The notes beneath the pieces were generated by a model. That model worked only from the letters and a program-made list of their open reading frames with translations, was not told the DNA's origin and did no database searches. A stretch of DNA of 61,960 nt, filler included, from Basidioascus undulatus (lineage: Eukaryota): the NCBI GenBank assembly GCA_000826855.1. It is 12 parts of 12 records of this genome, joined end to end, with 100 filler letters (N's around TTAATTAATTAA, not from the genome) between each part and the next. Parts side by side here need not be neighbours in the genome. Positions count along the whole stretch, not along the records: positions 48,359 to 51,689 come from JTLS01002451.1; 11 more parts are not named here. One strand, written 5' to 3'. The translations under genes and the position numbers were made by a program. Of the stretch, positions 1 through 61,960 are shown one piece after another (positions within the stretch are counted from its first letter, which is position 1; each line of letters starts with the position of its first letter).

Positions 1-102
1 CCGTCCAGCAGAAGACGGAGGCCGGGGAGGGGGAGTGGGAGAGGGGGGGGGGGTGAGGCGTGAGGGAGGAGGAAGCGGCTGGATCGCCGGTGTGCATGGA
101 CT

Positions 103-1768
103 TCACACGTTTTTTGGGGATTGTGCTGCAGTGAGCTGGGCACGTTGGCTGGCAGCCATCCTGGTTATCGACGCAACGCTCGCGTAGGAAGGGAATCGAT
201 CTGTTAGAATGGGCAGAGGAGATCGCGGCATTTCAGCAGGACGTTGAGGGGGTGTCTGCCGCCTCGCGCCGCCTCTCGGGTGCAATACGGGACTCTCAAA
301 TGAAGGACGACGCCAGACAAGCGTGATTTTCTCCAATTGATTAACTGTCCGCAAACCCCTCTCTTCCGCCAGCGTCTCCATCTGCACCGCGATCCCACAG
401 ATCCGTCTCCGGCTCTGCATACACGCGCTTTCCTCACAGGCCCTCGCGTACTCGAGCCAGGGAAACCCGCCCTGTCCCGTCTTTTCCTCCTGCCGCCGCG
501 TTTGCTCGTTCCACCATGCCTGTTCCGGCCCGTTAACGTCGGGGACGGGGACGACCAAGGGCCGGTGCTCGACCAAATAGGAGCGGGCGAGGGAGTCGAG
601 CGCGGGGGAGAGGTGGTGCACGAGGGAGTGGTTGAGGGTGGACAGTGTGAGGAGTGAAGAGAGCGGGAGGAGAGACGCGATTTGTAGGAGGATGTCAAGT
701 GGGAGGGATGGAAGAGATGGGTCTGGTGTTAAAAGGTTCGATGAGGATGCCGGTGGCTGCGGAGAGGCGACGATCGAGAGGAGGGAAGAACGGTCGAGCG
801 AAGGCTTCCGAGATTGGGAAACTGGATAGAGGGAAGGCTTGCCAGACGTTTTCTTGCCCCACTGTGGAAGGTAAAGAAATTGAACCCACCGATCTGGCGG
901 ACGAAGACCCACTGGTCGCCCCTCCCAAGCATCGACTCCCGTCTGTCCTCCTCGGACACCTCGCCCTTGCTCATGAGGTCCTGCATCCACCGATCGACTT
1001 CCTCATCGACCTCCATCGCCTTCAAGTAGACACACATGCCCCCGGCACCGCCCGGTCCATACTCGATGCCGTCCAGGCCCCTCGCCAGCATCGGGTCAGG
1101 CGTTACACCCGCGAGGACCCAGAGCCGCGCGGGCGTCAGACGCGGCGCCGCGAGGGAGAGGATGCGGAGCACGGAGGCGACCACCCAGACCAGGGACGGC
1201 TCGTCGTAAGGCGAGTGCGTCCGCTGCGGGTCAACGGTCGATCGAAAGCCGCCTGGCCCGCCGTTGAGCTCAGGGTCGGGCGCGAAGTTGGGCAGCGAGC
1301 GAATCAGACCCTGTTGCATGGCCTCGAGAGGGTCTTCGGGCACGTCTGAGACCCGAGAAAAGTCAGAGAGCATAGTAGGACATGGTAGTAGGTCGCAAGG
1401 AGCGCGCTGGGTATGGCGTCTCCTTGTTCGGTGAACGATCCGATGAGGACGATATCCTTCCTGTTCTGCTCGTCCTCGTCCGTGCAGGGGCATAGCACGG
1501 GTTTGAGGGCTTTGGGGGTCTTAAACTTCAACCCTTTCCAATAAAGATGTCTGCCATCGGCCGTAATATTGTCGACAAGCTCTGCTTCGTAATCCTGCAA
1601 CAGGCATCAGCATGGCTCGTCACGCCGAGTGTGGTTTGCCACTTGCCATCATGACTTCGTTGCAGCTGCTCTTCAACGGCAGCCCGGAGATCTAGACTTG
1701 TGATGAGCCAAAGAAGTTGAGAAGTTTGAAAAGGAGGGACTCACAATGCAACTTATATCTTACCCCAT
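103..1768 (-). pseudogene. Multi-exon gene with a C-terminal F-box, probably pseudogenised
   Basis: F-box motif LPSLPLDILLQIASLLPLSSLLTLSTLN in ORF 103..990. Upstream exons splice to MG*DISCI|ISGLPLKSSCNEVMM|DYEAELV, with in-frame TAA at codon 3 (1760-1762). GC-AG intron 1595-1646; an apparently degraded GCGCGC donor near 1408. Confidence 0.6.
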
Positions 1769-2807
1769 TTTCCTTCTCTGGTCAAAGCAGCGTTGGGTAA
1801 TGGGAGAAGATGATGAAGACCCAGACAGGCAGACCGTCGGCTCGCTCAGGTTTGAACCCTACTGTAGCCTACGTAGTCTGCACACCCGCTGTGCTATGCG
1901 TCTCTTCCGATTCCCGAGACCACATTATTCCGTCAGGAAAATAATACAGTTGGGAAATTGTCCTTCTCTTGGTCAGTGGGTAGGCATTTTGAAGGCGTTG
2001 CAGCGATTTGCGCTGCAGCGGCAGGACTGCCGAGTTCAATTGAACCCGTCAACCACAAACGCTCCAGGTCGCTTTTGATGAATTTCGTGAAATCTTGACC
2101 TTTCATGCAGAGTATCTTCCTGCTTACCAACTGACTACCCTGTTGTATTGGTACATCGAGACTTCAATGGTCGACACTACAGTCACTCGTCAAATACACG
2201 ATCGAGTGCGGAACGACTGCGTGTTTTCTTTATCCACACAACTCGCTCCCATTTTTTGAAGTAAAAAAATGAGGCAGCGGATCCATATCTCCTCGGTGCA
2301 TATCTCTTCAGAGCTTTCTTGCCATCTTTGCAGTCTTGCCATCCCCAACCGCTACAACGGTGCCGGATCCGACTTGCTTCAAGCTTTGGCGGAACACCCG
2401 AAGAAGGGAGTTCGGCTTGCTCAAGGAGCAGTGAATGTGAGGGTTATATCATGAGCTATTGGCGAGCAGTGGGAAAGCACGGACGCAAAGGAGCGGGGGG
2501 CAACATGAACAGGAAGTTTTGTTGACTGCACTACTGAGATTGAAGGGAGAAACACTCTCACTATCACCAACCTGACTCACTATATTCTGTGGTCTGGAGA
2601 TTCAATTCCCTACTCATCGTCTGAAGAAAGGACAGTGATCCTAACGACAGATGTGGGACCCCAATGATAGCTGAGCTGGAGAAACTGAGCGATGTGACGA
2701 AGCACACATCTATGTTTGCCGTCCCGAGAGGAGCCCTTGGACCTTATTCTTCTTAGGCGTCCGGAGCATATAATCGGGTTTCTCCTACACACCCTCATCT
2801 CAGTTCA

Positions 2808-3439
2808 ATGAACGACGAAGAGAGACACTCAACTCAAGGCTGAGCTATCGACCGAGTCTGAGCCATCGATCAGGATCGAGCCTTCGGCCATATCCGACCC
2901 TTCAATCAAGCCCGAGCCGGCCGACATTCAGAAACTGATCGTCGGCAGCGCTTCGCGCGAGCCTGCCGAGCCTCAACTCGCCCAAGGGCGAAGGAGAGCG
3001 ACTCGAGAGTGGCGCGGTCGCACGGCCGACCGTCTGGGCCAGTTGAAGAAGGGGTCGAGCCGCCGGTAGACGGAGCGATGGATCACGAGGAGGAGAGCGA
3101 GGATGATGAAGTGTCAGTTGCCGAAGTGGACATCACTGTACGTTTTCGAATTTGAATCGCTATGGTTGGCTGTAGGGCAAGCTCGCTGATGCGGTTTCAA
3201 CCTCTCTCACGCACACGGGCATGATCTCCTTCTCCCTCTCGTCCGCCCCGCCTCCCGCGCTGAACCCGCACATCCACATCCACTCTCTCGGAGGGCGCAT
3301 CGGTCGCCCGCTCTCTTCACGCGAAGCCGAGTCCTTCAAAGCCGTCGCGACGCAGATCGAAGCGGGCGTGTGGTCTATCGAAGACGCCTCGACGGCCAAC
3401 GCGGCAAGGGAGCCATGGTTGCGCGAGGCGGTGGAATAA
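2808..3439 (+). pseudogene. Truncated, frameshifted 5' remnant resembling fungal 2OG-Fe(II) oxygenase-like proteins
   Basis: Exon with IKPEPAD and an acidic tract (frameshifted), then a GT-AG intron (~3139-3175), then GMISFS..NPHIHIHSLGGRIGRPLSSREAESFK..VWSIE..PWLREAVE*, which resembles the NPxLxIxGLGxIGLPLSxRDA N-terminus of that family. Stops 8 nt from the tRNA-Ala 3' end. Confidence 0.5.
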
Positions 3440-3446
3440 AAATAAT

Positions 3447-3519
3447 TGGACATTCCCGGAATTGAACCGGGGACCCCCTCAATGCGAATGAGATGTGATA
3501 GCCCCTACACCAAATGCCC
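3447..3519 (-). tRNA. tRNA-Ala(CGC)
   Basis: Reverse complement GGGCATT..TCTCA-TTCGCAT-TGAGG..GGTTCAATTCC..AATGTCCA folds as a cloverleaf with the G3:U70 alanine identity pair; a T5 run follows (Pol III terminator). Confidence 0.95.
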
Positions 3520-4017
3520 GACGTATGTTTACTTCGCAAAGACCACCTACTTGTAGATTATCTCATAAGGAGGTGAGGATGAGGTTCAAATGGCAATAGC
3601 TACGTATGTAGGAGAAGGGCAAGCGCGTCATCTCGGGATTCGAAGCGGGATCAACCGGGCCAGAAGACGACCGCCAAACTACTCTCTCTTGAGGGGCGGA
3701 ATAGGTCTTTTCAATTGCACAAAAGCAATAAACAAACCTGCTATTTACGTTCAAGAAGCCAAGAAAAAATGTACCAGACCCGAAATTGGGAAGAAAGCTA
3801 TGTCGCAGCGTCTGCAGCGGCGCTGCCACACAACGGAAGTGCGGTAGACGGACAGAGCCTGACAGCCACACTGGAGATCAATCGCACAAATATTGTCTAG
3901 AAACTAAGAACAATGAAGTACAGAAAGTTGTAGTAGCCCAAACGAATCGCACCCGCATCGCAAGCATCCCGGTTCTTCCTTCCTTCCTCCCCCTCCTGCA
4001 CCATCCCCATCCCCTCC

Positions 4018-7000
4018 TCAGGACAAGAACTCGAACCAGACAGCTCCTATCTCGCATCCACGCCACATGAGATATCCCCGAATCTCCGCACTGCGCAACC
4101 CACCTTGATGAGCCAGTACTCTTCTCCCAGCTGCGCATCGCTGCAGTGCTGGCGTACCTGTCTAGTTCCAGCCCGAGCTCAAACTCGACGCTGTATGGCC
4201 CCATATTCCTCAGTCACCGTAGCGGAATACTCCAAGAGCGAGAGAGAGGGATATTTACGCACTAGAACCCTTCCCGCGTCGAATACCACCGCTGCGCGGC
4301 CTGCTGGAACGTCGGGATATTCGACAGGTCGACCGACCACTTACAGAGCTCCTGTTGAACGCGCATCCATCGTTAACAATGGAGTAGAAAAAGGAGGAAG
4401 GAGGAGCACACCGTCGTCTCGCCCTCATCCGTATAGCGCATGATCCGGTCCGCGTCGGACGTGTACAAGATGGCAGAGAAGATCTTGTCTGATTGCCCCA
4501 CCAAACACCTTCAGCTTCTTCAATCGTCCAAAAGTCTGTATGAGGAGCCAGACGGACCTCCGGGGTCTTTGGCGAACTTGCAAAACGGGTGGACGACGCG
4601 CTGGCCCTTCCTGAGGATCGCCCCCTTCTGGACGAGGTACTGCAGCCTTCATACGCCTCCCTCTATCAGCTAGCTTCCAACTTCTTCCAAAAAAGGGGAA
4701 TTTGCACCTGTTTTCGCAAACCGTCACGCCCACATTATTCTGGATGATGTACGCCGGGCGCTTGCCATAGTCTTCCTGCTCGGCAGGAAGCTTGACGCGC
4801 ATGATGCTGTGCGGCTCCCCTCCTTCTCATCAGCACCATACCTTCATGAAAGCTGAAGTGAGGCCCAAGAACGCACTATGATCTAGGAGCAATGACCGAC
4901 GACACCACGCTGCGGTTCGAAAGCCCATACCGCGCCGCGCCCTGCAGCGTCGCGACGTCGCAGTCCGGCGGGCGGGCGATGACAGAGATTCGCCCTCCGA
5001 ATGTGTCCTTCAGGTCCAGTATCAAGCAGAGAAGTCAGCCAATAATAAGTGACGTCGAATGAAAAGAAAGGCGCGCACCTCGACCCGCTTGAACAGGTAC
5101 GACGAGCCAGCGAACCCGCCTACGAGGAGGAGCGCGTGGACGGGCTGACCGGCCTTGCTCAGCTGCTTGGCGATGAGGTCGAGCACCTTGCGCACGCACC
5201 CGACCCCCTGTCAGGAAACGTCCTTTCCGGTTCTTACTTGGATGAAATGGGACGCACCTCGTTCACGATCGGATCGAACACTTCCCGTCGCAGCACACGC
5301 CCTGGTATGGACAGTTCGCCGTTCTCGAGCCCAATACTAGGATCATCTATGTTGTTTCGCGCAGTTTCACCACACCCACCCGCATTCTCCATCAGTAACA
5401 CCCCTTCAAAGCAGCTGCAGCCCACGACGCACCCGGATCCTCGACGTTGAAACACGTAAAGATGAAGTTCGTATCTGCAACATTGCTCCATCCATGAGTA
5501 TCTCCGGGAAGCTTAAAATTCTTCGAACCGACGTACCGTCGTCCTCCGCCCCCCGGTAAGCGAGCTTGTCTGTCTCGCTGAAGCACGCCTGGAAGTTCGC
5601 GAGGCTGCGAGACCTCCGCCCGTCCCCTGTCAGTTGCCGCCAAAGTGTCCTGCAGTGAAATTGGGTGGGGCGGGATAGAGAGACAGTACCTGAGCGCGTC
5701 CGTATGCGCCGGATGGTCGCGCAGCAGGTGCTGCACGAGCTCGACGAAGCGCGTGTCGAGGAAGATGGAGCCGCAGTTGGATCCGGAACGAGCTGTGAGG
5801 GTGCACTCAGGTTCAGTGCGCATCCTCCTGGGGCAGAGAAGGTGCTTGAGGGAGACACACTGCAGAGCTCGGCGATCTCTACTCGGCGGGAAAGAGATCA
5901 GGTGGTACGCTCGGGGGGAGAAGGCGGAAGCGCGAGGACGTACCGAGATTCCTCAGGTTACCGAGAAGTTTGTACACTGCCAGATCCTGTCCGCCGCACC
6001 CATCACAGCCTGAGCTCCCCCATCTTATCCGCACTCCTCGTCACGTGCCTCAGAAACGCACCACCGTACCGCCACCCGCGTCCTGTCTCTCCCGTCCTCA
6101 GTACTCGGAAAAGAAGGGACAAGAAGGATTGGAACCCACGCAGATCAGCAGATTCTGACTCGGCTTGAGCTTGTGGACGTCCGTGAGCTGCGCGCAGTGC
6201 ACGGCGGCTGCTTCGGGCTCGCTGCACCCCCATCGGCCCATCGTAGGGGTCAGCACCTAAGTGACGGTGAAGGGGGACCTGACGAGCAAGAACAGACGTG
6301 ATTATGCGCAGGCGGCCCATCCACTCTTCCTCGGGCTCGCCAGGGCGCGAGGACTTGACGAGCCCCGCGGTGAGCGCGGCTTCCCGCATGAGGTTGCAGC
6401 CCTGTTTGGTGGCCCCGTGTTCATCAGTCCCGCCTCACTAGAACTCAAAAAGTAAAGGGAAAAGGACAGAAAGGGAGGGAAAAGGACAGAAAGGGAGGGA
6501 AAACACTCACCTTGGCGTCCCACGCAGCGGGCACAGTGAGCCACACATGCGCCGCGTCGAGCGAGGCGACGGCCGAGGTCTGCGCAGTGATCTGCTTCTT
6601 GGCATGCACCCAGAGCGCGGAGAGGTAGTCGGTTATGAGGTCGATGGGCTGCTTGTTCGGCTGGGGGGCGAGGGGGGGTAAGTAGTGAGTTGATTTGCGG
6701 AGGGGGCGAGGGGGAAAGGGGGACGGACAGGCAGCGGGGGCAGCCGATCGTGCACAGTTCCGTCTTGAAGCGCGGCGGGCTCGAGGTAGAGCTTGAACCT
6801 GTGGGTACATTCGATTTAGAGCCATCATAAAAGGAAAGATGGAAGGGGAAAGGGAAAGGGACGGGAAAGAGATACGTAGGGAAAGCCGGGACTCACCACT
6901 CGCACTTGCAAACGTGGGCATCAGGGATGTGCAGCTTCGCCTCGAGCCCCCACGCCAGGACGTCGCCCTCGGGGGAGTAGACGAGGCAGGTGGGGATCTT

Positions 7001-7612
7001 GCGGAACGTCTCGGAGGAGCCCGGCCAGTGGAGGACCTGCTGAATTGCGTTGGAGGTGTGGAGGGGGGAGGCATAGGCCACTCCTAAAATGCAGGGTCGA
7101 GAGCATCGAACTTAGAAAGCGATGTGGATAGGGAAAGGGGAGAGGGGAGAGGAAGGGGGAAGGGAAAGGGACGGACCGGACAGCGTCGTCCCCAAGTCGA
7201 TCGCGACCGACAGGCGGGACTCGTCCGCCGCCTGTGGGACCTCGCGGGCCTGCGCGCGCGGCAGGGACCCCGCGCCTGGGGGGAAGTGCTGGTTCTGGTC
7301 CTGGTTTTGGCCGGGGTAGGTCGGTGTGGGCCGGGCGATGTGGAATGTGGGTGAGTAGACGACGCTCGACCGTCCGCTCAGAGAGGGCGAGGGGGAGAAC
7401 GAGTGGGGGAAGGACGTGGGGGAGGGGGAGAGGTGCGCTTGCGGGGGAGGAGAGAGAATCTCCTCGGGTGTGGGAGTGGGGTTTGGGGAGAATGAGGGTG
7501 GTGAGAGAGGGAGGGGCGCGGAGGTGATGGGTCTTGAGGAGGGTGGGGGAGGGGGCCGGTTAGAGCACAGGGACTCGGAGGGCGCGTGGCGAGGGGTGCC
7601 GCAGCAGGACAT
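4018..7612 (-). CDS. HSPA12-type Hsp70-like ATPase, many introns
   Basis: Spliced motifs VAIDLGTTLSG, KIPTCLVY, WLTVPAAWD, IITEPEAAA, C|DAGGGTV|DLAVY, CGSIFLD, LLVGGFAGSSYL; ends EIRGYLMWRGCEIGAVWFEFLS* (TGA 4018-4020); start MSCCG at 7612. Confidence 0.9.
6457..6503. repeat. Tandem 20-nt duplication inside an Hsp70 intron
   Basis: GGGAAAAGGACAGAAAGGGA occurs twice in tandem plus a partial third copy. Confidence 0.8.
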
Positions 7613-8605
7613 GGTCTGGTGCTTGTTACACAGGAGGATGAAGAGGAGAAAGCGCTGATGGCCTTCTGAAGATGACTGATGGTAAGAACGAGCAACGAGC
7701 AACGTGACTGGGTGGGTCTAGGAGAACGCACACTCAGTCCCAACTGGGACTTTCAGGCACTGCGTTCGATTTCACCTGCAACAGTACTGTCGAAAATGCG
7801 ATTGCAACGCGTAGTCTCCGTTCGAGTTCAGTGGCGGCAAGGGCAGCAATGGCAATCCCGGAGGAAGGAGGACGTTGTGGAGGAAGATCAACCGGTGTCG
7901 GTCAGCGGAAACCGCTGCATGTGCAGGCGCGACAGCCCGGCGACAGCGGCTTGAACCAACCTCAACTTGAATGTTCGGAGCGACGGACCTTTCAGCACGA
8001 CGGACCTTTCAGCAGCCTCGCCAGCATTGATTTTTCCTTTGTTTTGTTATGGGTTGCAACCTCGGAGCGTTATTGGTTAGCTGACGCGGGGAAGAGACAG
8101 TTTAACGAATGTACTGCACCTGCTGTCAAGTATTCGACGTAGAGTGCGTGTTTTTGCCAATGGTAGATACATACTGTTTACCAAAAGCAAATTTAAGAGA
8201 TTTTTGCCCTCATACAAGTGCCAACGTACGCGCAGGAAGCCTATGGCCCAGCGGTCGTCCAGGCTGCAGGGCTCTTGTCCGCCCAGGTCCGCTCTCCGCT
8301 CTGAAGGGCGTAAAGCTTTTACGTGAGGAACTGCATGCATTAACATTTCCTGAGACTTTTTGTAAGTTACTTTCGATTATTTTACACCGTGCTACAAGTT
8401 CCATGGATTCCTTTCAGTAAATGGCAGATCCAACTGGCTCGGCGTCATCGGGCCCGCGAGTATGGAGCTCCGCAGAGGACATCGGAACCTTCGCCAGCGC
8501 CGTAACTAGCTTATTTGTGTACCTCCATCATCATCCAGCGCACTCAAGCTCACCACGCATCGATCAAACGTTTCATCACCTCTACTCACCTCTCGATCGA
8601 TACTC

Positions 8606-10449
8606 ATGGCTCCCTACACTCTCCGATGGGGTATCTTGGCCTGCGGCGGTATCGTAAATCAACCCCTTCGCATTGATCTCGATCGCCGTCTAACGAAGGG
8701 CTAAAGCGTTCCCCTATGATCAGGCCCAGACCTTCACGAAGGACCTCCTCCTCGACCCCGCCACGCGCGACGTGCACGACGTCCGGCACGAGGTCGTGGC
8801 CGTCGCGTCCTCCACGTCGGCGGACCGCGCGCGCGAGTTCGTCAAGGAGGTCGGCGCGAAGGAGTCAACGAAGGCCTATGGCAGCTATGAAGAGCTTGTT
8901 CAGGACGAGAATGTCGACATCATCTACATCGCCACGCCTCACAGCCATCACTATCAGAACGCGCTGCTGTCCTTGAGGGGGGGCAAGCACGTCTGCTGCG
9001 AGGTGCGTTCTCCGCCAGTCTGTTCTGGTTGAATGACCGTCCCTGATCATGATGCTTCCGTACTACCACAGAAAGCCTTTACGATCAACGCCAAGCAGGC
9101 GAAGCACGTTGTGCAGCTTGCGCAAGAGAAGAAGGTGCGGGTGTCTTCCCCATGCCGGCTCCACGTTTCCCGCTCCGGATGTGTATGTTTGGCTAACCGC
9201 CCCATCCATCGGCCACGTACAGATCTACCTTTTCGAAGCTGTCTGGACGCGCTTCTTCCCCCTCATGATTGCCCTCCAAAAGCTCTTGCACGAGGACCGC
9301 ATCCTCGGCAAGACCCACCGCGTGCACGCCGACCTCGGCATGCCGTTCAAGCGCGATGTCAAGCACAGGTGTGTTCGTGATGGTTGGCTCTCGTATCCAT
9401 GCAGCTTGTTGATTCCGCTTGATTGCAGGCTGTTCAACCCTGATCTCGGCGGCGGTGCTTTACTCGGTGAGCCATTCACGGTTCCCGGCTAAACTACGGC
9501 GGTTATCGCTAACGCCACACACCGTCTAGACCTCGGAGTGTACCCATTCACTCATGTCTTCTTGTGCAAGTCCTGTTGGAACGTCTTCGCGTACTGACGG
9601 AAGCCTTGTCCGTCCGCACGCTGAACTTCCTACCCCCTTCGTAGACCTCTTCCAAGACCCCGACAACGAGCGCACCCCGCCCGTGGTAACCAGCTCGATC
9701 CTCAAGACGCCTGAAACGGGCGTCGACGAGTTCACGACCGTGTCGCTCAACTTCCCCAAGCTTCACGCGAACGGCCTGGTGACTGCGAACGTGCGTACAG
9801 TCCCGCATCTTCTTTCCCACGTGCATCGAAGCTGATGCGCTCACGCACGCAGATGACGGTAAAATCGCCCGAAGACCGTGTCGTACTCATCCAAGGCGAA
9901 AAGGGAAGCGTGAGCATCCCCTGGCCTCCGGTATGGCATCCAACTACATTCTTCCTATTCTTTCGGGGCTGACGCAAGCTCCATTAACAAGTACCGCCCC
10001 GAATCCTTCATCGTCAAGCTGCACGACCAGGAGCCGCAAATGCACAACTACGTTCGTCGCTCTCCCGATCTTCATTCACCAACGCGTCTTCCCTCCGAGC
10101 TCACGCATCGCCGTTGCTTTCCCTTGCCAATGCAGCCCATTCACGGACAGGGCATGCACTGGGAGGTAAGTGATAGCTTTTAAGCTTTTCTACCGTCCTT
10201 TTAGTACAACTTATCTCCATTCCCTCACAGGCGGACGCATGCGCCCGGGACATCCGTGACGGCAAACTCGAGTCCGACCGCTTCCCGCTGTCCGAGAGCA
10301 TCGTTATCATGGAGGCGGTGAGCCCTTCCCCGTTTCTTGACGAGACTCTTTCGGTTCCCTCTGACGCTCCACGTCGTTGAAAGTTCGACGAAGTCCGAAA
10401 GCAGGCTGATTTCCAGTACCCTGAGGCGCTGGAATGGGTCGAGGCTTGA
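8606..10449 (+). CDS. Gfo/Idh/MocA family NAD(P)-dependent oxidoreductase (dihydrodiol / xylose dehydrogenase-like)
   Basis: MAPYTLRWGILACGGI, YGSYEELVQDENVDIIYIATPHSHH, GKHVCCE|KAF, EAVWTRFFP, GGGALLDLGVYP; ends EALEWVEA* at 10449. Confidence 0.92.
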
Positions 10450-10717
10450 GCGCGGAACACAACAGTGATCGTCCTATGGCGCCGCCGGTTGTTGAATGAG
10501 AAGATGAATACGAACTGCTTGCGTTGTTGTCTGCCGCTGTTCGTTTGTGGCTTCCACAGGTGGCTCCATGTCTTCACCTGCGCCCAGGCCGCAGTCTTCG
10601 AGGCGAACAGAACCAATGCGGATATATAATGATGGGTATGCGAACGCGTGCAAAACGGGAGTGCGGGGAGAAACTACACAACGATCCAAAGCAATGGGTA
10701 TGATTTGAGTTGGGAGG

Positions 10718-13661
10718 TCACACGGCGGGTGGCGGGGCGTAGACGGTGTTCCACGAAAACGTCTGCTGTAGCGCGAGCAGTCGAGCGTGTCGCCGCTGCT
10801 GAGCGGGAGTGAACGTCAAGTGGAGAGAAACTGCAGGTATTCACATGAAAGTCAGATGAAATTGATGTGCAAGCATTAAAAGTGAAATGACGAACACGAC
10901 GACAGCTCATTCTGCAGGAACGCGAGGAGGGCAGAGCGCAGCGAGAGAGTGTGCGAATGTAAGTGCAGCTGATGATTGCGCGTGGCAAATTGATATCAAT
11001 GTCGAGTTCGAACTGTGGGAAAGGTAAAGGGCAACGTACCAATGGGCGAGGTGAGAGCGATGTTCACGCCGTACAAAAGCAATCTCGCACTCAACTGCGA
11101 GGAGATCGGATGAGACGGCGAAATGTCAGTGAAGGGCCGTATATACTGCAAAAAAGACTTAATGATCGGAATAGTGTCGGAAGAAGATGGTGATAGCACG
11201 TACAGGCATGTACTCCAGCTCGGCCAAGCCGCTGAGGAACTTCTCTGCAGCGTCTTGCGCGAAGTATGTCGTGAGGTCTTCGGCGTCCCGCATGGCTTTG
11301 GCAAGCATGAGTCGCGTCCTAAAAATCGCGCATATGTTAGTTCGGAAAGTCTCCGACGCTTGTTGAACAGTGGATTACGCACGCAAAGACATCCCCGAGG
11401 AGCATCCTCTTAGAGAACACGCACGCGCACCGAGCATGCCGTGTGGCGATCTCGCTTGCGACTCCGTCGAGTTCGAAGAGAATAGAGTGAGCTTGCGCCG
11501 CGCGCTCGGCCAGCGAGGGTGCGGTGGTGCGGAGCCGGAGAGCCGAGGCGAGAACAAGGGAGACACGATTGATGAGGGCCCAGATCGTCGACTTGCCGAC
11601 CTATGAAGGTGATGCCGTCAGCGAGAGGTCTATTTTGAACGCAAATGCGGACTCACCGAAGACCCTTTCCCCCTTCCGCGAAAGAGCGACTCTCCGTTGC
11701 AGAGGGCAGCGATGTTGGCCGGCTGTATCGCGTAGAGCTCCTCCGCGCGTGGAGGGGAAGGTTCGTCGGTCTCGTCGTCACCCGGGCAGTTGGCGAGATA
11801 CCGAACGGTAGATGCGACCGTGTTCCAGAGCAGTCTGCGATGCCGTTTGCGCGAAAATTTCAGCGGGCGACGCAAGGAAACTCGCTGAGATAAAGGGAAA
11901 TGGCAAAACGCACCGACGCGCCTGCTCCTTTCCTATCTCCGTATCGTGCGACTCGAGCCACCTGGGCATGCTGGCGAAAGTGGGAGTGTACCTGTTCCCC
12001 AGAGAGAGCATGTCGCAGTGGCACACCCCCTCATCGCCGCCGTTGGGCAGCGCCAACCCGGACGGTAAAGGCGTAGCCTCCGAGGGAGGATGATGGCCCT
12101 GCAGTGGCACTGCCGAGTCGCCGTAAAGCGTAACGCCTGAGCACTGTACGTCGACGTAACCGAGACCGCACGCTCGAACACGTCAATCCACCATCCTGAT
12201 CGTCCCCCCGCGCCCCCGTTCCGCAACCGCCGTATGTAGATCCAACACACCTGCGGCCTGGGCAACCTGTAGTCTGGCGCGTCCGCCAGAGACAAGCACG
12301 GTGAACTCGGTCTCAACGCGTGCGTGCGAGGTGAAACGGGCCTGGGTCGCGGGAGGTAACGGCGATACGGCCACGGATGGCGTAGACCAGCGCGGGAGAC
12401 GTTTGAGCGGGGAGGGAAGGGGTGCGAAGAGCGCGGAAGACGGAAGAAGGTCGGGGCGTGAAGTGTGAAGGCAAGGTTGGCATTGACCGTCCAGCCTTTC
12501 CAAATTTGTTGATTCAAAGAATCGACGCCGTATGACGGGAGACATTAGGTTGATGAGCACGGCGCGCGGAACTGCGAGAAAGAGGACAGATTGCAACGCA
12601 CGCAGCCACTGTATTCCCAGCACTTCCGAAGAACTCGTAGAGTAGATGGTCGTACCACGTTTCGCGTGCGTATTAGTTGTTCGGCAGGCGAAGAAGAATG
12701 GCGGAGGGAAAGGTTGAAGCGGTGGATGTCGAAGGAGTGGGAGGGGATGGTGGTCCGAGGGCGTGGGCGAGGGCGGAGTGGTACTTTGGTGTAAAGGCGG
12801 TGGAATGTGAGGTCGTAGCTGATGAGGCAGGTAGAGCTGCTGCAGTAGGGATGACGGGTATATCGGAGGATTGCTGAGTAGGCGTATCGGAGGAGCGTTC
12901 GGACGTGCCGACGAGAGCGGCGGGAGCGTTCGACGCGATCGAGGACGCAGTCGTTGAGTCGCACGCAGACGCGCCGGCTGTCACGTCACGTCTGAAGCCG
13001 GCGGTTCTCGTGGGGTGATAGCGGGCGTGCTGATACGAGTCGAAGCTCGTCGTGAGTAGGAAGAAAGGGAGGGAGAGGACGAGATGTTGGACGCTGGAGA
13101 GTGGGGCGAAGGAAGGCTGGTGGAGGCGGAGGTGGGGCCCGGAAGAGGTGTGCTAGTAAAGGGGGTTTAGACGGCTAAGTGCCGCATTGTGAACAAAACG
13201 TTAAGATCAATATCACGTCAACAACTTGTAACAGAACGTAGAACACTACTGACCTCCTTGCCTTTGCCGCTGCCTTCAACGCGCGCCTTGCCCTCCTCCC
13301 CCGACTGCCCTGGCTCCTCCGTCTTCTTCTTCCTTCGTACGCGAGTGCCCGGCGCGCGGTCGGGACCTCTCATCCGCAACTTCCCGTACACGCACTCGTC
13401 AGCGGCGCGCCCCTTGCGATCGCACCGCTTGCACGGGTGCCCGCCAGAGCAGGCCAGCTTCTGGCGCCGACACTCGGCGCACGCGACGTGCTGGCCCTTC
13501 GGGAGGCGGGACGTGTTGGGCGTTGGTGTCGGAGCAGGTGTGGATGGGTTTAGGGGATCTTGAGAAGGGAACTCGAGAATTGGAGGGTGAGAAGCAGTTG
13601 AAGAGCGGTGGGCGGACTCTGGAGCGAGGCGGTAAGGATGGTGCGTGCGGTGTGGCTGCAT
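10718..13661 (-). pseudogene. Zn(II)2Cys6 fungal transcription factor, disrupted downstream of the zinc cluster
   Basis: ACAECRRQKLACSGGHPCKRCDRKGRAADECVY. In-frame TAA at 12673-12675 in PNN*YARETWYDHLL; the middle region (FTLHAPTFF / SPALVYAI / LQVAQAAGVL) is split over three frames. 3' end approximate. Confidence 0.7.
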
Positions 13662-14646
13662 CTGTCGTCCACGTCCCCTAGCAAACGTTTCGGCAGGGCC
13701 GCTTGGTGACTGTCGTTTTGTGTAAGCTTCAGCGGTAGAATGTTGGTTTGGGAGCAAGTGAGGAGCGAGGGGTAAGTGCGGGAAGGAGCGAGCTGCGATG
13801 ATTGATCGGAGCTGCAGCTGCACGGTTCGAGAGAACGCCTCGATCACTCATGCTTCCTCTGGCTCTGTATACTCAGCAAAGCTACACCAGTTTCACTGGA
13901 TTTGTGAGAATTGTTTCTAGGACTCGAAGCTTCGTAGACCAAGCTGGACCGGACGACGCAGCGTCTGCCGACGGCTGAGTCGACGGCTGACAGGCCAGCT
14001 CTGGACGAGGACTGTCTCACTTTTCTCCATTCAAACCATGCTGAGCGGCAGGAGTGGCTTCCCTTCGGGTATAGACGGTTACGGAAGTCAAGTTATGAGA
14101 TTCCTTTGCGAAGGATGAAAGTGAGGAATACAAAATACGCCATGAGAGGTGGGTCGCTGCTCTTCGCCACTGCATTGTGCATTGCTGCGTGGAATGAATC
14201 CGCTCGCCGTTTGCAGCATGCTGAAGCATCACGAGGCCGCAGATACCGGCTGGAGCGTTGAAGGACGATACATGCCGTAGAAAGTTATGGTCGCCGTATC
14301 TTAAGATCAAGCACGCAGTGGCAAGGGCAGAGCAATACTTTAAGTACTTGCAGGCAACAACGGCCTGACGACGGACATCTGCGATCGCAACCATGCTGCA
14401 AGTACTTGTCGGCGGTACCTGACGCCCCTCACTTCAATAAAACATGCAAATGCGTTTTGAGAGAATGCGCACAAACCAGAGAAGTCCAGTGACCGTCACG
14501 CCTGTTCAGTATCGTGCAGCCGCTGCCCGCGTGGCAAGTGTGCAAACAACGAGCATCCGCGGCAGATGAGCAGCCTCGCCGCCATATCTCAGCAGAATAT
14601 ACATGGCGGAGGACAATGCAACTGAATTCCATGATAAAGACATCGT

Positions 14647-16831
14647 TCAAAGCCCTCTGTGCGCAACCGCTACTTTGAGCGCCTCCCACGCAGCCTCGAG
14701 TTTCTCCACCCTCCTGACCAGCTGCGCATCCACAGCCGTCTCCCGCGTCACCCTCCTCGCAGCCCTAACCCCCTTGGACACATTCCTCCACCCCACCCAG
14801 GTCCAAATGTTCGTGATGACCAAGAGTGCAACGAGGATGAGCAGGCCGAGCACAAAGGGGTTGCTCGGCGCTTCCATAAGCTCGGACATCAGCCTCTCGG
14901 GCAGCGGCGCCGCCTCATCCGCGGTCTCCTTCTCCTCCTCGAGCTCGTTGTCCGCTGCCCCTGCGGCTTCGGTCGACTCGAACTCGGCTGCATGCGCCCG
15001 GATGTGCGCGCGCACTGCACGGGCGAGGTCTTTGTGATACGACCGCTGGCCTTCGATCGCGGACTTGGTGATCACGCCTGTACACAAGGGGAAGTCAGAT
15101 GATTTCGTAAAACAAGAACCCAAAAGTCTAAGAAAACGACAAGCTGCGCACCTTTGAGCATAGACCTCCCTGTCCACTCGACTTGCGTCGAAACCAGCAC
15201 ACGGGTACCGCCTTTTGCTCCGCCCGCCCACGCAATCGCAGTCTTAGTGTGCACCTCGAACCTGCACTGAAAGTCAGTCTTTTTCAGTAAAGGTTCTGAT
15301 GAGAGAGCTGGGGTAAATGGTGCATGTCAGAACAGAAGGACGCACGCGTTGCCGCTGGGCACGTCCGGCGTCCGCGCGACAGTGAGAGTCTCGAAGTACG
15401 TCTCCGGGTCGACGTGGAGCTCCTCGTCCGTTATTTCGCACTTGGTTTGGGAGGGCCCGACCGGACCGGAAAGAGGTTTGATGTACCTGCACGCCAAAAC
15501 CATCCCAACAATCCAACAAGTCAGTAAGAGACTCGCAGGATGTGGGGACGGTATGAACAGAACCAACGGACGACATCGTGCGCTTTTTCATCTTGTCGCC
15601 AGTCCATTCGCCGACATCTAAGTCTGCAGAGAACTCAAAAACGTCAGCCGTGCGATAATAAAAGACCGCACCCTCCATCCTTGACAAAGATGTGTGAAGA
15701 CTCGCCTCGAAGTTTTTGATCCTTCTCCCAGAATTGCTTCATGAACGCGTCCGTCTTCCAGAGAAGCTCGAACACCCGCTCTGGCGTCGTAGGAAGATGA
15801 ACGTCCAGCACCACCTCCTCGAACGGCTCCGACTCGCACTGCGTCGCGGGGTGCCCATCGCCCGCCGTCGCCGTTGCCGGTTCGGCTTCGCTACGCCTCT
15901 TCTCCGCCTCGCCAGCGGGAACGGCGTCGCTCGTCGGGTCGAGCTGCGAAGCAGCGCTATACGCCTCGAACGCCTCGGGGTTCGCGTCCCGCCAGAGGTC
16001 CACCATGATGTCGTATGTCGCGTCTCGCGAAAGGAAGGAGGCGAAGAAGTGCTGTAGAAGACGGTGCATTACATCAGCGATGTGCAGCTTGACGGCAACC
16101 CACAACGACCGTACCTCTTTGTCCTCGTCGGTAAAGACGGTGATAGCATTTGGTATGACTAGAGCGGTCATAGACTTCTCGATGCGCTTGATGTTTTGGA
16201 ACGGGATGGAAAAGATCTTCTTGTAACCGAAGACGCTCGCGCGGAAGTTGAGGTGCTTCTGCGAGATGTACAGGCGACCTGCGAGGAGGACGGTCTCTTG
16301 ATACGCGCAGCTGTAGTCTGTTTGAACGTTTTACCTCACTTCAGTAAGGTACAGCAGGTGGTCAAGGCACCAACATACGGGTGACCAGTTGCTCGCCCGG
16401 TTCAATCGCGTCGTCGAAGTAGCGATGGAATAGGGCAAGCCGTTTCTCATCCGACTGTGAGATAGGAAAAAGATCAGCTTGGTAAACCAATGCCAAGAGA
16501 AACGTATTGATCCAGACACCGTCGATTCTGTTGTTTGTTGAGTCTCCGTCGTCTCCGTCGTCTCTACCGAACGGATGGAGGCCGCCTTCTCGGACGGCAC
16601 AGGGCTCTCGATCTTGTGACCCGAGCCCCTCGGCGTTGGCTCGGGGTCGTCGTATCCGGGCGAGGAATCTTTTGACGCGCACGCTTCCGCGGCGACGGCA
16701 GCTGCCGGCGTAAGCGCGCCGGTCGATGGGTCGTGGATCGAACTGTCGTCGAGAGGAACGGTTGTCGATCGAGGTGGCGTTCTGCTCTCGGACTGGGCGA
16801 AATGTTTGATCGTTTCGAAAATACCGGACAT
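14647..16831 (-). CDS. GRAM + VASt (StARkin) + transmembrane sterol transfer protein, LAM/Ltc family
   Basis: GRAM: YSCAYQETVLLAGRLYISQKHLNFRASVFG..IPNAITV..FFASFLSRDATYD. VASt: YIKPLSGPVGPSQTKCEI..RTPDVPSGNAFEV..VEWTGRSMLKGVI. C-terminal hydrophobic helix LGLLILVALLVITNIW. Confidence 0.92.
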
Positions 16832-18247
16832 TACTGTCAGTACGAGTGGTTTAGAAACGGTGAGTGGTAGTGAGAGTGAGCAATGAAGGGCAAAAGAGAA
16901 GGAGGGGAGGGAGATCGCAACTTCGCTGTAGGAGGAACCAGATGCCGTCATGCAAAGGCGTCGGTAGCTTCACGCACCACAGCGGCTTCGACCGGCCTGA
17001 AAAGGGAGATCCAGATTTTGTATGTACAAATGTGTACAATTTTACTATACATTTGCCAAGGTCACAGGGCAAAACCGAGATGTGAAGCTTGCAAGTCCAT
17101 CCGTCAAGCCGGTGTGCGGCGGTCCGTCGCCGATCATGGTGACCCAGCGATTCCACGCCATGCCCGGGTCTCTATGAATGACCCCATGGTGTATGAATCC
17201 GTTTGAGATCAATTTAATTCATAACTTCAATGGTTCCCTTAGGCAAGCTTTTCCTGGGCTGATGAGGATGCGACCATGACCCGCAACGAAGGCACGGCCA
17301 GCAGCTGTGCGTTCAAGTGGGCCATGGCGGTCCAGCTCAGGCTGCGTGAGAAGCACGAAGACGAAACTGTAACACTGCCTTCCACATTTTTAGTGCATTC
17401 CCCCCTCTTGGAAGACGAGCTTCGATACTTCATAAGGAAGGGCTCCTGCAGGTCCGGCACTTGCTTGACGGTACAGTGTACAGTTCACTTTGTGTACCTC
17501 TGAAGGATCTTCTCTCAAGGAATCCTGTATATTAGTTTTACTCTGATTGGGCCCTGCAGTCTGTCCAAGGTCCAACAAAAGCACAGCTCAGCTGGACGTC
17601 TCCTGGCCTCGCAGGTATTGCGGTGCGACTGAAAGCGTGCACACATGCGTCTTCAATAGACTCGTTAGTTAGACCCAAATAGCATTTCGATTCTCAGGAG
17701 ATACATACACAGGTTATCGAAAGGTAATATTTACATGTAAAGGTCCCTTTCATTCAACATGTCTTTGTTGTTCGGAGCGGTCGCATGACATCGCACTTCG
17801 CACCTCATGTCCGTCCTCAATGGACCTGAATAGAACGAATATTGGATAATGACATGCAATATTCCTCGTCAAACTCTGTACAGTCTTGCAATTAATGTCC
17901 CTCTCTATGAAAGCATACAACTCCAGGGTGAGCGTCTCGATTAAACAAAATGGGTCTCGCGTCCGCCCTTATTTGTCCGTCCTTCTCTTTGCAAATTTTT
18001 CACCCAGATACCAGATGGTTCTGCCCAAAGACACTCTCGATACACTTGACGGTCACAAGAAAAGCAGTTGGAATGTAAGATTGCCCCGCACACCCCAGCG
18101 AGGGCCCTTCATCAAGTAGGCAGTGTCGTGAATCAAGGCAGAGTGGAAATCAAAGCGCAAAAATACAACAACGTCGAAGCAAGCGCCCAAACAGGAAAGC
18201 AAGAAATAATCAAGAATGGACGACCAGAAACGACCCATCGTTTCTTC

Positions 18248-20236
18248 TCAGTCATTCCCCGTTAAGTCGATCACCGCAACCGGACGGGTGCGCGCTTCAG
18301 GCGGCGGCCTGTTCTCGTGCCCGTCCGTCGCCTTCCGCTTCTGGTCCGCGGCCGGGGCGCTACACGGCGACAATAGTGGCGGACAGAAAACCTGTGCGGG
18401 GGTAGATGCTGCTGCGGGTGCCGGAAGAGGGGGAAGGTGAGGGTAGCTGGTGGTGGGTGCCCGAGGGACTGCAGGGCTCGGGCGAGAGGTGGAAGCGGCG
18501 GCGGGGGCAGGAGCGGGGCGGCGGTCTGCGCGCACAAGGAGGTCATGATAATGCCGTACGTTCCCGCGTGCGCGATGAGTGTCCACGTCGCCGGGTCTGC
18601 GATGGAGTCCATGACCCTGAGCGCGCGCGTCCTGCGCTCCGTTCACGCCGTGTTCTCCTTCTCGTACCCCTGCGCGACGGTCTTCTGCAAAATGAGCGTC
18701 TGCGGCGTTGGACGGGTGCGGTGCGTGGGGACAGCGGCCTCCATCGAGGGCGGCGAGAGGAGGGCGGCGATGAGCGGCCGTGCGCGCTGCGAGCCCATGT
18801 ACATGTGCCTGGTCGACCTCGGATGGGCTCTGCAGGAAGCGGTTGAGCTCCAGGACGTCCTTCGGCGTGCTCGCCAGGCAGTGCCCGACGTTCGTGAGCG
18901 GCGGGAGGGCGAGCAAGCTCGGCTTGACGGACGGCGCGCAGAGGATGTGGGCGTTGCCGAGCGTGAACGTCTTGGTGAAGAGCTCGTTGAACGGTGCGCT
19001 CGCGGGCGACAGACCGCGCTGTGACAGTTGAAGTCGACCAGGAGCTGGAGGAGAAACTTGTTGACGCGGAGCTTCATGTCCGCGCCCGAAGCGACAAGGG
19101 CGCCGATGATTTGGGCCGCGAGCGCGGCGTTCCAGTCGAGGACGAGCTTGAAGAGCCCGACAAGGCAGGTGGCGTCGGTTTGGGGGCTCGGAGGCACCGG
19201 GAGCTGGTAGTAGTAAGGTTAGGCGGGAGCGGCGGGTTTCGCGCGCAGGAGGACGAGCGTAATGTTCTGGACCGTGCACGCGAGCAGAGTGTCGTACGTG
19301 CTCCCGAGCGCTGCATCGTTTTCGGGTGGCTCGGGCGCGAGGAGAGTGAGGAGGCGGACACAGAAGGCGGTGAGGGTGTACGTGCGCTCAAGGTGCGTCG
19401 GGAACCTGCCGAGCCGCAGCTTGTCAGAAACGCGCCTCACAGCCTTACTCAATTGAAGAAATAATACTGGCTCACCCTGCAAAGAACCCGTTCCCATACG
19501 CCTTCACCGCGTGTGCAAGGACGACGGCATCGTCGAGAACGGATGTCTTCTCGTCCCTCACGAGGTCCGCCAGTTGCGGGACGAGCACGCCCGCCCTCTT
19601 GCCCGCCCACTCACGCATCGCCGCGCTCCCTTCGTCCTTCACAAGTGCGTTGAGCATCTCGAACGTCGCATTGGATGACTGCTGGCGCGCGATGGCCTGC
19701 GCAAAGACGCGCTCGAATGGCGCGTCCGTGAGGGGCACGTTGCGGTTCTTGAGGAGCGTGTGAAGCTCGGCGGCGAACTTGTTGAGCAGGGCGCCACGCC
19801 CGCCGTCGAAGTGCCTGCCGAGCGGGTCCAGAGCCGCATCCTCGTCGGCGAGCGTCTGGTCGAGGACCTTGTTGACGAGGGTGTCGGCCAGCGCGCGACG
19901 GCGGTGCAGGATGACCCCTCCGCTACATCACTCATCTCGTCCTCGTCCTCGTCCTCGTCCTCCCCTTCCAGCTCAATCGGCCCCGTCTCGGGCCCCTCCC
20001 GAGCCGGAGCCCCCCGCCCCTCCCTCCTCTAGCCCTTCTTCTCCTTGCGTCTGTTCGCCGTCCTCTGCCGGCACCGCAGCGCCGGCACCCGCACCCGATT
20101 CCAACGCGGCAAGCACCTGCGCCCCAACTGCCGTGTCCAGCACGGGGGGCTTGGGCGCGTCGGCGGGCTCGGGCTTGACTGTTGGGGGTTACTCGGTCTT
20201 GATCAGTGTTGGAAGGGCGGGTCTTCGACTTTTCAT
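18248..20236 (-). pseudogene. Disrupted gene resembling the C-terminal half of fungal 2OG-Fe(II) oxygenase-like proteins
   Basis: In-frame stops TAA 20189-20191, TAA 19219-19221 and TGA 18643-18645, with frame switches near 20020, 19915, 19020, 18810 and 18520. Keeps LNRFLQSP..THRTRPTPQTLILQKT..YEKE and ends KRKA..VAVIDLTGND*. Confidence 0.75.
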
Positions 20237-20534
20237 CGTGTCGAATCAAGAAAGATGGGGGAGATGATGAGAGTGCAGGCGAGGAGACGCGGAAGAAACG
20301 CGTCAAGGGTGACAGTGACGCGTCAAGGGGGGACGGGAGAGCGCCAAATAAGTACTGTTGATGTTTGCCTGTTAGAATTATCGCTGTCAGGGCTTGAGAT
20401 CACAATGGTGACCAAACAATACGGCGAACAGTAGAAGTATCGATGATAGTGTCCGTTTGAGCGCCGTGAAGCAGTATGCAAGCGTCCATCTTTTGGACCA
20501 AGCTCATCCTCCCTCACCGAGCTGATCCCAATCC

Positions 20535-22232
20535 CTACTGCCCGCTCTCCCAAGCAGGAGGCACCCTCCTCCTCACCGCGTCGCCCTCCGCAGCGGGCGG
20601 GACCGGCCGCGCCTGATCGACCTTCGCCTCGATGCTGCCCGGAAGCTGCACCTCCGGCCCGACGCTCGACGTGCGCACGCCCACATCAGGGATGACCTCG
20701 TGCTGGACTTCGCCCGAGCGGACGGCGTGTTGGCGCTTCTCGAGGTCTGGAGGATAAGAAAGAAGAAGTGAGGATGAGATGGCAGGGAGTAAGTGGGTGA
20801 TAGGGGTGGAAGAGAGGATAGACGACATACCGAACGCCCACATCGCGCCCGCGATCTGGTTGGAGATGCTGAAGAACAGGCCAATGAAGGGTGCGCGCTC
20901 AAGCAGCGCAGCAACGAAACCGAACGCTGGATGTACCTCATTCGCTGTCAGCCAGATCGCAAGACCGGATACTGACGCGTCAGGATGTACCGCGGTAGTC
21001 GAACTTGCGCTCGGCGATGAAGAGCTCGACTTGCTGGGGAGTCATGTTCTTCGCCGTGAAGTACTGTCGCGAACCAACAATGAGCTGTGAATTGGGAAAC
21101 GCAGACGGTCCTAGGGAGAGAATTAGATGACGAACCGAGCGGTGCAGGTGGCGGGCCAATGTGAGCGAGCGGAGGGCGGCAGAGAAGACCAGCTGCGAGG
21201 GGAGCCAGCTTTGAGTAAGCATAACCTTGTAAGATACAAGGAAAGTAGCTCACGCCAATGCCGGGGATCACGTCGAGGGGTAAGAGAATGACTGGACAGA
21301 CGAAGTGACAACGTTCAGTGGGACGCTCCAACCTCAATGCCGAACTCCAATTGACACCTGAGCACTTTTCTATCCGTGCACCTGCGCACGCGCATCACCT
21401 CCATGTCACCCGAGGTGACAAAATACTCACACTTCGAAATCAGCGTCCCGACGATCCTGCTCCTCATCCGGCCCTCCAGCAAGCCCCTCCACCCCTTCTT
21501 CCTCCCATGCACCATCCACTCCGCCTCTTTCTTGACCAGCCTTCCTTTCAGCGTCGCATCGAGGTCGTACTCCTCGACGTAGGGACCCCAGAACTCCGCG
21601 GGCTTGTTCCGGCTCGCGACGGTCAGGCTGTACGCCAGCTTGCGCGCCTCGCGGAGCTTCGAGGAGAGGAAGAACTCGAGGATCTCCGTCGCTTGGGACG
21701 AGAGGAATATGGCCGCGGCGTCTTGGTGCGCAGGAGCGGGATAACGTAAGCTGCAAGTGGGACATGGAGAGAGTAGGAAGACGGACAGGTGGTGACGGGG
21801 ATGTTGAGCCCGAACACGTTCGACTCGCCCGCGTAGCGGATGACGGACGGGGAGTTGCGCAGGAAGAGCTCGACGAACCGCTTTTGCAGCGGCCAGGTGA
21901 GGAATGCCTAGACCGATGCGCGTTGAGCCCACTGCTACTCCAGCTCGGCCAGTCCGCACCCTGCTCACCCAAACTGAGAGCCATACGCGTCAGCACCACT
22001 CCCTCGAGCCAAAGAGCAAGTACACGCACGAGTAGCAGCAATTCCACCCCTGATCGCGCCTTTCCTACACAGATCCCTACGACGTCGACTCGGTGTGAGC
22101 GTGCACATCCCGATCCAGGACTGGACAGCGAGCGCCGCACCAGATCGGCTTGCGCACCGCGGGATCAGTCAGGAGCCGGTAGACCCCGACAACGGTATAC
22201 AGCGGAGCTGCATTCAGAAGCTCGACGGGCAT
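20535..22232 (-). CDS. EI24 / Rrt8-Lds family membrane protein
   Basis: MPVELLNAAPLYTVVGVYRLLTDP, TVASRNKPAEFWGPYVEE, LPLDVIPGIG, YFTAKNMT, FGFVAALLERAPFIGLFFSISNQIAGAMWAFDLEKRQH; includes a 5-nt exon. Confidence 0.8.
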
Positions 22233-22634
22233 GCCGAATCAGCAGCGAACGAGGTCGGTGTGAATTCGATGATGATGGTCGCGAGCCAAGAGGCTGTGCA
22301 GCTTCGTGCAGTCGCGCCTGGCTCGCTGCGAGGCGCGAAGACCCCGGAAGCGCGTTGCAGCGTGTCCCAAGCCTGCGGCTGCGACAGTGAGTTGTTTGCA
22401 GGTTTACTGAAAACCTGCTGAGAAATATTCATCGGACTCAATCAACCTAATTCTGAGCAGGGAATACAATGAAACGTAGCCGCGCCGCACCACCGACTGG
22501 ACGCCTGCCCACCGGCTTCACATTTTCACCCAAAGCCATTCCATCCACGCCGTCAAATCTATCCCGAACCCAACTAATGTATAGAGCGAGTCCCCTTCTA
22601 CTCCACAAATCCACTTGGCAGCGTTGAGGTCTAA

Positions 22635-24201
22635 TCAGATAACATCTACTTTCTCCTGCGACCCCGCAGAGCGAGGGGTGCTCGTCGCCCTCGTTCCGCT
22701 ATCGACGCTCCCCGAACGCTCTTGCTTTCGTTTTCCTAACCAGCCCACGAAGATGGATAGGATGACGTGCCGGGCCTCGATTACGGGGTACACCCCGACG
22801 ACGAATATGGCGAAGAACTGGCAAAGGTACACCAGTCAGCCGAGCACACGCAAGGTAGCAAGAAAATGCAGCGTACCGCCCAGAGCACAGAAACAATCAC
22901 CCAGCCACGGAAAAACGGCTTGCTGAAAATGTACTCGTCTGATACGGGGGAGTGTCAATCAGTATTTCGGAGCAAGTCACAAGGAGCACGCGGTCACTTA
23001 CCTCCGTACATCGAAAGCGGCCAGATAATACTATGGTAGGGTCTGAAATGAGCTTCTAAAGAGAGATATAGGGCTGCTTAGCTCTTACAAGAGGGCAAGC
23101 TGGGCAAGAGAGAGTATCTTTTTGGGAGAGCAGGCGTTGGACAACTCACAAAGAGGAAGATGGTGAAGCCGCGCGCAACGTAGGCCGCTTTACGCAGCCT
23201 CTCAGGGTTGTATGTCGGGTCTACATGAGCCCGGTGTTTGATTATCAGTGCTGTTGCTTAGCTCTGGATATGCCCAAGAGGACCCACCTTCATTGGTAAC
23301 GTCCACCTCCGTCCCCTTGTCTGTGACGACGCGAACCTTCGCTGCCAGATCGGCCCAGTCACTGTGGTGGCCTAGGTTGAGCAGGTTTCGATATACCAAG
23401 TGAGGTACAAAACTCACTAGTGGGCAGGGCGGACCTGAACTCCGGTAGGCTCAGCCTGTGACGCCAATGAAGACATAAAGGAAGGTACGCACAAGGCTGA
23501 TGACGGTGGTGACCAGCAGGGAGGCGCCGATACCAGCAACACAGCCTGAAAGCAACCCAGTTCAGCGTACCAGACACACCTAAAGACTGGGATTTACCAT
23601 AGAGACAGGCGTCCAAGCTTCCAACAGAGGCAATCGACAGCTCGCCCGACAAGCGGTGTGCCAGGCTGAGCCATGTCGCCACAGCCGCCACGAAGCCGAG
23701 CCAGATTGACGTGAGGGCAGCTGTAGGGCTCTGACGGGAGGTGAAGAACGTCAAGATGAGGGGCGGAAGACCTGGGCCGGTGAAGATGCCTGGAAAGGGA
23801 AACAAGTTCAGGAATCAGAACTGTTAGGACTGTCCAACTGCCAGGTCGGGAACGGTGCACCAGTCATGTTGTAGATGAAGCCTGATTGCAGGAGTCAGCG
23901 TTCCTCCTCGGTCGAAACATGAACAGGCACATACCGAGATCAATCCCGGCACCATGCAGCATCGAAGCGAAGCCGGCCATCCACAAACTGAACAAGATCA
24001 CGGCCGTGTGGGAGGCTTTGAGAAGAGCACGATCGTCGGCGTCCTTCTGGCTGTACAAAAAGGTGTTGAGTGGTCTCTGGGTACTTTAAAGTGAGCAGGG
24101 TTCTCACATGTACGTCCGATAGATATTGTAAGATATGACAGTCTGAAAGGCAAGCTTCAGTGTCAGCGACGCTGGTTCCCCTTGAAGGGCCGGTTCTGCT
24201 C
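22635..24201 (-). CDS. DUR3: Urea/polyamine transporter, sodium:solute symporter family; 3' part only
   Basis: VISYNIYRTYI, LHGAGIDLGFIY, IIWPLSMYG, YIFSKPFFRGWVIVS, VGVYPVIE; 5' end cut by the linker. Confidence 0.85.
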
Positions 24202-24301
24202 NNNNNNNNNNNNNNNNNNNNNNNNNNNNNNNNNNNNNNNNNNNNTTAATTAATTAANNNNNNNNNNNNNNNNNNNNNNNNNNNNNNNNNNNNNNNNNNN
24301 N
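24202..24301. other. Artificial contig linker
   Basis: N44-TTAATTAATTAA-N44; the core has stops in all six frames. Confidence 0.98.
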
Positions 24302-25339
24302 GAGCGCGCCTGTGGTGGAAGGGAAGGGAGAGGGGGTTAGTGAAAGGGGTGTGGGAAGGAGGGAAGGGGAAGGGGAGGGACGCACGGGAGGGAAGAGGGG
24401 ACGGGATCCATGACGAAGGGAATTATGCGCTTCCGGACTACACCCGTGTGGTGCGTCCGGATGGTCAGCTCTTGTCCGACGTAGCATCCTTTCCGGAAGT
24501 CGACTGCTCCCCCGCGGGCGGGTGAGCCACTGCGCGCCTGCCTACCGGAAGGAGAGAGAAGACGGCACGAGCGCACCTCCGTTCATCCAGTCTACGTTGC
24601 ACTCCAACGGGACGCTTGCGCTATGCGCGAAGTCGTCCATCCCCTCCGGAACGCCGAGCAGCGTCCGATGCCGCTTGTACTCCTCCTCGGTCCCCTTCGC
24701 CTCGACTGCCACACAGCGAGGATGCACCCCATCAGCCATCCCTACCAGCGCACCATAGAAAGAAGCCCTGTCCAACTCACCTTGATCCTCCTTCTCCCTC
24801 AGCACCCTCCACCCCAGCCCTGGGGCCCTCCGATCGGGCGTGCGCAACCCACCGCCCTCGCCCCCCTGCCACACCTCCCATGCGGCGCTCGCATCGCGCA
24901 GCTTGACCTTGCTGCGGAGGACGTACTTGCGCATTGTCTTCTGGAGGTCTTCCAGCCCGCGCGCGTCGACGTCGATGAGGTATGTCGGCGCCGCGGCGGA
25001 TGGCAGCGGGTGGAGGAAGACGTCGTAGAGCATTCGGCCCTGGTCACTTTCGTCTCAGCACGCTAGAAGCCCATGACTGGAAAGAAGGAAGAGAGGACGC
25101 ACTTGGGGTGTCAGGAAGGCCGAGTACACCCCTTCGCCGTCTGGCGGAGGCACATTCTGGGTGACGAGCCCCTGCAAGAACTTCTGTGCGTCTTTGCCGG
25201 AGACTTCGAGGACGCCGCGGGAGGCGAGGCGGGTGGGCGCGGGCGGGGCGGTGGGTGCGGAGGGAGGGACGGTGGATGAGAAGCGGATGGAGGGGGTGGG
25301 TCTGAATAGCCGCTGAAGGGGTCGAGGGAAAGGTGGCAT
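24302..25339 (-). CDS. IBA57: Mitochondrial Fe-S assembly factor Iba57/Caf17 (YgfZ family), 3' truncated
   Basis: Arg-rich presequence, [33 protein letters not shown] and the signature [26 protein letters not shown]. Confidence 0.95.
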
Positions 25340-25553
25340 GGTGGATGATGGAGAATCGGAGAAAGGTGAGAGGGCGAAGGGGAGAACGTCGTCCACTCGG
25401 GCGACTCGGGTCGGGATGATGTAAGACCGGGTGCTGACTGCAAAGCCTCGGTTTGTCCATGGACAACCGCCGGAGCTGCCTTGCTTCCTCAATCCCAGTC
25501 GATCCTCAGCGTCTTCCTTCCAAACCATTTCACCACCACCCAATCCACTCATT

Positions 25554-25949
25554 ATGTCCTCCTCCTCATCCTCCTCCTCATCAGCCCCCTCCCAACCGCC
25601 CGCAGCCTGCGCCTCTCTGCGACAAGAGCTCGCCGACTGCCTGCTCAAGTCCGAGTGCATGAAGTCCGGGCGGACGGCGCAGGAGTGCATGCGCGCCGAA
25701 GACCTGCCGATAGAGTGCAAGCACCTGCGCATCGCGTACTTCGAGTGCCGGAGAGGGATGGTCAGTTGCGGTCTTCTGATCAAGAGGGAGCAGAATGGGT
25801 GGAGCGGCTGCTGATGAGTGAGAGGGACTGGGGGGAACGGGCAGCTGGACATGCGGAAACGGTTTAGGGGGAATACGGCGGGCGGGGCAAAGGCTGCGGC
25901 GGGGAAGACGGAGGAGCAGCTGGAGAAGGACGGGGAGGGGCGACCATGA
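25554..25949 (+). CDS. PET191: Cytochrome c oxidase assembly factor Pet191/COA5
   Basis: ACASLRQELADCLLKSECM..ECM..LPIECKHLRIAYFECRRGM|LDMRKRFRGN; intron 25761-25844. Confidence 0.93.
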
Positions 25950-26131
25950 AGGCTTGGAAGGCGGGCAGGCGGACGGGAGGGGGAGAGAGGTACGAGCTGC
26001 TCGGCGGACGGGCTTGCATAGGCACACACGCATCATACCCCATTCTGCAATCACTCTCCAGCAGGCCTGCTTGCACGCCCACACATTTTGCAGAAATAGT
26101 ACAACAGATGCATGTTCCTCCCTGCGACAGT

Positions 26132-27424
26132 CTACTCGTCCGGGAAGTCGCCTTCGTCCAGATCCTACCCAGTCCCGCACCGTACGTCAACCTCTCTCCC
26201 ATGTCGAGTGGAGTTAGGTGGGGAGACCCCGGACGCACCCTCGGTTCTAGCGGCTCCTCGTCCTCGCCGTACTGCATCGCATTGTCAATATGGCTCAGCA
26301 CGGCCGCGAGCGAGTCCTCGTTGGTCACGTCGAGGGGGAGGAAGTGGATGAGGTTGTGGTCGTCGATCTGGAAAGATGATGAGCATTGTGAATCAGCCAA
26401 CGCAGTGTGTGAGGCGACTCGAGATGGTGAGGCGGGACGCACGAGCTGGACAATCGCCTCGTTCAGCGCGTGGAACTTCGGGTTCGTCGTCTTGTTCACT
26501 TCGTCCAGCAGCAACGACGGGTCGGGTTCCAGGTATCTGCGCAGCGCACATCCTTCACTTATTAGCCTCCCCTTCGTCCTCCCGCTCCGTCAATGTCCCC
26601 CTCACGCACCTTTGCAGATCCCTCTTCCCCCGTCCCGCCTCGACCATTCCCTCCCCGCCCTTGCCCTTATCGCCTCCAACCAAATCCATCTTGCTGAGGA
26701 TGTTGATGTGCGGCACCTCGAGGTTGATCATCGCGCTCATTGCGCTCATCACGCCCGCAAAGTACTTTGCGCGGTCCTCCATGAACTGCGACTCGAGGAG
26801 GTACGTCGCGCAGACGCGCGTGTTCCACCCCTGCAGCGTCTGCACGAGCTGCGAGATGATCGGGAAGTGCGTGTAGAGCTCGATCTGGCCTGAGGAGGAG
26901 GACGACGATGGTTCAGTCCGATTCTTTGTTGAGTAACTTTGCTAGCGAAGGAATGCACGCACCCGGGCAGTCGATGATCAGATAGTCGTCCTCATAGCTC
27001 CCCACCTCCTCCTCCAGCCAATCCAAATTCTGCATCAAGAACCTTCCCTCCGCCCACCACCGCATCAGCCTCCTTCCCTCCCCCTCCCATTTCTCCTCAC
27101 CCTCACTTTCCCTGCACTCACTCAAAGCAGTACACCAGCCCGCCATTCGGCCCAAACCCGAGCTCCTCCATGACGTCCTCGAGCGAGATAAGGTCGCGGA
27201 TGTCGATGCTCGGCTCAACGGCAAAGTCCTCCGCGGCGGGGTCGAGGTTGAAGAGGTGCATGCGCCGCTTGGTCGCCTGGCCGTGCTGGATCAGCGCCGA
27301 GCAGAAGGTGGACTTGCCCGCGCCGGCGGGGCCGCTGGTGTGACAGGAGCAGCGGTGAGCTGGAGAATAGTAGAGGAGGGGGAAGGAAAGAGGACACGAA
27401 CGATACTAGGACGGCATAGCGCAT
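26132..27424 (-). CDS. GPN3: GPN-loop GTPase 3
   Basis: [75 protein letters not shown] at 26132-26134. Confidence 0.95.
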
Positions 27425-27657
27425 AGTTGAGGGCGTGGAAGGGGGTAGATCAAGGAGAGAAGACAACTTGCAAGGCGACGCGAGATGAAGTCAGCGGCCT
27501 CGTCCGCGTCGATCCGTGGACCGTCCGCCCAGACGCGCTCACTGTCGCCCTGTCTTCTGCCTTCCTCTTATCACGTAACACCCACCATCTCTCAGCATGT
27601 CCGACCCTTCCTGCCCAACGGGCGACTGCCCCCCCGACCCCACGACTACCGCACACC

Positions 27658-27757
27658 NNNNNNNNNNNNNNNNNNNNNNNNNNNNNNNNNNNNNNNNNNN
27701 NTTAATTAATTAANNNNNNNNNNNNNNNNNNNNNNNNNNNNNNNNNNNNNNNNNNNN
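27658..27757. other. Artificial contig linker
   Basis: N44-TTAATTAATTAA-N44. Confidence 0.98.
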
Positions 27758-27767
27758 GTTTACATCT

Positions 27768-27839
27768 TCCTCCTTAGCTCAGTGGTAGAGCGCGTCACTA
27801 GTAATGACGAGGTCAGTCGTTCAAGTCGGCTAGGAGGAA
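27768..27839 (+). tRNA. tRNA-Thr(AGT)
   Basis: TCCTCCT-TA-GCTC..GAGC-G-CGTCA-CTAGTAA-TGACG-AGGTC-AGTCG-TTCAAGT-CGGCT-AGGAGGA-A forms a cloverleaf with anticodon AGT. Confidence 0.95.
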
Positions 27840-28108
27840 TAATATCCTTTTGCCTGCTACCTTCTTTTTTCCGCTGGGGCTGTAAAGCAGTGCACCTCCA
27901 TGACAGTTCAATTACCACATTTGGCCCCGCTCTCCCCAGACTGATGCGGCCGTCACCTTGGTACCACTAGATTCCTTTGTGCCCAAAGTTCCCAACGGGG
28001 CCGACCCTTGAACAGCTCTCGGACGAATTCCGATTAGGATACAGCCCACATACATCGCGGACAAGCTCATCAGCGTATAAAAATTGCACATCGTCCGAAT
28101 CCACAAGC

Positions 28109-31101
28109 TCAAGATCGCCCCTCCAGCATCGCCACCTTCCACTCGGTCTTCCCAAACACGGGCTTGGGCGGGAGCTGCGGCCGCTCCTTCACGAACCCGG
28201 GCAACGCGAGGGGCTCCTCTTCCTTCTCCGGCGGGGGTTTCTCCCAGCCCTTCTCGAGCGCGGCGGTCATGGCGCCCTCGAGCGCGGAGAGCACGTGCTG
28301 TAGCTCAGCCGCCTCGGAGGGATGGAACAGGACGAGGTAGGGGAGGAGGCGCTGGGTTTCGACTGTGGAATTAGAGCATCGTGTTAGGGAGGCTGCAGGG
28401 AGGGAGAGGAGAGGACGCACGGAGGGTGCCATTCAACCGCTCGGAGAGACGGTCCATTGAGGAGAGGAGGTACTCCTCCTCGTTCACAGTGCCCTTCTTG
28501 CCCGCGGCCTTCTTGAGCGCGGCTTTGCGCTTGCTCTTCGCGGACATCCTAAGCCCAGCCCCAAGTGAAAAAATCAACATTCCAGAGAAAAAAGCGCGGA
28601 GGACGAAGCCAACGCACTTGCTCGCCGTCGTCCGATTCGTCGAAGCGAACGTCGACGCCTGCTGCGTGTAGCGAGTGAACGCCGTCGCAGCCGTCGTCGC
28701 CTCCGAGGACACATCGACGTTCTCCAGCGCGGGGTCGTCCTCGAGGTAGAAGGCAGCTGTCGGCCCACGCCCTTTCTTTCAGCCGACAGCCCGCTTGGGA
28801 CGAGAGACAAAACGACAGCGCACCAGGCTGCTGCTCCTTTAGCTTCCGCAGCTGTTCCAGCCGCGCAACCTGCTTCTCCAGCTGCTCCCGCATCTCCACG
28901 ATCTCTTCGAGCATGTTCTCCTGCGCGGAGAGCGCGCCGGGCTTGATGAGCGTGTCGATGAGGTCGGGGCGGTTGCGGAGCGTGCACTGCCGGAGAAAGC
29001 GAGGAAATTTGAGCGACGCCCGCTGAGATGAGAGGGGAAGGGAGATGAAAGGAAAGAGCAACGCACGATCCGACACGCCTCCGGGAACTCCACGCCCTTC
29101 ATCAGCTGCCCCACAGCCTGCTCCACGTCCTTCGCATAGTCAAGCAAGACCTGGCCGGCCTCCGCAAACCTGCGGCGCTGATTCAGATCGTCTGTTCCCC
29201 CAACCCCACACTTATCAGCCTCCTGCCTTCCTGGACTCAACGGAAAAGCAAACGAAATACGACTGACCGGCCACCTTCCTCGCCAGCTCCTCGGTCTCCT
29301 CCTCCGCCATCCCCTCCGCCTTCGCGAGCGCAAACAGTTCCCGCCATGCGTGCGCGCGGTCGTACGCCTCCATCGCCTTGTCTGGCCGCTGCGCGAGGAC
29401 GTATGACAGCGCGGCGTCGCGGTAGGACCGCTGCGACATCAGGTGGTCGCCGTAGGCGTCGAGGAAGATCTGTGCGAGTGGCAGAAGCCAGGTCACCTTG
29501 GGTGTAGTGAGAAGGGAGGGGAAAAGGACGGACGTGGTGCGCTGCTTCGTCCGACTCGGACAGCGAGAGCGCGTGCATGTACAGCCCGTGCTGCCGCGTG
29601 TAGGCGAGCGCTTCGTCCAGGTGTTCTTCTCCTGTGCGCGTCCACAGCGCACTATCAGCATCGAACGCCACACACGCCGAAATCAAACCGAACGCCGATA
29701 CGCACCAGCAGCGTACAGATTCCCCAGCGCCGAAGCATACCGCTTCAGATGATCGTCAATCTTGAAGCGCTGGTAGAACTTGGGAAGCGCCTGCAGCTCG
29801 CGCAGGAAGGGGAGGTACTCCCTCGGGTCCTATCCGACTCCCGAACATCAGCATCAGCTCTCAAAAAGCCCGAGCAAAGAAAGGGAAGGGAGACGGAGAG
29901 GGAAGGAGACAAGGTGCACCTTCTGCGAATGCTGCGCGATCATGAGCACGAGCGCAAAGTCGTACATCCCGAGCGCGACGTGGTACAGCGTGTCAGCGTC
30001 GACAAGGAAGATGATGTACTTGACTGCGTCCTCGGCGAGGTCGGCATCGTGTTCTGTTCCCGCCCACTCATTCTTCCATTAGCACCACAATCTCAACGAC
30101 GACCTCCTTGTTCCTTCCACGCACGCACCCTTGAGCGTATGCAGCACCCTTAACCCCGCCTGCACGTCCGCCGGCGTCTTGCGCACGTGCGACGTGAGGA
30201 TCGTGTACGCGTAGCGGAGGAGGTCGCGCCGCTCGAGCGACGCGCGGAGCGCGTCGCAGATCGCGTTGACCTTGCCCCGGTCCGGGGTCGGGGTCGGGGT
30301 CGGGTCCGCGGTTGCGGGCGCCGAGGGGGAGGGATAGAGGGTGCGGGTGACGTCTTCGTTGCTGTCACGCTCACTCGGGATTAGCATGGTACGAAGAGAT
30401 AAGAAGGCGAAAAGAGGGGGAGGGGTTGGGGGGGAGGAAGGGAGGAAGGGAGGAAGGGAGGAGGAGAGGGGAAAAGGGAGGACGGGAGAGCGGGAGGGGA
30501 AAGGGCAAAGGACGTACCGAAGAGAAGTGAGGAACAGGTTCAAATGGTCCACATCGTCAATCTGATCCACAAAGCTCTCCAGGCGGTGCATGAACTTCTC
30601 GGGCGCGTGGTCGTACAAGACGTTCATGTCGATGCGGTGCTTCCTGCACGCGATGAACGCTGCGCGGTAGTCGCCGCTGCCATCCCCATCCACCGTTTCC
30701 CATCAGCTCTCTCCTCCACATCCGTCGACCAAGAAGAAGGAAGACGAGAAGAGGCAGAGGAGGTGGGGGAGGAAGGGAGAAGGAACGAACCGATCGATAT
30801 CCCCCCTAACGACCTCCAGCACCAACGGCCTAGGCGCGATCGTCTCCAAATTCCCCCTCGGCATCTGCAAGACGAGGCCCATCTGCTCCGGACAGACAGT
30901 GACGATCCGGCTCCCCCTCTCCACCCTGCGTCTCTCCCACCTCGCCTTCCCCCCCTCGATCTCTTTCTCCTGCTGCGCGGAGAGGGAAGAGAGGGGGATG
31001 AACACCGCCTCGTGTGACGAGGTGGAGGCGATGAGGTAGTCGGGCGTGGGGGCGAAGGAGGTCGCGTCTGTGAGGAGGGTGGCGGGGGGGGCGCGGGGAA
31101 G
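28109..31101 (-). CDS. ELP1: Elongator complex subunit 1, 3' part only
   Basis: RRVERGSRIVTV..LVLQMPRGNLETIAPRPLVL, AFIACRKHRIDMN, ALGMYDFALVLMIAQHSQK|DPREYLPFL, RFKIDDHLKRY, GKKGTVNEEEYL. Confidence 0.96.
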
Positions 31102-31201
31102 NNNNNNNNNNNNNNNNNNNNNNNNNNNNNNNNNNNNNNNNNNNNTTAATTAATTAANNNNNNNNNNNNNNNNNNNNNNNNNNNNNNNNNNNNNNNNNNN
31201 N
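31102..31201. other. Artificial contig linker
   Basis: N44-TTAATTAATTAA-N44. Confidence 0.98.
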
Positions 31202-33216
31202 GGAGGGCAAGGGGGACGGGGAGGGCGCGAGGAGCGGGGAGGACGTAGAGGCTAGTTCGGCGGCGGCTGGGGTGGGGGTCGGTCGGGTCGGGGAAGGAGG
31301 TTTGGGCTTGTCCGAGTCCACGGCGGTGGCGACTGGGGACTCAGCCGTCGCGGCCTCCGCGCCGTCCTCCCCGCGCTCGCGCCGCCGCTCCCGTCCGCGC
31401 TCCCACATCAACCACCAAAGCCCGCTCGCCGCGTCGCACGCGCAGTTGCGCACGCTATGGCGAATCTGGCCGACGTCGAACCCCATGTCGCCGAGGGAGC
31501 GCAGCAAGGCGCGCTCCCACTCTTGCTCGAACGGGGCGGGCTGCGGCGTGCGCAGGAGCGCGAGGTAGTCTGGTCCCTTTGGGGCGGCGGAAGTGAGGGG
31601 CAGGGGCGTGAGAGGCGGGAGCTCGGAGAGCGTGGAGGAAACGGATCGGCGCTTGGTGCGCGAGGGAGTGCGCGCGGTCGCGGAGGAGATCATGTGGTGG
31701 CGGAGGGAGGAGGAGGACGAGGGTGTGCGACGCAGCGCAGGGGAAGAGAGGTCTTCCTCCGACGTAGGTGCGAGGACCTGCGCGTGCTTCGCCGCCTTCG
31801 GGGTCGGCCCCTCGCCCGCGAGGTCCTCCCGCCGCAGAGTCGTCTGCGACTCGTTGTTCGCATGGTAGTGGTGTAGGAGGACGCCGCTCCGCGCGTCTTC
31901 CGGCTCAAGGAGGGGCAGGAACCCGCCCGTGTCCGGCAGGGGCGGGAGGAACCCCGCCTCCGGCTTCTCGTCCTCGGTCGTCGTCGTCGGCGTCGTCACG
32001 CCGCTGCCGACGTCCCACCCACCGCTGCTGCTCCCCGCCGCGGAGTAGTAGCTCGACTCGGACGCCGAGTGCTCGTGCGCGGGCGGCGGGGTCGCCGGGC
32101 GGGATGCGGGCGCCGGGTGTGGGGGCGTGAGGTGTGCCGGGGGAGGAGATTGGGGAGGGTGGCGCGTGAACCAGGGGTGGGAGAGGATGGTCGGGATGGA
32201 AGGGCGTGAGGAGGGCGTGAGGACCAGGATGGAGCGGATGAGGTCGCGGGCGTCTGTGGGGAAAGAATGAGTTTGAGATGGGAGAAGGTAGGGATGGAGA
32301 TGGAGGAGAGAGCGCACCGTCTGTCAGCCACTCGGGGTCATAGAACTCGCCCTTGAGGATGTCCGCCTTCATGGCCTCCTCATCGTCGTTGTCGAAGGGA
32401 AGGCCGCCCGTGAGAAGCGTGTAGAGGATGATGCCGGACGACCAGATGTCGACCTCTGAGGCCCTTCGCATGAGCGCCCCACCCAACATCCAAGAAAGAG
32501 AAACGACGCACCGGGACCTGAGTACTTCTCTCCCCTGAGCATCTCCGGCGCGGCGTACCCCGTAGTCCCACACCACGTCTCCATCCACCTTCCCGTGCCC
32601 TCCTCAAACTCCCTCGCAAACCCAAAGTCGCCGAGCTTGACATCTCCTCGCATATCGAGCAAGACGTTCTCGAGCTTGAGGTCGCGGTGGACGACGCCCT
32701 GCGAGTGAAGGTACCCGACGGCGAGCATGAGCTGTCCGAAGACCCTCCGCGCCTCATCCTCGGCGAGGCGGCCGCGCTCGACGAGGTAGTCGTAGAGCTC
32801 GCCGCCCGCGCAGAGCTCAGAGACAAGGTGGACGTCGCGCTCGGTGGGAATGAGCTCGAGAAGGCGTGCGACGTGCGGGTGCGAGAGGCGGCGGTGGTGA
32901 TGGATCTCGCGGGTGAGGGCGCCGAGCTGGGCGTGCGACTTGGGCACGGACTTGACTGCGACTTGGCACGAGGAGAGGAGGCGGTGGGAGGCGAGGCGGA
33001 CGAGGCCGAAGGAGCCCGAGCCGAGGGTGCGCGCGAGCGTGTAGTTGCCGACGGTGTGCAGCACAGGCGACGACAGCTCGGCCGTCAGCGACTGGTACGC
33101 CTCGGCGAGCTGGAAGACGGGGGAGAGGGGAGTCAGCGATCTCTGCAGGCTCGCTATGGGGAAGATGGGCGCACCTGGGCCTTCTTGTTGTTGCTCGCCG
33201 ACTGCTGGCGCGCCAT
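31202..33216 (-). CDS. CAMKL (AMPK-related) Ser/Thr kinase with a UBA-like region, 3' truncated
   Basis: LGSGSFGLV, VAVK, HRDLKLEN, DFGFARE, TWCGTTGYAAPE, DIWSSG; later LGDMGFDVGQIRHSV..CDAASGLWW. Confidence 0.93.
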
Positions 33217-34200
33217 CGTGCACCCTCAAGCAGCAGCAGCGATGTTCTTGCTCAAAAGCCCCCAGCGGTGCGTGATCGAAAGCGAAAGCCAAACAAAAGG
33301 CGCGACCGGTGGGCTGATGGAGACTGCAAGTTGGGTGATGTGAGCGGGAAAACGAGACGAGACTGGTCCGTAGCGGGCGCGCTGGAGACGCACCCAAAGA
33401 CGCTCCGGGTCTCGCGGGAGTTTCGAGGGAGAACGGGGGGTATGTCGGCGTGTATGTGTGGACGATGTGGAAGACGCGTCTGTGATGAAGCGCCAAACGG
33501 AGTGTCGAGAGTGGATATGATCTTCAACGACAGGAGGCCGTCGAGGAGCGCGCGCTCCGGCCCGGCAGCGTGACAGCGCCGAGCTCCTCGAGCCCTTTCA
33601 TTTTCTGATGCTGATAGTTCTTGTCTGCATTAATTGCTCCATAATCTAGTACAAACCTGAAATACTTCTTTGTTAAACGTGTAAGCTGCAAAAAGTGGAA
33701 CCCGAAGAAGCGGACAACCTGCTATCGATTGTGCGAAAGCGCCAAACAAACCCACTGCGCTCGCAACGGGAGAAACAACTCTTCCACTTGCTTTCACGAC
33801 TTTTCACTGACCTCCATAGTAAGTGCAGCGCATGTGCACTCTTCCGCATTCATACCCTCGCCATCAATATTCTCAAGCTGTTCCAATGCATGCGCCGACG
33901 GAATCCGGAACGCCTTCAGTCAACGATCACCTCATCCCTCCCAGTCCTGGCGACAACGCGTAGCGCAGCAGGCGCTGCAGACCTTGCACGCGGCATCTTT
34001 CCCAACCGCCCAGAATTCTTGACTTATCACGAGAACGCAAACAATCCCAACGCTTGCGTGCCCTTCCTTCCCGCAACTATAAGAACCTACCTCATTCCAC
34101 TCCTCCTTCTTCCACCGCAATCTACTTTCACTTTGACCTCCCATCCCCACTCCTCTCTCATAACCACACCCCTATAAGCCCCAAATTCCCAAATCGGACA

Positions 34201-34542
34201 ATGGTCCTCAAGCTCTACGGTCCCCCCGGCTCAGTCGGCGTCAAGCGCGCGCAGTCGTCGCTGCCGAGCTCGGGATCGCGTACGAGCTCGTGCCGCTCAA
34301 CCTGCAGGCCAAGGAGCAGAAGAAGGACGAGTGTGCGTGTTGCCTCCCTCCCCTCCCCCTCCCCCTGCGTCCTCCTCCTGCTCCTTTTCCCTTTTTAACC
34401 CCCCGGGAACCAGACCTCGCCCTGAACCCCTTCGGCCAAGTGCCCACGCTCGACGACGACGGGTTCATCCTCTACGAGGTGCTTTCCCTGCCCCTTCCCC
34501 CCTTCCCCCAAGTCCAAGCGCTCCCAAACCCCTACCTCCCCC
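34201..34542 (+). pseudogene. Glutathione S-transferase N-terminal part with a 1-nt frameshift; contig-truncated
   Basis: MVLKLYG..KR / AVVAAELGIAYELVPLNLQAKEQK..NPFGQVPTLDDDGFILYE; frame breaks at 34249-34250. Could be a sequencing error. Confidence 0.7.
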
Positions 34543-34642
34543 NNNNNNNNNNNNNNNNNNNNNNNNNNNNNNNNNNNNNNNNNNNNTTAATTAATTAANN
34601 NNNNNNNNNNNNNNNNNNNNNNNNNNNNNNNNNNNNNNNNNN
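34543..34642. other. Artificial contig linker
   Basis: N44-TTAATTAATTAA-N44. Confidence 0.98.
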
Positions 34643-34823
34643 CGGCTACGCGGGCGCGAGGGGGAGATAAGTCGTGCGTGTCATGGGTCATATGTAAGTC
34701 ATAAGGGGGTGGGGGGGTGGAGATGGAGATTGCGGTGGTGAATGGGGAGAAGGGTGGGATAGAGACCACGACGACCACGAACAATACTCTTGTAAAGATA
34801 AGAGCAACAATAACTAGAGTGAA

Positions 34824-35317
34824 ATGACTACCAACCCAGGCACGACCGGCGAGCGGTGCGTCCCCTCTCCCCCCGCTCCTCGCCCCGTCTTCCCTCCGCA
34901 TTCTCCTCTTCCACTCCCCCCAACTTCCTCCCACTCATTCTCCATCGAAACAGGGATGACCACGTAACGATCTACTCCAAAGGCCCGGCGGACGTGCACG
35001 CCAAGGAGCAGCCCGCGACGGAGCAGCCGAGCGTGCGGGACGCGCAGGGGCGCCAGGAGGAGGACGCGGAGATGCTGAGGAAGCTGAAGGCGGCGGGGGA
35101 GGGGCTGCATGAGAGTCTGAATGAAATGAGGGGGGGACCCACGGCGCATCCGAGAAGCGGCAAACAACCGGGGTGGGAGCGACCGACATGCCCCTTCGCT
35201 CCATTCCACACCCTCTTTGCCACGGCTCACTGCGATCCCTTTCAATCAATCAGTGCCGCGCTATCACCCACAAGCTCCCTACACCTGCTCTCCACCACCG
35301 CTTCCCCCCGCCCCTCG
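34824..35317 (+). CDS. Small hydrophilic protein, or an N-terminal extension of the RING gene
   Basis: MTTNPGTTGER|DDHVTIYSKGPADVHAKEQ..; GT-AG intron ~34856-34953; no stop before the RING ATG. Confidence 0.45.
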
Positions 35318-35647
35318 ATGCCATCCCCATCCTCATCACCAGCCCCCACAGCTTGCCTCGTCTGCTCCACAAACACCGTCGCCTACCAGACCGTCCCTTG
35401 CGCACATGCGTACCTGTGCATGAAGTGCGCGATGAAGCAGGCGACAGGGGGAAGGTGCAAGGTCCGCCCGCGTTCTCCCTTCCGCTGCCGGCGCAGAGGA
35501 GCTGAAACGGAGGTGAGTCCGGTGGGTGGGTGGGGACGCCAGGTGTGTAAAGTGATGTTTGGGGAGGTGCGGAAGGTGGGCGTGCAGGAGGAGGATGATG
35601 AGGAATATGAGACCAGTAGTGAGAGAGAGACGGAGGAGGAGACGTGA
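35318..35647 (+). CDS. Small RING-HC (C3HC4) zinc finger protein with an acidic tail
   Basis: CLVC..PCAH..CMKC..CK|VC after removing intron 35462-35542. Confidence 0.8.
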   Translation: MPSPSSSPAPTACLVCSTNTVAYQTVPCAHAYLCMKCAMKQATGGRCKVRPRSPFRCRRRGAETEVSPVGGWGRQVCKVMFGEVRKVGVQEEDDEEYETSSERETEEET

Positions 35648-37982
35648 CGATTGGCCGAAGTGTAGGGCAGCGGACTTGGGGGTGCAGATGTTCCGTAGAG
35701 AAGAGGATTGATACCAACATGATGCATGCTGTCGCCGCACGGTCTCGATCTGGCTTATCGCTGTTACTCGAATAATTAAGCTACATATTCCTTCGAGACC
35801 TGCTGGGAGTATCGAAGACTCTGTCTACGAGGTCGACCACGCAGAAGCGATTAGAAACAACGCGTTGAGACTCTTGAACTCGGGGCCTGAAGTCTCGAGT
35901 CTAGCAGAGTTTGACAGCAGTCCCTGGATGATCGAAATCTCGTGAGCAAGCTGGTCGAAGCAGGCGGTCGATCGATAAGTATCGTGAGCTGCAAAGCGGG
36001 CCAACCCCCAGACACATCCGCTTGTCCATGTCTAATTGAAGAGCTACCAGAACCGCCACCCAATATACGCAAGCTACATCCCAAGCACAACCTCCAGCTG
36101 CGCCACCGCCTGCGGGCGAACAAGAGCGCGAGCGCGACGAGGACAGCGCGCCGAAGAAGGTCGCGAATAACGCGTCGACTGGGCGTCTTGCTTCGGCACG
36201 CCGCGCACCTCGAAGCGCTCGGTCGTCTGCCGCTAGAAGAGGGCGAGCGAAGTGAAGCTGAGGAGGATGAGGGCGACGAAGCGGGGCAGCTCAGCTCCTC
36301 GTTGGAGTCTTCGAGCGCTGCTCGCTGCTCCGGCGCGAGTGTCCGAGTAGAAGTCGAGGCGGTGGAAGGCGCATTGGACGCGTCGAGGACGGCTGGCCGT
36401 CGGTCTGCAATATGTTCAGACACAGCTAAGCGCTCTAGTGGAGAGACGACGGTGGCGAGAAGCCCACCTCATCCAGCATGCCTCTTTCTTGATGATATCA
36501 ACGATCCATCTGGAAAAGCCAAGTGCTTCGACCAAGGTAGTAAGTGGAAGATACAGTCCTTTCGACGCTCGTACAACGCCGTGTCAATGCTTGTAACCAC
36601 CCTGATGTCCGTCAACCTGCCAAACCCTGTTTGTCCATTGTCCTCATCTCCTCCAGCCCTTCCCCTTCTCTTTCGGCGGAGGCTGAGGACGTACGAACCT
36701 ACGCGCGTTGAAGGCGTGCGAGGGCGTTGCGCAAGCTGCGTCGAACTTCGTTCAATCGAAACTCTCCTCTTCCGCCGCGTCCCTCTTCTCCCTCCTCCTT
36801 CCCTTTCCCAACTCCCCAGCGCGCATCACACTCTCACTCGCCTTCCCCGTCCATCCCGTCCCACTCACCCAAACTCAAACACCCCCAGCCGTCGTGGATC
36901 CTCACGCAATTGTCAGAACGCCGGATGTTTGGTCGCCCGCTGACGCGAATGCCCCCGTCGAGCGGGCCGCTCTCGTACCCGCTGCAGTTTGACCGTCGAA
37001 CAAGGGCGCACGGACTTCAGCCGTCGCCCCCCGCCGCCCCCATCCCTTAACCTCGCTCCCCGCGCATGGTCGCCCTCGAGTTGTCTTCGGCTTCTGTTCT
37101 AACACATAAACCGCGCTCGTGGTCCCTCAATTCACACTCCTCGTCGAATCCCCCGCTTTGTCGTCTTGTCCTCCTGTCGTATCGTTTTACGGAACGAGAA
37201 CGAGGACGCCGATCGAAGAGCGGTGGAGCTTCAGTAGACGAGGCGGTGCGGGCGGTGTAGATCAACGTGATCCTCGCTCTCGATCGACACAATTGTCAAC
37301 CCTCGACGCTCACGTCAACCTCCACTGGTCCCTGTCGATCTCGCTTGTTTCAATACACACTCGCGTCCAGAGCGCGTTAAGAGCGAGGGACACCGGTGCG
37401 TTTCTTGCTGTGTGAGGAGCGTGTAAACTGAGAGGCAGCTGACATGTGCGACCCACCCCCAGACCCGGAGTCGTCGTACAGAACTGCTCAAGCTAACTGG
37501 TCGCACGAAGGCAGTCGTGTGCGCGTATGTTTCAAAACGTTTCATGGCACTCTGCGCTGCGTGACACTCAGCTTCGAGACGGTACGAAACTGACTGCATG
37601 TGTGCGGGGATCCTTGCAGGCGAACTACAGGCCGGGATTCTCGCTTTCGAACCTACCCTGTTGAGCTTTTAAAGACCTAGACGACAGCGCGAGTTTTTTT
37701 CCACCATGCAGCCAGCCCAAACGCTGACATCCCCTCCCGTCCCCTCGCAGCATGTCCGCCTACTCGACCTCCACCCCTCCCTCCTCCTGGACCCAAGCGC
37801 TCTCCTACGTCCACCCGAATCCCCAGCGCACCACAGGCCCGCCGCGCTCCGCCAACCTTCCCGCGGCACCCACATCCACATTCATCCTCATATCGCCGCA
37901 GCAGCAGACGCGCTCGCCGTCCTCGTCGTCCACCTTGATCCCCATCTCTCCAAGCCACTGCCACTGCCCCACGCCTTCTTCC

Positions 37983-38082
37983 NNNNNNNNNNNNNNNNNN
38001 NNNNNNNNNNNNNNNNNNNNNNNNNNTTAATTAATTAANNNNNNNNNNNNNNNNNNNNNNNNNNNNNNNNNNNNNNNNNNNN
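37983..38082. other. Artificial contig linker
   Basis: N44-TTAATTAATTAA-N44. Confidence 0.98.
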
Positions 38083-40284
38083 TCATCCTCGTCCGACCCG
38101 CACCCCGCCCCGCCCGTCGCGTATGCCTCCCTGCGCGCCACGGACCCCGACGCCCTCGCGAGGCTGCACCTCGATGACCTTTCGAGGCTTGTCCACTTGC
38201 GCACGCGTCTGGCGCCGGGCGTGATTCCATTTGTGGCGAAGGATTTGGTCCAGGGGCGACTGCTCCCTGATGCGGCGGAGGGGAAGGGGAGGCGGGAGCT
38301 CGCGCGGGAGCTGCTCGCGCGCGCGGTACGAGATGAGAGTATGTTGTTGGATAGGGAGACGTTTTTGGACTTGGTGGAGCTGGGGTATGGGAGGGAGGGG
38401 GAGGGTGACCGGCCCCTAGACCCCACGCTCGTCGAGCCCTTCATCGAGGAGCTGCTCGCTTCCTCGCCGACCCCGAGGCTGTTCGGACTCCTCGCGGCCC
38501 ACCTTTCCGCCAACCTCGAGTCGCTCTCGGCCTACTCGGACGAGGTATTCCCCGTTCCGGCTTTCCGACTCTTCCCCTGGCTCCTGGCCCACCCGGACGG
38601 CGGGCAGTACGCTTTGCAGCTCTTTACCGCGCTCTCGCAGCAGGGATACATCCCAGAGGGTGCGACTTCTTCGTCCTCCTCCTCCTCTGGCGAAGCGGAC
38701 AGCCCCCGCGCGTTCCACTGTCTCATCCTCACCTCCTGCGTGCGCGCCGCGCTAGCCTCGTCCGAAACGGTCCTAGCCTGCGAGCTCCTCGCGTCCCTCC
38801 CGCCCAACATCGACCACTATCCCACCGACCTTCTCCGCGACGTCGCCTCCCACCTCCTCACAAACAACTCCACCCCCACCCTTTCTGCGCTCGTCGACCT
38901 CCTCAGCGCCTACCCCGCGTCCCAGCCTTCCGCCCCGCTCCTCCCGTCTGACCTCCTCACACGGACATACCGCGTCCTGACAGACGCGGGCCTCGTGCAC
39001 CTCCTCTCAACACTCTACCACGCTCTCCCGCCCGAGTTGTACGGCCCCCCGCCCCCGAACGCTTTCGTTGCGCTCCTCAGACACCTCGCGCGCACCGCAT
39101 CACGGCAACAAGTCAGGGCGCTCGCGCGCCACGCCCTCCAACAAGGGCCCGACGCCGTCCCGTCAGCATATCGTCCGCTCGTCGTCTCCCTCCTCGCCTC
39201 CGCGGGCGTCGGCTTTGAAGCCCGCGAGTTCTACGACCTCTTCTCCGCCTCCCCCTCCTCCGACGCCACCGAACTGTTCCTCGGCAACACGCGCATGCTG
39301 CTCGACATCGTGCGCTATTTTACGCGGCCCTCCTCCCCAACCCCGCACGGACGCAGCCCCGAAGAAATCGCCGCCGACCACGCCTTCGCCGCGCGCGCGC
39401 TCGACATCTACCTCGCGACCAAACCGACGCTCGACCTCCCGCACACGCACCTCACCTCCCTCGCACGCGCGTGCCTTGCGCTCGGCAACCTCCCGGGGGC
39501 GCTCTCGATCTTCCGCCACATGCTCACGCAGCGCATCGTGCCCGACCGAGCGGACGTGAACGTCGTCCTCCTCGGGATTGCCGACCAGTCCCCGCGCGCT
39601 GCGGCGCGCCTCTTCGACGGCGCGCTGAAGCGCGGGTTCGTCCCGGACTCGACGACGTACGGGACGCTGGTGGCGCGCGCGCTCGAGATCGGTGACGAGG
39701 AGCTCGCGCGCGAGTTCATGCGCGACGCGGCGTTGCGCAAGGTCCGCTTGTCCGGCGAGGGCATGGTCGCGCTCTTCCGGTTCGCGATCTCCAGCGGAAG
39801 GGACGTGATGGTTTCGCTCAAGGACGCGTTCCACACCGGGCGCGTGAAGCCCTCCGTGGACCTCCTCCGCCGCGCGCTCGATGCCGCCCTCCACCGGAGC
39901 GCATCGACGAAGGAGATCATGGGCTTGGTGGAGCTTTGTGCTGCGCAACAGTGCCTGGACGACCGGGCGCGCCGGCACGCGCTGGCGGTTGTGAAGAACC
40001 GCGGGCGGGAGGGTGCGGGCTGCGTGGATCGCCTGCTAGGGTTGCCACCGGTTCTGAGCACGCGCACGACGCTGGATGCGTTTTGGTGGGCGTATGTGGA
40101 GAGGAAGGATGAGGCGGGAGCGAGGAGGGTGCGGGTTATGTATGGGAGGGAGAAGGCGGAGGAGGGGGAGCCGGATTGGGAGGCAGCGAAGGAGCGCCGG
40201 GTCCGGGAGGAGGTAAGGGAGAGGGGGAGAGCATGGTGGGTTGATTGGAGGGAGGCGGACATGGCCACGAGAGGGATTGAGTAG
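38083..40284 (+). CDS. Pentatricopeptide repeat protein, probably mitochondrial, 5' truncated
   Basis: Frame open from the contig start; tandem ~35-aa repeats such as HLTSLARACLALGNLPGALSIFRHMLTQRIVPD and TYGTLVARALEIGDEELAREFMRDA. Confidence 0.8.
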   Translation, partial: SSSSDPHPAPPVAYASLRATDPDALARLHLDDLSRLVHLRTRLAPGVIPFVAKDLVQGRLLPDAAEGKGRRELARELLARAVRDESMLLDRETFLDLVELGYGREGEGDRPLDPTLVEPFIEELLASSPTPRLFGLLAAHLSANLESLSAYSDEVFPVPAFRLFPWLLAHPDGGQYALQLFTALSQQGYIPEGATSSSSSSSGEADSPRAFHCLILTSCVRAALASSETVLACELLASLPPNIDHYPTDLLRDVASHLLTNNSTPTLSALVDLLSAYPASQPSAPLLPSDLLTRTYRVLTDAGLVHLLSTLYHALPPELYGPPPPNAFVALLRHLARTASRQQVRALARHALQQGPDAVPSAYRPLVVSLLASAGVGFEAREFYDLFSASPSSDATELFLGNTRMLLDIVRYFTRPSSPTPHGRSPEEIAADHAFAARALDIYLATKPTLDLPHTHLTSLARACLALGNLPGALSIFRHMLTQRIVPDRADVNVVLLGIADQSPRAAARLFDGALKRGFVPDSTTYGTLVARALEIGDEELAREFMRDAALRKVRLSGEGMVALFRFAISSGRDVMVSLKDAFHTGRVKPSVDLLRRALDAALHRSASTKEIMGLVELCAAQQCLDDRARRHALAVVKNRGREGAGCVDRLLGLPPVLSTRTTLDAFWWAYVERKDEAGARRVRVMYGREKAEEGEPDWEAAKERRVREEVRERGRAWWVDWREADMATRGIE

Positions 40285-41391
40285 AGCTGGATAGATGGAT
40301 ATGTGGTGAGATCGGAACGAGATTCGAGTGTGTGGTGCCTGCGCAGGGGTGCGTGTAGATGTGCTTTTTCGTCAATCGGTGGGAAGCACGCTGCGGTATG
40401 CACGTTTAGCTGGCTCGCTACAGCCCTTTGACCGGGCTACCAGTCGATCCATTGGATGTTGGGTCTGCTGTTTAAACATGGAGCTGAGGATCAAGTTTTC
40501 GCGTAAAGACGCCGGACATGGTTGACGCGTTGTGCCGAAAACTACTGAGGCTCCATCCGGCACTTTGATCGCACACCGAGGTCAGGTGGATCCACGCATC
40601 TTGAAGTAATACTCGCTACTCGAGGTGTGGTTGAATAAACGCAAAGGACGCAGCCAACCCAAGTGCATCACCAGGCGTCTTGGGAGTCTTTTAAAAGAAA
40701 TTTCGGCGCAAACTGCCTAAGAATTCTTTTGAACCTGTAAAGAAGGCTTATTCTTTTCACGAATCTTTCTGTTCCTTGTTCTCGGCGTCCAAACTTCGAG
40801 GGAGTAAAGCTGTGGCTAGTCTGCGGACGTTGTCCATGCTGACCAAACCACCAGTCGCGAGAGTTAATGCAGTACTGAAACTTTGCACAAGTTAGCAGCA
40901 GTCCAACTCTGGAACCGCGAAAGATTCACTTCAGAAAACAGATGGCAGTTCTCCGGGCTGCAGAAACGCCGAGCGTTGCGCTTCGGTGTTAAAAAAGTCA
41001 ACTCTTTCCGGCAACAATCTCTCCCGGCTTAAAGCTGGTACTGGGAAAGGACGTCCGTTGTGAACTTCCCCGTCGGTCTATTGCAAACAGGCAGCCATTG
41101 AGCAAGAGGGGCACGAAACCTAAGGGGGCTCCTCGCCCTTCACCCGCCCAGGCAGGAAAGCCACCAGAGTTCTGAGTATCTGCCAACCTTTTCCCTTCTT
41201 GCTCAAGGCTGTTTCCAGGAGGACCAACATTTGAGCAATGCCGCCACGGCTACAGACTTCCACCTTCGATTCCCAGGCAGGATGGGCTTTTGAAATGAAA
41301 CTGTGCAAGATTTCTTGTTGCCAGCATGTGGAAACTGTGCAATGCGGAGTACATAAGGGCAAGAAGGGGAGTGTCCGGGTTGCGAAATGCG

Positions 41392-41491
41392 NNNNNNNNN
41401 NNNNNNNNNNNNNNNNNNNNNNNNNNNNNNNNNNNTTAATTAATTAANNNNNNNNNNNNNNNNNNNNNNNNNNNNNNNNNNNNNNNNNNNN
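41392..41491. other. Artificial contig linker
   Basis: N44-TTAATTAATTAA-N44. Confidence 0.98.
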
Positions 41492-42017
41492 GTGCACAGG
41501 TCGAGGACGAGTGCAGTGTTATGGACGCGAGGGAGATGGAGGATGCGGAGGCGCCGGCGTTGTTGGCGAGCGCGGTGAGGGACGTCGTGGAGGATGGGGA
41601 GGACGACAGGAGCGGCGGGGGCGTCTCCTCGCCCTTGTGTGGTACGGATGAGCGCGAAAAGTAGACGACTTTGGCGAGCGAGCCTCCGATCTGCCCATGC
41701 CCACACGTCAGTCAGCCTATCCCCAACGGATTGCCATGGGCTTCGCACGACTCACGTCCACGGCGATGTGCGATACAGGTTCGATATGATTAGGCAGGTA
41801 AATCCCTCGACTATCCCGAGTCTGCCAAAGCGTCAGCCTCCTCCGTCAGCGCCCTAGCTGCCCAGCAAGCCGTTGGGGAGACGCGCACCTCAGGCGAGTC
41901 TTCCTGGACGATCTGCGCCCCGCGTGTGTCGACCGCGACTGTGCGCGGGTCCGGGATCTTTGGGTGGATCACCACCGGCTGCGACGATGATGCTGCTGCT
42001 GCCGTAGGCGCCGTCAT
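41492..42017 (-). CDS. CAB1: Type II pantothenate kinase, 5' part only
   Basis: Spliced VDTRGAQIVQEDSPE|TRDSRGIYLPNHIEPVSHIAVD|IGGSLAKVVYF (DIGGSLxK ATP-binding motif). Confidence 0.9.
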
Positions 42018-42575
42018 TGTTTGCGATAGCGACGACGAGAGATTGGGCGGCGAGGCGGTGGGCGGTGAGCTGAGAAGCGAGCGTTGAGTGTCTTCCCGCG
42101 TCCGTGCTCGACCTCCGGTGAGATTATCGGCCGGCCGGCTGCGACTTGCAGCCGACTCAGCTGCCCTCCTCCTTCGGACCAGCCCGGAGCGCTGCGTTTC
42201 TACACCTGCCTCGCTTGCAATCGCTTGCACTACCGCTCGTGCTAATACATGAAGCGAACGAAAGCAGTGTGGGTGCTTGCATCATATGCGCAGACGCGAA
42301 TACATGTCCGAGAAACGCCTGTGGGATGTTGGCAGGCGGGCCTCCGCTGAGGCAGTCTCCGAATCAGACTGTGCCATCGTTCAGTGCATATGCATGTGCA
42401 GACTACAAGGCAGAGAAACGGTCGAGGTAGCAATTTAAGCTTGGCCTTCCTACTCTTCCCTACCAGGCCTTGTGTGGGAGTGTGTGCTGTGTGTAGCCAA
42501 TTGCAAGACGCTGCGCCACGAAGCCTAAAGAATTCACACTGGGATCAACTCACTGCTTCGATCAATCCATCAATC

Positions 42576-43783
42576 ATGGCGCAGCTGAACGCCCTGCCCG
42601 ACGAGATGCTCATGGCCATCGGGTCGCGTCTCAGCGACGCAGACGATCTTGCCAGTCTCTCTCGCCTCTCGGCGTCTGCACGCCATAGCAGAGCCCTTTC
42701 TCTACCACCGTGCAGCACTTGGTCACGACAACCTTTCATTATTAGTTCATTCGCTTAAAAACCGCCCAGCGCTCGCAGCGCACGTACGCGAGCTTGACAT
42801 CGATTTGTCCAATCATCTTGAGGACTGACTCGGACGACGAAGAAGCTTGCCGTGTCGTGAGTGGCAGCTCGACGAACGACATCCTGGACCTCTTTCGCAT
42901 CCTTCCGGGGGTGGACTCTCTTTGCTTCAGCCAACCGTGAGCTTCGCGTGTTTGAGCGAAAATTTCTACGCGCCGCCCCTCGACGTGCAGAAGTGCCTGC
43001 ACTCTGCGCAAACTGAGCTTAAAGACTCACAGACCCGTGCTCATTACACTCTGGTGGAAGTCGTGTCCTGTCTGGCTCTGCCTTCTCTCCTCATTCTCTC
43101 CATGAGCGGAACCACACTCTGTACGGAGCGGCCCGGATACGACGAGGCCGGCCTCGCCGCGCTGAGGGGTGCCTCGTCCATTACCTGCCTGAGCCTGTGG
43201 GACTGCATGGACGCCTATTATTAGGATCGTCTGATGGGGGTTCTTCAGATCCCTCGCCGTCTCGACCGGCTGGCGTATAACTGGGACTCTTCCAGGCCGG
43301 ACCATGGGGAAGCACTCGATTGCGTGAAGCTCCACACTGCGCTTGCCAACTCACGCCGCTCAATCACCTGTCTTAACTGCAAACTGGTTACCCCGCATGC
43401 GGCTTTGGGTCTCTCCTACACAGCTACACAGCTTTGCGCTATCTCACATTGAGCAGCCCCATTATTTTCGGCGCAAGCCGGCGAAGCATCTGCTTGGCGC
43501 GCTTCCACCCGGCCTGATATCGCTTGAGCTCTTCATGGCCTCCCCTTACGAGCACCGCTTCGAGCCTCTGGTAGACCTTATCAATTACAAGGACGTCATC
43601 ATACCTGCTCTTGAAACGCTCGCGATCCATTGTTGGGAATGGAAATCGAAGGACTCCGCCGGCCGCAAACGGTTGCGCCAGGCCTGCCTCCTCGCGGGCG
43701 TACGAGGCGGCGGGGAGCTGAAGGATGAGAAGAAGAAGCACTGTGAGTTCGAGCCTATACACTTCCCATACGATGGCGAGTGA
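42576..43783 (+). pseudogene. F-box / LRR-like gene, disrupted
   Basis: MAQLNALPDEMLMAIGSRL (F-box); in-frame TAG 43222-43224 between two same-frame ORFs; frame switch near 43400 into LPPGLISLEL..IPALETLAI. Confidence 0.65.
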
Positions 43784-44825
43784 TCTGACGTACGCACCTT
43801 CACCTAGAGCCTAGGAAAGATCGTGGGGTCGCGTCAGTGGTTGGTCTTGAAACGGGACTGGAGTGTAATTGACTGAAAGACGCGCACCAGCAAGTGCGGG
43901 AGGATTTACTGCATCTAAATGGACTCGAAGGTCTTGCGGTGGCTCCGCCGTGTCCAGCCTGCTGCAAGCTCAAGGGCAAGAGCCTTGAAGTCGCCTTGAA
44001 GGCGAAATCAGACTTCTGTGAAGGAATAAGAAAGGAATATGCTCTGAAATTGGCTGTGTCGGCTGGTATGGTCAGAGAGCGGGTTGCAGCGGCAGCCGGA
44101 AGTTTGTGCACTGATACCTGCAAAGAGGCCAGAGGGACCTCGGCCTCGAAAAACTACAAGTTTTTGTACTATTGCTCTTCTATTGCATTACTTGATACCA
44201 AAAGGGGACCTCATTACCCCCAGACAGACGCAGGGAGCTGTCAGCTAGCCTACTAACTGCATGGACATCTGGCTTTGCATGGCGCTAGTCGAGATGTGCT
44301 CGGCGCTCGCAGGGAACGATGCAGACTATTCGCTCACATTATTTAAGGAAACTCAAAGACACAAGAGATCTCATTACTCGAGAAGAAAACGCGAACACAA
44401 CGCCTAATAAGCGGCAATGCTGCCACGCAGTTCAGTAATGGTGCCGGTGCTCGTGCAGTCTTATGCCTCCAGTCCCTCTCCCTCTTTCTGCCGAGTAAAA
44501 ATCTTCAAGTGGGGTCTTCTTGTGGGAATATACAGACTGTACCCGGTGCAGCAGCCATTGCGGCCCGCGGGACCGTCCATGCGTGCACCTCCAGACCGAA
44601 GGAAATCCAAGAAACAACACAAGCAGCGACAGCGAGAATAACAACGATGTTGGGTAATGACTGGGCGAAACAACACAACACAGCGATAATGACGACGAAC
44701 AATAAAAGAATGCAGCAGCGAGCGGCGCGAAATGCAGAGCTGATAATGCCCAAAAACCAAGAGGCGGACGACCCCCACTTGTCCGTCCCTCCATCTCCGC
44801 TACTCCCCCCCTCCCCCACCTCAGC

Positions 44826-44925
44826 NNNNNNNNNNNNNNNNNNNNNNNNNNNNNNNNNNNNNNNNNNNNTTAATTAATTAANNNNNNNNNNNNNNNNNNN
44901 NNNNNNNNNNNNNNNNNNNNNNNNN
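44826..44925. other. Artificial contig linker
   Basis: N44-TTAATTAATTAA-N44. Confidence 0.98.
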
Positions 44926-45452
44926 GGGGCGCGGGGGAGAGGTGCGAGAGGTAGGATGCTACGTCGGGGTGCTCGTTTTCGAGGGCGATGTGCTCTGCGG
45001 CCTGCAGGATAAAAAAGGGTGCGTAAGTCCAAGAGAGAGGGGAAAGGGGATGGGACAACGCACCGTCCTCCCCTCCGTATTCCGCACGCTCGTGTCCGCT
45101 CCGAGCTCCTCCACGAGCAGCCTGGCCACCTCGACGTCCTCCACGACAAACAGGCACGTCTCGCCATCGCCGTCGGTGAGGTTGACGTTTGCGCCGGCCT
45201 CGTGGACAAGGAAGCGGAGGATGTCCGGGTGACCCCAGGACGCGGCGGCGTGGAGGGCCGAGTATGCATTGGAATCGAGGGCGTTGGGGGAGACGCCGCT
45301 TTCGATGAGGGACCGCACGCGGGGGAGGTCGCCGTCGGAGGCGGCTGGGTGTGGAGGAGGGTGAGGAGGAGAAGGGAAGGGGGAGGAGGGGGAAAGGAAG
45401 ACACACCGAGCCAGATGTTGGATTCTGATGAATCTTGGGTTGCTGAAACCAT
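44926..45452 (-). CDS. Ankyrin repeat protein (YCR051W-like), 3' truncated
   Basis: NIWL|AASDGDLPRVRSLI..YSALHAAASWGHPDILRFLV..GANVNLTDGDGETCLFVVE. Confidence 0.9.
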
Positions 45453-45836
45453 GATTTGTGTGAAGTTTGGATGAGAGATGGGAGACGGTCAACCCAGGCC
45501 CAAGCTTGGCAAGCGAGAAGGCGGTGGGCAAAGCCGTGGGAATTTGCTTTCACTAGTAATCAACACTCACTTGATAGCCCCTGAAATTGGACGTCAATAA
45601 CACGCGTCAGGGGCGGGGTGCGCGCGCTGTGTGCACCGCCTCTCGCCGTCCCCTCCATCCGCTTTCCATCCCGCCGTTCGTTCTCTCTCCCAAACAACGG
45701 CAAATTGCGCGGGAGGTCCGCTGAACCTTGCTCTTTCTGGGTCGTAGAATTGTAGAGGCAGCGGTTGAGTGAGTGTACTTTCGTTCTGACACTCACCATC
45801 CCCACTGGTACTCCTGCTCCTGCTGCCACTGACACG

Positions 45837-48258
45837 ATGGACCTCCTCCGCCGCCGATTCTCTTCCTCGTCGATCTCCTCGCCGCCGCTTCCAGATATTC
45901 CATCCCCATCCACAACCTTCCCACCCGCCTCTGCGTCCTCCCCCTCGCACACATACAAAGTCTCATTCTCGACCCGGGCAGACTCCATCATCGGGACGTC
46001 TTCGCCCGTGCCCACACCCACCCCTGCCCCACCCTCGCCCCTCAACCGCTCCTTCACCTCACCATCCCGAACCATGCTCCGCACCTCGGACTCGTCCTCC
46101 ACCGCCTCCGCCTCGGGCCCGCGTCGCTTCTCCCTCGGCCAGGGGCGGCCTTCCTCCGGCGCCGTCCCCGCGCTCCAAGACCGCAGCGCCTCTTCCCCCG
46201 CCGCCGTGCCTGGGCCGCCCAAACGCGGCCGCGAAGCGCTAGACGAGCTTCACCCGCTCTTGACCCTCGTCCACGCCCACCAGAACAAGGCCTACTTCTC
46301 GGGCTACCTCGCCAAGCGTGACGTCCTCTCGTCCGAGGGCAAGCCCCTCCGCGACGGCGACCCGCGCGCGCAGTTTGAGGAGGTGTTCGCACAGCTGCTC
46401 GGCACTACGCTTAGCGTGTGGGTCAAGAAGGATATGGACGAGGCGGCCGCGAGGGGGTCGGAGGTCCCGCCGAAGTGTGCGTTCCCCCCTCTCCCCTTCC
46501 CCTCTCCAGCTATCGTCCATTCTCTGCCTAGGAACTTATGTGAGGAAGTATGGGTGTTCCAGACATCAACATCACCGACGCGCACGCCGAGGCACTCGGC
46601 CTGGTGAACGACCGCGGCCGCCCCATGCAGAACGTGTTCGTGCTCAACTCGGCTGGGCTGAACCGGCAAGAGTTTAGCGCGCCGAGCGCACGGGACCTGA
46701 TCTCATGGGTGCACGCCATCCGTCTAGCGATCTGTGAGAAGAAGCGGCTGGAGGTGCATTCTCTCCTTCCCTCTGCCTCCCCGCGCAAGTTGCTAATGGC
46801 CCTGTTGCGCTCGACCAGGAAATCTACACGGCCCATTTGTTGCGCGTCCAGCAGTTCAACGTCCCCAGCGCGGTCCCCCCCAACCCGGGCAGCCCGCCGT
46901 GGGCCGAGCCAAAGACGCCGCTCGTCAAGGGGAAGATGGAGGGCTGGGTGCGCGCGCGGTTCATGGGCAGCAGCAGCTGGACCAAGTACTGGCTTGGTGC
47001 GCACTCCTTCCCCTCCCTCTCCCTCACCTCCCACTAATCCCCCCGAACACAGTCCTCACCGACCACCGGCCCGAAGACCGCAAGCGCTCCTTCTTCGGCT
47101 CCTCCTCCTCCTCGCCCACGCCCTTCCCTTCCGACTCCGCCCCGTCCTCCGCGCGCGCGACCTTCCCTTCCCCGCCCAATGCCCGCGCACTCGCCGCGTT
47201 CTACACCACCAAGGCGCCCAAGCGGTCTGCGAAGCCGGCGCGCGCGCTCGAGGTCGTCACCCAGGCATTCGCGGTGTTTCCCGAGAAGACGGAGCTGATT
47301 AGGCAGAGCACACTGCTCAAGGTCGAGGGGATGTATGTACCTGGTGAGGAGGGGGCGCCGGGCAGGGACGAGGGATGGTGTATGATCATGCCCGAGCTCG
47401 AGGAGGGCCGCCCGCCGCTCACGGCGTGGAACGAGATGCTGCGATGGGTTATCGGTGCGTTGGCGTTATTTTCCTAGTAACTTGGGCGCGTCCTGCTCAC
47501 ATCCTGCACTCTGCGAGAACAGGCTTCCACGATGCATTCGAGCTCTACGGGCGTCCAGCGGGGTACAACTTTGACCCGAAAGACGCGCGCTCGATGTTCT
47601 TCGCCTACCCCTTCGGGCCCTTCCGAGACGTACGTCCTCCCTCGCCTTCCCGAAACCACGCACCCGAAGCTCACCCACCCCCTCGCCCACCAGCGCCTCT
47701 TCCTCGACCGCACGCTAGCCGAGCAGGCTGACATCCGCGAGACGCGCGGCTGGGCGATCCACCAGGGCCTCCTCCAGATCCTGCACCACCGGATGAAGCT
47801 CGCCGAGCAGCAGCGGCGCCTCTCGTCCTCGACGTCTGCCTCTCCCTCGCAGTCGTTCGACTCGCCCCGCCGCTCGAGTGACGACCTCCGCTCCCCGCCG
47901 CCGACGATGCGCTCCGCGTCCGGCTCCGCCCCGCCCGTCCTCCCACCCATCACGGAGAGCGGGGATCCTAGCCCCGCGGAGAGCTGGGGGAGCCGCCCGC
48001 CGGAGCTGAGGGGCGCGCAGGCGCTGCTGGAGAGGGAGGAGGCGGGGGCGAACGCCGTGCCGCACGTTTATGTGAAGGTCGACGAGGAGACATCGCCGCC
48101 CCCGGACCCTGCGACGTTCTCCCCGGGCCAGCAGTCCTTCGCGTCGCAGTACTCGCAGCCCTCGTTCGCCGGCCCGCTTTCGCCCGCCCAGACATCCTCC
48201 CCGCCTACCTCCCCCCCGTCTTCCTCCACACGCTTTCCTCTCATATGCCTGGGCATTC
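45837..48258 (+). CDS. CAF120: Skg3/Caf120-like tandem PH-domain protein, 3' truncated
   Basis: HAHQNKAYFSGY, AQLLGTTLSVW, YINITDA, WVHAIRLAICEKKRLEEIYTAHL, EGWVRARF, AFAVFPE..STLLKVEG, DAFELYGRP. Confidence 0.85.
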
Positions 48259-48358
48259 NNNNNNNNNNNNNNNNNNNNNNNNNNNNNNNNNNNNNNNNNN
48301 NNTTAATTAATTAANNNNNNNNNNNNNNNNNNNNNNNNNNNNNNNNNNNNNNNNNNNN
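48259..48358. other. Artificial contig linker
   Basis: N44-TTAATTAATTAA-N44. Confidence 0.98.
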
Positions 48359-49805
48359 TCGGGGAGCAGAGGGAAGGAGAAGGGATGGGAAGGGAGGGGA
48401 AGAGGTGGGTTAGCGGGTAAGTTAGGAAGGCGGGCGGGGAACGGGAAGAGGAGATGGGAGGGGTGGAAGAGGCAGGAAGAGGGAGGGTAGAAAGACATAC
48501 CTGATCTCGGGAAGGAAGGAGGGCGGGTTGGAGGACTCTTCGAGAGGGAAGAACATGTGGCAAGTAGCGCATTCTGGTCAAGTCCGCATGTCAGTACCAC
48601 GAGAAAGAGAACTCGAAAGAGTAAGAGCCGCACCTAACCGCCCATCACAAACGCCCTCGACGTTCCCAAGCTTCTCCCTCCGTCCAAGCTGCATCAAGCT
48701 CTCCCCCACCTTCCCCTCCACATCGAACTCCCCTCCCTCCACATCCCTAAACTGCACGCGCACCGCATCGGACTCCGCCCCGCGTGCGCGCGGCTTGAGC
48801 TGCGTGGGCGCGGGCGCGTCGGGCGGAGCGGGGTTGAGCGTCTGCCCCGCCGCCGCGGCAGGCGCGAGCGCGGGGTCGACCCCCAGGCGGCCGCGCCAGT
48901 GCGGCCAGAGGACGGAGGAGGCGGAGGAGAGGTTCGGGGGGTGCGAGAGCGAGAGGAGGGTGGGGACGTCCGAGGGTCGGAGGTTGCCGTACCAGTCGCC
49001 CGAGGGGAAGACGATTGCGTTGGCTGCCCACCTGCCGGAGGAGGGGTGTTGAGAAATGGGAAAGGCAAGGGGAACGGGGGAAGGAAGATGAAAGGAAGAC
49101 GCACTTGTGTCCCCCGACATGCGCGATCTCCCGAACATGCACGTCCTTCTCCACCCTACGCTTCTGCACCTCCTCCCGCAGAGCCTGTACGACCGCGCCT
49201 CCCGCGTCTCCGCACCTGCAGTCCCTCGCGCCATGCGTACACACATACACGTGCGTCTCCCCCCCACTCGGGCGGTCCAGCGCCTCCCCCTTCTGCGCGG
49301 CCGCGACGAGCTCCATCACGAGCCTAGGCGCAGACTCAAGCGTGATGTTCGTAATCTCGCGCATGGAGGGGTACAGCGTCGCGCGCCACACCTCCTCCTT
49401 TGCGCCCTCCTTCGGCGCCTCGGCCCCCACGCCATCCCACGCCAGGCCGACGAGCACGCCCGCCTCGGCGAGTGCGGGGTCGGAGCTCAGCGCGCGGTAG
49501 AGCGGCGAGACAGCCTCGACTTTCGCAGGCCAGGTATGCGGAGGGTAGGGCGCGTGCAGGATCAGGTGCGCCGAGTGCTTCTGCGTCGAGCCGGGGAGAG
49601 GGGAGGGGTCGAACGGCTCGGCTTGGAGGGCGCGAAGGGGGGTGGTGCTGAATGGACGGAGACGGAGGTGGGAGGAGGAGATCCGGGGCCGGAGGAGAAC
49701 GCGGGCTCGGGAGGGGGCGGCGAAGGACGCTGCTGGGAGGAGAGCGGGTGCAACGGTGGGCCGCACGGGCATGATAGCCCGAATGGCGCAAACAGCGGCG
49801 CGCAT
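48359..49805 (-). CDS. AIM32: Aim32/Apd1-type thioredoxin-like ferredoxin fused to an adrenodoxin-type 2Fe-2S domain, 3' truncated
   Basis: Mitochondrial-type presequence; CTHGARDCRC, HVGGHK|WAAN, WYG, HWRGRLG; then VRVQFRD..GKVGESLMQLG..EGVCDGRL|ECATCH. Confidence 0.85.
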
Positions 49806-50870
49806 GATGGCTTAGATAAAAAGGATTTTGCCTCAGACGGCGAGGATGAGGAGGGGTCAACGAGGTCGACGAGGTCAAGAGAGAAGACGTTCCAAAATGC
49901 GAGCAGGCCCGTTGGCTCGGTGCCTTCGGCTCGGGCCGAGTGCGGACCTGTCACCGAGTTCACCGAAGCTTGACACACTGTCATTTCACTGCACTGACAG
50001 CATTGCAGTTGCTTGAACTTGGCATCAGGTTGAGCTCTGCAACTGTATGCATAAAATGCGAATTAAATCTGTTCAGATCATAGGATGGTTTCCCTTGAGG
50101 ATTTCTTCGTCTGAACCACCCGCACCAACGCTGTTCGTCGACCAAGGGTGTCGTCCTAAGCGAGCGTCCTGTACGCAAGGAGTCACAGAGAAGCACTGCT
50201 TCTTCCATTCACATGCCATCCAAATTTAGTCGACATTGCAGACTTATGGAACAACAGCTTCAGGGGACTTGTCATGAGGCAGGAGATTACAGCGCACAGC
50301 ACCAGCAACCGCGTACGACCGCTTCCAGGTTGAGGCGAATGGGTGATCCTTTATGTGCTCGTGTGAATTGCTGCGAATAAGTTGACGGAAATTGGAGAGC
50401 ATCAGTTATATATCTACTTACGCCCTCGCAGCGCAGTGACTGCCCCTTCCTGCTTTCGCAGCCATGGAGCCTGCAGACGTGCAGATCGTAGGCATCGTAC
50501 CACTCTGTGAAGTGTACTGACAAAGGTACGGCGAGGAGGACGTGAGCAGAGGCAGTTCTGCTGCTCCTCACTATCATCTGTCTCTATGCGGATATGAGGG
50601 ACGCCGGTGGTGTATTTTCAATGGTTGCTCTTAAGAAAGACACCTTAAGATTTTTTGTTTGCCCAAATCAGCTTTTGTGAGTCTCTCCTGATTTCGGGAG
50701 CAGCTGCGCCATGTGGCGTGCATTCCAGTGTCGCACCCGATCGTTCCGGGAGCGCAACTTCCTTCGTTCACTTTTCATCCACCACTCACTCGAAGGCTCA
50801 TCCCTCCTCCTCACCCAATCGCGAGCAGCAATACTCTGCTTTCCTCGCCACCTCACTCTCCCCTCAAACC

Positions 50871-51201
50871 ATGCCCAAGACCAGCCGCCCCCTGCGGAAC
50901 GCCCTTATGTGGCATATACTCTGCCGGTGTACAGGACCGAGTTTACTGTATTCAGGGAGAAGATAGCTGAACATGCCAAAGCGATGGACGAAAAGTTCGG
51001 GGCGCAGGCGAAGGAGCTCGGGCTCGCTGCCCAGATGAAGGAGCTCGACGAGACGCTTGCGCGCAGGCGAAGGAGTTGGAGTGGATCGCTGCCCAGCTGA
51101 AAGAGTCGGACCCTAAGCTGGAGATGGATATGGGGGCGCTGGAGCGCCAGATGGCCGTATTCCTCCCCTGGCTGAACCTTTATGAGGAGAGGGGTGAGTG
51201 A
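50871..51201 (+). pseudogene. Frameshifted coiled-coil-like remnant with an internal duplication
   Basis: AQAKEL..AAQ.KE.D unit at 51002 and again at 51061 (offset 59 nt, out of frame). Confidence 0.35.
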
Positions 51202-51689
51202 TAGTCACGAAGGAATGCATACGAGCCTGGAGGGAGCGGGGTTTCGCAAGGATGCTGTCAGGGTCCTGGCATTTCTGAGTATAATTTCAGCGTCAATTAC
51301 CCACCCGGCTGCCCACCTACGCGATTCGCTGCTTCGCCACCTCGACAAATGAACTTCCTCATACCCTTTTCATTCCTAGAAAACTAACGGATCAATATTT
51401 CGTTTCATCATAGCAAAAGGGTCACAGATGCAGGGCCAGCGGAAGCTATCTTAAAGCGCTGAAACGCGGGTCCCACGGTTCCCATCGCCGGACCAAGCTC
51501 ACCCACGTCTTGCGCACAGCTTCGTTCTCTACCACCATTATCCGCCCTCAACTCGAAAGTGTAAGTCTTCGGTCCCAGCCTAGCGCCGCACTCCGGAAAA
51601 GAGGCGATTAGAGACGGCTACTGGCACGCGAGTAGGAGCGCAGACGGCACAGCAAGCCACTCTGCCTCCCTGTCTCCGCAACACGGGGA

Positions 51690-51789
51690 NNNNNNNNNNN
51701 NNNNNNNNNNNNNNNNNNNNNNNNNNNNNNNNNTTAATTAATTAANNNNNNNNNNNNNNNNNNNNNNNNNNNNNNNNNNNNNNNNNNNN
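51690..51789. other. Artificial contig linker
   Basis: N44-TTAATTAATTAA-N44. Confidence 0.98.
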
Positions 51790-52112
51790 GAGGGGGGTTG
51801 GGGGGGGGTAAGACGAGGACGTTGGCAGCGAGCGCAGTCAGTTGGATGATGGAAGAACGGACAAGCTGGAGAAGAAGCAAGAAGGGGGCGTTGATAGCGT
51901 GGAAACTGTCGCCCCCGCCTGAGCGGTCTAAAGCGGTCCAATAATGTCCGCAAGCAGCCCACGGTGCAAAGTGGCGAGGCATCTCGGCCGCGATTCAGGC
52001 GTGGCGAGGTCAGTAAACAAGCTCGGTGGGAATAAAAACAAGCTTGATCTGGACATGGGCATCTTAAAGGTCAGCAGAGTCCCAGCTTTGGGCGGTGAGC
52101 GAGCCTAGCGAC

Positions 52113-53087
52113 ATGATCGAAGCTGGGAAGGCGAAACGTGAGCGAGTGCAGGAAGACGTCGCAAAAGGAAGAATCAGAGTTTGAGGCGACAGAGTGGCGA
52201 CAGGCTCAATCGAGTCGCAGAGACCTTGGCTGTCAGTCCGGATCCCTGGTCAGCTCGCAGAAGCTTGTGCGACGCGTCCAGAACGCGTCCTTCTTTCATT
52301 AATCAACACGATGAAGAGTTGCAAGTCGCTGTTGCCGGAGTTGGCCAAAAATGGCAAGAGGAGCGCGACGAGGCGGCCCATGTACTTAGTAATACCTGGT
52401 AGCGCCAGCTGTCCACACCTGACAAACAAATCGACCGGCTCTTCTGCTCTCGCTGTCCCGATGCCCAGCTACTCTCCGCACACTTCGCTTCTCTATCTGC
52501 AACGAAGTGACCGCTTCGCTTACGATCTTGCCTTCGCTCCGCAGTTTGCGTTCGATCTTGATCTACAACGCTTCGGGTGACATTGCCTAGGTGAAAAGCG
52601 TTGTCCTGCCGTCGCTGGAGCCCTGTGCTGGGCTATGCACCCGCCCCATCAGTGGCACCCGCTCAAACTGGTCCACGCGCCCAATTTACAATCGTTGGAG
52701 CTCTGTAGCCAAGATTCCTCAGCATCGTCCGAAGGACTCAGCCCCGACATCCGTCTTTTCTTCAAACTGCATGGTCTTCTTCGCGAACTGAGCCTCCGGT
52801 TCTCGGACTATCAAGGCATTCTCACTCACCTCGAGGAAGACTGCCCAAACGTCCGCACCTTGACCTTGCACGCTCGGCCTAAGCCACGCACCTTTCGCCT
52901 ACCTCCAAGCATCGAGGTCTTAGACATTGGCTTCGACGTCAGCTTCTATAACGTCTTTGTCTTGACCGACAATCTCATCCTCGAGGGTGTTTCCCTTCTG
53001 CGTACAGTCGTTCTTCCACTGCGCCTGAAGGCCTTGTCGATCCTAGCATATGGAGACCCAGGCGGTGCACATGTTTCCTCATTCTGA
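52113..53087 (+). pseudogene. LRR-like (F-box associated) gene remnant
   Basis: APNLQSLEL, LRELSL, CPNVRTLTL, LPPSIEVLDI repeats; in-frame TGA at 52182 and 52578. Confidence 0.5.
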
Positions 53088-53588
53088 CTTTACGCTTGGC
53101 CGAGAAGCGCATCGTGCTGCGTGACAGGGTGGGAGATGTGCTTCGATCGCTTGCAGAGCCGGTGCTTCACCCCGAGGAGAGCGAGTGACCGGCTAGTTAC
53201 CATTATGACAGCATTCCAATTCTTGACGAGCCTTAAATGCACATGCGTGTACTGTTGCCATCAGAGGGTCTTCCCGAGCCTGCGACCTTCGGCGCTATGT
53301 GATCCGAATTTACCAGGTCGAAATGCTCAATTGGCGCTTTAATTACCGCCTTGACGAATGGTGAACTTACACAGTGGGCGAGTCCACCAAAAGCCTGGAC
53401 ACCACTGTCACCGCTGGACTGCAAAGTCTCTGGATGTACATGGAGGCCCAAACACAGAGAAATGTTTCTGATAAGATGCATCAGCTTGGATCCTGGATGT
53501 TTGAGGTAATTATGAACGCGGAGTTGAACATGAACTCGAGCACCGCAGACCGGACGCATTGCTAGATCGTATGCTCAATTTATGCGAG

Positions 53589-54773
53589 CTACGCATAAAT
53601 ACTTGTCCACCATCGCTTCGTCTCCTTCACGTGTAGTTCCGTCCTCCACACGTTAATCACAGGCACGTCTACTTTCCCCAGCACTGCAGACAGTGCGAAC
53701 CAGGGCTCCAAGCCGAGAGGTGCTGACGTCTGCATTCCAAAGTGGATGGCGGTTGTGACACGGCGAAGCATAGGCAGATTGTCTCTGGACAGGGCTTCAA
53801 AGAACGGGTGGATGCTGTTGATTTCGGCCCGTAAAAGTCTTCAGGCTGTTCGAGAGTCTCAAGCTCAGGATGGCAAAGTGCGGCGCCGGACGCGGCATTG
53901 AAGGCAGGCGGTGTGTACTTTTTGAGGGAAGGGCATAGGGTGAGGAAATCGATGGGCTCCGATAGGTCTATCGCGCCGAGATGTAGAGTAGAGAGATGAG
54001 ACCCCATATGATCAAGAACGTGGCGCAAGGGCTCGCCCGGCATCTCGACATGTTGGAGGTCCAGATGATGAAGCATCGGCAGCGAGGAGCAGCTGAAAGT
54101 CTCAAGGATGAGCGAGTCATAAACTCCCGGGAGTTTAGAATTTTGTGTGCTGATGCTAAGATATCGCAAAAGTGGCAGATCGAGACTGGAGCGGGAAGAA
54201 GGAGCGTACTGGTCCGACTCAGAATAAACTAGAACAAGATCAAGCTTGGTCATGTTTGTAAGATGAGACACGTGCGAGGAGAGTTTCCATAGAGAGGTGG
54301 GTACGCAGGGAAAGTTCCCGCAGATTGAGTACAGCTGGGCTGACCGAGAGGCCTAAGATCGAACCGAGCATGAATTGCGTGTCTGGAAAGGCGGCGTCGA
54401 CATATTCGACCCCCTCCATAAAATTGAAAGGCGCGAGGATATGGAATCGATATGGGAGAGGTCTGTGTCCTTGTCATCGATAGAGTCAAAAGCGATGCGC
54501 CCCAAGCGAACCGGTCGACCCAGACGAACTCGACACCTGACGGGGTCGCGAGTGAATTGTGCCACTTGCGACAAGTGCACTCCAATGTGAAAAGCACGGC
54601 AAGGTGTCCACGACAGCCTTGAAATGACAGTTGACGAGCGAGAGGTTTAACTCGTGTGCGATGATGATTTGCCCTTCTCCATACCATCGGTACCTCGGTT
54701 CCCCTTCATCGATCACGAAACGGAGGATGCGAGCGAGAATCTCGATGGGAATGCAGTTCATGATCGATGACAT
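53589..54773 (-). pseudogene. F-box + LRR-like gene with several frameshifts
   Basis: MNCIPIEILARILRFV..LSLVNCHF (F-box); LPLLRYLSI, LPMLHHLDL, LSTLHL, LCPSLKK spread over ORFs in different frames with no intron signals to join them. Confidence 0.65.
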
Positions 54774-55047
54774 CAGCGACGATAGAACAAGTGTGAGATG
54801 TGCCGTGATGTTGGCCAGGAGAGAGGATCGACGGGGTGCCGGAAGCGGAGAGCGATGGAGGTGAGAGGGCAACCGGAGTTCGTCGAGCGAGTTGCGGCGG
54901 CAGGATTTTGCAGCGCCACTTTCTTAATGACTCGGACAAGTAAAGTCCAGACTTCTCTCATCTAAAACTGCGGGTAGAGGCAAAAAAAAAGTATTGCCCA
55001 ATGTGCCCAATCCAGACCGGCTGTGTGGGGAAGAAATTTAAAAGGAC

Positions 55048-55115
55048 TTCCTCCTAGCCGACTTGAACGACTGACCTCGTCATTACTAGTGACGCGCTCT
55101 ACCACTGAGCTAAGG
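55048..55115 (-). tRNA. tRNA-Thr(AGT), second copy, first 4 nt lost at the contig end
   Basis: Identical to 27772-27839 in reverse complement; different 3' flank with a T4 run. Confidence 0.92.
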
Positions 55116-55215
55116 NNNNNNNNNNNNNNNNNNNNNNNNNNNNNNNNNNNNNNNNNNNNTTAATTAATTAANNNNNNNNNNNNNNNNNNNNNNNNNNNNN
55201 NNNNNNNNNNNNNNN
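55116..55215. other. Artificial contig linker
   Basis: N44-TTAATTAATTAA-N44. Confidence 0.98.
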
Positions 55216-55243
55216 TTCTCGTTCTTACCTTCCTTGCGTTGCA

Positions 55244-55892
55244 GAGGACGTACATCACCCCGTCCGCCCGCCATGCTCCCGCTCCTCATCCCTCGCCCCC
55301 TCGCCCTCCGCCCCGGGCACGATCCTCCTCCCCGACGTCGGCGGCGCGCTGATCATACAGCGCGATACGGCAAGTCCCGTGCCGAGTTTGCCGAGCACGG
55401 ACGATACGAGAAGCGTGGGCGGGACGGATGCTGGTGATGGCGAGAAGGAGGACGGCGGAGAGGAGGAGATGGACCCGGAGGACGACGAGACGCCTTGGAC
55501 GCTTACTGTAAGGGCGCCCGGGCTGCATCAGCCGTTGCATTTGGGGACGCTGCATCCTGCGCCGCATGTGCGTTTCTCCCACCATCCCCATCTTTCCTAT
55601 CTTCCCTCCCTCCTTGTTCTCCTTCTCCACTCTCCCTCTTCTCCCCTCCCCTCGCCGCCGCCCGGTCGACTGACGCAACACCGGTGGTCGGCCCGCACAG
55701 CACCCGCGCATCATCGGCCAGCTCAAAGTCCCCTTCCCGCTCCCCTCCGTCCCGCTCGCCTCGGGGCGCGCGCAACTCACGCCCGAGGACCTCAAGGACG
55801 TGCTCTGCTGCACGTGCCTGTGGGTCGTCGTGCGCGAGGAGTTTGGGGGGCTGGGCAAGAGGCGGAAGGGCGATGGGTGGAGGATCAAGTGA
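55244..55892 (+). CDS. Last two exons of a protein of unknown function
   Basis: DPEDDETPWT..LGTLHPAPH|HPRIIGQLKVPFPLP..LTPEDLKDVLCCTCLWVVVREEFGGLGKRRKGDGWRIK*; clean GT-AG intron ~55568-55700. Confidence 0.7.
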
Positions 55893-56328
55893 TCCGTTTT
55901 CATCCTATCTCCCTCCTTACCTCCCCCTGTCTGGTTCTTCCTTTCCCTTTCGGCTCGCTTGGCCCTACCCCTTTTTTATTTGTAGTTTCCTGGTTCGCCA
56001 ACCTTACTCCACCGTCCCGCCTCCCCACTCCTCTGTTCTTCCCGCCCGCCTCCTCCCCGCACATACTCTTTCGTCTTTTCTCCCTAGTTTTCAGCTGAAA
56101 ACAGAGTTATTGGTCTACACTCCAGTCTCCCTCGCTCTCCGTTTTTTCGAGGTTTATTTTTGGTCTCATGCTCAATCGATCGCATCGCATCGCGGCGCAC
56201 TGGCAGTCGATGAGTGGTGCTTGGTGTGGTTCCTTGATTAGTGTGAGGACGAAGCATTCGAACGGGTGCTGTGAATTGAGATGGAGTGAACGAGGGTTAC
56301 TGTGTGGGCTGCGTCGTGATACGTTCAC

Positions 56329-57236
56329 TTAGTTGGCAGCCAGACAGTGAGCGGAAGGATTGGTGTGCTTGAGATACTTCGTTGATAGGAGAGTGCAAGG
56401 GGAAGTACACCAGCAGTGGTCAGCATCCAAATTATCACCTTTTGCAGAAGCCCGAATAAGGATACCTACTGTAAAGACGTCGCACGCGACAACCTGAACT
56501 GCATTCAATCGGAAGGATCCGTCGCACTTTGGCTTTGGGGTGTAAGGGGTGCAGCAGACATTTACCCGGTGGCTTGACTCGACATAACCATGGGAACAGT
56601 ACAAATCGCGTGAACGTAGAAACTTTGAAGCAGTCCGTACAACATTATCCGTCTGGTACAGCTAAGCCGGATGAACCCCAAATGAAACAAACTGCGCATC
56701 GACTGCCAGTAGGCAGTCTACGCCAAGGCGACGAAGCCGAGCACAAGGAACGATGCAGGCGACCATCGCCTGGGAGAAACCCGCGTACAACCCCGAAGTA
56801 GGAGTATACAGGCGGCCCGAGTGGCGGCTGAGCCTGAAGAGGAAGTCGACGTCGTGCGGATGGAGGTTGACGTAGAGCGGGAGGAGTGGACGTGCCTGAC
56901 CCAGCGGGACTTTGGCGAGGGGGTCCGGCTGGAGGAGGTAGGAGTCGGTGCGGCGGCATCTGCATCCAGCCCAAGGTCGCTGGGTGCCGAGGAGTAGCGC
57001 AGGGCCCCGGCGGAGGCGGCCGATTTGAAGACAGACCGCACTGGTCGGAGGATGAGTAGTCGATGCCACGGCGGGCGGTGCCGCAGTTGCACCCTGGTTG
57101 CAGGCAGTAATTTCAGTAAGCGGGAAACGGTGTTCAGTTTGGGAAGGAAGCGCTCACAGTTCCAGGCTTCGTCCCGGATGCCGGATGCTACGTGGAAGTC
57201 CGTCGTAGTCTGTTCCATAGAGCCGTTACGAAATGT
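56329..57236 (-). pseudogene. Possible degraded gene remnant
   Basis: Protein-like segments in overlapping frames (56718..57239, 56662..57069, 56329..56604); no family recognised. Confidence 0.25.
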
Positions 57237-57948
57237 CATGCAGAGGAAGATACGAAAGAGAGAAAGCAGGAACTGTTACTCACGAGATGGAAGTCCAGGT
57301 CGCAGTTGTACATGGTCCGGTCAACGTTGGAGAGGCAGACCTCCATCTGCATGTTGCATGCCAGGATGTGGACGCACTTGTCCGCGTCCCGGAAGCCATC
57401 TTCCAACCATTCACGTACGTCCTCACGGAGCCGGTCCCGACACGGCTGCAGGTGTTAGCGGGCTCATGGACAGGCGGGTAGGACGCCGCGCAGTCGCCGC
57501 TGTTTTGATGGGACGCATTGTGAGTTTACGGTCTGGGGGTATACGGGGGATTGGGGATGTGCAAAAATGTAAAAAAAAAACCCCACAAGCAGTCCTTGGT
57601 CTGTAGCGACTCCGGCATGCGCAGTGTCGTGCCCCGCAGACGCAAATATATCTGGCGCTAGCGCGACGTTATCGCAGATGACCTTCTCATTGTCCCAGAT
57701 CCACGTATCGGTAAGGACGTTTTCGAAGATGTCGAGCTCCGTCCAGTCGCAAACAGGCGTCCGGCCCGTCGAGCGGAATCCCGCCATCGGGAGCGTGTAG
57801 ACAGGCTTGCGGATTACGCCCTAGGAGCCCGCGATATACGTGTTCACTTGAAGGTCGCAATGCAGGAGCTGCTGCGCTCGGCGACGGACGCGGTGGTGAC
57901 GACCAGGCCGCAGAGGAGAGGGGCGGCGGCGAGAGGCTTGATGAGCAT
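57237..57948 (-). pseudogene. Small secreted Cys-rich protein, disrupted
   Basis: TATATAA at 58010-58016; signal-like MLIKPLAAAPLLCGLVVTTASVA; frame break near 57865; TAG 57821-57823; Cys-rich exon 57284-57445. Confidence 0.45.
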
Positions 57949-58538
57949 GATGCTAGGGCGGTACTTCGAAGGGTGCAACGGGACACATGTGTTGAGGGCC
58001 AGGTGAGGCTTATATACTCTAGAACTGGCAGCGTTGCAGTGCCTGAAAGTTCCATGTGGCGATAATTGAGGGGACTGCCAAGTTTGTGGCATGAGTGAGG
58101 CGAAAGCTGTGATTGTTTTCCGGCTGCCACCCACTAGGTGGGCAACAGAGGCTTAGTCCTGAGCTGTAGAAGGCACTAATAATTCTGAATAGCTATCCTT
58201 GCCCGGGGAACGCCTGCGCCATGAGGCTGTACCGGCGAGACACAAAAAGTGAATGAGGGTCGTATGGCGCCGTGGTGTCGGTGGCAGCGTACAATGGCGC
58301 ACTGCTTTCAACTTCATACTCGGCACTTGTTGATCAAGGCAATCTTGCCCTTTAACGTATTTCCGGGAATTATTTTAGCTACCCAGCGCTCCTGAGAATA
58401 ATAGTGACGAAAAAAGAGCCATGTTCTGTGTTCTGGCTGATGTGCATTTCGAGTTTGGATTATATCTGTTGTAAGCTAACTGTTGGAGATTGAGAGGACG
58501 ATCTAGCCTTTGACACCACTTTGACGGTTGACACCTCC

Positions 58539-58638
58539 NNNNNNNNNNNNNNNNNNNNNNNNNNNNNNNNNNNNNNNNNNNNTTAATTAATTAANNNNNN
58601 NNNNNNNNNNNNNNNNNNNNNNNNNNNNNNNNNNNNNN
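58539..58638. other. Artificial contig linker
   Basis: N44-TTAATTAATTAA-N44. Confidence 0.98.
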
Positions 58639-59320
58639 GGGGTGTGAGAGGGGGTGGCGGGGGGCGGGGCTGGGATGCTGAGGACCAGGCTGTGGGCATA
58701 GTGCAAGGCAAAACCGCCTCATGCGATGCCTATGGTGATGGCGGTCAATACCAAGGCTCGTGTTAGGTCAAGCAGCGATGCGCAGGCGCGGTCTTCCCTG
58801 ATCTACCTGACGTCATTTGCGAATCAAACGTCGCAGATATCGCAGGAAATTGCCTGCCTTCTTGCCTTTTTTTCGTAGGGCAGGATCACGCCCATTCATG
58901 GTATTAACCTCCTAGAAGCCAGACAGGCATTGTCTGTCCAGGTGTGAGCATACCCGGTGTATCAGGCTACGCTAGGGCACGGTTTGAACGCCAGCCTGGC
59001 CCCAAGACAAGGAGGACGGGCTTCAGAGTTGCACGACCGATACTGACACTGTCTTTCTTTTTTGGATATACACATATTGTATTGTAATATCTCTATGCAG
59101 CAGGACGTATCAGGGGAGACGTCTCTGTTTGACGGCCTTTCCTTTCAAGTAGCCCACGTCTCAGTCTGTCTGGCCCCTTCATCGCGCGCCTTGTTTCTTT
59201 TACTGCCGTCGCGCCACGGCTGCAAATTGAGCTCTCTCCAACATTTCTACGCCCCGCAAACTCTCGCCCCCTTCGTGACGTTCTCCTCTCTACCACCAGC
59301 ACCGGCACTTTACTACCAGA

Positions 59321-60284
59321 ATGGGCGGCGCAGTCGATACCCACCTCATGCTCGTGTACGGAGGGGAGGTTAACATGGAGGAGCTCATCATCATCGCCAG
59401 GGCCGGCCGCAATGCGAGGTGAGCAGAGGCTTACCAGTAAGTCATATCGCGGTAGAACCTTCCTCTACACCTGTGCTATCTTCGAGACCAAGGAGCAGAT
59501 TGTGGGCAAGGCGGGCTGGGCGGACCTGCCCGCTGAGCTGCGGGCGCGGATCCGCAACGAGTTTCGGGCGCAGTGCCAGGCGGACGCCCGCGCGCGCACC
59601 ACGACGGAGGAGCACGACAAGGTGTTCCATAGCCGTAAGACAAAGATTGTCCAGGTAGGAATCCTTCGGCGTGTGCGAGATGAGGCGCAGGATGGTTTGC
59701 GGGCGACTGTGGCTGATCTGCTGTGGGTGGAAGTTGGACGCCAGTTCATGGACAAGGCCCTCTCGCCTTACAACCTCTAGGTACAGCACTTCCCCGACTG
59801 CGATTAGGACTCCGGCGATTTCCCGAACACGACTTGGGCTGTTGGTAAGTCTTCACAGTGTGGCCACACGCCGACTTCCTTTCTCCCATTAACTGTCGTG
59901 CATCACACCAGCTGACGTTGTTGTTCCCTTCGCCGCGTCTTCAGGACACCGCTATCTGCACCTCTTCCGCATGGCAAGAAAGTCCCCTACGTTAGCACAG
60001 CGACCTCCAAGGGTGCGATGCCGGCGTCGACGTCGGCTACTACGCCGACACGCAGTCGTTCGCGCTCTCACCCGCGCTGTTCGACGGGCACGCCGCGCGC
60101 GAGGCGGACTTCCGGCGCGCGAGGGAGGAGCTCCGGACGCGCTTTCGCCTTGGGCTGGAGGGTCAAGTGGCTGCTTGGGAGGAGGGAGGAGGAGGCCAGG
60201 CGCAGGCTTAGGACAGCGAGCAGCTATCGGAGCACGGGGACTCTCGCTTCATCAATTCGCACGACGGTCTTGACTGCCGAGTAG
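59321..60284 (+). pseudogene. Hypothetical gene with an F-box-like segment and in-frame stops
   Basis: MGGAVDTHLMLVYG..NAR|TFLY..WADLPAELRARI; TAG at 59778 and 59805 with further coding-like exons after them. Confidence 0.45.
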
Positions 60285-60912
60285 GGCGCTGGAATGAACG
60301 TTCCGGCATCTCTCAGTCATTGTAGCTTGCATGCTGTCCGAAACGTTTATTTCCGAATCCACCAATTCGGTGGTGCGAAAGCGCTCATGCCTTCCCCCCG
60401 AACTTGGATCCTGAATCGGCTTCGCGGCTTCGAACCGCCCGCCTCACGACGCTTTCATCTTTCAATACATGGGGCTCCGACCACCTGAACGTATGTTCCT
60501 GCGTAAGACTTTGCGCTGCGCTTGTCCTTACTGCAAGAAACCCAAAGCGGACGTTGCCCCAGGTTACCCCAGGAATTCTTCGCCAGCTCGTAGCTCGTGC
60601 GCGACAGCCCTCACAGCACTCTCGCACTGCACGCAGCTGCATGCTCCTCTCATCATGCGGAACCTATAAATGTCCCCTCCCTCCTGCACCTCTGAAGCAC
60701 AGCCAAAGAAATTGCTCCACCCACCGAAAGAAACAGAAACAGAAAGACGACAGAAAGTCGGGGTGACTGAAAGTACAACTCGCCTTGCGAAAGAAAGAAT
60801 CAGCGACGAATGGGAATGTATGTGCGTGAAAAAGAGTATATGGTGCGGGGGAGGTGAATCGTTCGAAAGGAGAGAAGAAAAAGAAAGACGAAAAGATACG
60901 AAGGATCGGCGG

Positions 60913-61960
60913 CTACCGCCTCTCCCTCTCCGGGCTGTCCCCGCCGTCGCCCCTCCGCCAGGGCATCAAGCTCCCCAGACTGGTTTTCCTCGTCCGTCTC
61001 GTCGGGCTCGCACTCGCGACGTCCCCGCGCTCGACGATCCCGCGCTCGGCATTAGCATGCGTCACGGCAGTCGTCGCCGTCGCCCCCGCGGCGCGCCCGA
61101 GGGAGGGGAAGAACGACGCGGGGGTGATGGTCGTGCTCGTCGCGTTTGACTGGGAGGACGATTTGGCGCGGGACTTGCGCGTCTGCGCGAGAGGGATGGG
61201 GAGATCGCCGCGCGTGGGGGAGGTGGACGCCGGGAGTGCGGCCTCGCGCTGCTGCTGGCGCTCGGACCGGATGGTGAAGAGCTTCTTGGGCGAGAGCGCG
61301 GACGCGACGGAGATGGTGTTTGCGCGTGCGGGCGGCGCGGCAGCGCGCTCCTCAAGGCTTGCGCGCGGGCGGAAGGCAGACGTGGAGGGGGAGATGAGGG
61401 AGGCGGTGGGGGAGGCGTACTCGGCCGAGCGCCGGCTCTGGGAGCTAACGATGCTCTCCGCGCGCCGCTTGTCGGAGGAGGAGATGGCTGCTGCTGCGCT
61501 CGCGCTGACGAGCATGTTCCTGCTCGCGCTGCGGCCGAGGCTCAAGCTGGCCGACCTCATGTGGCTAGGCGATTCGGCGGCGGCGGCAGTAGCAGCCGCC
61601 TCGCGGAGGAGCCTCGGCAGGCCGGTGAGCGCCTCCGTGAGGTCCCTGATGCCCTCGTCGTGCGTGCGCGCCGCGTCGCGCACGAGCGAGTTGATCGCCC
61701 GGAGCGCGTCGACCTCGTCCGGCGGCGCGCCGGCGATCTCGGCGCTCACGAGCGTCTCCATGGTCAGTCCCGCCGCGCGGCGGAGCACGTCCGCGACGCG
61801 CGTCTGGCTCGCGCCGACCCCGCCCAGGAGGCGGTCGAACGCCGCTGCAGAAGGCGCCGCGTGCCGGGCCAGGGCGCCGTGCGCGGACGACAGCGCCGAC
61901 TCGAGCGTGGCGAGGTGGGCGGCCTGCGCTTGCGGCGTGTTGGGGCGGACTGTGTCCCCA
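60913..61960 (-). CDS. 3' part of a Ser/Arg/Ala-rich hypothetical protein
   Basis: Frame open from the window end with strong GC3 bias; helical core INSLVRDAARTHDEGIRDLTEAL; stop at 60913. Confidence 0.7.
   Translation of the reverse strand, partial: GDTVRPNTPQAQAAHLATLESALSSAHGALARHAAPSAAAFDRLLGGVGASQTRVADVLRRAAGLTMETLVSAEIAGAPPDEVDALRAINSLVRDAARTHDEGIRDLTEALTGLPRLLREAAATAAAAESPSHMRSASLSLGRSASRNMLVSASAAAAISSSDKRRAESIVSSQSRRSAEYASPTASLISPSTSAFRPRASLEERAAAPPARANTISVASALSPKKLFTIRSERQQQREAALPASTSPTRGDLPIPLAQTRKSRAKSSSQSNATSTTITPASFFPSLGRAAGATATTAVTHANAERGIVERGDVASASPTRRTRKTSLGSLMPWRRGDGGDSPERERR

Follow-up and report, generated by a model that had tools for sequence, protein, structure and literature searches.

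Apparent decay of dispensable genes beside intact core genes in a 62-kb sample of an intron-dense fungal genome

The window and its intact genes

The window, meaning the whole 62-kb stretch of DNA that was analyzed, consisted of 12 contigs joined by linkers of the form N44+TTAATTAATTAA+N44. The first contig, c1, occupied positions 1-24201, and the remaining 11 contigs were about 3.3 kb apiece. The host DNA was fungal, GC-rich and very intron-dense. The telomere repeat was absent from the window.

Stop-to-stop ORFs, 815 in total (511 + 132 + 138 + 34), were searched with Pfam. Wherever a gene appeared to be divided between two frame parts, every GT/GC-AG intron of at least 28 nt was tried as a joint between them. 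A dynamic-programming gene finder of our own, with lesions disallowed, served as an existence test for lesion-free models; it gave no information on weakly biased F-box genes. With lesions permitted, it fused adjacent genes and mistook CT-rich introns for lesions. The 'lesions' that it placed in ELP1 and CAF120 were rejected as introns.

The intron density was evident from the control genes. Eleven introns were held by a GFO/IDH/MocA-type oxidoreductase gene (8606..10430, plus strand), an intact control in which five of them were confirmed by RNA joints. The ELP1 gene (27758..31101, minus strand) had nine introns, three of them with the unusual donors GTTCGT, GTGCAC and GTGCGC, and an HSP70-like gene (4382..7657, minus strand) contained micro-exons of 21 and 45 nt; both could be read without lesions. 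The oxidoreductase gene fits its 11 introns into 1.85 kb, and exons were as short as 21 nt. Many apparent frame changes are introns.

The PPR gene, a single exon (38083..40281, plus strand), kept one frame all along the frame plot, and none of five control exons settled on a second frame. Lesion-free models were possible for ELP1, the kinase, CAF120, LAM, IBA57, a Suc_Fer-like gene, an Ank gene and g9, and also for GPN3, the oxidoreductase, the HSP70-like gene and the PPR gene. The kinase ORF was confirmed as a kinase by the ESM Atlas. The conserved genes, without lesions and with a steady coding frame, gave no sign of relaxed constraint. This agreed with the preliminary description of the DNA, which had named ELP1, GPN3, the kinase, PPR, CAF120, LAM and IBA57 as free of lesions.

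The accuracy of the sequence was examined with three runs. X1 and X2 were DNA runs from different years and studies, and X3 was a run whose contigs proved to be spliced, that is, RNA. An X1 contig spanned 3492-22000 of c1, and X2 contigs spanned 3492-13287 and 13295-22000, in each case with no other letters and no gaps relative to the window. The spliced X3 contigs also showed no differences on c1. Sequencing error was thereby excluded on c1 for the region of agreement, 3492-22000 (18.5 kb).

The broken loci

The most extensively broken locus was gene X (18251..20180 on c1, minus strand), a transcribed orphan of 2 kb delineated by an RNA contig, the frame plot and reading. The RNA contig, identical to the window, joined 18085-19403 to 19474-19999, which left a single real intron at 19404-19473. 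Two stops lay in frame, TAA at 19219-19221 and TGA at 18643-18645; a candidate intron was available by sequence for the TAA. Frameshifts were found within 18998-19026 and near 18780-18830, with an extra frame switch near 18380-18560, and the frame plot showed three coding-frame switches inside one exon. The longest open frame of the mRNA was 212 codons.

All these lesions lay in the exon 18085-19403, which was unspliced in the X3 RNA contig among the joints listed, and no intron could join the two sides of frameshift FS1. Gene X was firmly established as broken by several lesions. Among the joints listed, none removed these lesions; part of the preliminary count probably consisted of introns. 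The gene X ORF had no homologue among 1.84 billion representatives and no relative in metagenome contigs.

A Zn2Cys6 transcription-factor locus (10700..13661 on c1, minus strand) was identified by Zn_clus in Pfam and by spliced RNA contigs. The mRNA contained an ORF of only 198 aa, from the ATG at 13661 to a stop at 12988, which holds the DNA-binding exon. An intron was present at 13175-13253, and the 3' half was well spliced (introns 11835-11913, 11599-11654 and 11318-11381). No Fungal_trans domain was detected at the locus in Pfam or ORF scans, and the Zn-cluster ORF gave no match to longer proteins. The frame plot was ambiguous across the low-complexity part. The locus is probably broken in mid-gene, between 13174 and 12251. 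Truncated products, such as the 198-aa DNA-binding part, could possibly still exist.

On contig c4 lies the 5' part of a GST gene (34201..34478, plus strand), which runs off the contig at 34542. The ATG at 34201 opens exon 1, and an in-frame intron at 34333-34413 is followed by exon 2 (34414-34478). The N-terminal MVLKLYG..GVKR (34201-34248) and the remainder (from 34242/34251) were in different frames. In tblastn with ORFs of 28 metagenome GST loci, six residues were placed against 20 nt, and the N-terminus again fell in another frame than the rest. For the downstream frame, alignment to a GST in the PDB began at chain residue 15 and the Pfam match to GST_N at profile position 17, whereas a PDB search with the ATG-bearing frame gave no match. 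The frameshift falls within 34222-34253, with the (GC)4 run at 34245-34252 as its most probable site. None of the GT/GC-AG introns of at least 28 nt joined the two parts, and from the sequence we are confident that splicing would not remove the lesion. Retention of the intron at 34333-34413 showed that the gene structure was kept and that this was no retro-copy.

An F-box/LRR-like pseudogene on c7 (42576..43790, plus strand; ATG at 42576) was recognized by Pfam (F-box-like) and by reading. The F-box-like profile was split between frames, with positions 2-28 matching at nt 42588-42671 and, in another frame, positions 19-44 matching weakly (E 0.08) at nt 42640-42714. The halves could be joined solely by introns that were too short or that deleted the domain, and a frameshift was firmly placed inside the F-box, at 42640-42671. 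An in-frame TAG at 43222-43224 is a probable further lesion. Two more frame changes, near 42826 and near 42935, could be due to splicing, each having a candidate intron.

A coiled-coil orphan on c9 (50711..51290, plus strand) carried an internal repeat in two frames. An identical stretch of 15 nt occurred at 51002-51016 and 51061-75, 59 nt apart. The frameshift was placed at the (GC)3 run at 51059-51064, after which the second frame has a strong intron at 51194-51290. No intron was able to join both frames, and the lesion, firmly in our judgment, would be beyond removal by splicing.

Two more F-box loci were less certain. An F-box/LRR-like gene on c10 (53672..54923, minus strand; weak LRR match, E 0.18) was represented by two overlapping ORFs, 54243-54473 and 53672-54352. 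No intron joined close anchors in the two, and a frameshift near 54284 probably divides them; a homologue search with the ORF gave no match. At the start of c1, an F-box gene (100..1640, minus strand; Pfam F-box E 0.025) changed frame at 1346-1407 without a canonical intron. A GC-AG intron could join the frames but is unlikely, and a lesion here is possible. A second frame change in the same gene was explicable by a plausible intron at 822-889.

Since homologues were not available, the multi-frame coding of gene X and of the c10 and c9 loci rests on codon periodicity, the internal repeat and reading by eye. Gene X and the c10 gene had been searched without a match, and the c9 orphan was judged on its internal repeat.

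Number and context of the lesions

The tally came to four firm loci (GST on c4, F-box on c7, the orphan on c9 and gene X on c1) and three probable or possible ones (Zn2Cys6, the c10 F-box/LRR gene and the F-box gene at 100-1640). The preliminary description had counted about 12 broken loci on seven contigs. Its observation was partly confirmed, and the count was reduced to seven loci on five contigs (c1, c4, c7, c9 and c10). Among the families it had named, GST and the c7 F-box gene proved firm, and Zn2Cys6 and the other F-box/LRR loci were probable or possible only. Its two oxygenase-like remnants were not borne out by Pfam, which found no oxygenase-type domain in the 815 ORFs, and no secreted protein was evident in scans of the same ORFs.

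The genes hit are members of large families or of lineage-specific ones (F-box, GST, Zn2Cys6 and orphans). Descent from a recognizable family was seen in GST_N, F-box-like and Zn_clus, and not in gene X or the c9 orphan. Introns were retained at the GST, gene X and Zn2Cys6 loci, as expected if these are not retro-copies. A tblastx comparison of the window with itself revealed no paralogues of the broken genes, so that an origin as duplicates would be conjectural.

In density, this amounted to four firm and three probable or possible loci among about 30 genes, and to at most three of about 10 on the 24-kb contig c1. Set against known gene numbers, published fungal totals amount to a small percentage of genes. 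Beside these totals the local density seems high, which counts against ordinary turnover.

The frameshifts at GST and on c9 both sat in (GC)n runs, and in each the shift in frame is consistent with one added GC repeat unit. Runs of (GC)3 or longer make up 643 of 60,992 bases, yet they hold two of the approximately six best-placed frameshifts. This suggested replication slippage. Mismatch-repair-deficient fungal mutators show dinucleotide slippage frameshifts, and the two cases in (GC)3-4 runs, each offset by one unit gained, resemble them; the other frameshifts here, unlike those of such mutators, were not clearly within repeats.

Repeat-induced point mutation (RIP) is indicated by TpA/ApT above about 0.89, (CpA+TpG)/(ApC+GpT) lower than about 1.03, or a shortage of TCG. 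No RIP signature was found: TpA/ApT was 0.43-0.85 in all 29 regions and TCG was not depleted; the composite index was 1.0-1.3 in the broken loci.

Signs of a hybrid were also sought. Of the pieces listed, the DNA contigs with less than 99% identity were short repeats, 41-65 nt long, in a comparison blind to copies below 90% identity. One unbranched contig of 20.7 kb spans c1. Among these pieces, nothing pointed to a recent hybrid.

Interpretation

We interpreted the broken loci as real, fixed, non-processed pseudogenes or decaying genes, in dispensable genes that are of family type or lineage-specific, and we consider this interpretation probable. Small indels and nonsense changes would have broken the reading frames, at least two of the frameshifts presumably arising by slippage that gained one GC unit. 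Promoters and splice signals would be retained in the broken genes, which, as shown for gene X and Zn2Cys6, are still transcribed. Essential genes on the same contigs may be intact through purging of lesions by purifying selection, and an intact core beside broken dispensable genes is the expected outcome of such selection. The simplest reading is therefore ordinary accessory-gene turnover under purifying selection, with a local density that looks high. The lesion load ranged from a lone break in each of two well-preserved genes (GST and c9) to many in genes with weak codon bias (c7, c10), and this gradation would suggest continuing turnover and not a single event.

The preliminary interpretation was partly supported, in that some accessory genes are truly decaying beside an intact core. 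Relaxed selection across the genome does not follow from 62 kb, nor does a symbiotic, asexual or hybrid cause. Erosion of the whole genome, through relaxed selection or small effective population size (symbiont, parasite, asexual lineage or bottleneck) or through a repair or slippage defect, would predict an unusual pseudogene rate for dispensable genes everywhere. The breakage of up to seven of about 30 genes, the differing ages of the lesions and the two frameshifts at (GC)n runs are in its favor, as is the continued transcription, which is reported also for the bacterium Sodalis glossinidius (PMC7067036). The sample, on the other hand, is 62 kb, chiefly of short contigs and maybe enriched for fast-evolving regions, and the core genes retain strong codon bias and open frames; we regard such erosion as unlikely. 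A specific form of it, early erosion in which about 15-20% of genes would be young, still-transcribed pseudogenes produced largely by GC-dinucleotide slippage, a eukaryotic counterpart of decay in Sodalis or the leprosy bacillus, appears distinctly doubtful.

It is improbable that most of the breaks were mis-read, with unseen introns, micro-exons and non-coding ORFs in GC-rich DNA giving a false picture and few genes actually broken. A genome that packs 11 introns into 1.85 kb and has exons of only 21 or 45 nt invites such an error. Our own gene finder made it in ELP1 and CAF120, and a candidate intron can be drawn at two of the c7 frame changes, at the c10 A-B junction and at the gene X TAA. 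Antisense frames, too, reach about 0.23 bits per codon. Yet an intron has no room at the breaks of the GST gene, the c7 F-box or the c9 orphan, those of gene X fall within an exon unspliced in RNA, and the control exons showed no frame switch. Damage confined to the strain, arising through prolonged culture, mutagenesis or a period as a mutator, with wild conspecifics unaffected, seems highly improbable. All three runs may represent one strain (X1 and X3 are from the same sample, and X1 and X2 are each a possible source of the window DNA), and the single lesions in the well-preserved GST and c9 genes look young; but the several lesions and weak codon bias of the c7 and c10 F-box genes need long decay, and gene X has at least five lesions. 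Errors of sequencing or assembly in a fragmented draft are hardly credible as the source of the frameshifts. Contigs of 3.3 kb, two frameshifts in GC repeats and a read comparison confined to c1 would allow for them, but 18.5 kb of c1 matched two DNA runs and RNA contigs without a difference, the in-frame stops are substitutions and not indels, and no core gene was affected.

Fixed, non-processed pseudogenes of this kind, duplicated or unitary, have counterparts in other fungi. Surveys reported 871 pseudogenes across eight genomes of hemiascomycete yeasts, mostly derived from species-specific duplicates, regionally clustered and favoring environment-related or unknown functions (PMC2876123), and 436 in Fusarium graminearum, where RIP was not the cause (PMC12311193). 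The present loci resemble those non-processed pseudogenes in their frameshifts and premature stops with introns kept, in the bias towards environment-related and unknown functions, in potential transcription of some, and in the absence of RIP. They differ in having no parent paralogue within the window and an apparently higher local density, and in that two loci were directly shown by spliced RNA contigs to be transcribed. Sodalis glossinidius is likewise reported to have many recently inactivated, transcribed genes beside intact essential ones (PMC7067036, PMC3091646), but in that bacterial endosymbiont roughly half of all genes are broken genome-wide, and the present case is a 62-kb sample of a eukaryote.

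Micro-exons and odd splice donors would mislead readers who take frame changes for lesions. If the local density does not extend genome-wide, the loci matter for annotation, where pipelines would bridge breaks with false introns or output truncated proteins. If it does, this would be a rare fungal case of ongoing erosion in which pseudogenes are transcribed and the mutational mechanism can be seen, and it would be useful for dating shifts in lifestyle and for studying the persistent expression of broken genes.

Gene content and intron structure

The 61,960 bases were made up of twelve contigs separated by linkers of the form N44+TTAATTAATTAA+N44. Contig c1 (positions 1-24201) was 24.2 kb long, and the remaining eleven were about 3.3 kb apiece (GC 54-65%). 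A Pfam scan of all 511 stop-to-stop ORFs of at least 70 aa recovered the genes named in the preliminary description: IBA57/GCV_T, PET191 and GPN3 on c2, ELP1 on c3, a kinase and a GST on c4, a RING protein on c5, a PPR protein on c6, an F-box on c7, an ankyrin and a CAF120-like PH domain on c8, a Suc_Fer-like protein on c9, and a GFO/IDH/MocA oxidoreductase, a Zn2Cys6 factor and a GRAM/VASt (LAM) gene on c1. Its 'oxygenase-like remnants' and 'secreted protein' were located in none of 815 ORF scans.

A 44-aa ORF at 22276-22407 gave a weak Cmc1-like match (E 0.0037), and is possibly the gene of a small mitochondrial twin-CX9C protein. At 60830-61960, long open frames with high codon scores on both strands (102 and 126 bits) reached past the contig end and gave no Pfam match. 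Over about 66-72 nt, the end of c10 (55044-55115) matched the start of c3 (27772-27843) exactly in reverse complement; either these contigs abut in the assembly graph or they have a repeat in common.

Introns were dense. GPN3 contained at least six within 1.1 kb, and the oxidoreductase eleven within 1.85 kb, five of which were confirmed by RNA joints. In the HSP70-like gene, two micro-exons at 5950-6140, one of 21 nt (DAGGGTV) and one of 45 nt, had canonical introns on both sides, and splice donors varied (GTGCGT, GTGAGT, GTCCGT, GTTCGT, GTGCAC and GTATCG). With such a structure, a reader without tools over-calls frameshifts and in-frame stops. For a lesion to be claimed, it must be shown that no intron is able to remove it. 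The 'lesions' reported by our own gene finder in ELP1 and CAF120 were rejected as plain introns.

Interrupted reading frames

Gene X, a transcribed orphan, lay on the minus strand of c1 (20180-18251). The spliced RNA contig spanned 19999-19474 and 19403-18085 with a single intron removed, and 18085-19403 is therefore one exon in the mRNA. The codon-usage frame plot of this exon showed three frame switches (margins 7-30 bits), in agreement with breaks found by eye near 19010, near 18810 and at 18400-18500. None of the five control exons (PPR, three from the kinase, ELP1 and CAF120, and one more from the kinase) settled on a second frame, and the rest of their windows were undecided. The in-frame TAA (19221) and TGA (18645) lay inside stretches where the frame continued, and open frames in the mRNA reached 212 codons at most. 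These lesions stand up as firm. A 51-nt candidate intron able to remove the TAA was retained in the RNA contig. A short dispersed repeat of 41 nt (18300-18340) followed just downstream of the gene X stop; it recurred, with four differences, in another DNA contig, 16.6 kb long.

In the GST on c4, the ATG at 34201 opened MVLKLYGPPGSVGVKR, and the remaining N-terminal domain followed from about 34251 in another frame, in which the Pfam match started only at profile position 17. The alignment to the best solved structure began at its residue 15. When metagenome GST ORFs (28 loci) were aligned to the contig by tblastn, their first 7-15 residues fell at 34201-34248 in one frame and the next at 34242-34478 in the other (6 residues over 20 nt). 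No GT-AG or GC-AG intron of at least 28 nt joining both parts was found. The break coincided with a (GC)4 run (34245-34252).

In the F-box gene on c7, positions 2-28 of the F-box-like profile were in one frame (42588-42671) and positions 19-44 in the other (42640-42714); the latter match (E 0.08) was weak alone and exactly complementary. These halves were joinable only by introns that were too short or deleted the domain. In a coiled-coil orphan on c9, an identical 15-nt stretch occurred at 51002 and 51061, 59 nt apart, and one peptide motif is therefore read in two frames. The break was at a (GC)3 run (51059-51064), followed by a strong intron in the second frame. Judged from the sequence, the GST, F-box and c9 lesions would all stand up as firm.

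Three further loci are probably or possibly broken. An F-box/LRR gene on the minus strand of c10 consisted of two overlapping ORFs, with no joining intron for close anchors. The F-box gene at 100-1640 contained one frame change, joinable only through an unlikely GC-AG intron; a micro-exon is a possible solution here in place of a lesion. The Zn2Cys6 locus was transcribed and spliced (introns 13175-13253, 11835-11913, 11599-11654 and 11318-11381). In its mRNA the zinc-cluster ORF (13661 to the stop at 12988) was only 198 aa long, and the well-spliced 3' half was in other frames. The middle part was of low complexity, and the frame plot was ambiguous there.

RNA depth was 4-8 times higher over the Zn2Cys6 3' half (10672-12672) than over the zinc-cluster half (12673-14006), and the 3' half may have a transcript of its own. 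Over the LAM region (14007-18008) it was 0-1.9, compared with 20-190 in the neighbours; in that RNA sample there seems to be hardly any expression of this core gene, although it is intact.

The tally was thus four firm and three probable or possible loci, on five contigs and among about 30 genes, with the second c10 gene, c5, c11 and c12 left out. The earlier count of about 12 loci on seven contigs was too high.

Accuracy of the sequence

Contigs of two DNA runs (different years and studies, separately assembled; depths 51 and 18) showed no other letters and no gaps against 3492-22000. At least one run may be the assembly source, so at most one is independent. RNA contigs, from a separate library, also showed no differences. 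This comparison covered c1 only. The claim that the lesions are real was thus supported on c1, where sequencing errors are excluded as their cause; on c4, c7, c9 and c10 errors are unlikely, given zero differences across 18.5 kb of c1. Among the DNA contigs listed against c1, no signs of a recent hybrid or of heterozygosity were seen.

In the third run, labelled 'DNA?' and the source of the RNA contigs, all 15 joints among those listed for 2001-22000 were GT..AG or CT..AC. It contained spliced contigs despite its label, and behaves as a transcriptome. At a short repeated element (3438-3520), DNA word depth rose about eightfold (411 vs 51), and many contigs stopped or diverged, with loose ends in all three runs.

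Selectivity and origin of the lesions

Continuous gene models were sought with lesions forbidden. They existed for ELP1 (nine introns), the kinase (two), CAF120 (five) and LAM (five), and for IBA57, GPN3, the Suc_Fer-like, ankyrin and HSP70-like genes, the oxidoreductase and gene g9. Breakage had been described as selective. The core genes were indeed clean, but so were several accessory genes, and breakage is not a trait of accessory genes as a whole.

Essential genes intact next to broken dispensable ones are what purifying selection produces in any genome. A functional bias of this kind is reported in two pseudogene surveys (PMC2876123 and PMC12311193); compared with these, the local lesion density looks higher here, although 62 kb, mostly in short contigs, makes an unfair sample. 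Relaxed selection across the genome, as proposed earlier, is rather unlikely. Homologue searches with accessory ORFs from gene X, the Zn2Cys6 locus and c10 found none.

RIP was rejected as a source of the lesions (TpA/ApT 0.43-0.85, and TCG without depletion). Runs of (GC)3-4 made up 643 of 60,992 bases and held two of the best-placed frameshifts, those in the c4 GST and on c9. Both offsets were consistent with the gain of one GC unit, which points to replication slippage as the likely source of these two. Some genes were well preserved apart from a single lesion, and others combined many lesions with a weak codon bias; this range argues for continuing turnover.

Follow-up and report, generated by a model that had tools for sequence, protein, structure and literature searches.

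A fungal gene fusing an Aim32-type thioredoxin-like ferredoxin domain to an adrenodoxin-type ferredoxin, and a candidate two-cluster mitochondrial relay

The analyzed window is a stretch of 61,960 nucleotides of Basidioascus undulatus DNA, in which contigs are joined with N spacers. Positions 48359-51689 represent the whole of contig JTLS01002451.1 (G000:C1614) and carry a gene on the minus strand with its start codon at 49805. Three exons (49805-49105, 49031-48634, and 48573-48501), separated by introns of 73 nt and 60 nt with GT..AG borders, are spliced into 390 codons with zero stops. Exon 1 (49105..49805, minus strand, as are all features of this gene) contains the start codon, a mitochondrial presequence-like stretch (residues 1-62, 49620..49805), and the N-terminal half of an Aim32 (Suc_Fer-like) domain with its cluster motifs, namely, C189-X8-C198 (49212..49241), both Cys of which were invariant in an alignment of 82 sequences, and the equally invariant H-X-G-G-H motif, here HVGGH (H229-X3-H233, 49107..49121). 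Removal of intron 1 (49032..49104) restores the K-W-A-A-N-A continuation conserved in homologues. Exon 2 (48634..49031) encodes the end of the Aim32 domain, an Ala/Pro-rich inter-domain linker (about residues 282-322, 48767..48889, net charge -1), which has a low-confidence counterpart in the Wallemia model described below, and the start of a ferredoxin through its first Cys. Intron 2 (48574..48633), which is in frame and has a stop inside, interrupts the motif C362-X5-C368-X2-C371, and exon 3 (48501..48573) carries the second and third ferredoxin Cys. A preceding sequence-only reading had described a single spliced frame with all of these motifs, the absence of a stop between the domains, and the splitting of C-X5-C-X2-C by the intron at 48574-48633; each of these statements was borne out, the strand being minus. 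The 5′ part of intron 3 (48359..48500) runs out of the contig at 48359, which is position 1 of G000:C1614.

A dispersed repeat occupies 51317-51689, at the opposite end of this contig, and matches 25 other places in the genome at 70-99% identity. The adjoining but unlinked contig of the window contains an ankyrin-repeat gene at 44959-45549 (minus strand) and a second gene at 45756-48258 (plus strand), which we take to resemble a Caf120/Skg3-type PH-domain protein.

The missing last exon was located, with a homologue as the query, at the end of contig G000:C2259, which has a 20-base exact overlap with G000:C1614. The overlap and an acceptor in phase give a total length of 183 nt for intron 3, the rest of which lies on G000:C2259; the exon itself (about 39633-39495, minus strand) encodes an acidic helix, the Cys of an RL-x-CQ motif (C413), and the stop codon. 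The search for a fourth Cys by extension of the contig, proposed together with the sequence-only reading, was accordingly successful. The complete product, encoded by four exons, has 436 aa and is 50.5% identical to the 365-aa Wallemia mellicola protein P0043 across 396 columns (pairwise E = 9e-135), a match that confirms the gene as a real observation and not a chance one. The organism is evidently placed among basidiomycetes close to Wallemia. Exon 2 alone, used as a query, retrieved 42 homologues, the best of which was from Wallemia (52% identity across 100% of the exon). Since this single exon continues from the last part of the Aim32 domain through the linker to the first ferredoxin Cys, the fusion is independent of any predicted splice. 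Merged gene models do occur in the family (one Wallemia model of 1998 aa, and Malassezia models to which an SSB domain is joined); nevertheless, the possibility that two neighbouring genes were merged here through splicing assumptions is extremely remote, given the position of the junction within one open exon, the same domain order and C-terminus in 33 genera, and full-length proteins of 504-505 aa from metagenome and Logan contigs, with up to 95 contigs each. The gene callers behind these 504-505-aa proteins are presumably intron-blind.

Exon 1 matched the Pfam family PF06999 (Suc_Fer-like) with an E-value of 8e-19 and 68.9 bits against a cut-off of 34.9, as the sequence-only reading had led one to expect, and the same family was found above the cut-off in 82 of 82 relatives. 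The residues C189 and C198, the 30-residue gap, and H229-V-G-G-H233 agree with the bis-His thioredoxin-like ferredoxin (TLF) motif of Aim32/Apd1, defined as C-X8-C-X24-75-H-X-G-G-H (PMC11138216), and a 2Cys-2His [2Fe-2S] cluster is predicted for this domain from its ligand residues. The first 62 residues include 10 Arg and no Asp or Glu, with R-P-F-S at positions 50-53; this composition agrees with the Arg-rich presequence described earlier and is consistent with mitochondrial targeting of the fusion protein. The protein ends in Tyr, without a C-terminal Trp motif. A second Suc_Fer-like gene of the same genome, located on contig G000:C1221, has an H-I-G-G-H motif and an N-terminal Cys cluster but no presequence-like start, and is probably the Apd1 orthologue. 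Because this separate, Apd1-like gene exists, the fusion gene is assigned, by inference, to the Aim32 type, and orthology with Aim32 rather than with Apd1 would follow, the trees having contained no yeast sequence. The domain thus shares with yeast Aim32 and the cytosolic Apd1 (PF06999) the thioredoxin-like ferredoxin fold type and the 2Cys-2His motif, and with yeast Aim32 the mitochondrial presequence, here presequence-like by composition. In yeast Aim32 the TLF domain is C-terminal (PMC8482512), whereas here it is followed by a complete second [2Fe-2S] domain. Stand-alone bis-His TLF homologues were concentrated in Gemmatimonadota genomes.

All four ferredoxin Cys ligands (C362, C368, C371, and C413) are present in the second domain, with a spacing of 41 between the third and fourth Cys as against the 35-37 stated for adrenodoxins. 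The C-terminus of the Wallemia orthologue matched PDB sequences of human FDX2 (E = 1.4e-14), adrenodoxin, and yeast Yah1 (E = 3.5e-12), and the window protein scored 68 bits against an FDX2-type profile. The Pfam family Fer2 (PF00111), also proposed earlier as a check, had no match on the separate ferredoxin exon pieces of the window and reached only 15.5 bits (E = 0.017) on the Wallemia orthologue, which is under the cut-off of 21; it did match 45 of 82 relatives at E ≤ 0.01 and missed the other 37. The lack of a Fer2 match, previously offered as grounds for rejecting the fusion, would therefore mislead, and because Fer2 misses both the exon pieces and the orthologue, the identification as a ferredoxin rests on the PDB sequence and fold matches. 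The fold evidence comes from AlphaFold modelling of the orthologue from Wallemia (50.5% identical to the window protein), with each structural match spanning a single domain. The model based on the 82-sequence alignment (pLDDT 85, pTM 0.65) replaced one based on 17 sequences (pLDDT 58.6) and had two confident domains separated by a low-confidence linker (pLDDT < 50 at residues 238-249). Its Aim32 domain was matched to the thioredoxin-like ferredoxins 1f37 (Z = 15.5, rmsd 2.4, 102 aligned residues) and 5abr (Z = 14.7), and its ferredoxin domain to the adrenodoxin/putidaredoxin class (Z = 16.0-16.9, rmsd 1.7-1.9, 103-109 aligned residues), for which Foldseek also gave an E-value of 1.9e-9 against adrenodoxin-type ferredoxins. 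A complex prediction for the two domains of P0043, in a run where the alignment was unused, gave no verdict (score 0.02), and an Atlas search with the ferredoxin part returned only leads below 0.9. Like Yah1, FDX1, and FDX2, the fused domain has the beta-grasp fold, the C-X5-C-X2-C...C ligand pattern, a His after the third Cys, and an acidic helix, with a net charge of -11.

The distribution of this architecture was assessed by a profile search (101 homologues) and in a representative library (6549 matches at E ≤ 0.001, the best 150 of which were read). All four motifs were present in 96 of the 248 homologues examined. The fusion was found in 33 named genera with the same domain order and C-terminus, and consequently is not peculiar to B. 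undulatus. Early-branching carriers were Rozella and six chytrid-grade genera (Polychytrium, Cladochytrium, Synchytrium, Chytriomyces, Powellomyces, and Gonapodya), followed by Dispira, Calcarisporiella, and Mortierellales, including Mortierella, while the basidiomycete carriers, which cover three subphyla plus Wallemia, included Wallemia, Malassezia, Tilletia, Rhodotorula, Melampsora, Rhizoctonia, Cryptococcus, and Phaffia. The same architecture name is attached to three Atlas clusters with 52-101 members each. No ascomycete was found among the named matches, fused or not, and the phylum is represented here only by the yeast literature. Among prokaryotes, 0 of 80 loci (kept out of 137 confirmed ones) had both domains in a fusion or operon. 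The ferredoxin is missing from the Aim32 proteins of smut fungi and from yeast Aim32. Of 42 Aim32-only representatives, 37 stop no more than 45 residues past the Aim32 domain, and those placed in the tree, with Fistulina, fell mostly among Agaricomycotina (weak support), which suggests secondary loss, although some of these forms may be exon fragments. From this distribution, the fusion is probably ancestral in fungi and was lost several times, with yeast Aim32 as a shortened form. It should be noted that most of the listed named W. mellicola annotations join the gene to Zn-cluster and RRM genes lying upstream, in a model of 1998 aa, and that the separate 365-aa model also exists.

The fused ferredoxins share features that set them apart from the ISC-type (Yah1/FDX2) proteins. 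The residue before the second Cys was Glu, and the second residue after the first Cys was Gly, in 97 of 97 fused sequences (96 plus the window protein), a set gathered with profiles of fused proteins and hence by a choice that favours uniformity; these invariant residues of the loop point to a conserved partner surface. In Yah1 of yeast, Neurospora, and microsporidia and in human FDX1, the residue before the second Cys is Ala (PMC5216125). The helix of the fused domain reads M-L-x-Y/F-A, with Tyr/Phe in place of Leu, and most fused ferredoxins end 16-24 residues past the last Cys motif, which is a short C-terminus. The window protein has the loop E-C-A-T-C-H and the helix M-L-Q-Y-A instead of the A-C-S-T-C-H and M-L-D-L-A of Yah1/FDX2, and it lies outside the ISC clade. 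Of the two contacts with adrenodoxin reductase, the Asp76-equivalent was acidic in 95 of 95 scored sequences (two were unscored), whereas the Asp79-equivalent was variable (acidic in 64 of 95 scored, Gln in the window protein). The mean identity of the fused ferredoxins was 36% to ten ISC-type sequences, which were 60% identical among themselves and formed their own clade (100% support); in this tree, which was built without fungal Yah1, the fused ferredoxins were placed outside the ISC-type clade, yet were unresolved as one clade. Unlike Yah1, FDX1, and FDX2, the domain is also fused and has no presequence of its own. These residues and tree positions indicate that the fused ferredoxin is a class distinct from ordinary Yah1; the earlier designation as adrenodoxin-like stands for the fold and the ligands, but not in the sense of Yah1 itself. 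Proteobacterial ferredoxins with the same E-C-A-T-C-H loop signature are known (e.g., in Microvirga, beside TrxR-like ferredoxin-NADP reductases), and 46 of 49 such loci, mostly from Microvirga and retrieved with a pattern that demanded this signature, also had the reductase motif G-A-G-P-x-G-L-F. They differ from the fused class in being stand-alone and are slightly more distant from it than the ISC-type (33% mean identity to ten sequences); descent of the fused class from them was considered and found unsupported, the trees of about 105 columns being unresolved. Three Tilletia entries (P0255, P0256, and P0270) encode a fused-type ferredoxin that stands alone and begins with a presequence-like stretch; they were the only named ones in a search for short stand-alone relatives that had only 20 candidates, and T. 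horrida entries include both fused and free forms.

It was also considered whether the fused domain could be the essential Yah1 of B. undulatus, serving Fe-S, heme A, and CoQ synthesis while carried on Aim32. Such an assignment is suggested by the top PDB sequence matches (FDX2, adrenodoxin, and Yah1, E from 1e-14 to 3.5e-12), by one M. sympodialis annotation that calls the fusion "similar to YAH1", and by the failure of searches with two families, one protein, and four patterns to find a canonical Yah1 in the genome. A PF00111 profile search yielded only a xanthine-dehydrogenase-like gene, and TIGR02007, an FDX2-type protein, and two sequence patterns yielded no match at all. A further Yah1 pattern had three matches, one of which was read and was not a ferredoxin, while two were outside the Ser codon set; another also had three, namely, the last exon of the fused gene, a chance match, and one starting with a Cys codon. 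These searches are weak, as the assembly consists of 2992 contigs, the motifs are split by introns, and the FDX2-type query missed even the fused gene, and canonical Yah1 is better described as not found than as absent, probably owing to assembly gaps or introns. The idea that Yah1 is concealed in a Cox15-ferredoxin fusion was ruled out, since COX15 of B. undulatus ends at a stop without a fused ferredoxin, a fact that also leaves room for the fused domain in this role. On the other hand, Yah1 has other residues at the class-specific positions of loop and helix, the 36% identity to a fully supported ISC-type clade is low, smut fungi have no such domain, and named free copies with a presequence come only from Tilletia. 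Moreover, CNAG_03589 of C. neoformans has been published as YAH1, an "adrenodoxin-type ferredoxin" (PMC6282196), and the fused protein of this species is labelled hypothetical; the two are probably distinct genes. Taken together, identity with Yah1 appears very unlikely.

The linker bears on whether the two domains remain in one chain. Tandem mitochondrial precursors, including S. pombe Etp1, have presequence-like stretches and R-x-aromatic motifs at their junctions (PMC8734313, PMC12375894), and Etp1 (Cox15-ferredoxin, Etp1fd structure 2wlb) is a precedent for a ferredoxin carried C-terminally by a different mitochondrial protein (PMC8734313). If the fusion were of this kind, two unrelated proteins would share one presequence and be parted by the processing peptidase, and the fusion would be uninformative on partnership. 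The Aim32-ferredoxin linkers, 19 to 128 residues long, had a net charge of zero or below in 59 of 76 sequences (26 of 33 genera) and contained R-x-[YF]-[AS] in 1 of 76 sequences (0 of 33 genera), in a test based on charge and motif counts that is heuristic and draws on related, non-independent sequences. By the same heuristic the window linker, with a net charge of -1 and no such motif, does not resemble a tandem-precursor junction. Nor do the linkers resemble the N-termini of the same proteins, the median net charge of which was +5. A P-R-x-R-G-like motif in the linkers of the window protein and of many Ustilaginomycotina would favour cleavage, as would the free ferredoxin copies in Tilletia; this Arg motif is, however, missing from the linkers of Wallemia, Cryptococcus, Mortierella, and chytrids.

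A different picture was obtained for 17 Ustilaginales-type proteins (Ustilago, Mycosarcoma, Sporisorium, Moesziomyces, and Melanopsichium), in which a complete lipoyl synthase occupies the C-terminal place of the ferredoxin behind Aim32. Their linkers were positive in 17 of 17 cases and contained R-x-[YF]-[AS] in 16 of 17 (by genus, net neutral or acidic in 0 of 5 and motif in 5 of 5). The linker of the P0120 (UMAG_11549) type is positive and Ser/Thr/Ala-rich, and ends in R-x-Y-A. The Aim32-Lip5 form was derived once, its proteins branching from among ferredoxin-fused Ustilaginomycotina (support 0.987/0.993). In their presequence-like stretch and motif these smut linkers are like those of Etp1-type tandem precursors, and smut Aim32-Lip5 is likely an MPP-cleaved tandem precursor, seemingly undescribed; most Aim32-ferredoxin linkers, by contrast, are without the presequence-like junctions and MPP motifs known from Etp1, Arg5,6, Rsm22-Cox11, and Atp25 (PMC8734313). 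Although the use of one C-terminal slot by Lip5, behind a presequence-like linker, shows what a tandem precursor of Aim32 may look like, these comparisons favour an uncleaved Aim32-ferredoxin beside a cleaved Aim32-Lip5, and we regard the parting of the two domains in the B. undulatus protein as unlikely. The name "lipoyl synthase" has been passed wrongly from Aim32-Lip5 to Aim32-ferredoxin proteins of Malassezia and Ceraceosorus.

The same exchange raises the question of an outside client, in which case the chain would stay whole while its ferredoxin served another enzyme, lipoyl synthase being the best candidate in an FDX1-like role, and Aim32 would gate, buffer, or protect. In the smuts that lost the ferredoxin, LIP5 is fused in its place, LIAS in humans receives its electrons from FDX1 (PMC12670532), and the fused ferredoxin is a second class beside Yah1/FDX2, without the C-terminal tail of the FDX2 type. 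Against this, the Lip5 fusion arose once, has a linker that looks cleavable, and may have come about by read-through between adjacent genes; the B. undulatus genome has LIP5 as a gene of its own; and the string "lipo" occurs 0 times in the yeast Aim32 study (PMC8482512). Service to an outside client is, in our estimate, about as improbable as cleavage. A broader version, that an ancestral second, dedicated mitochondrial ferredoxin class is hard-wired to Aim32 and that the lipoyl-synthase swap marks Aim32 as taking part in supplying lipoate synthesis with electrons or in its redox protection, is slightly less probable still.

The reading that we consider the most reasonable, and which is somewhat better than evenly probable, is that of an uncleaved mitochondrial protein with two [2Fe-2S] clusters, in which the ferredoxin would pass electrons to the His-ligated cluster. 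The gene structure, ligands, orthologue folds, spread, and linker were observed as given above; from them we infer, as follows, how the protein is imported and loaded with clusters, which way electrons flow, and what donates and accepts them. The nuclear-encoded protein would be imported into mitochondria and remain one chain afterwards; its Aim32 thioredoxin-like domain would hold a 2Cys-2His cluster, and the dedicated adrenodoxin-type ferredoxin tethered to this domain a 4Cys cluster. Electrons would come from matrix NAD(P)H through a ferredoxin reductase (Arh1 or another donor) to the low-potential fused ferredoxin, and from there to the His-ligated cluster, which would have a higher potential and be proton-coupled; the latter could reduce an oxidised acceptor, e.g., damaged thiols or quinones/phenolics that undergo redox cycling. 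The linker, being flexible, would let the ferredoxin swing between the donor and the Aim32 domain. A point against the relay is that the linker length varies among the proteins (19-128), which does not suggest a fixed geometry. Since adrenodoxin-type clusters are of low potential and Apd1 is said to lie at about -164 mV (reportedly from the 2019 work of Stegmaier), flow from the ferredoxin to the His-ligated cluster would be downhill. The potentials given for FDX1 and FDX2 are 267 and 342 mV, with the sign not printed (PMC12670532), and the His ligands of Aim32/Apd1 permit proton-coupled transfer (PMC11138216). Arh1 would be the default donor, a role weakened by the variable Asp79-equivalent. 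A relay to an oxidised acceptor fits the gallobenzophenone sensitivity of apd1 (PMC11126956) and the phenotypes that yeast aim32 shows in stress and in redox quality control (PMC8482512).

The chief fact against an obligatory relay is the repeated loss of the domain, which is dispensable in several lineages; those without it (yeast, smuts, and probably Agaricales) would depend on a separate ferredoxin or on some other donor, and the Tilletia copies suggest that the fused-type ferredoxin can exist untethered. The earlier proposal of a ferredoxin as the redox partner of Aim32 gains from the conservation of the fusion across fungi, but it reaches yeast only if Yah1 substitutes for the fused domain. 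The principal paper on yeast Aim32 mentions Yah1 and Arh1 0 times.

Both domains are known, and their combination is already visible in automatic database annotation. A full-text search, which covered few subscription journals and did not include Stegmaier 2019, found no paper on the fusion, the ferredoxin class, or Aim32-Lip5, and the fusion is apparently a real, old, and uncharacterised combination of known parts. Kept from Rozella to Cryptococcus, it names a candidate electron donor for Aim32, and it exposes a second class of fungal mitochondrial ferredoxins, overlooked by Pfam Fer2 in 37 of 82 relatives, which as a dedicated class would parallel the FDX1/FDX2 split of animals. If the dedicated-class reading with its link to lipoate were true, the Aim32 family would gain both a donor and a pathway. 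Yeast Aim32 is predicted to be a truncated form that may use Yah1. A single-chain construct would allow two spectroscopically distinct clusters to be titrated together, and the question of the electron source of Aim32 thereby becomes directly testable.
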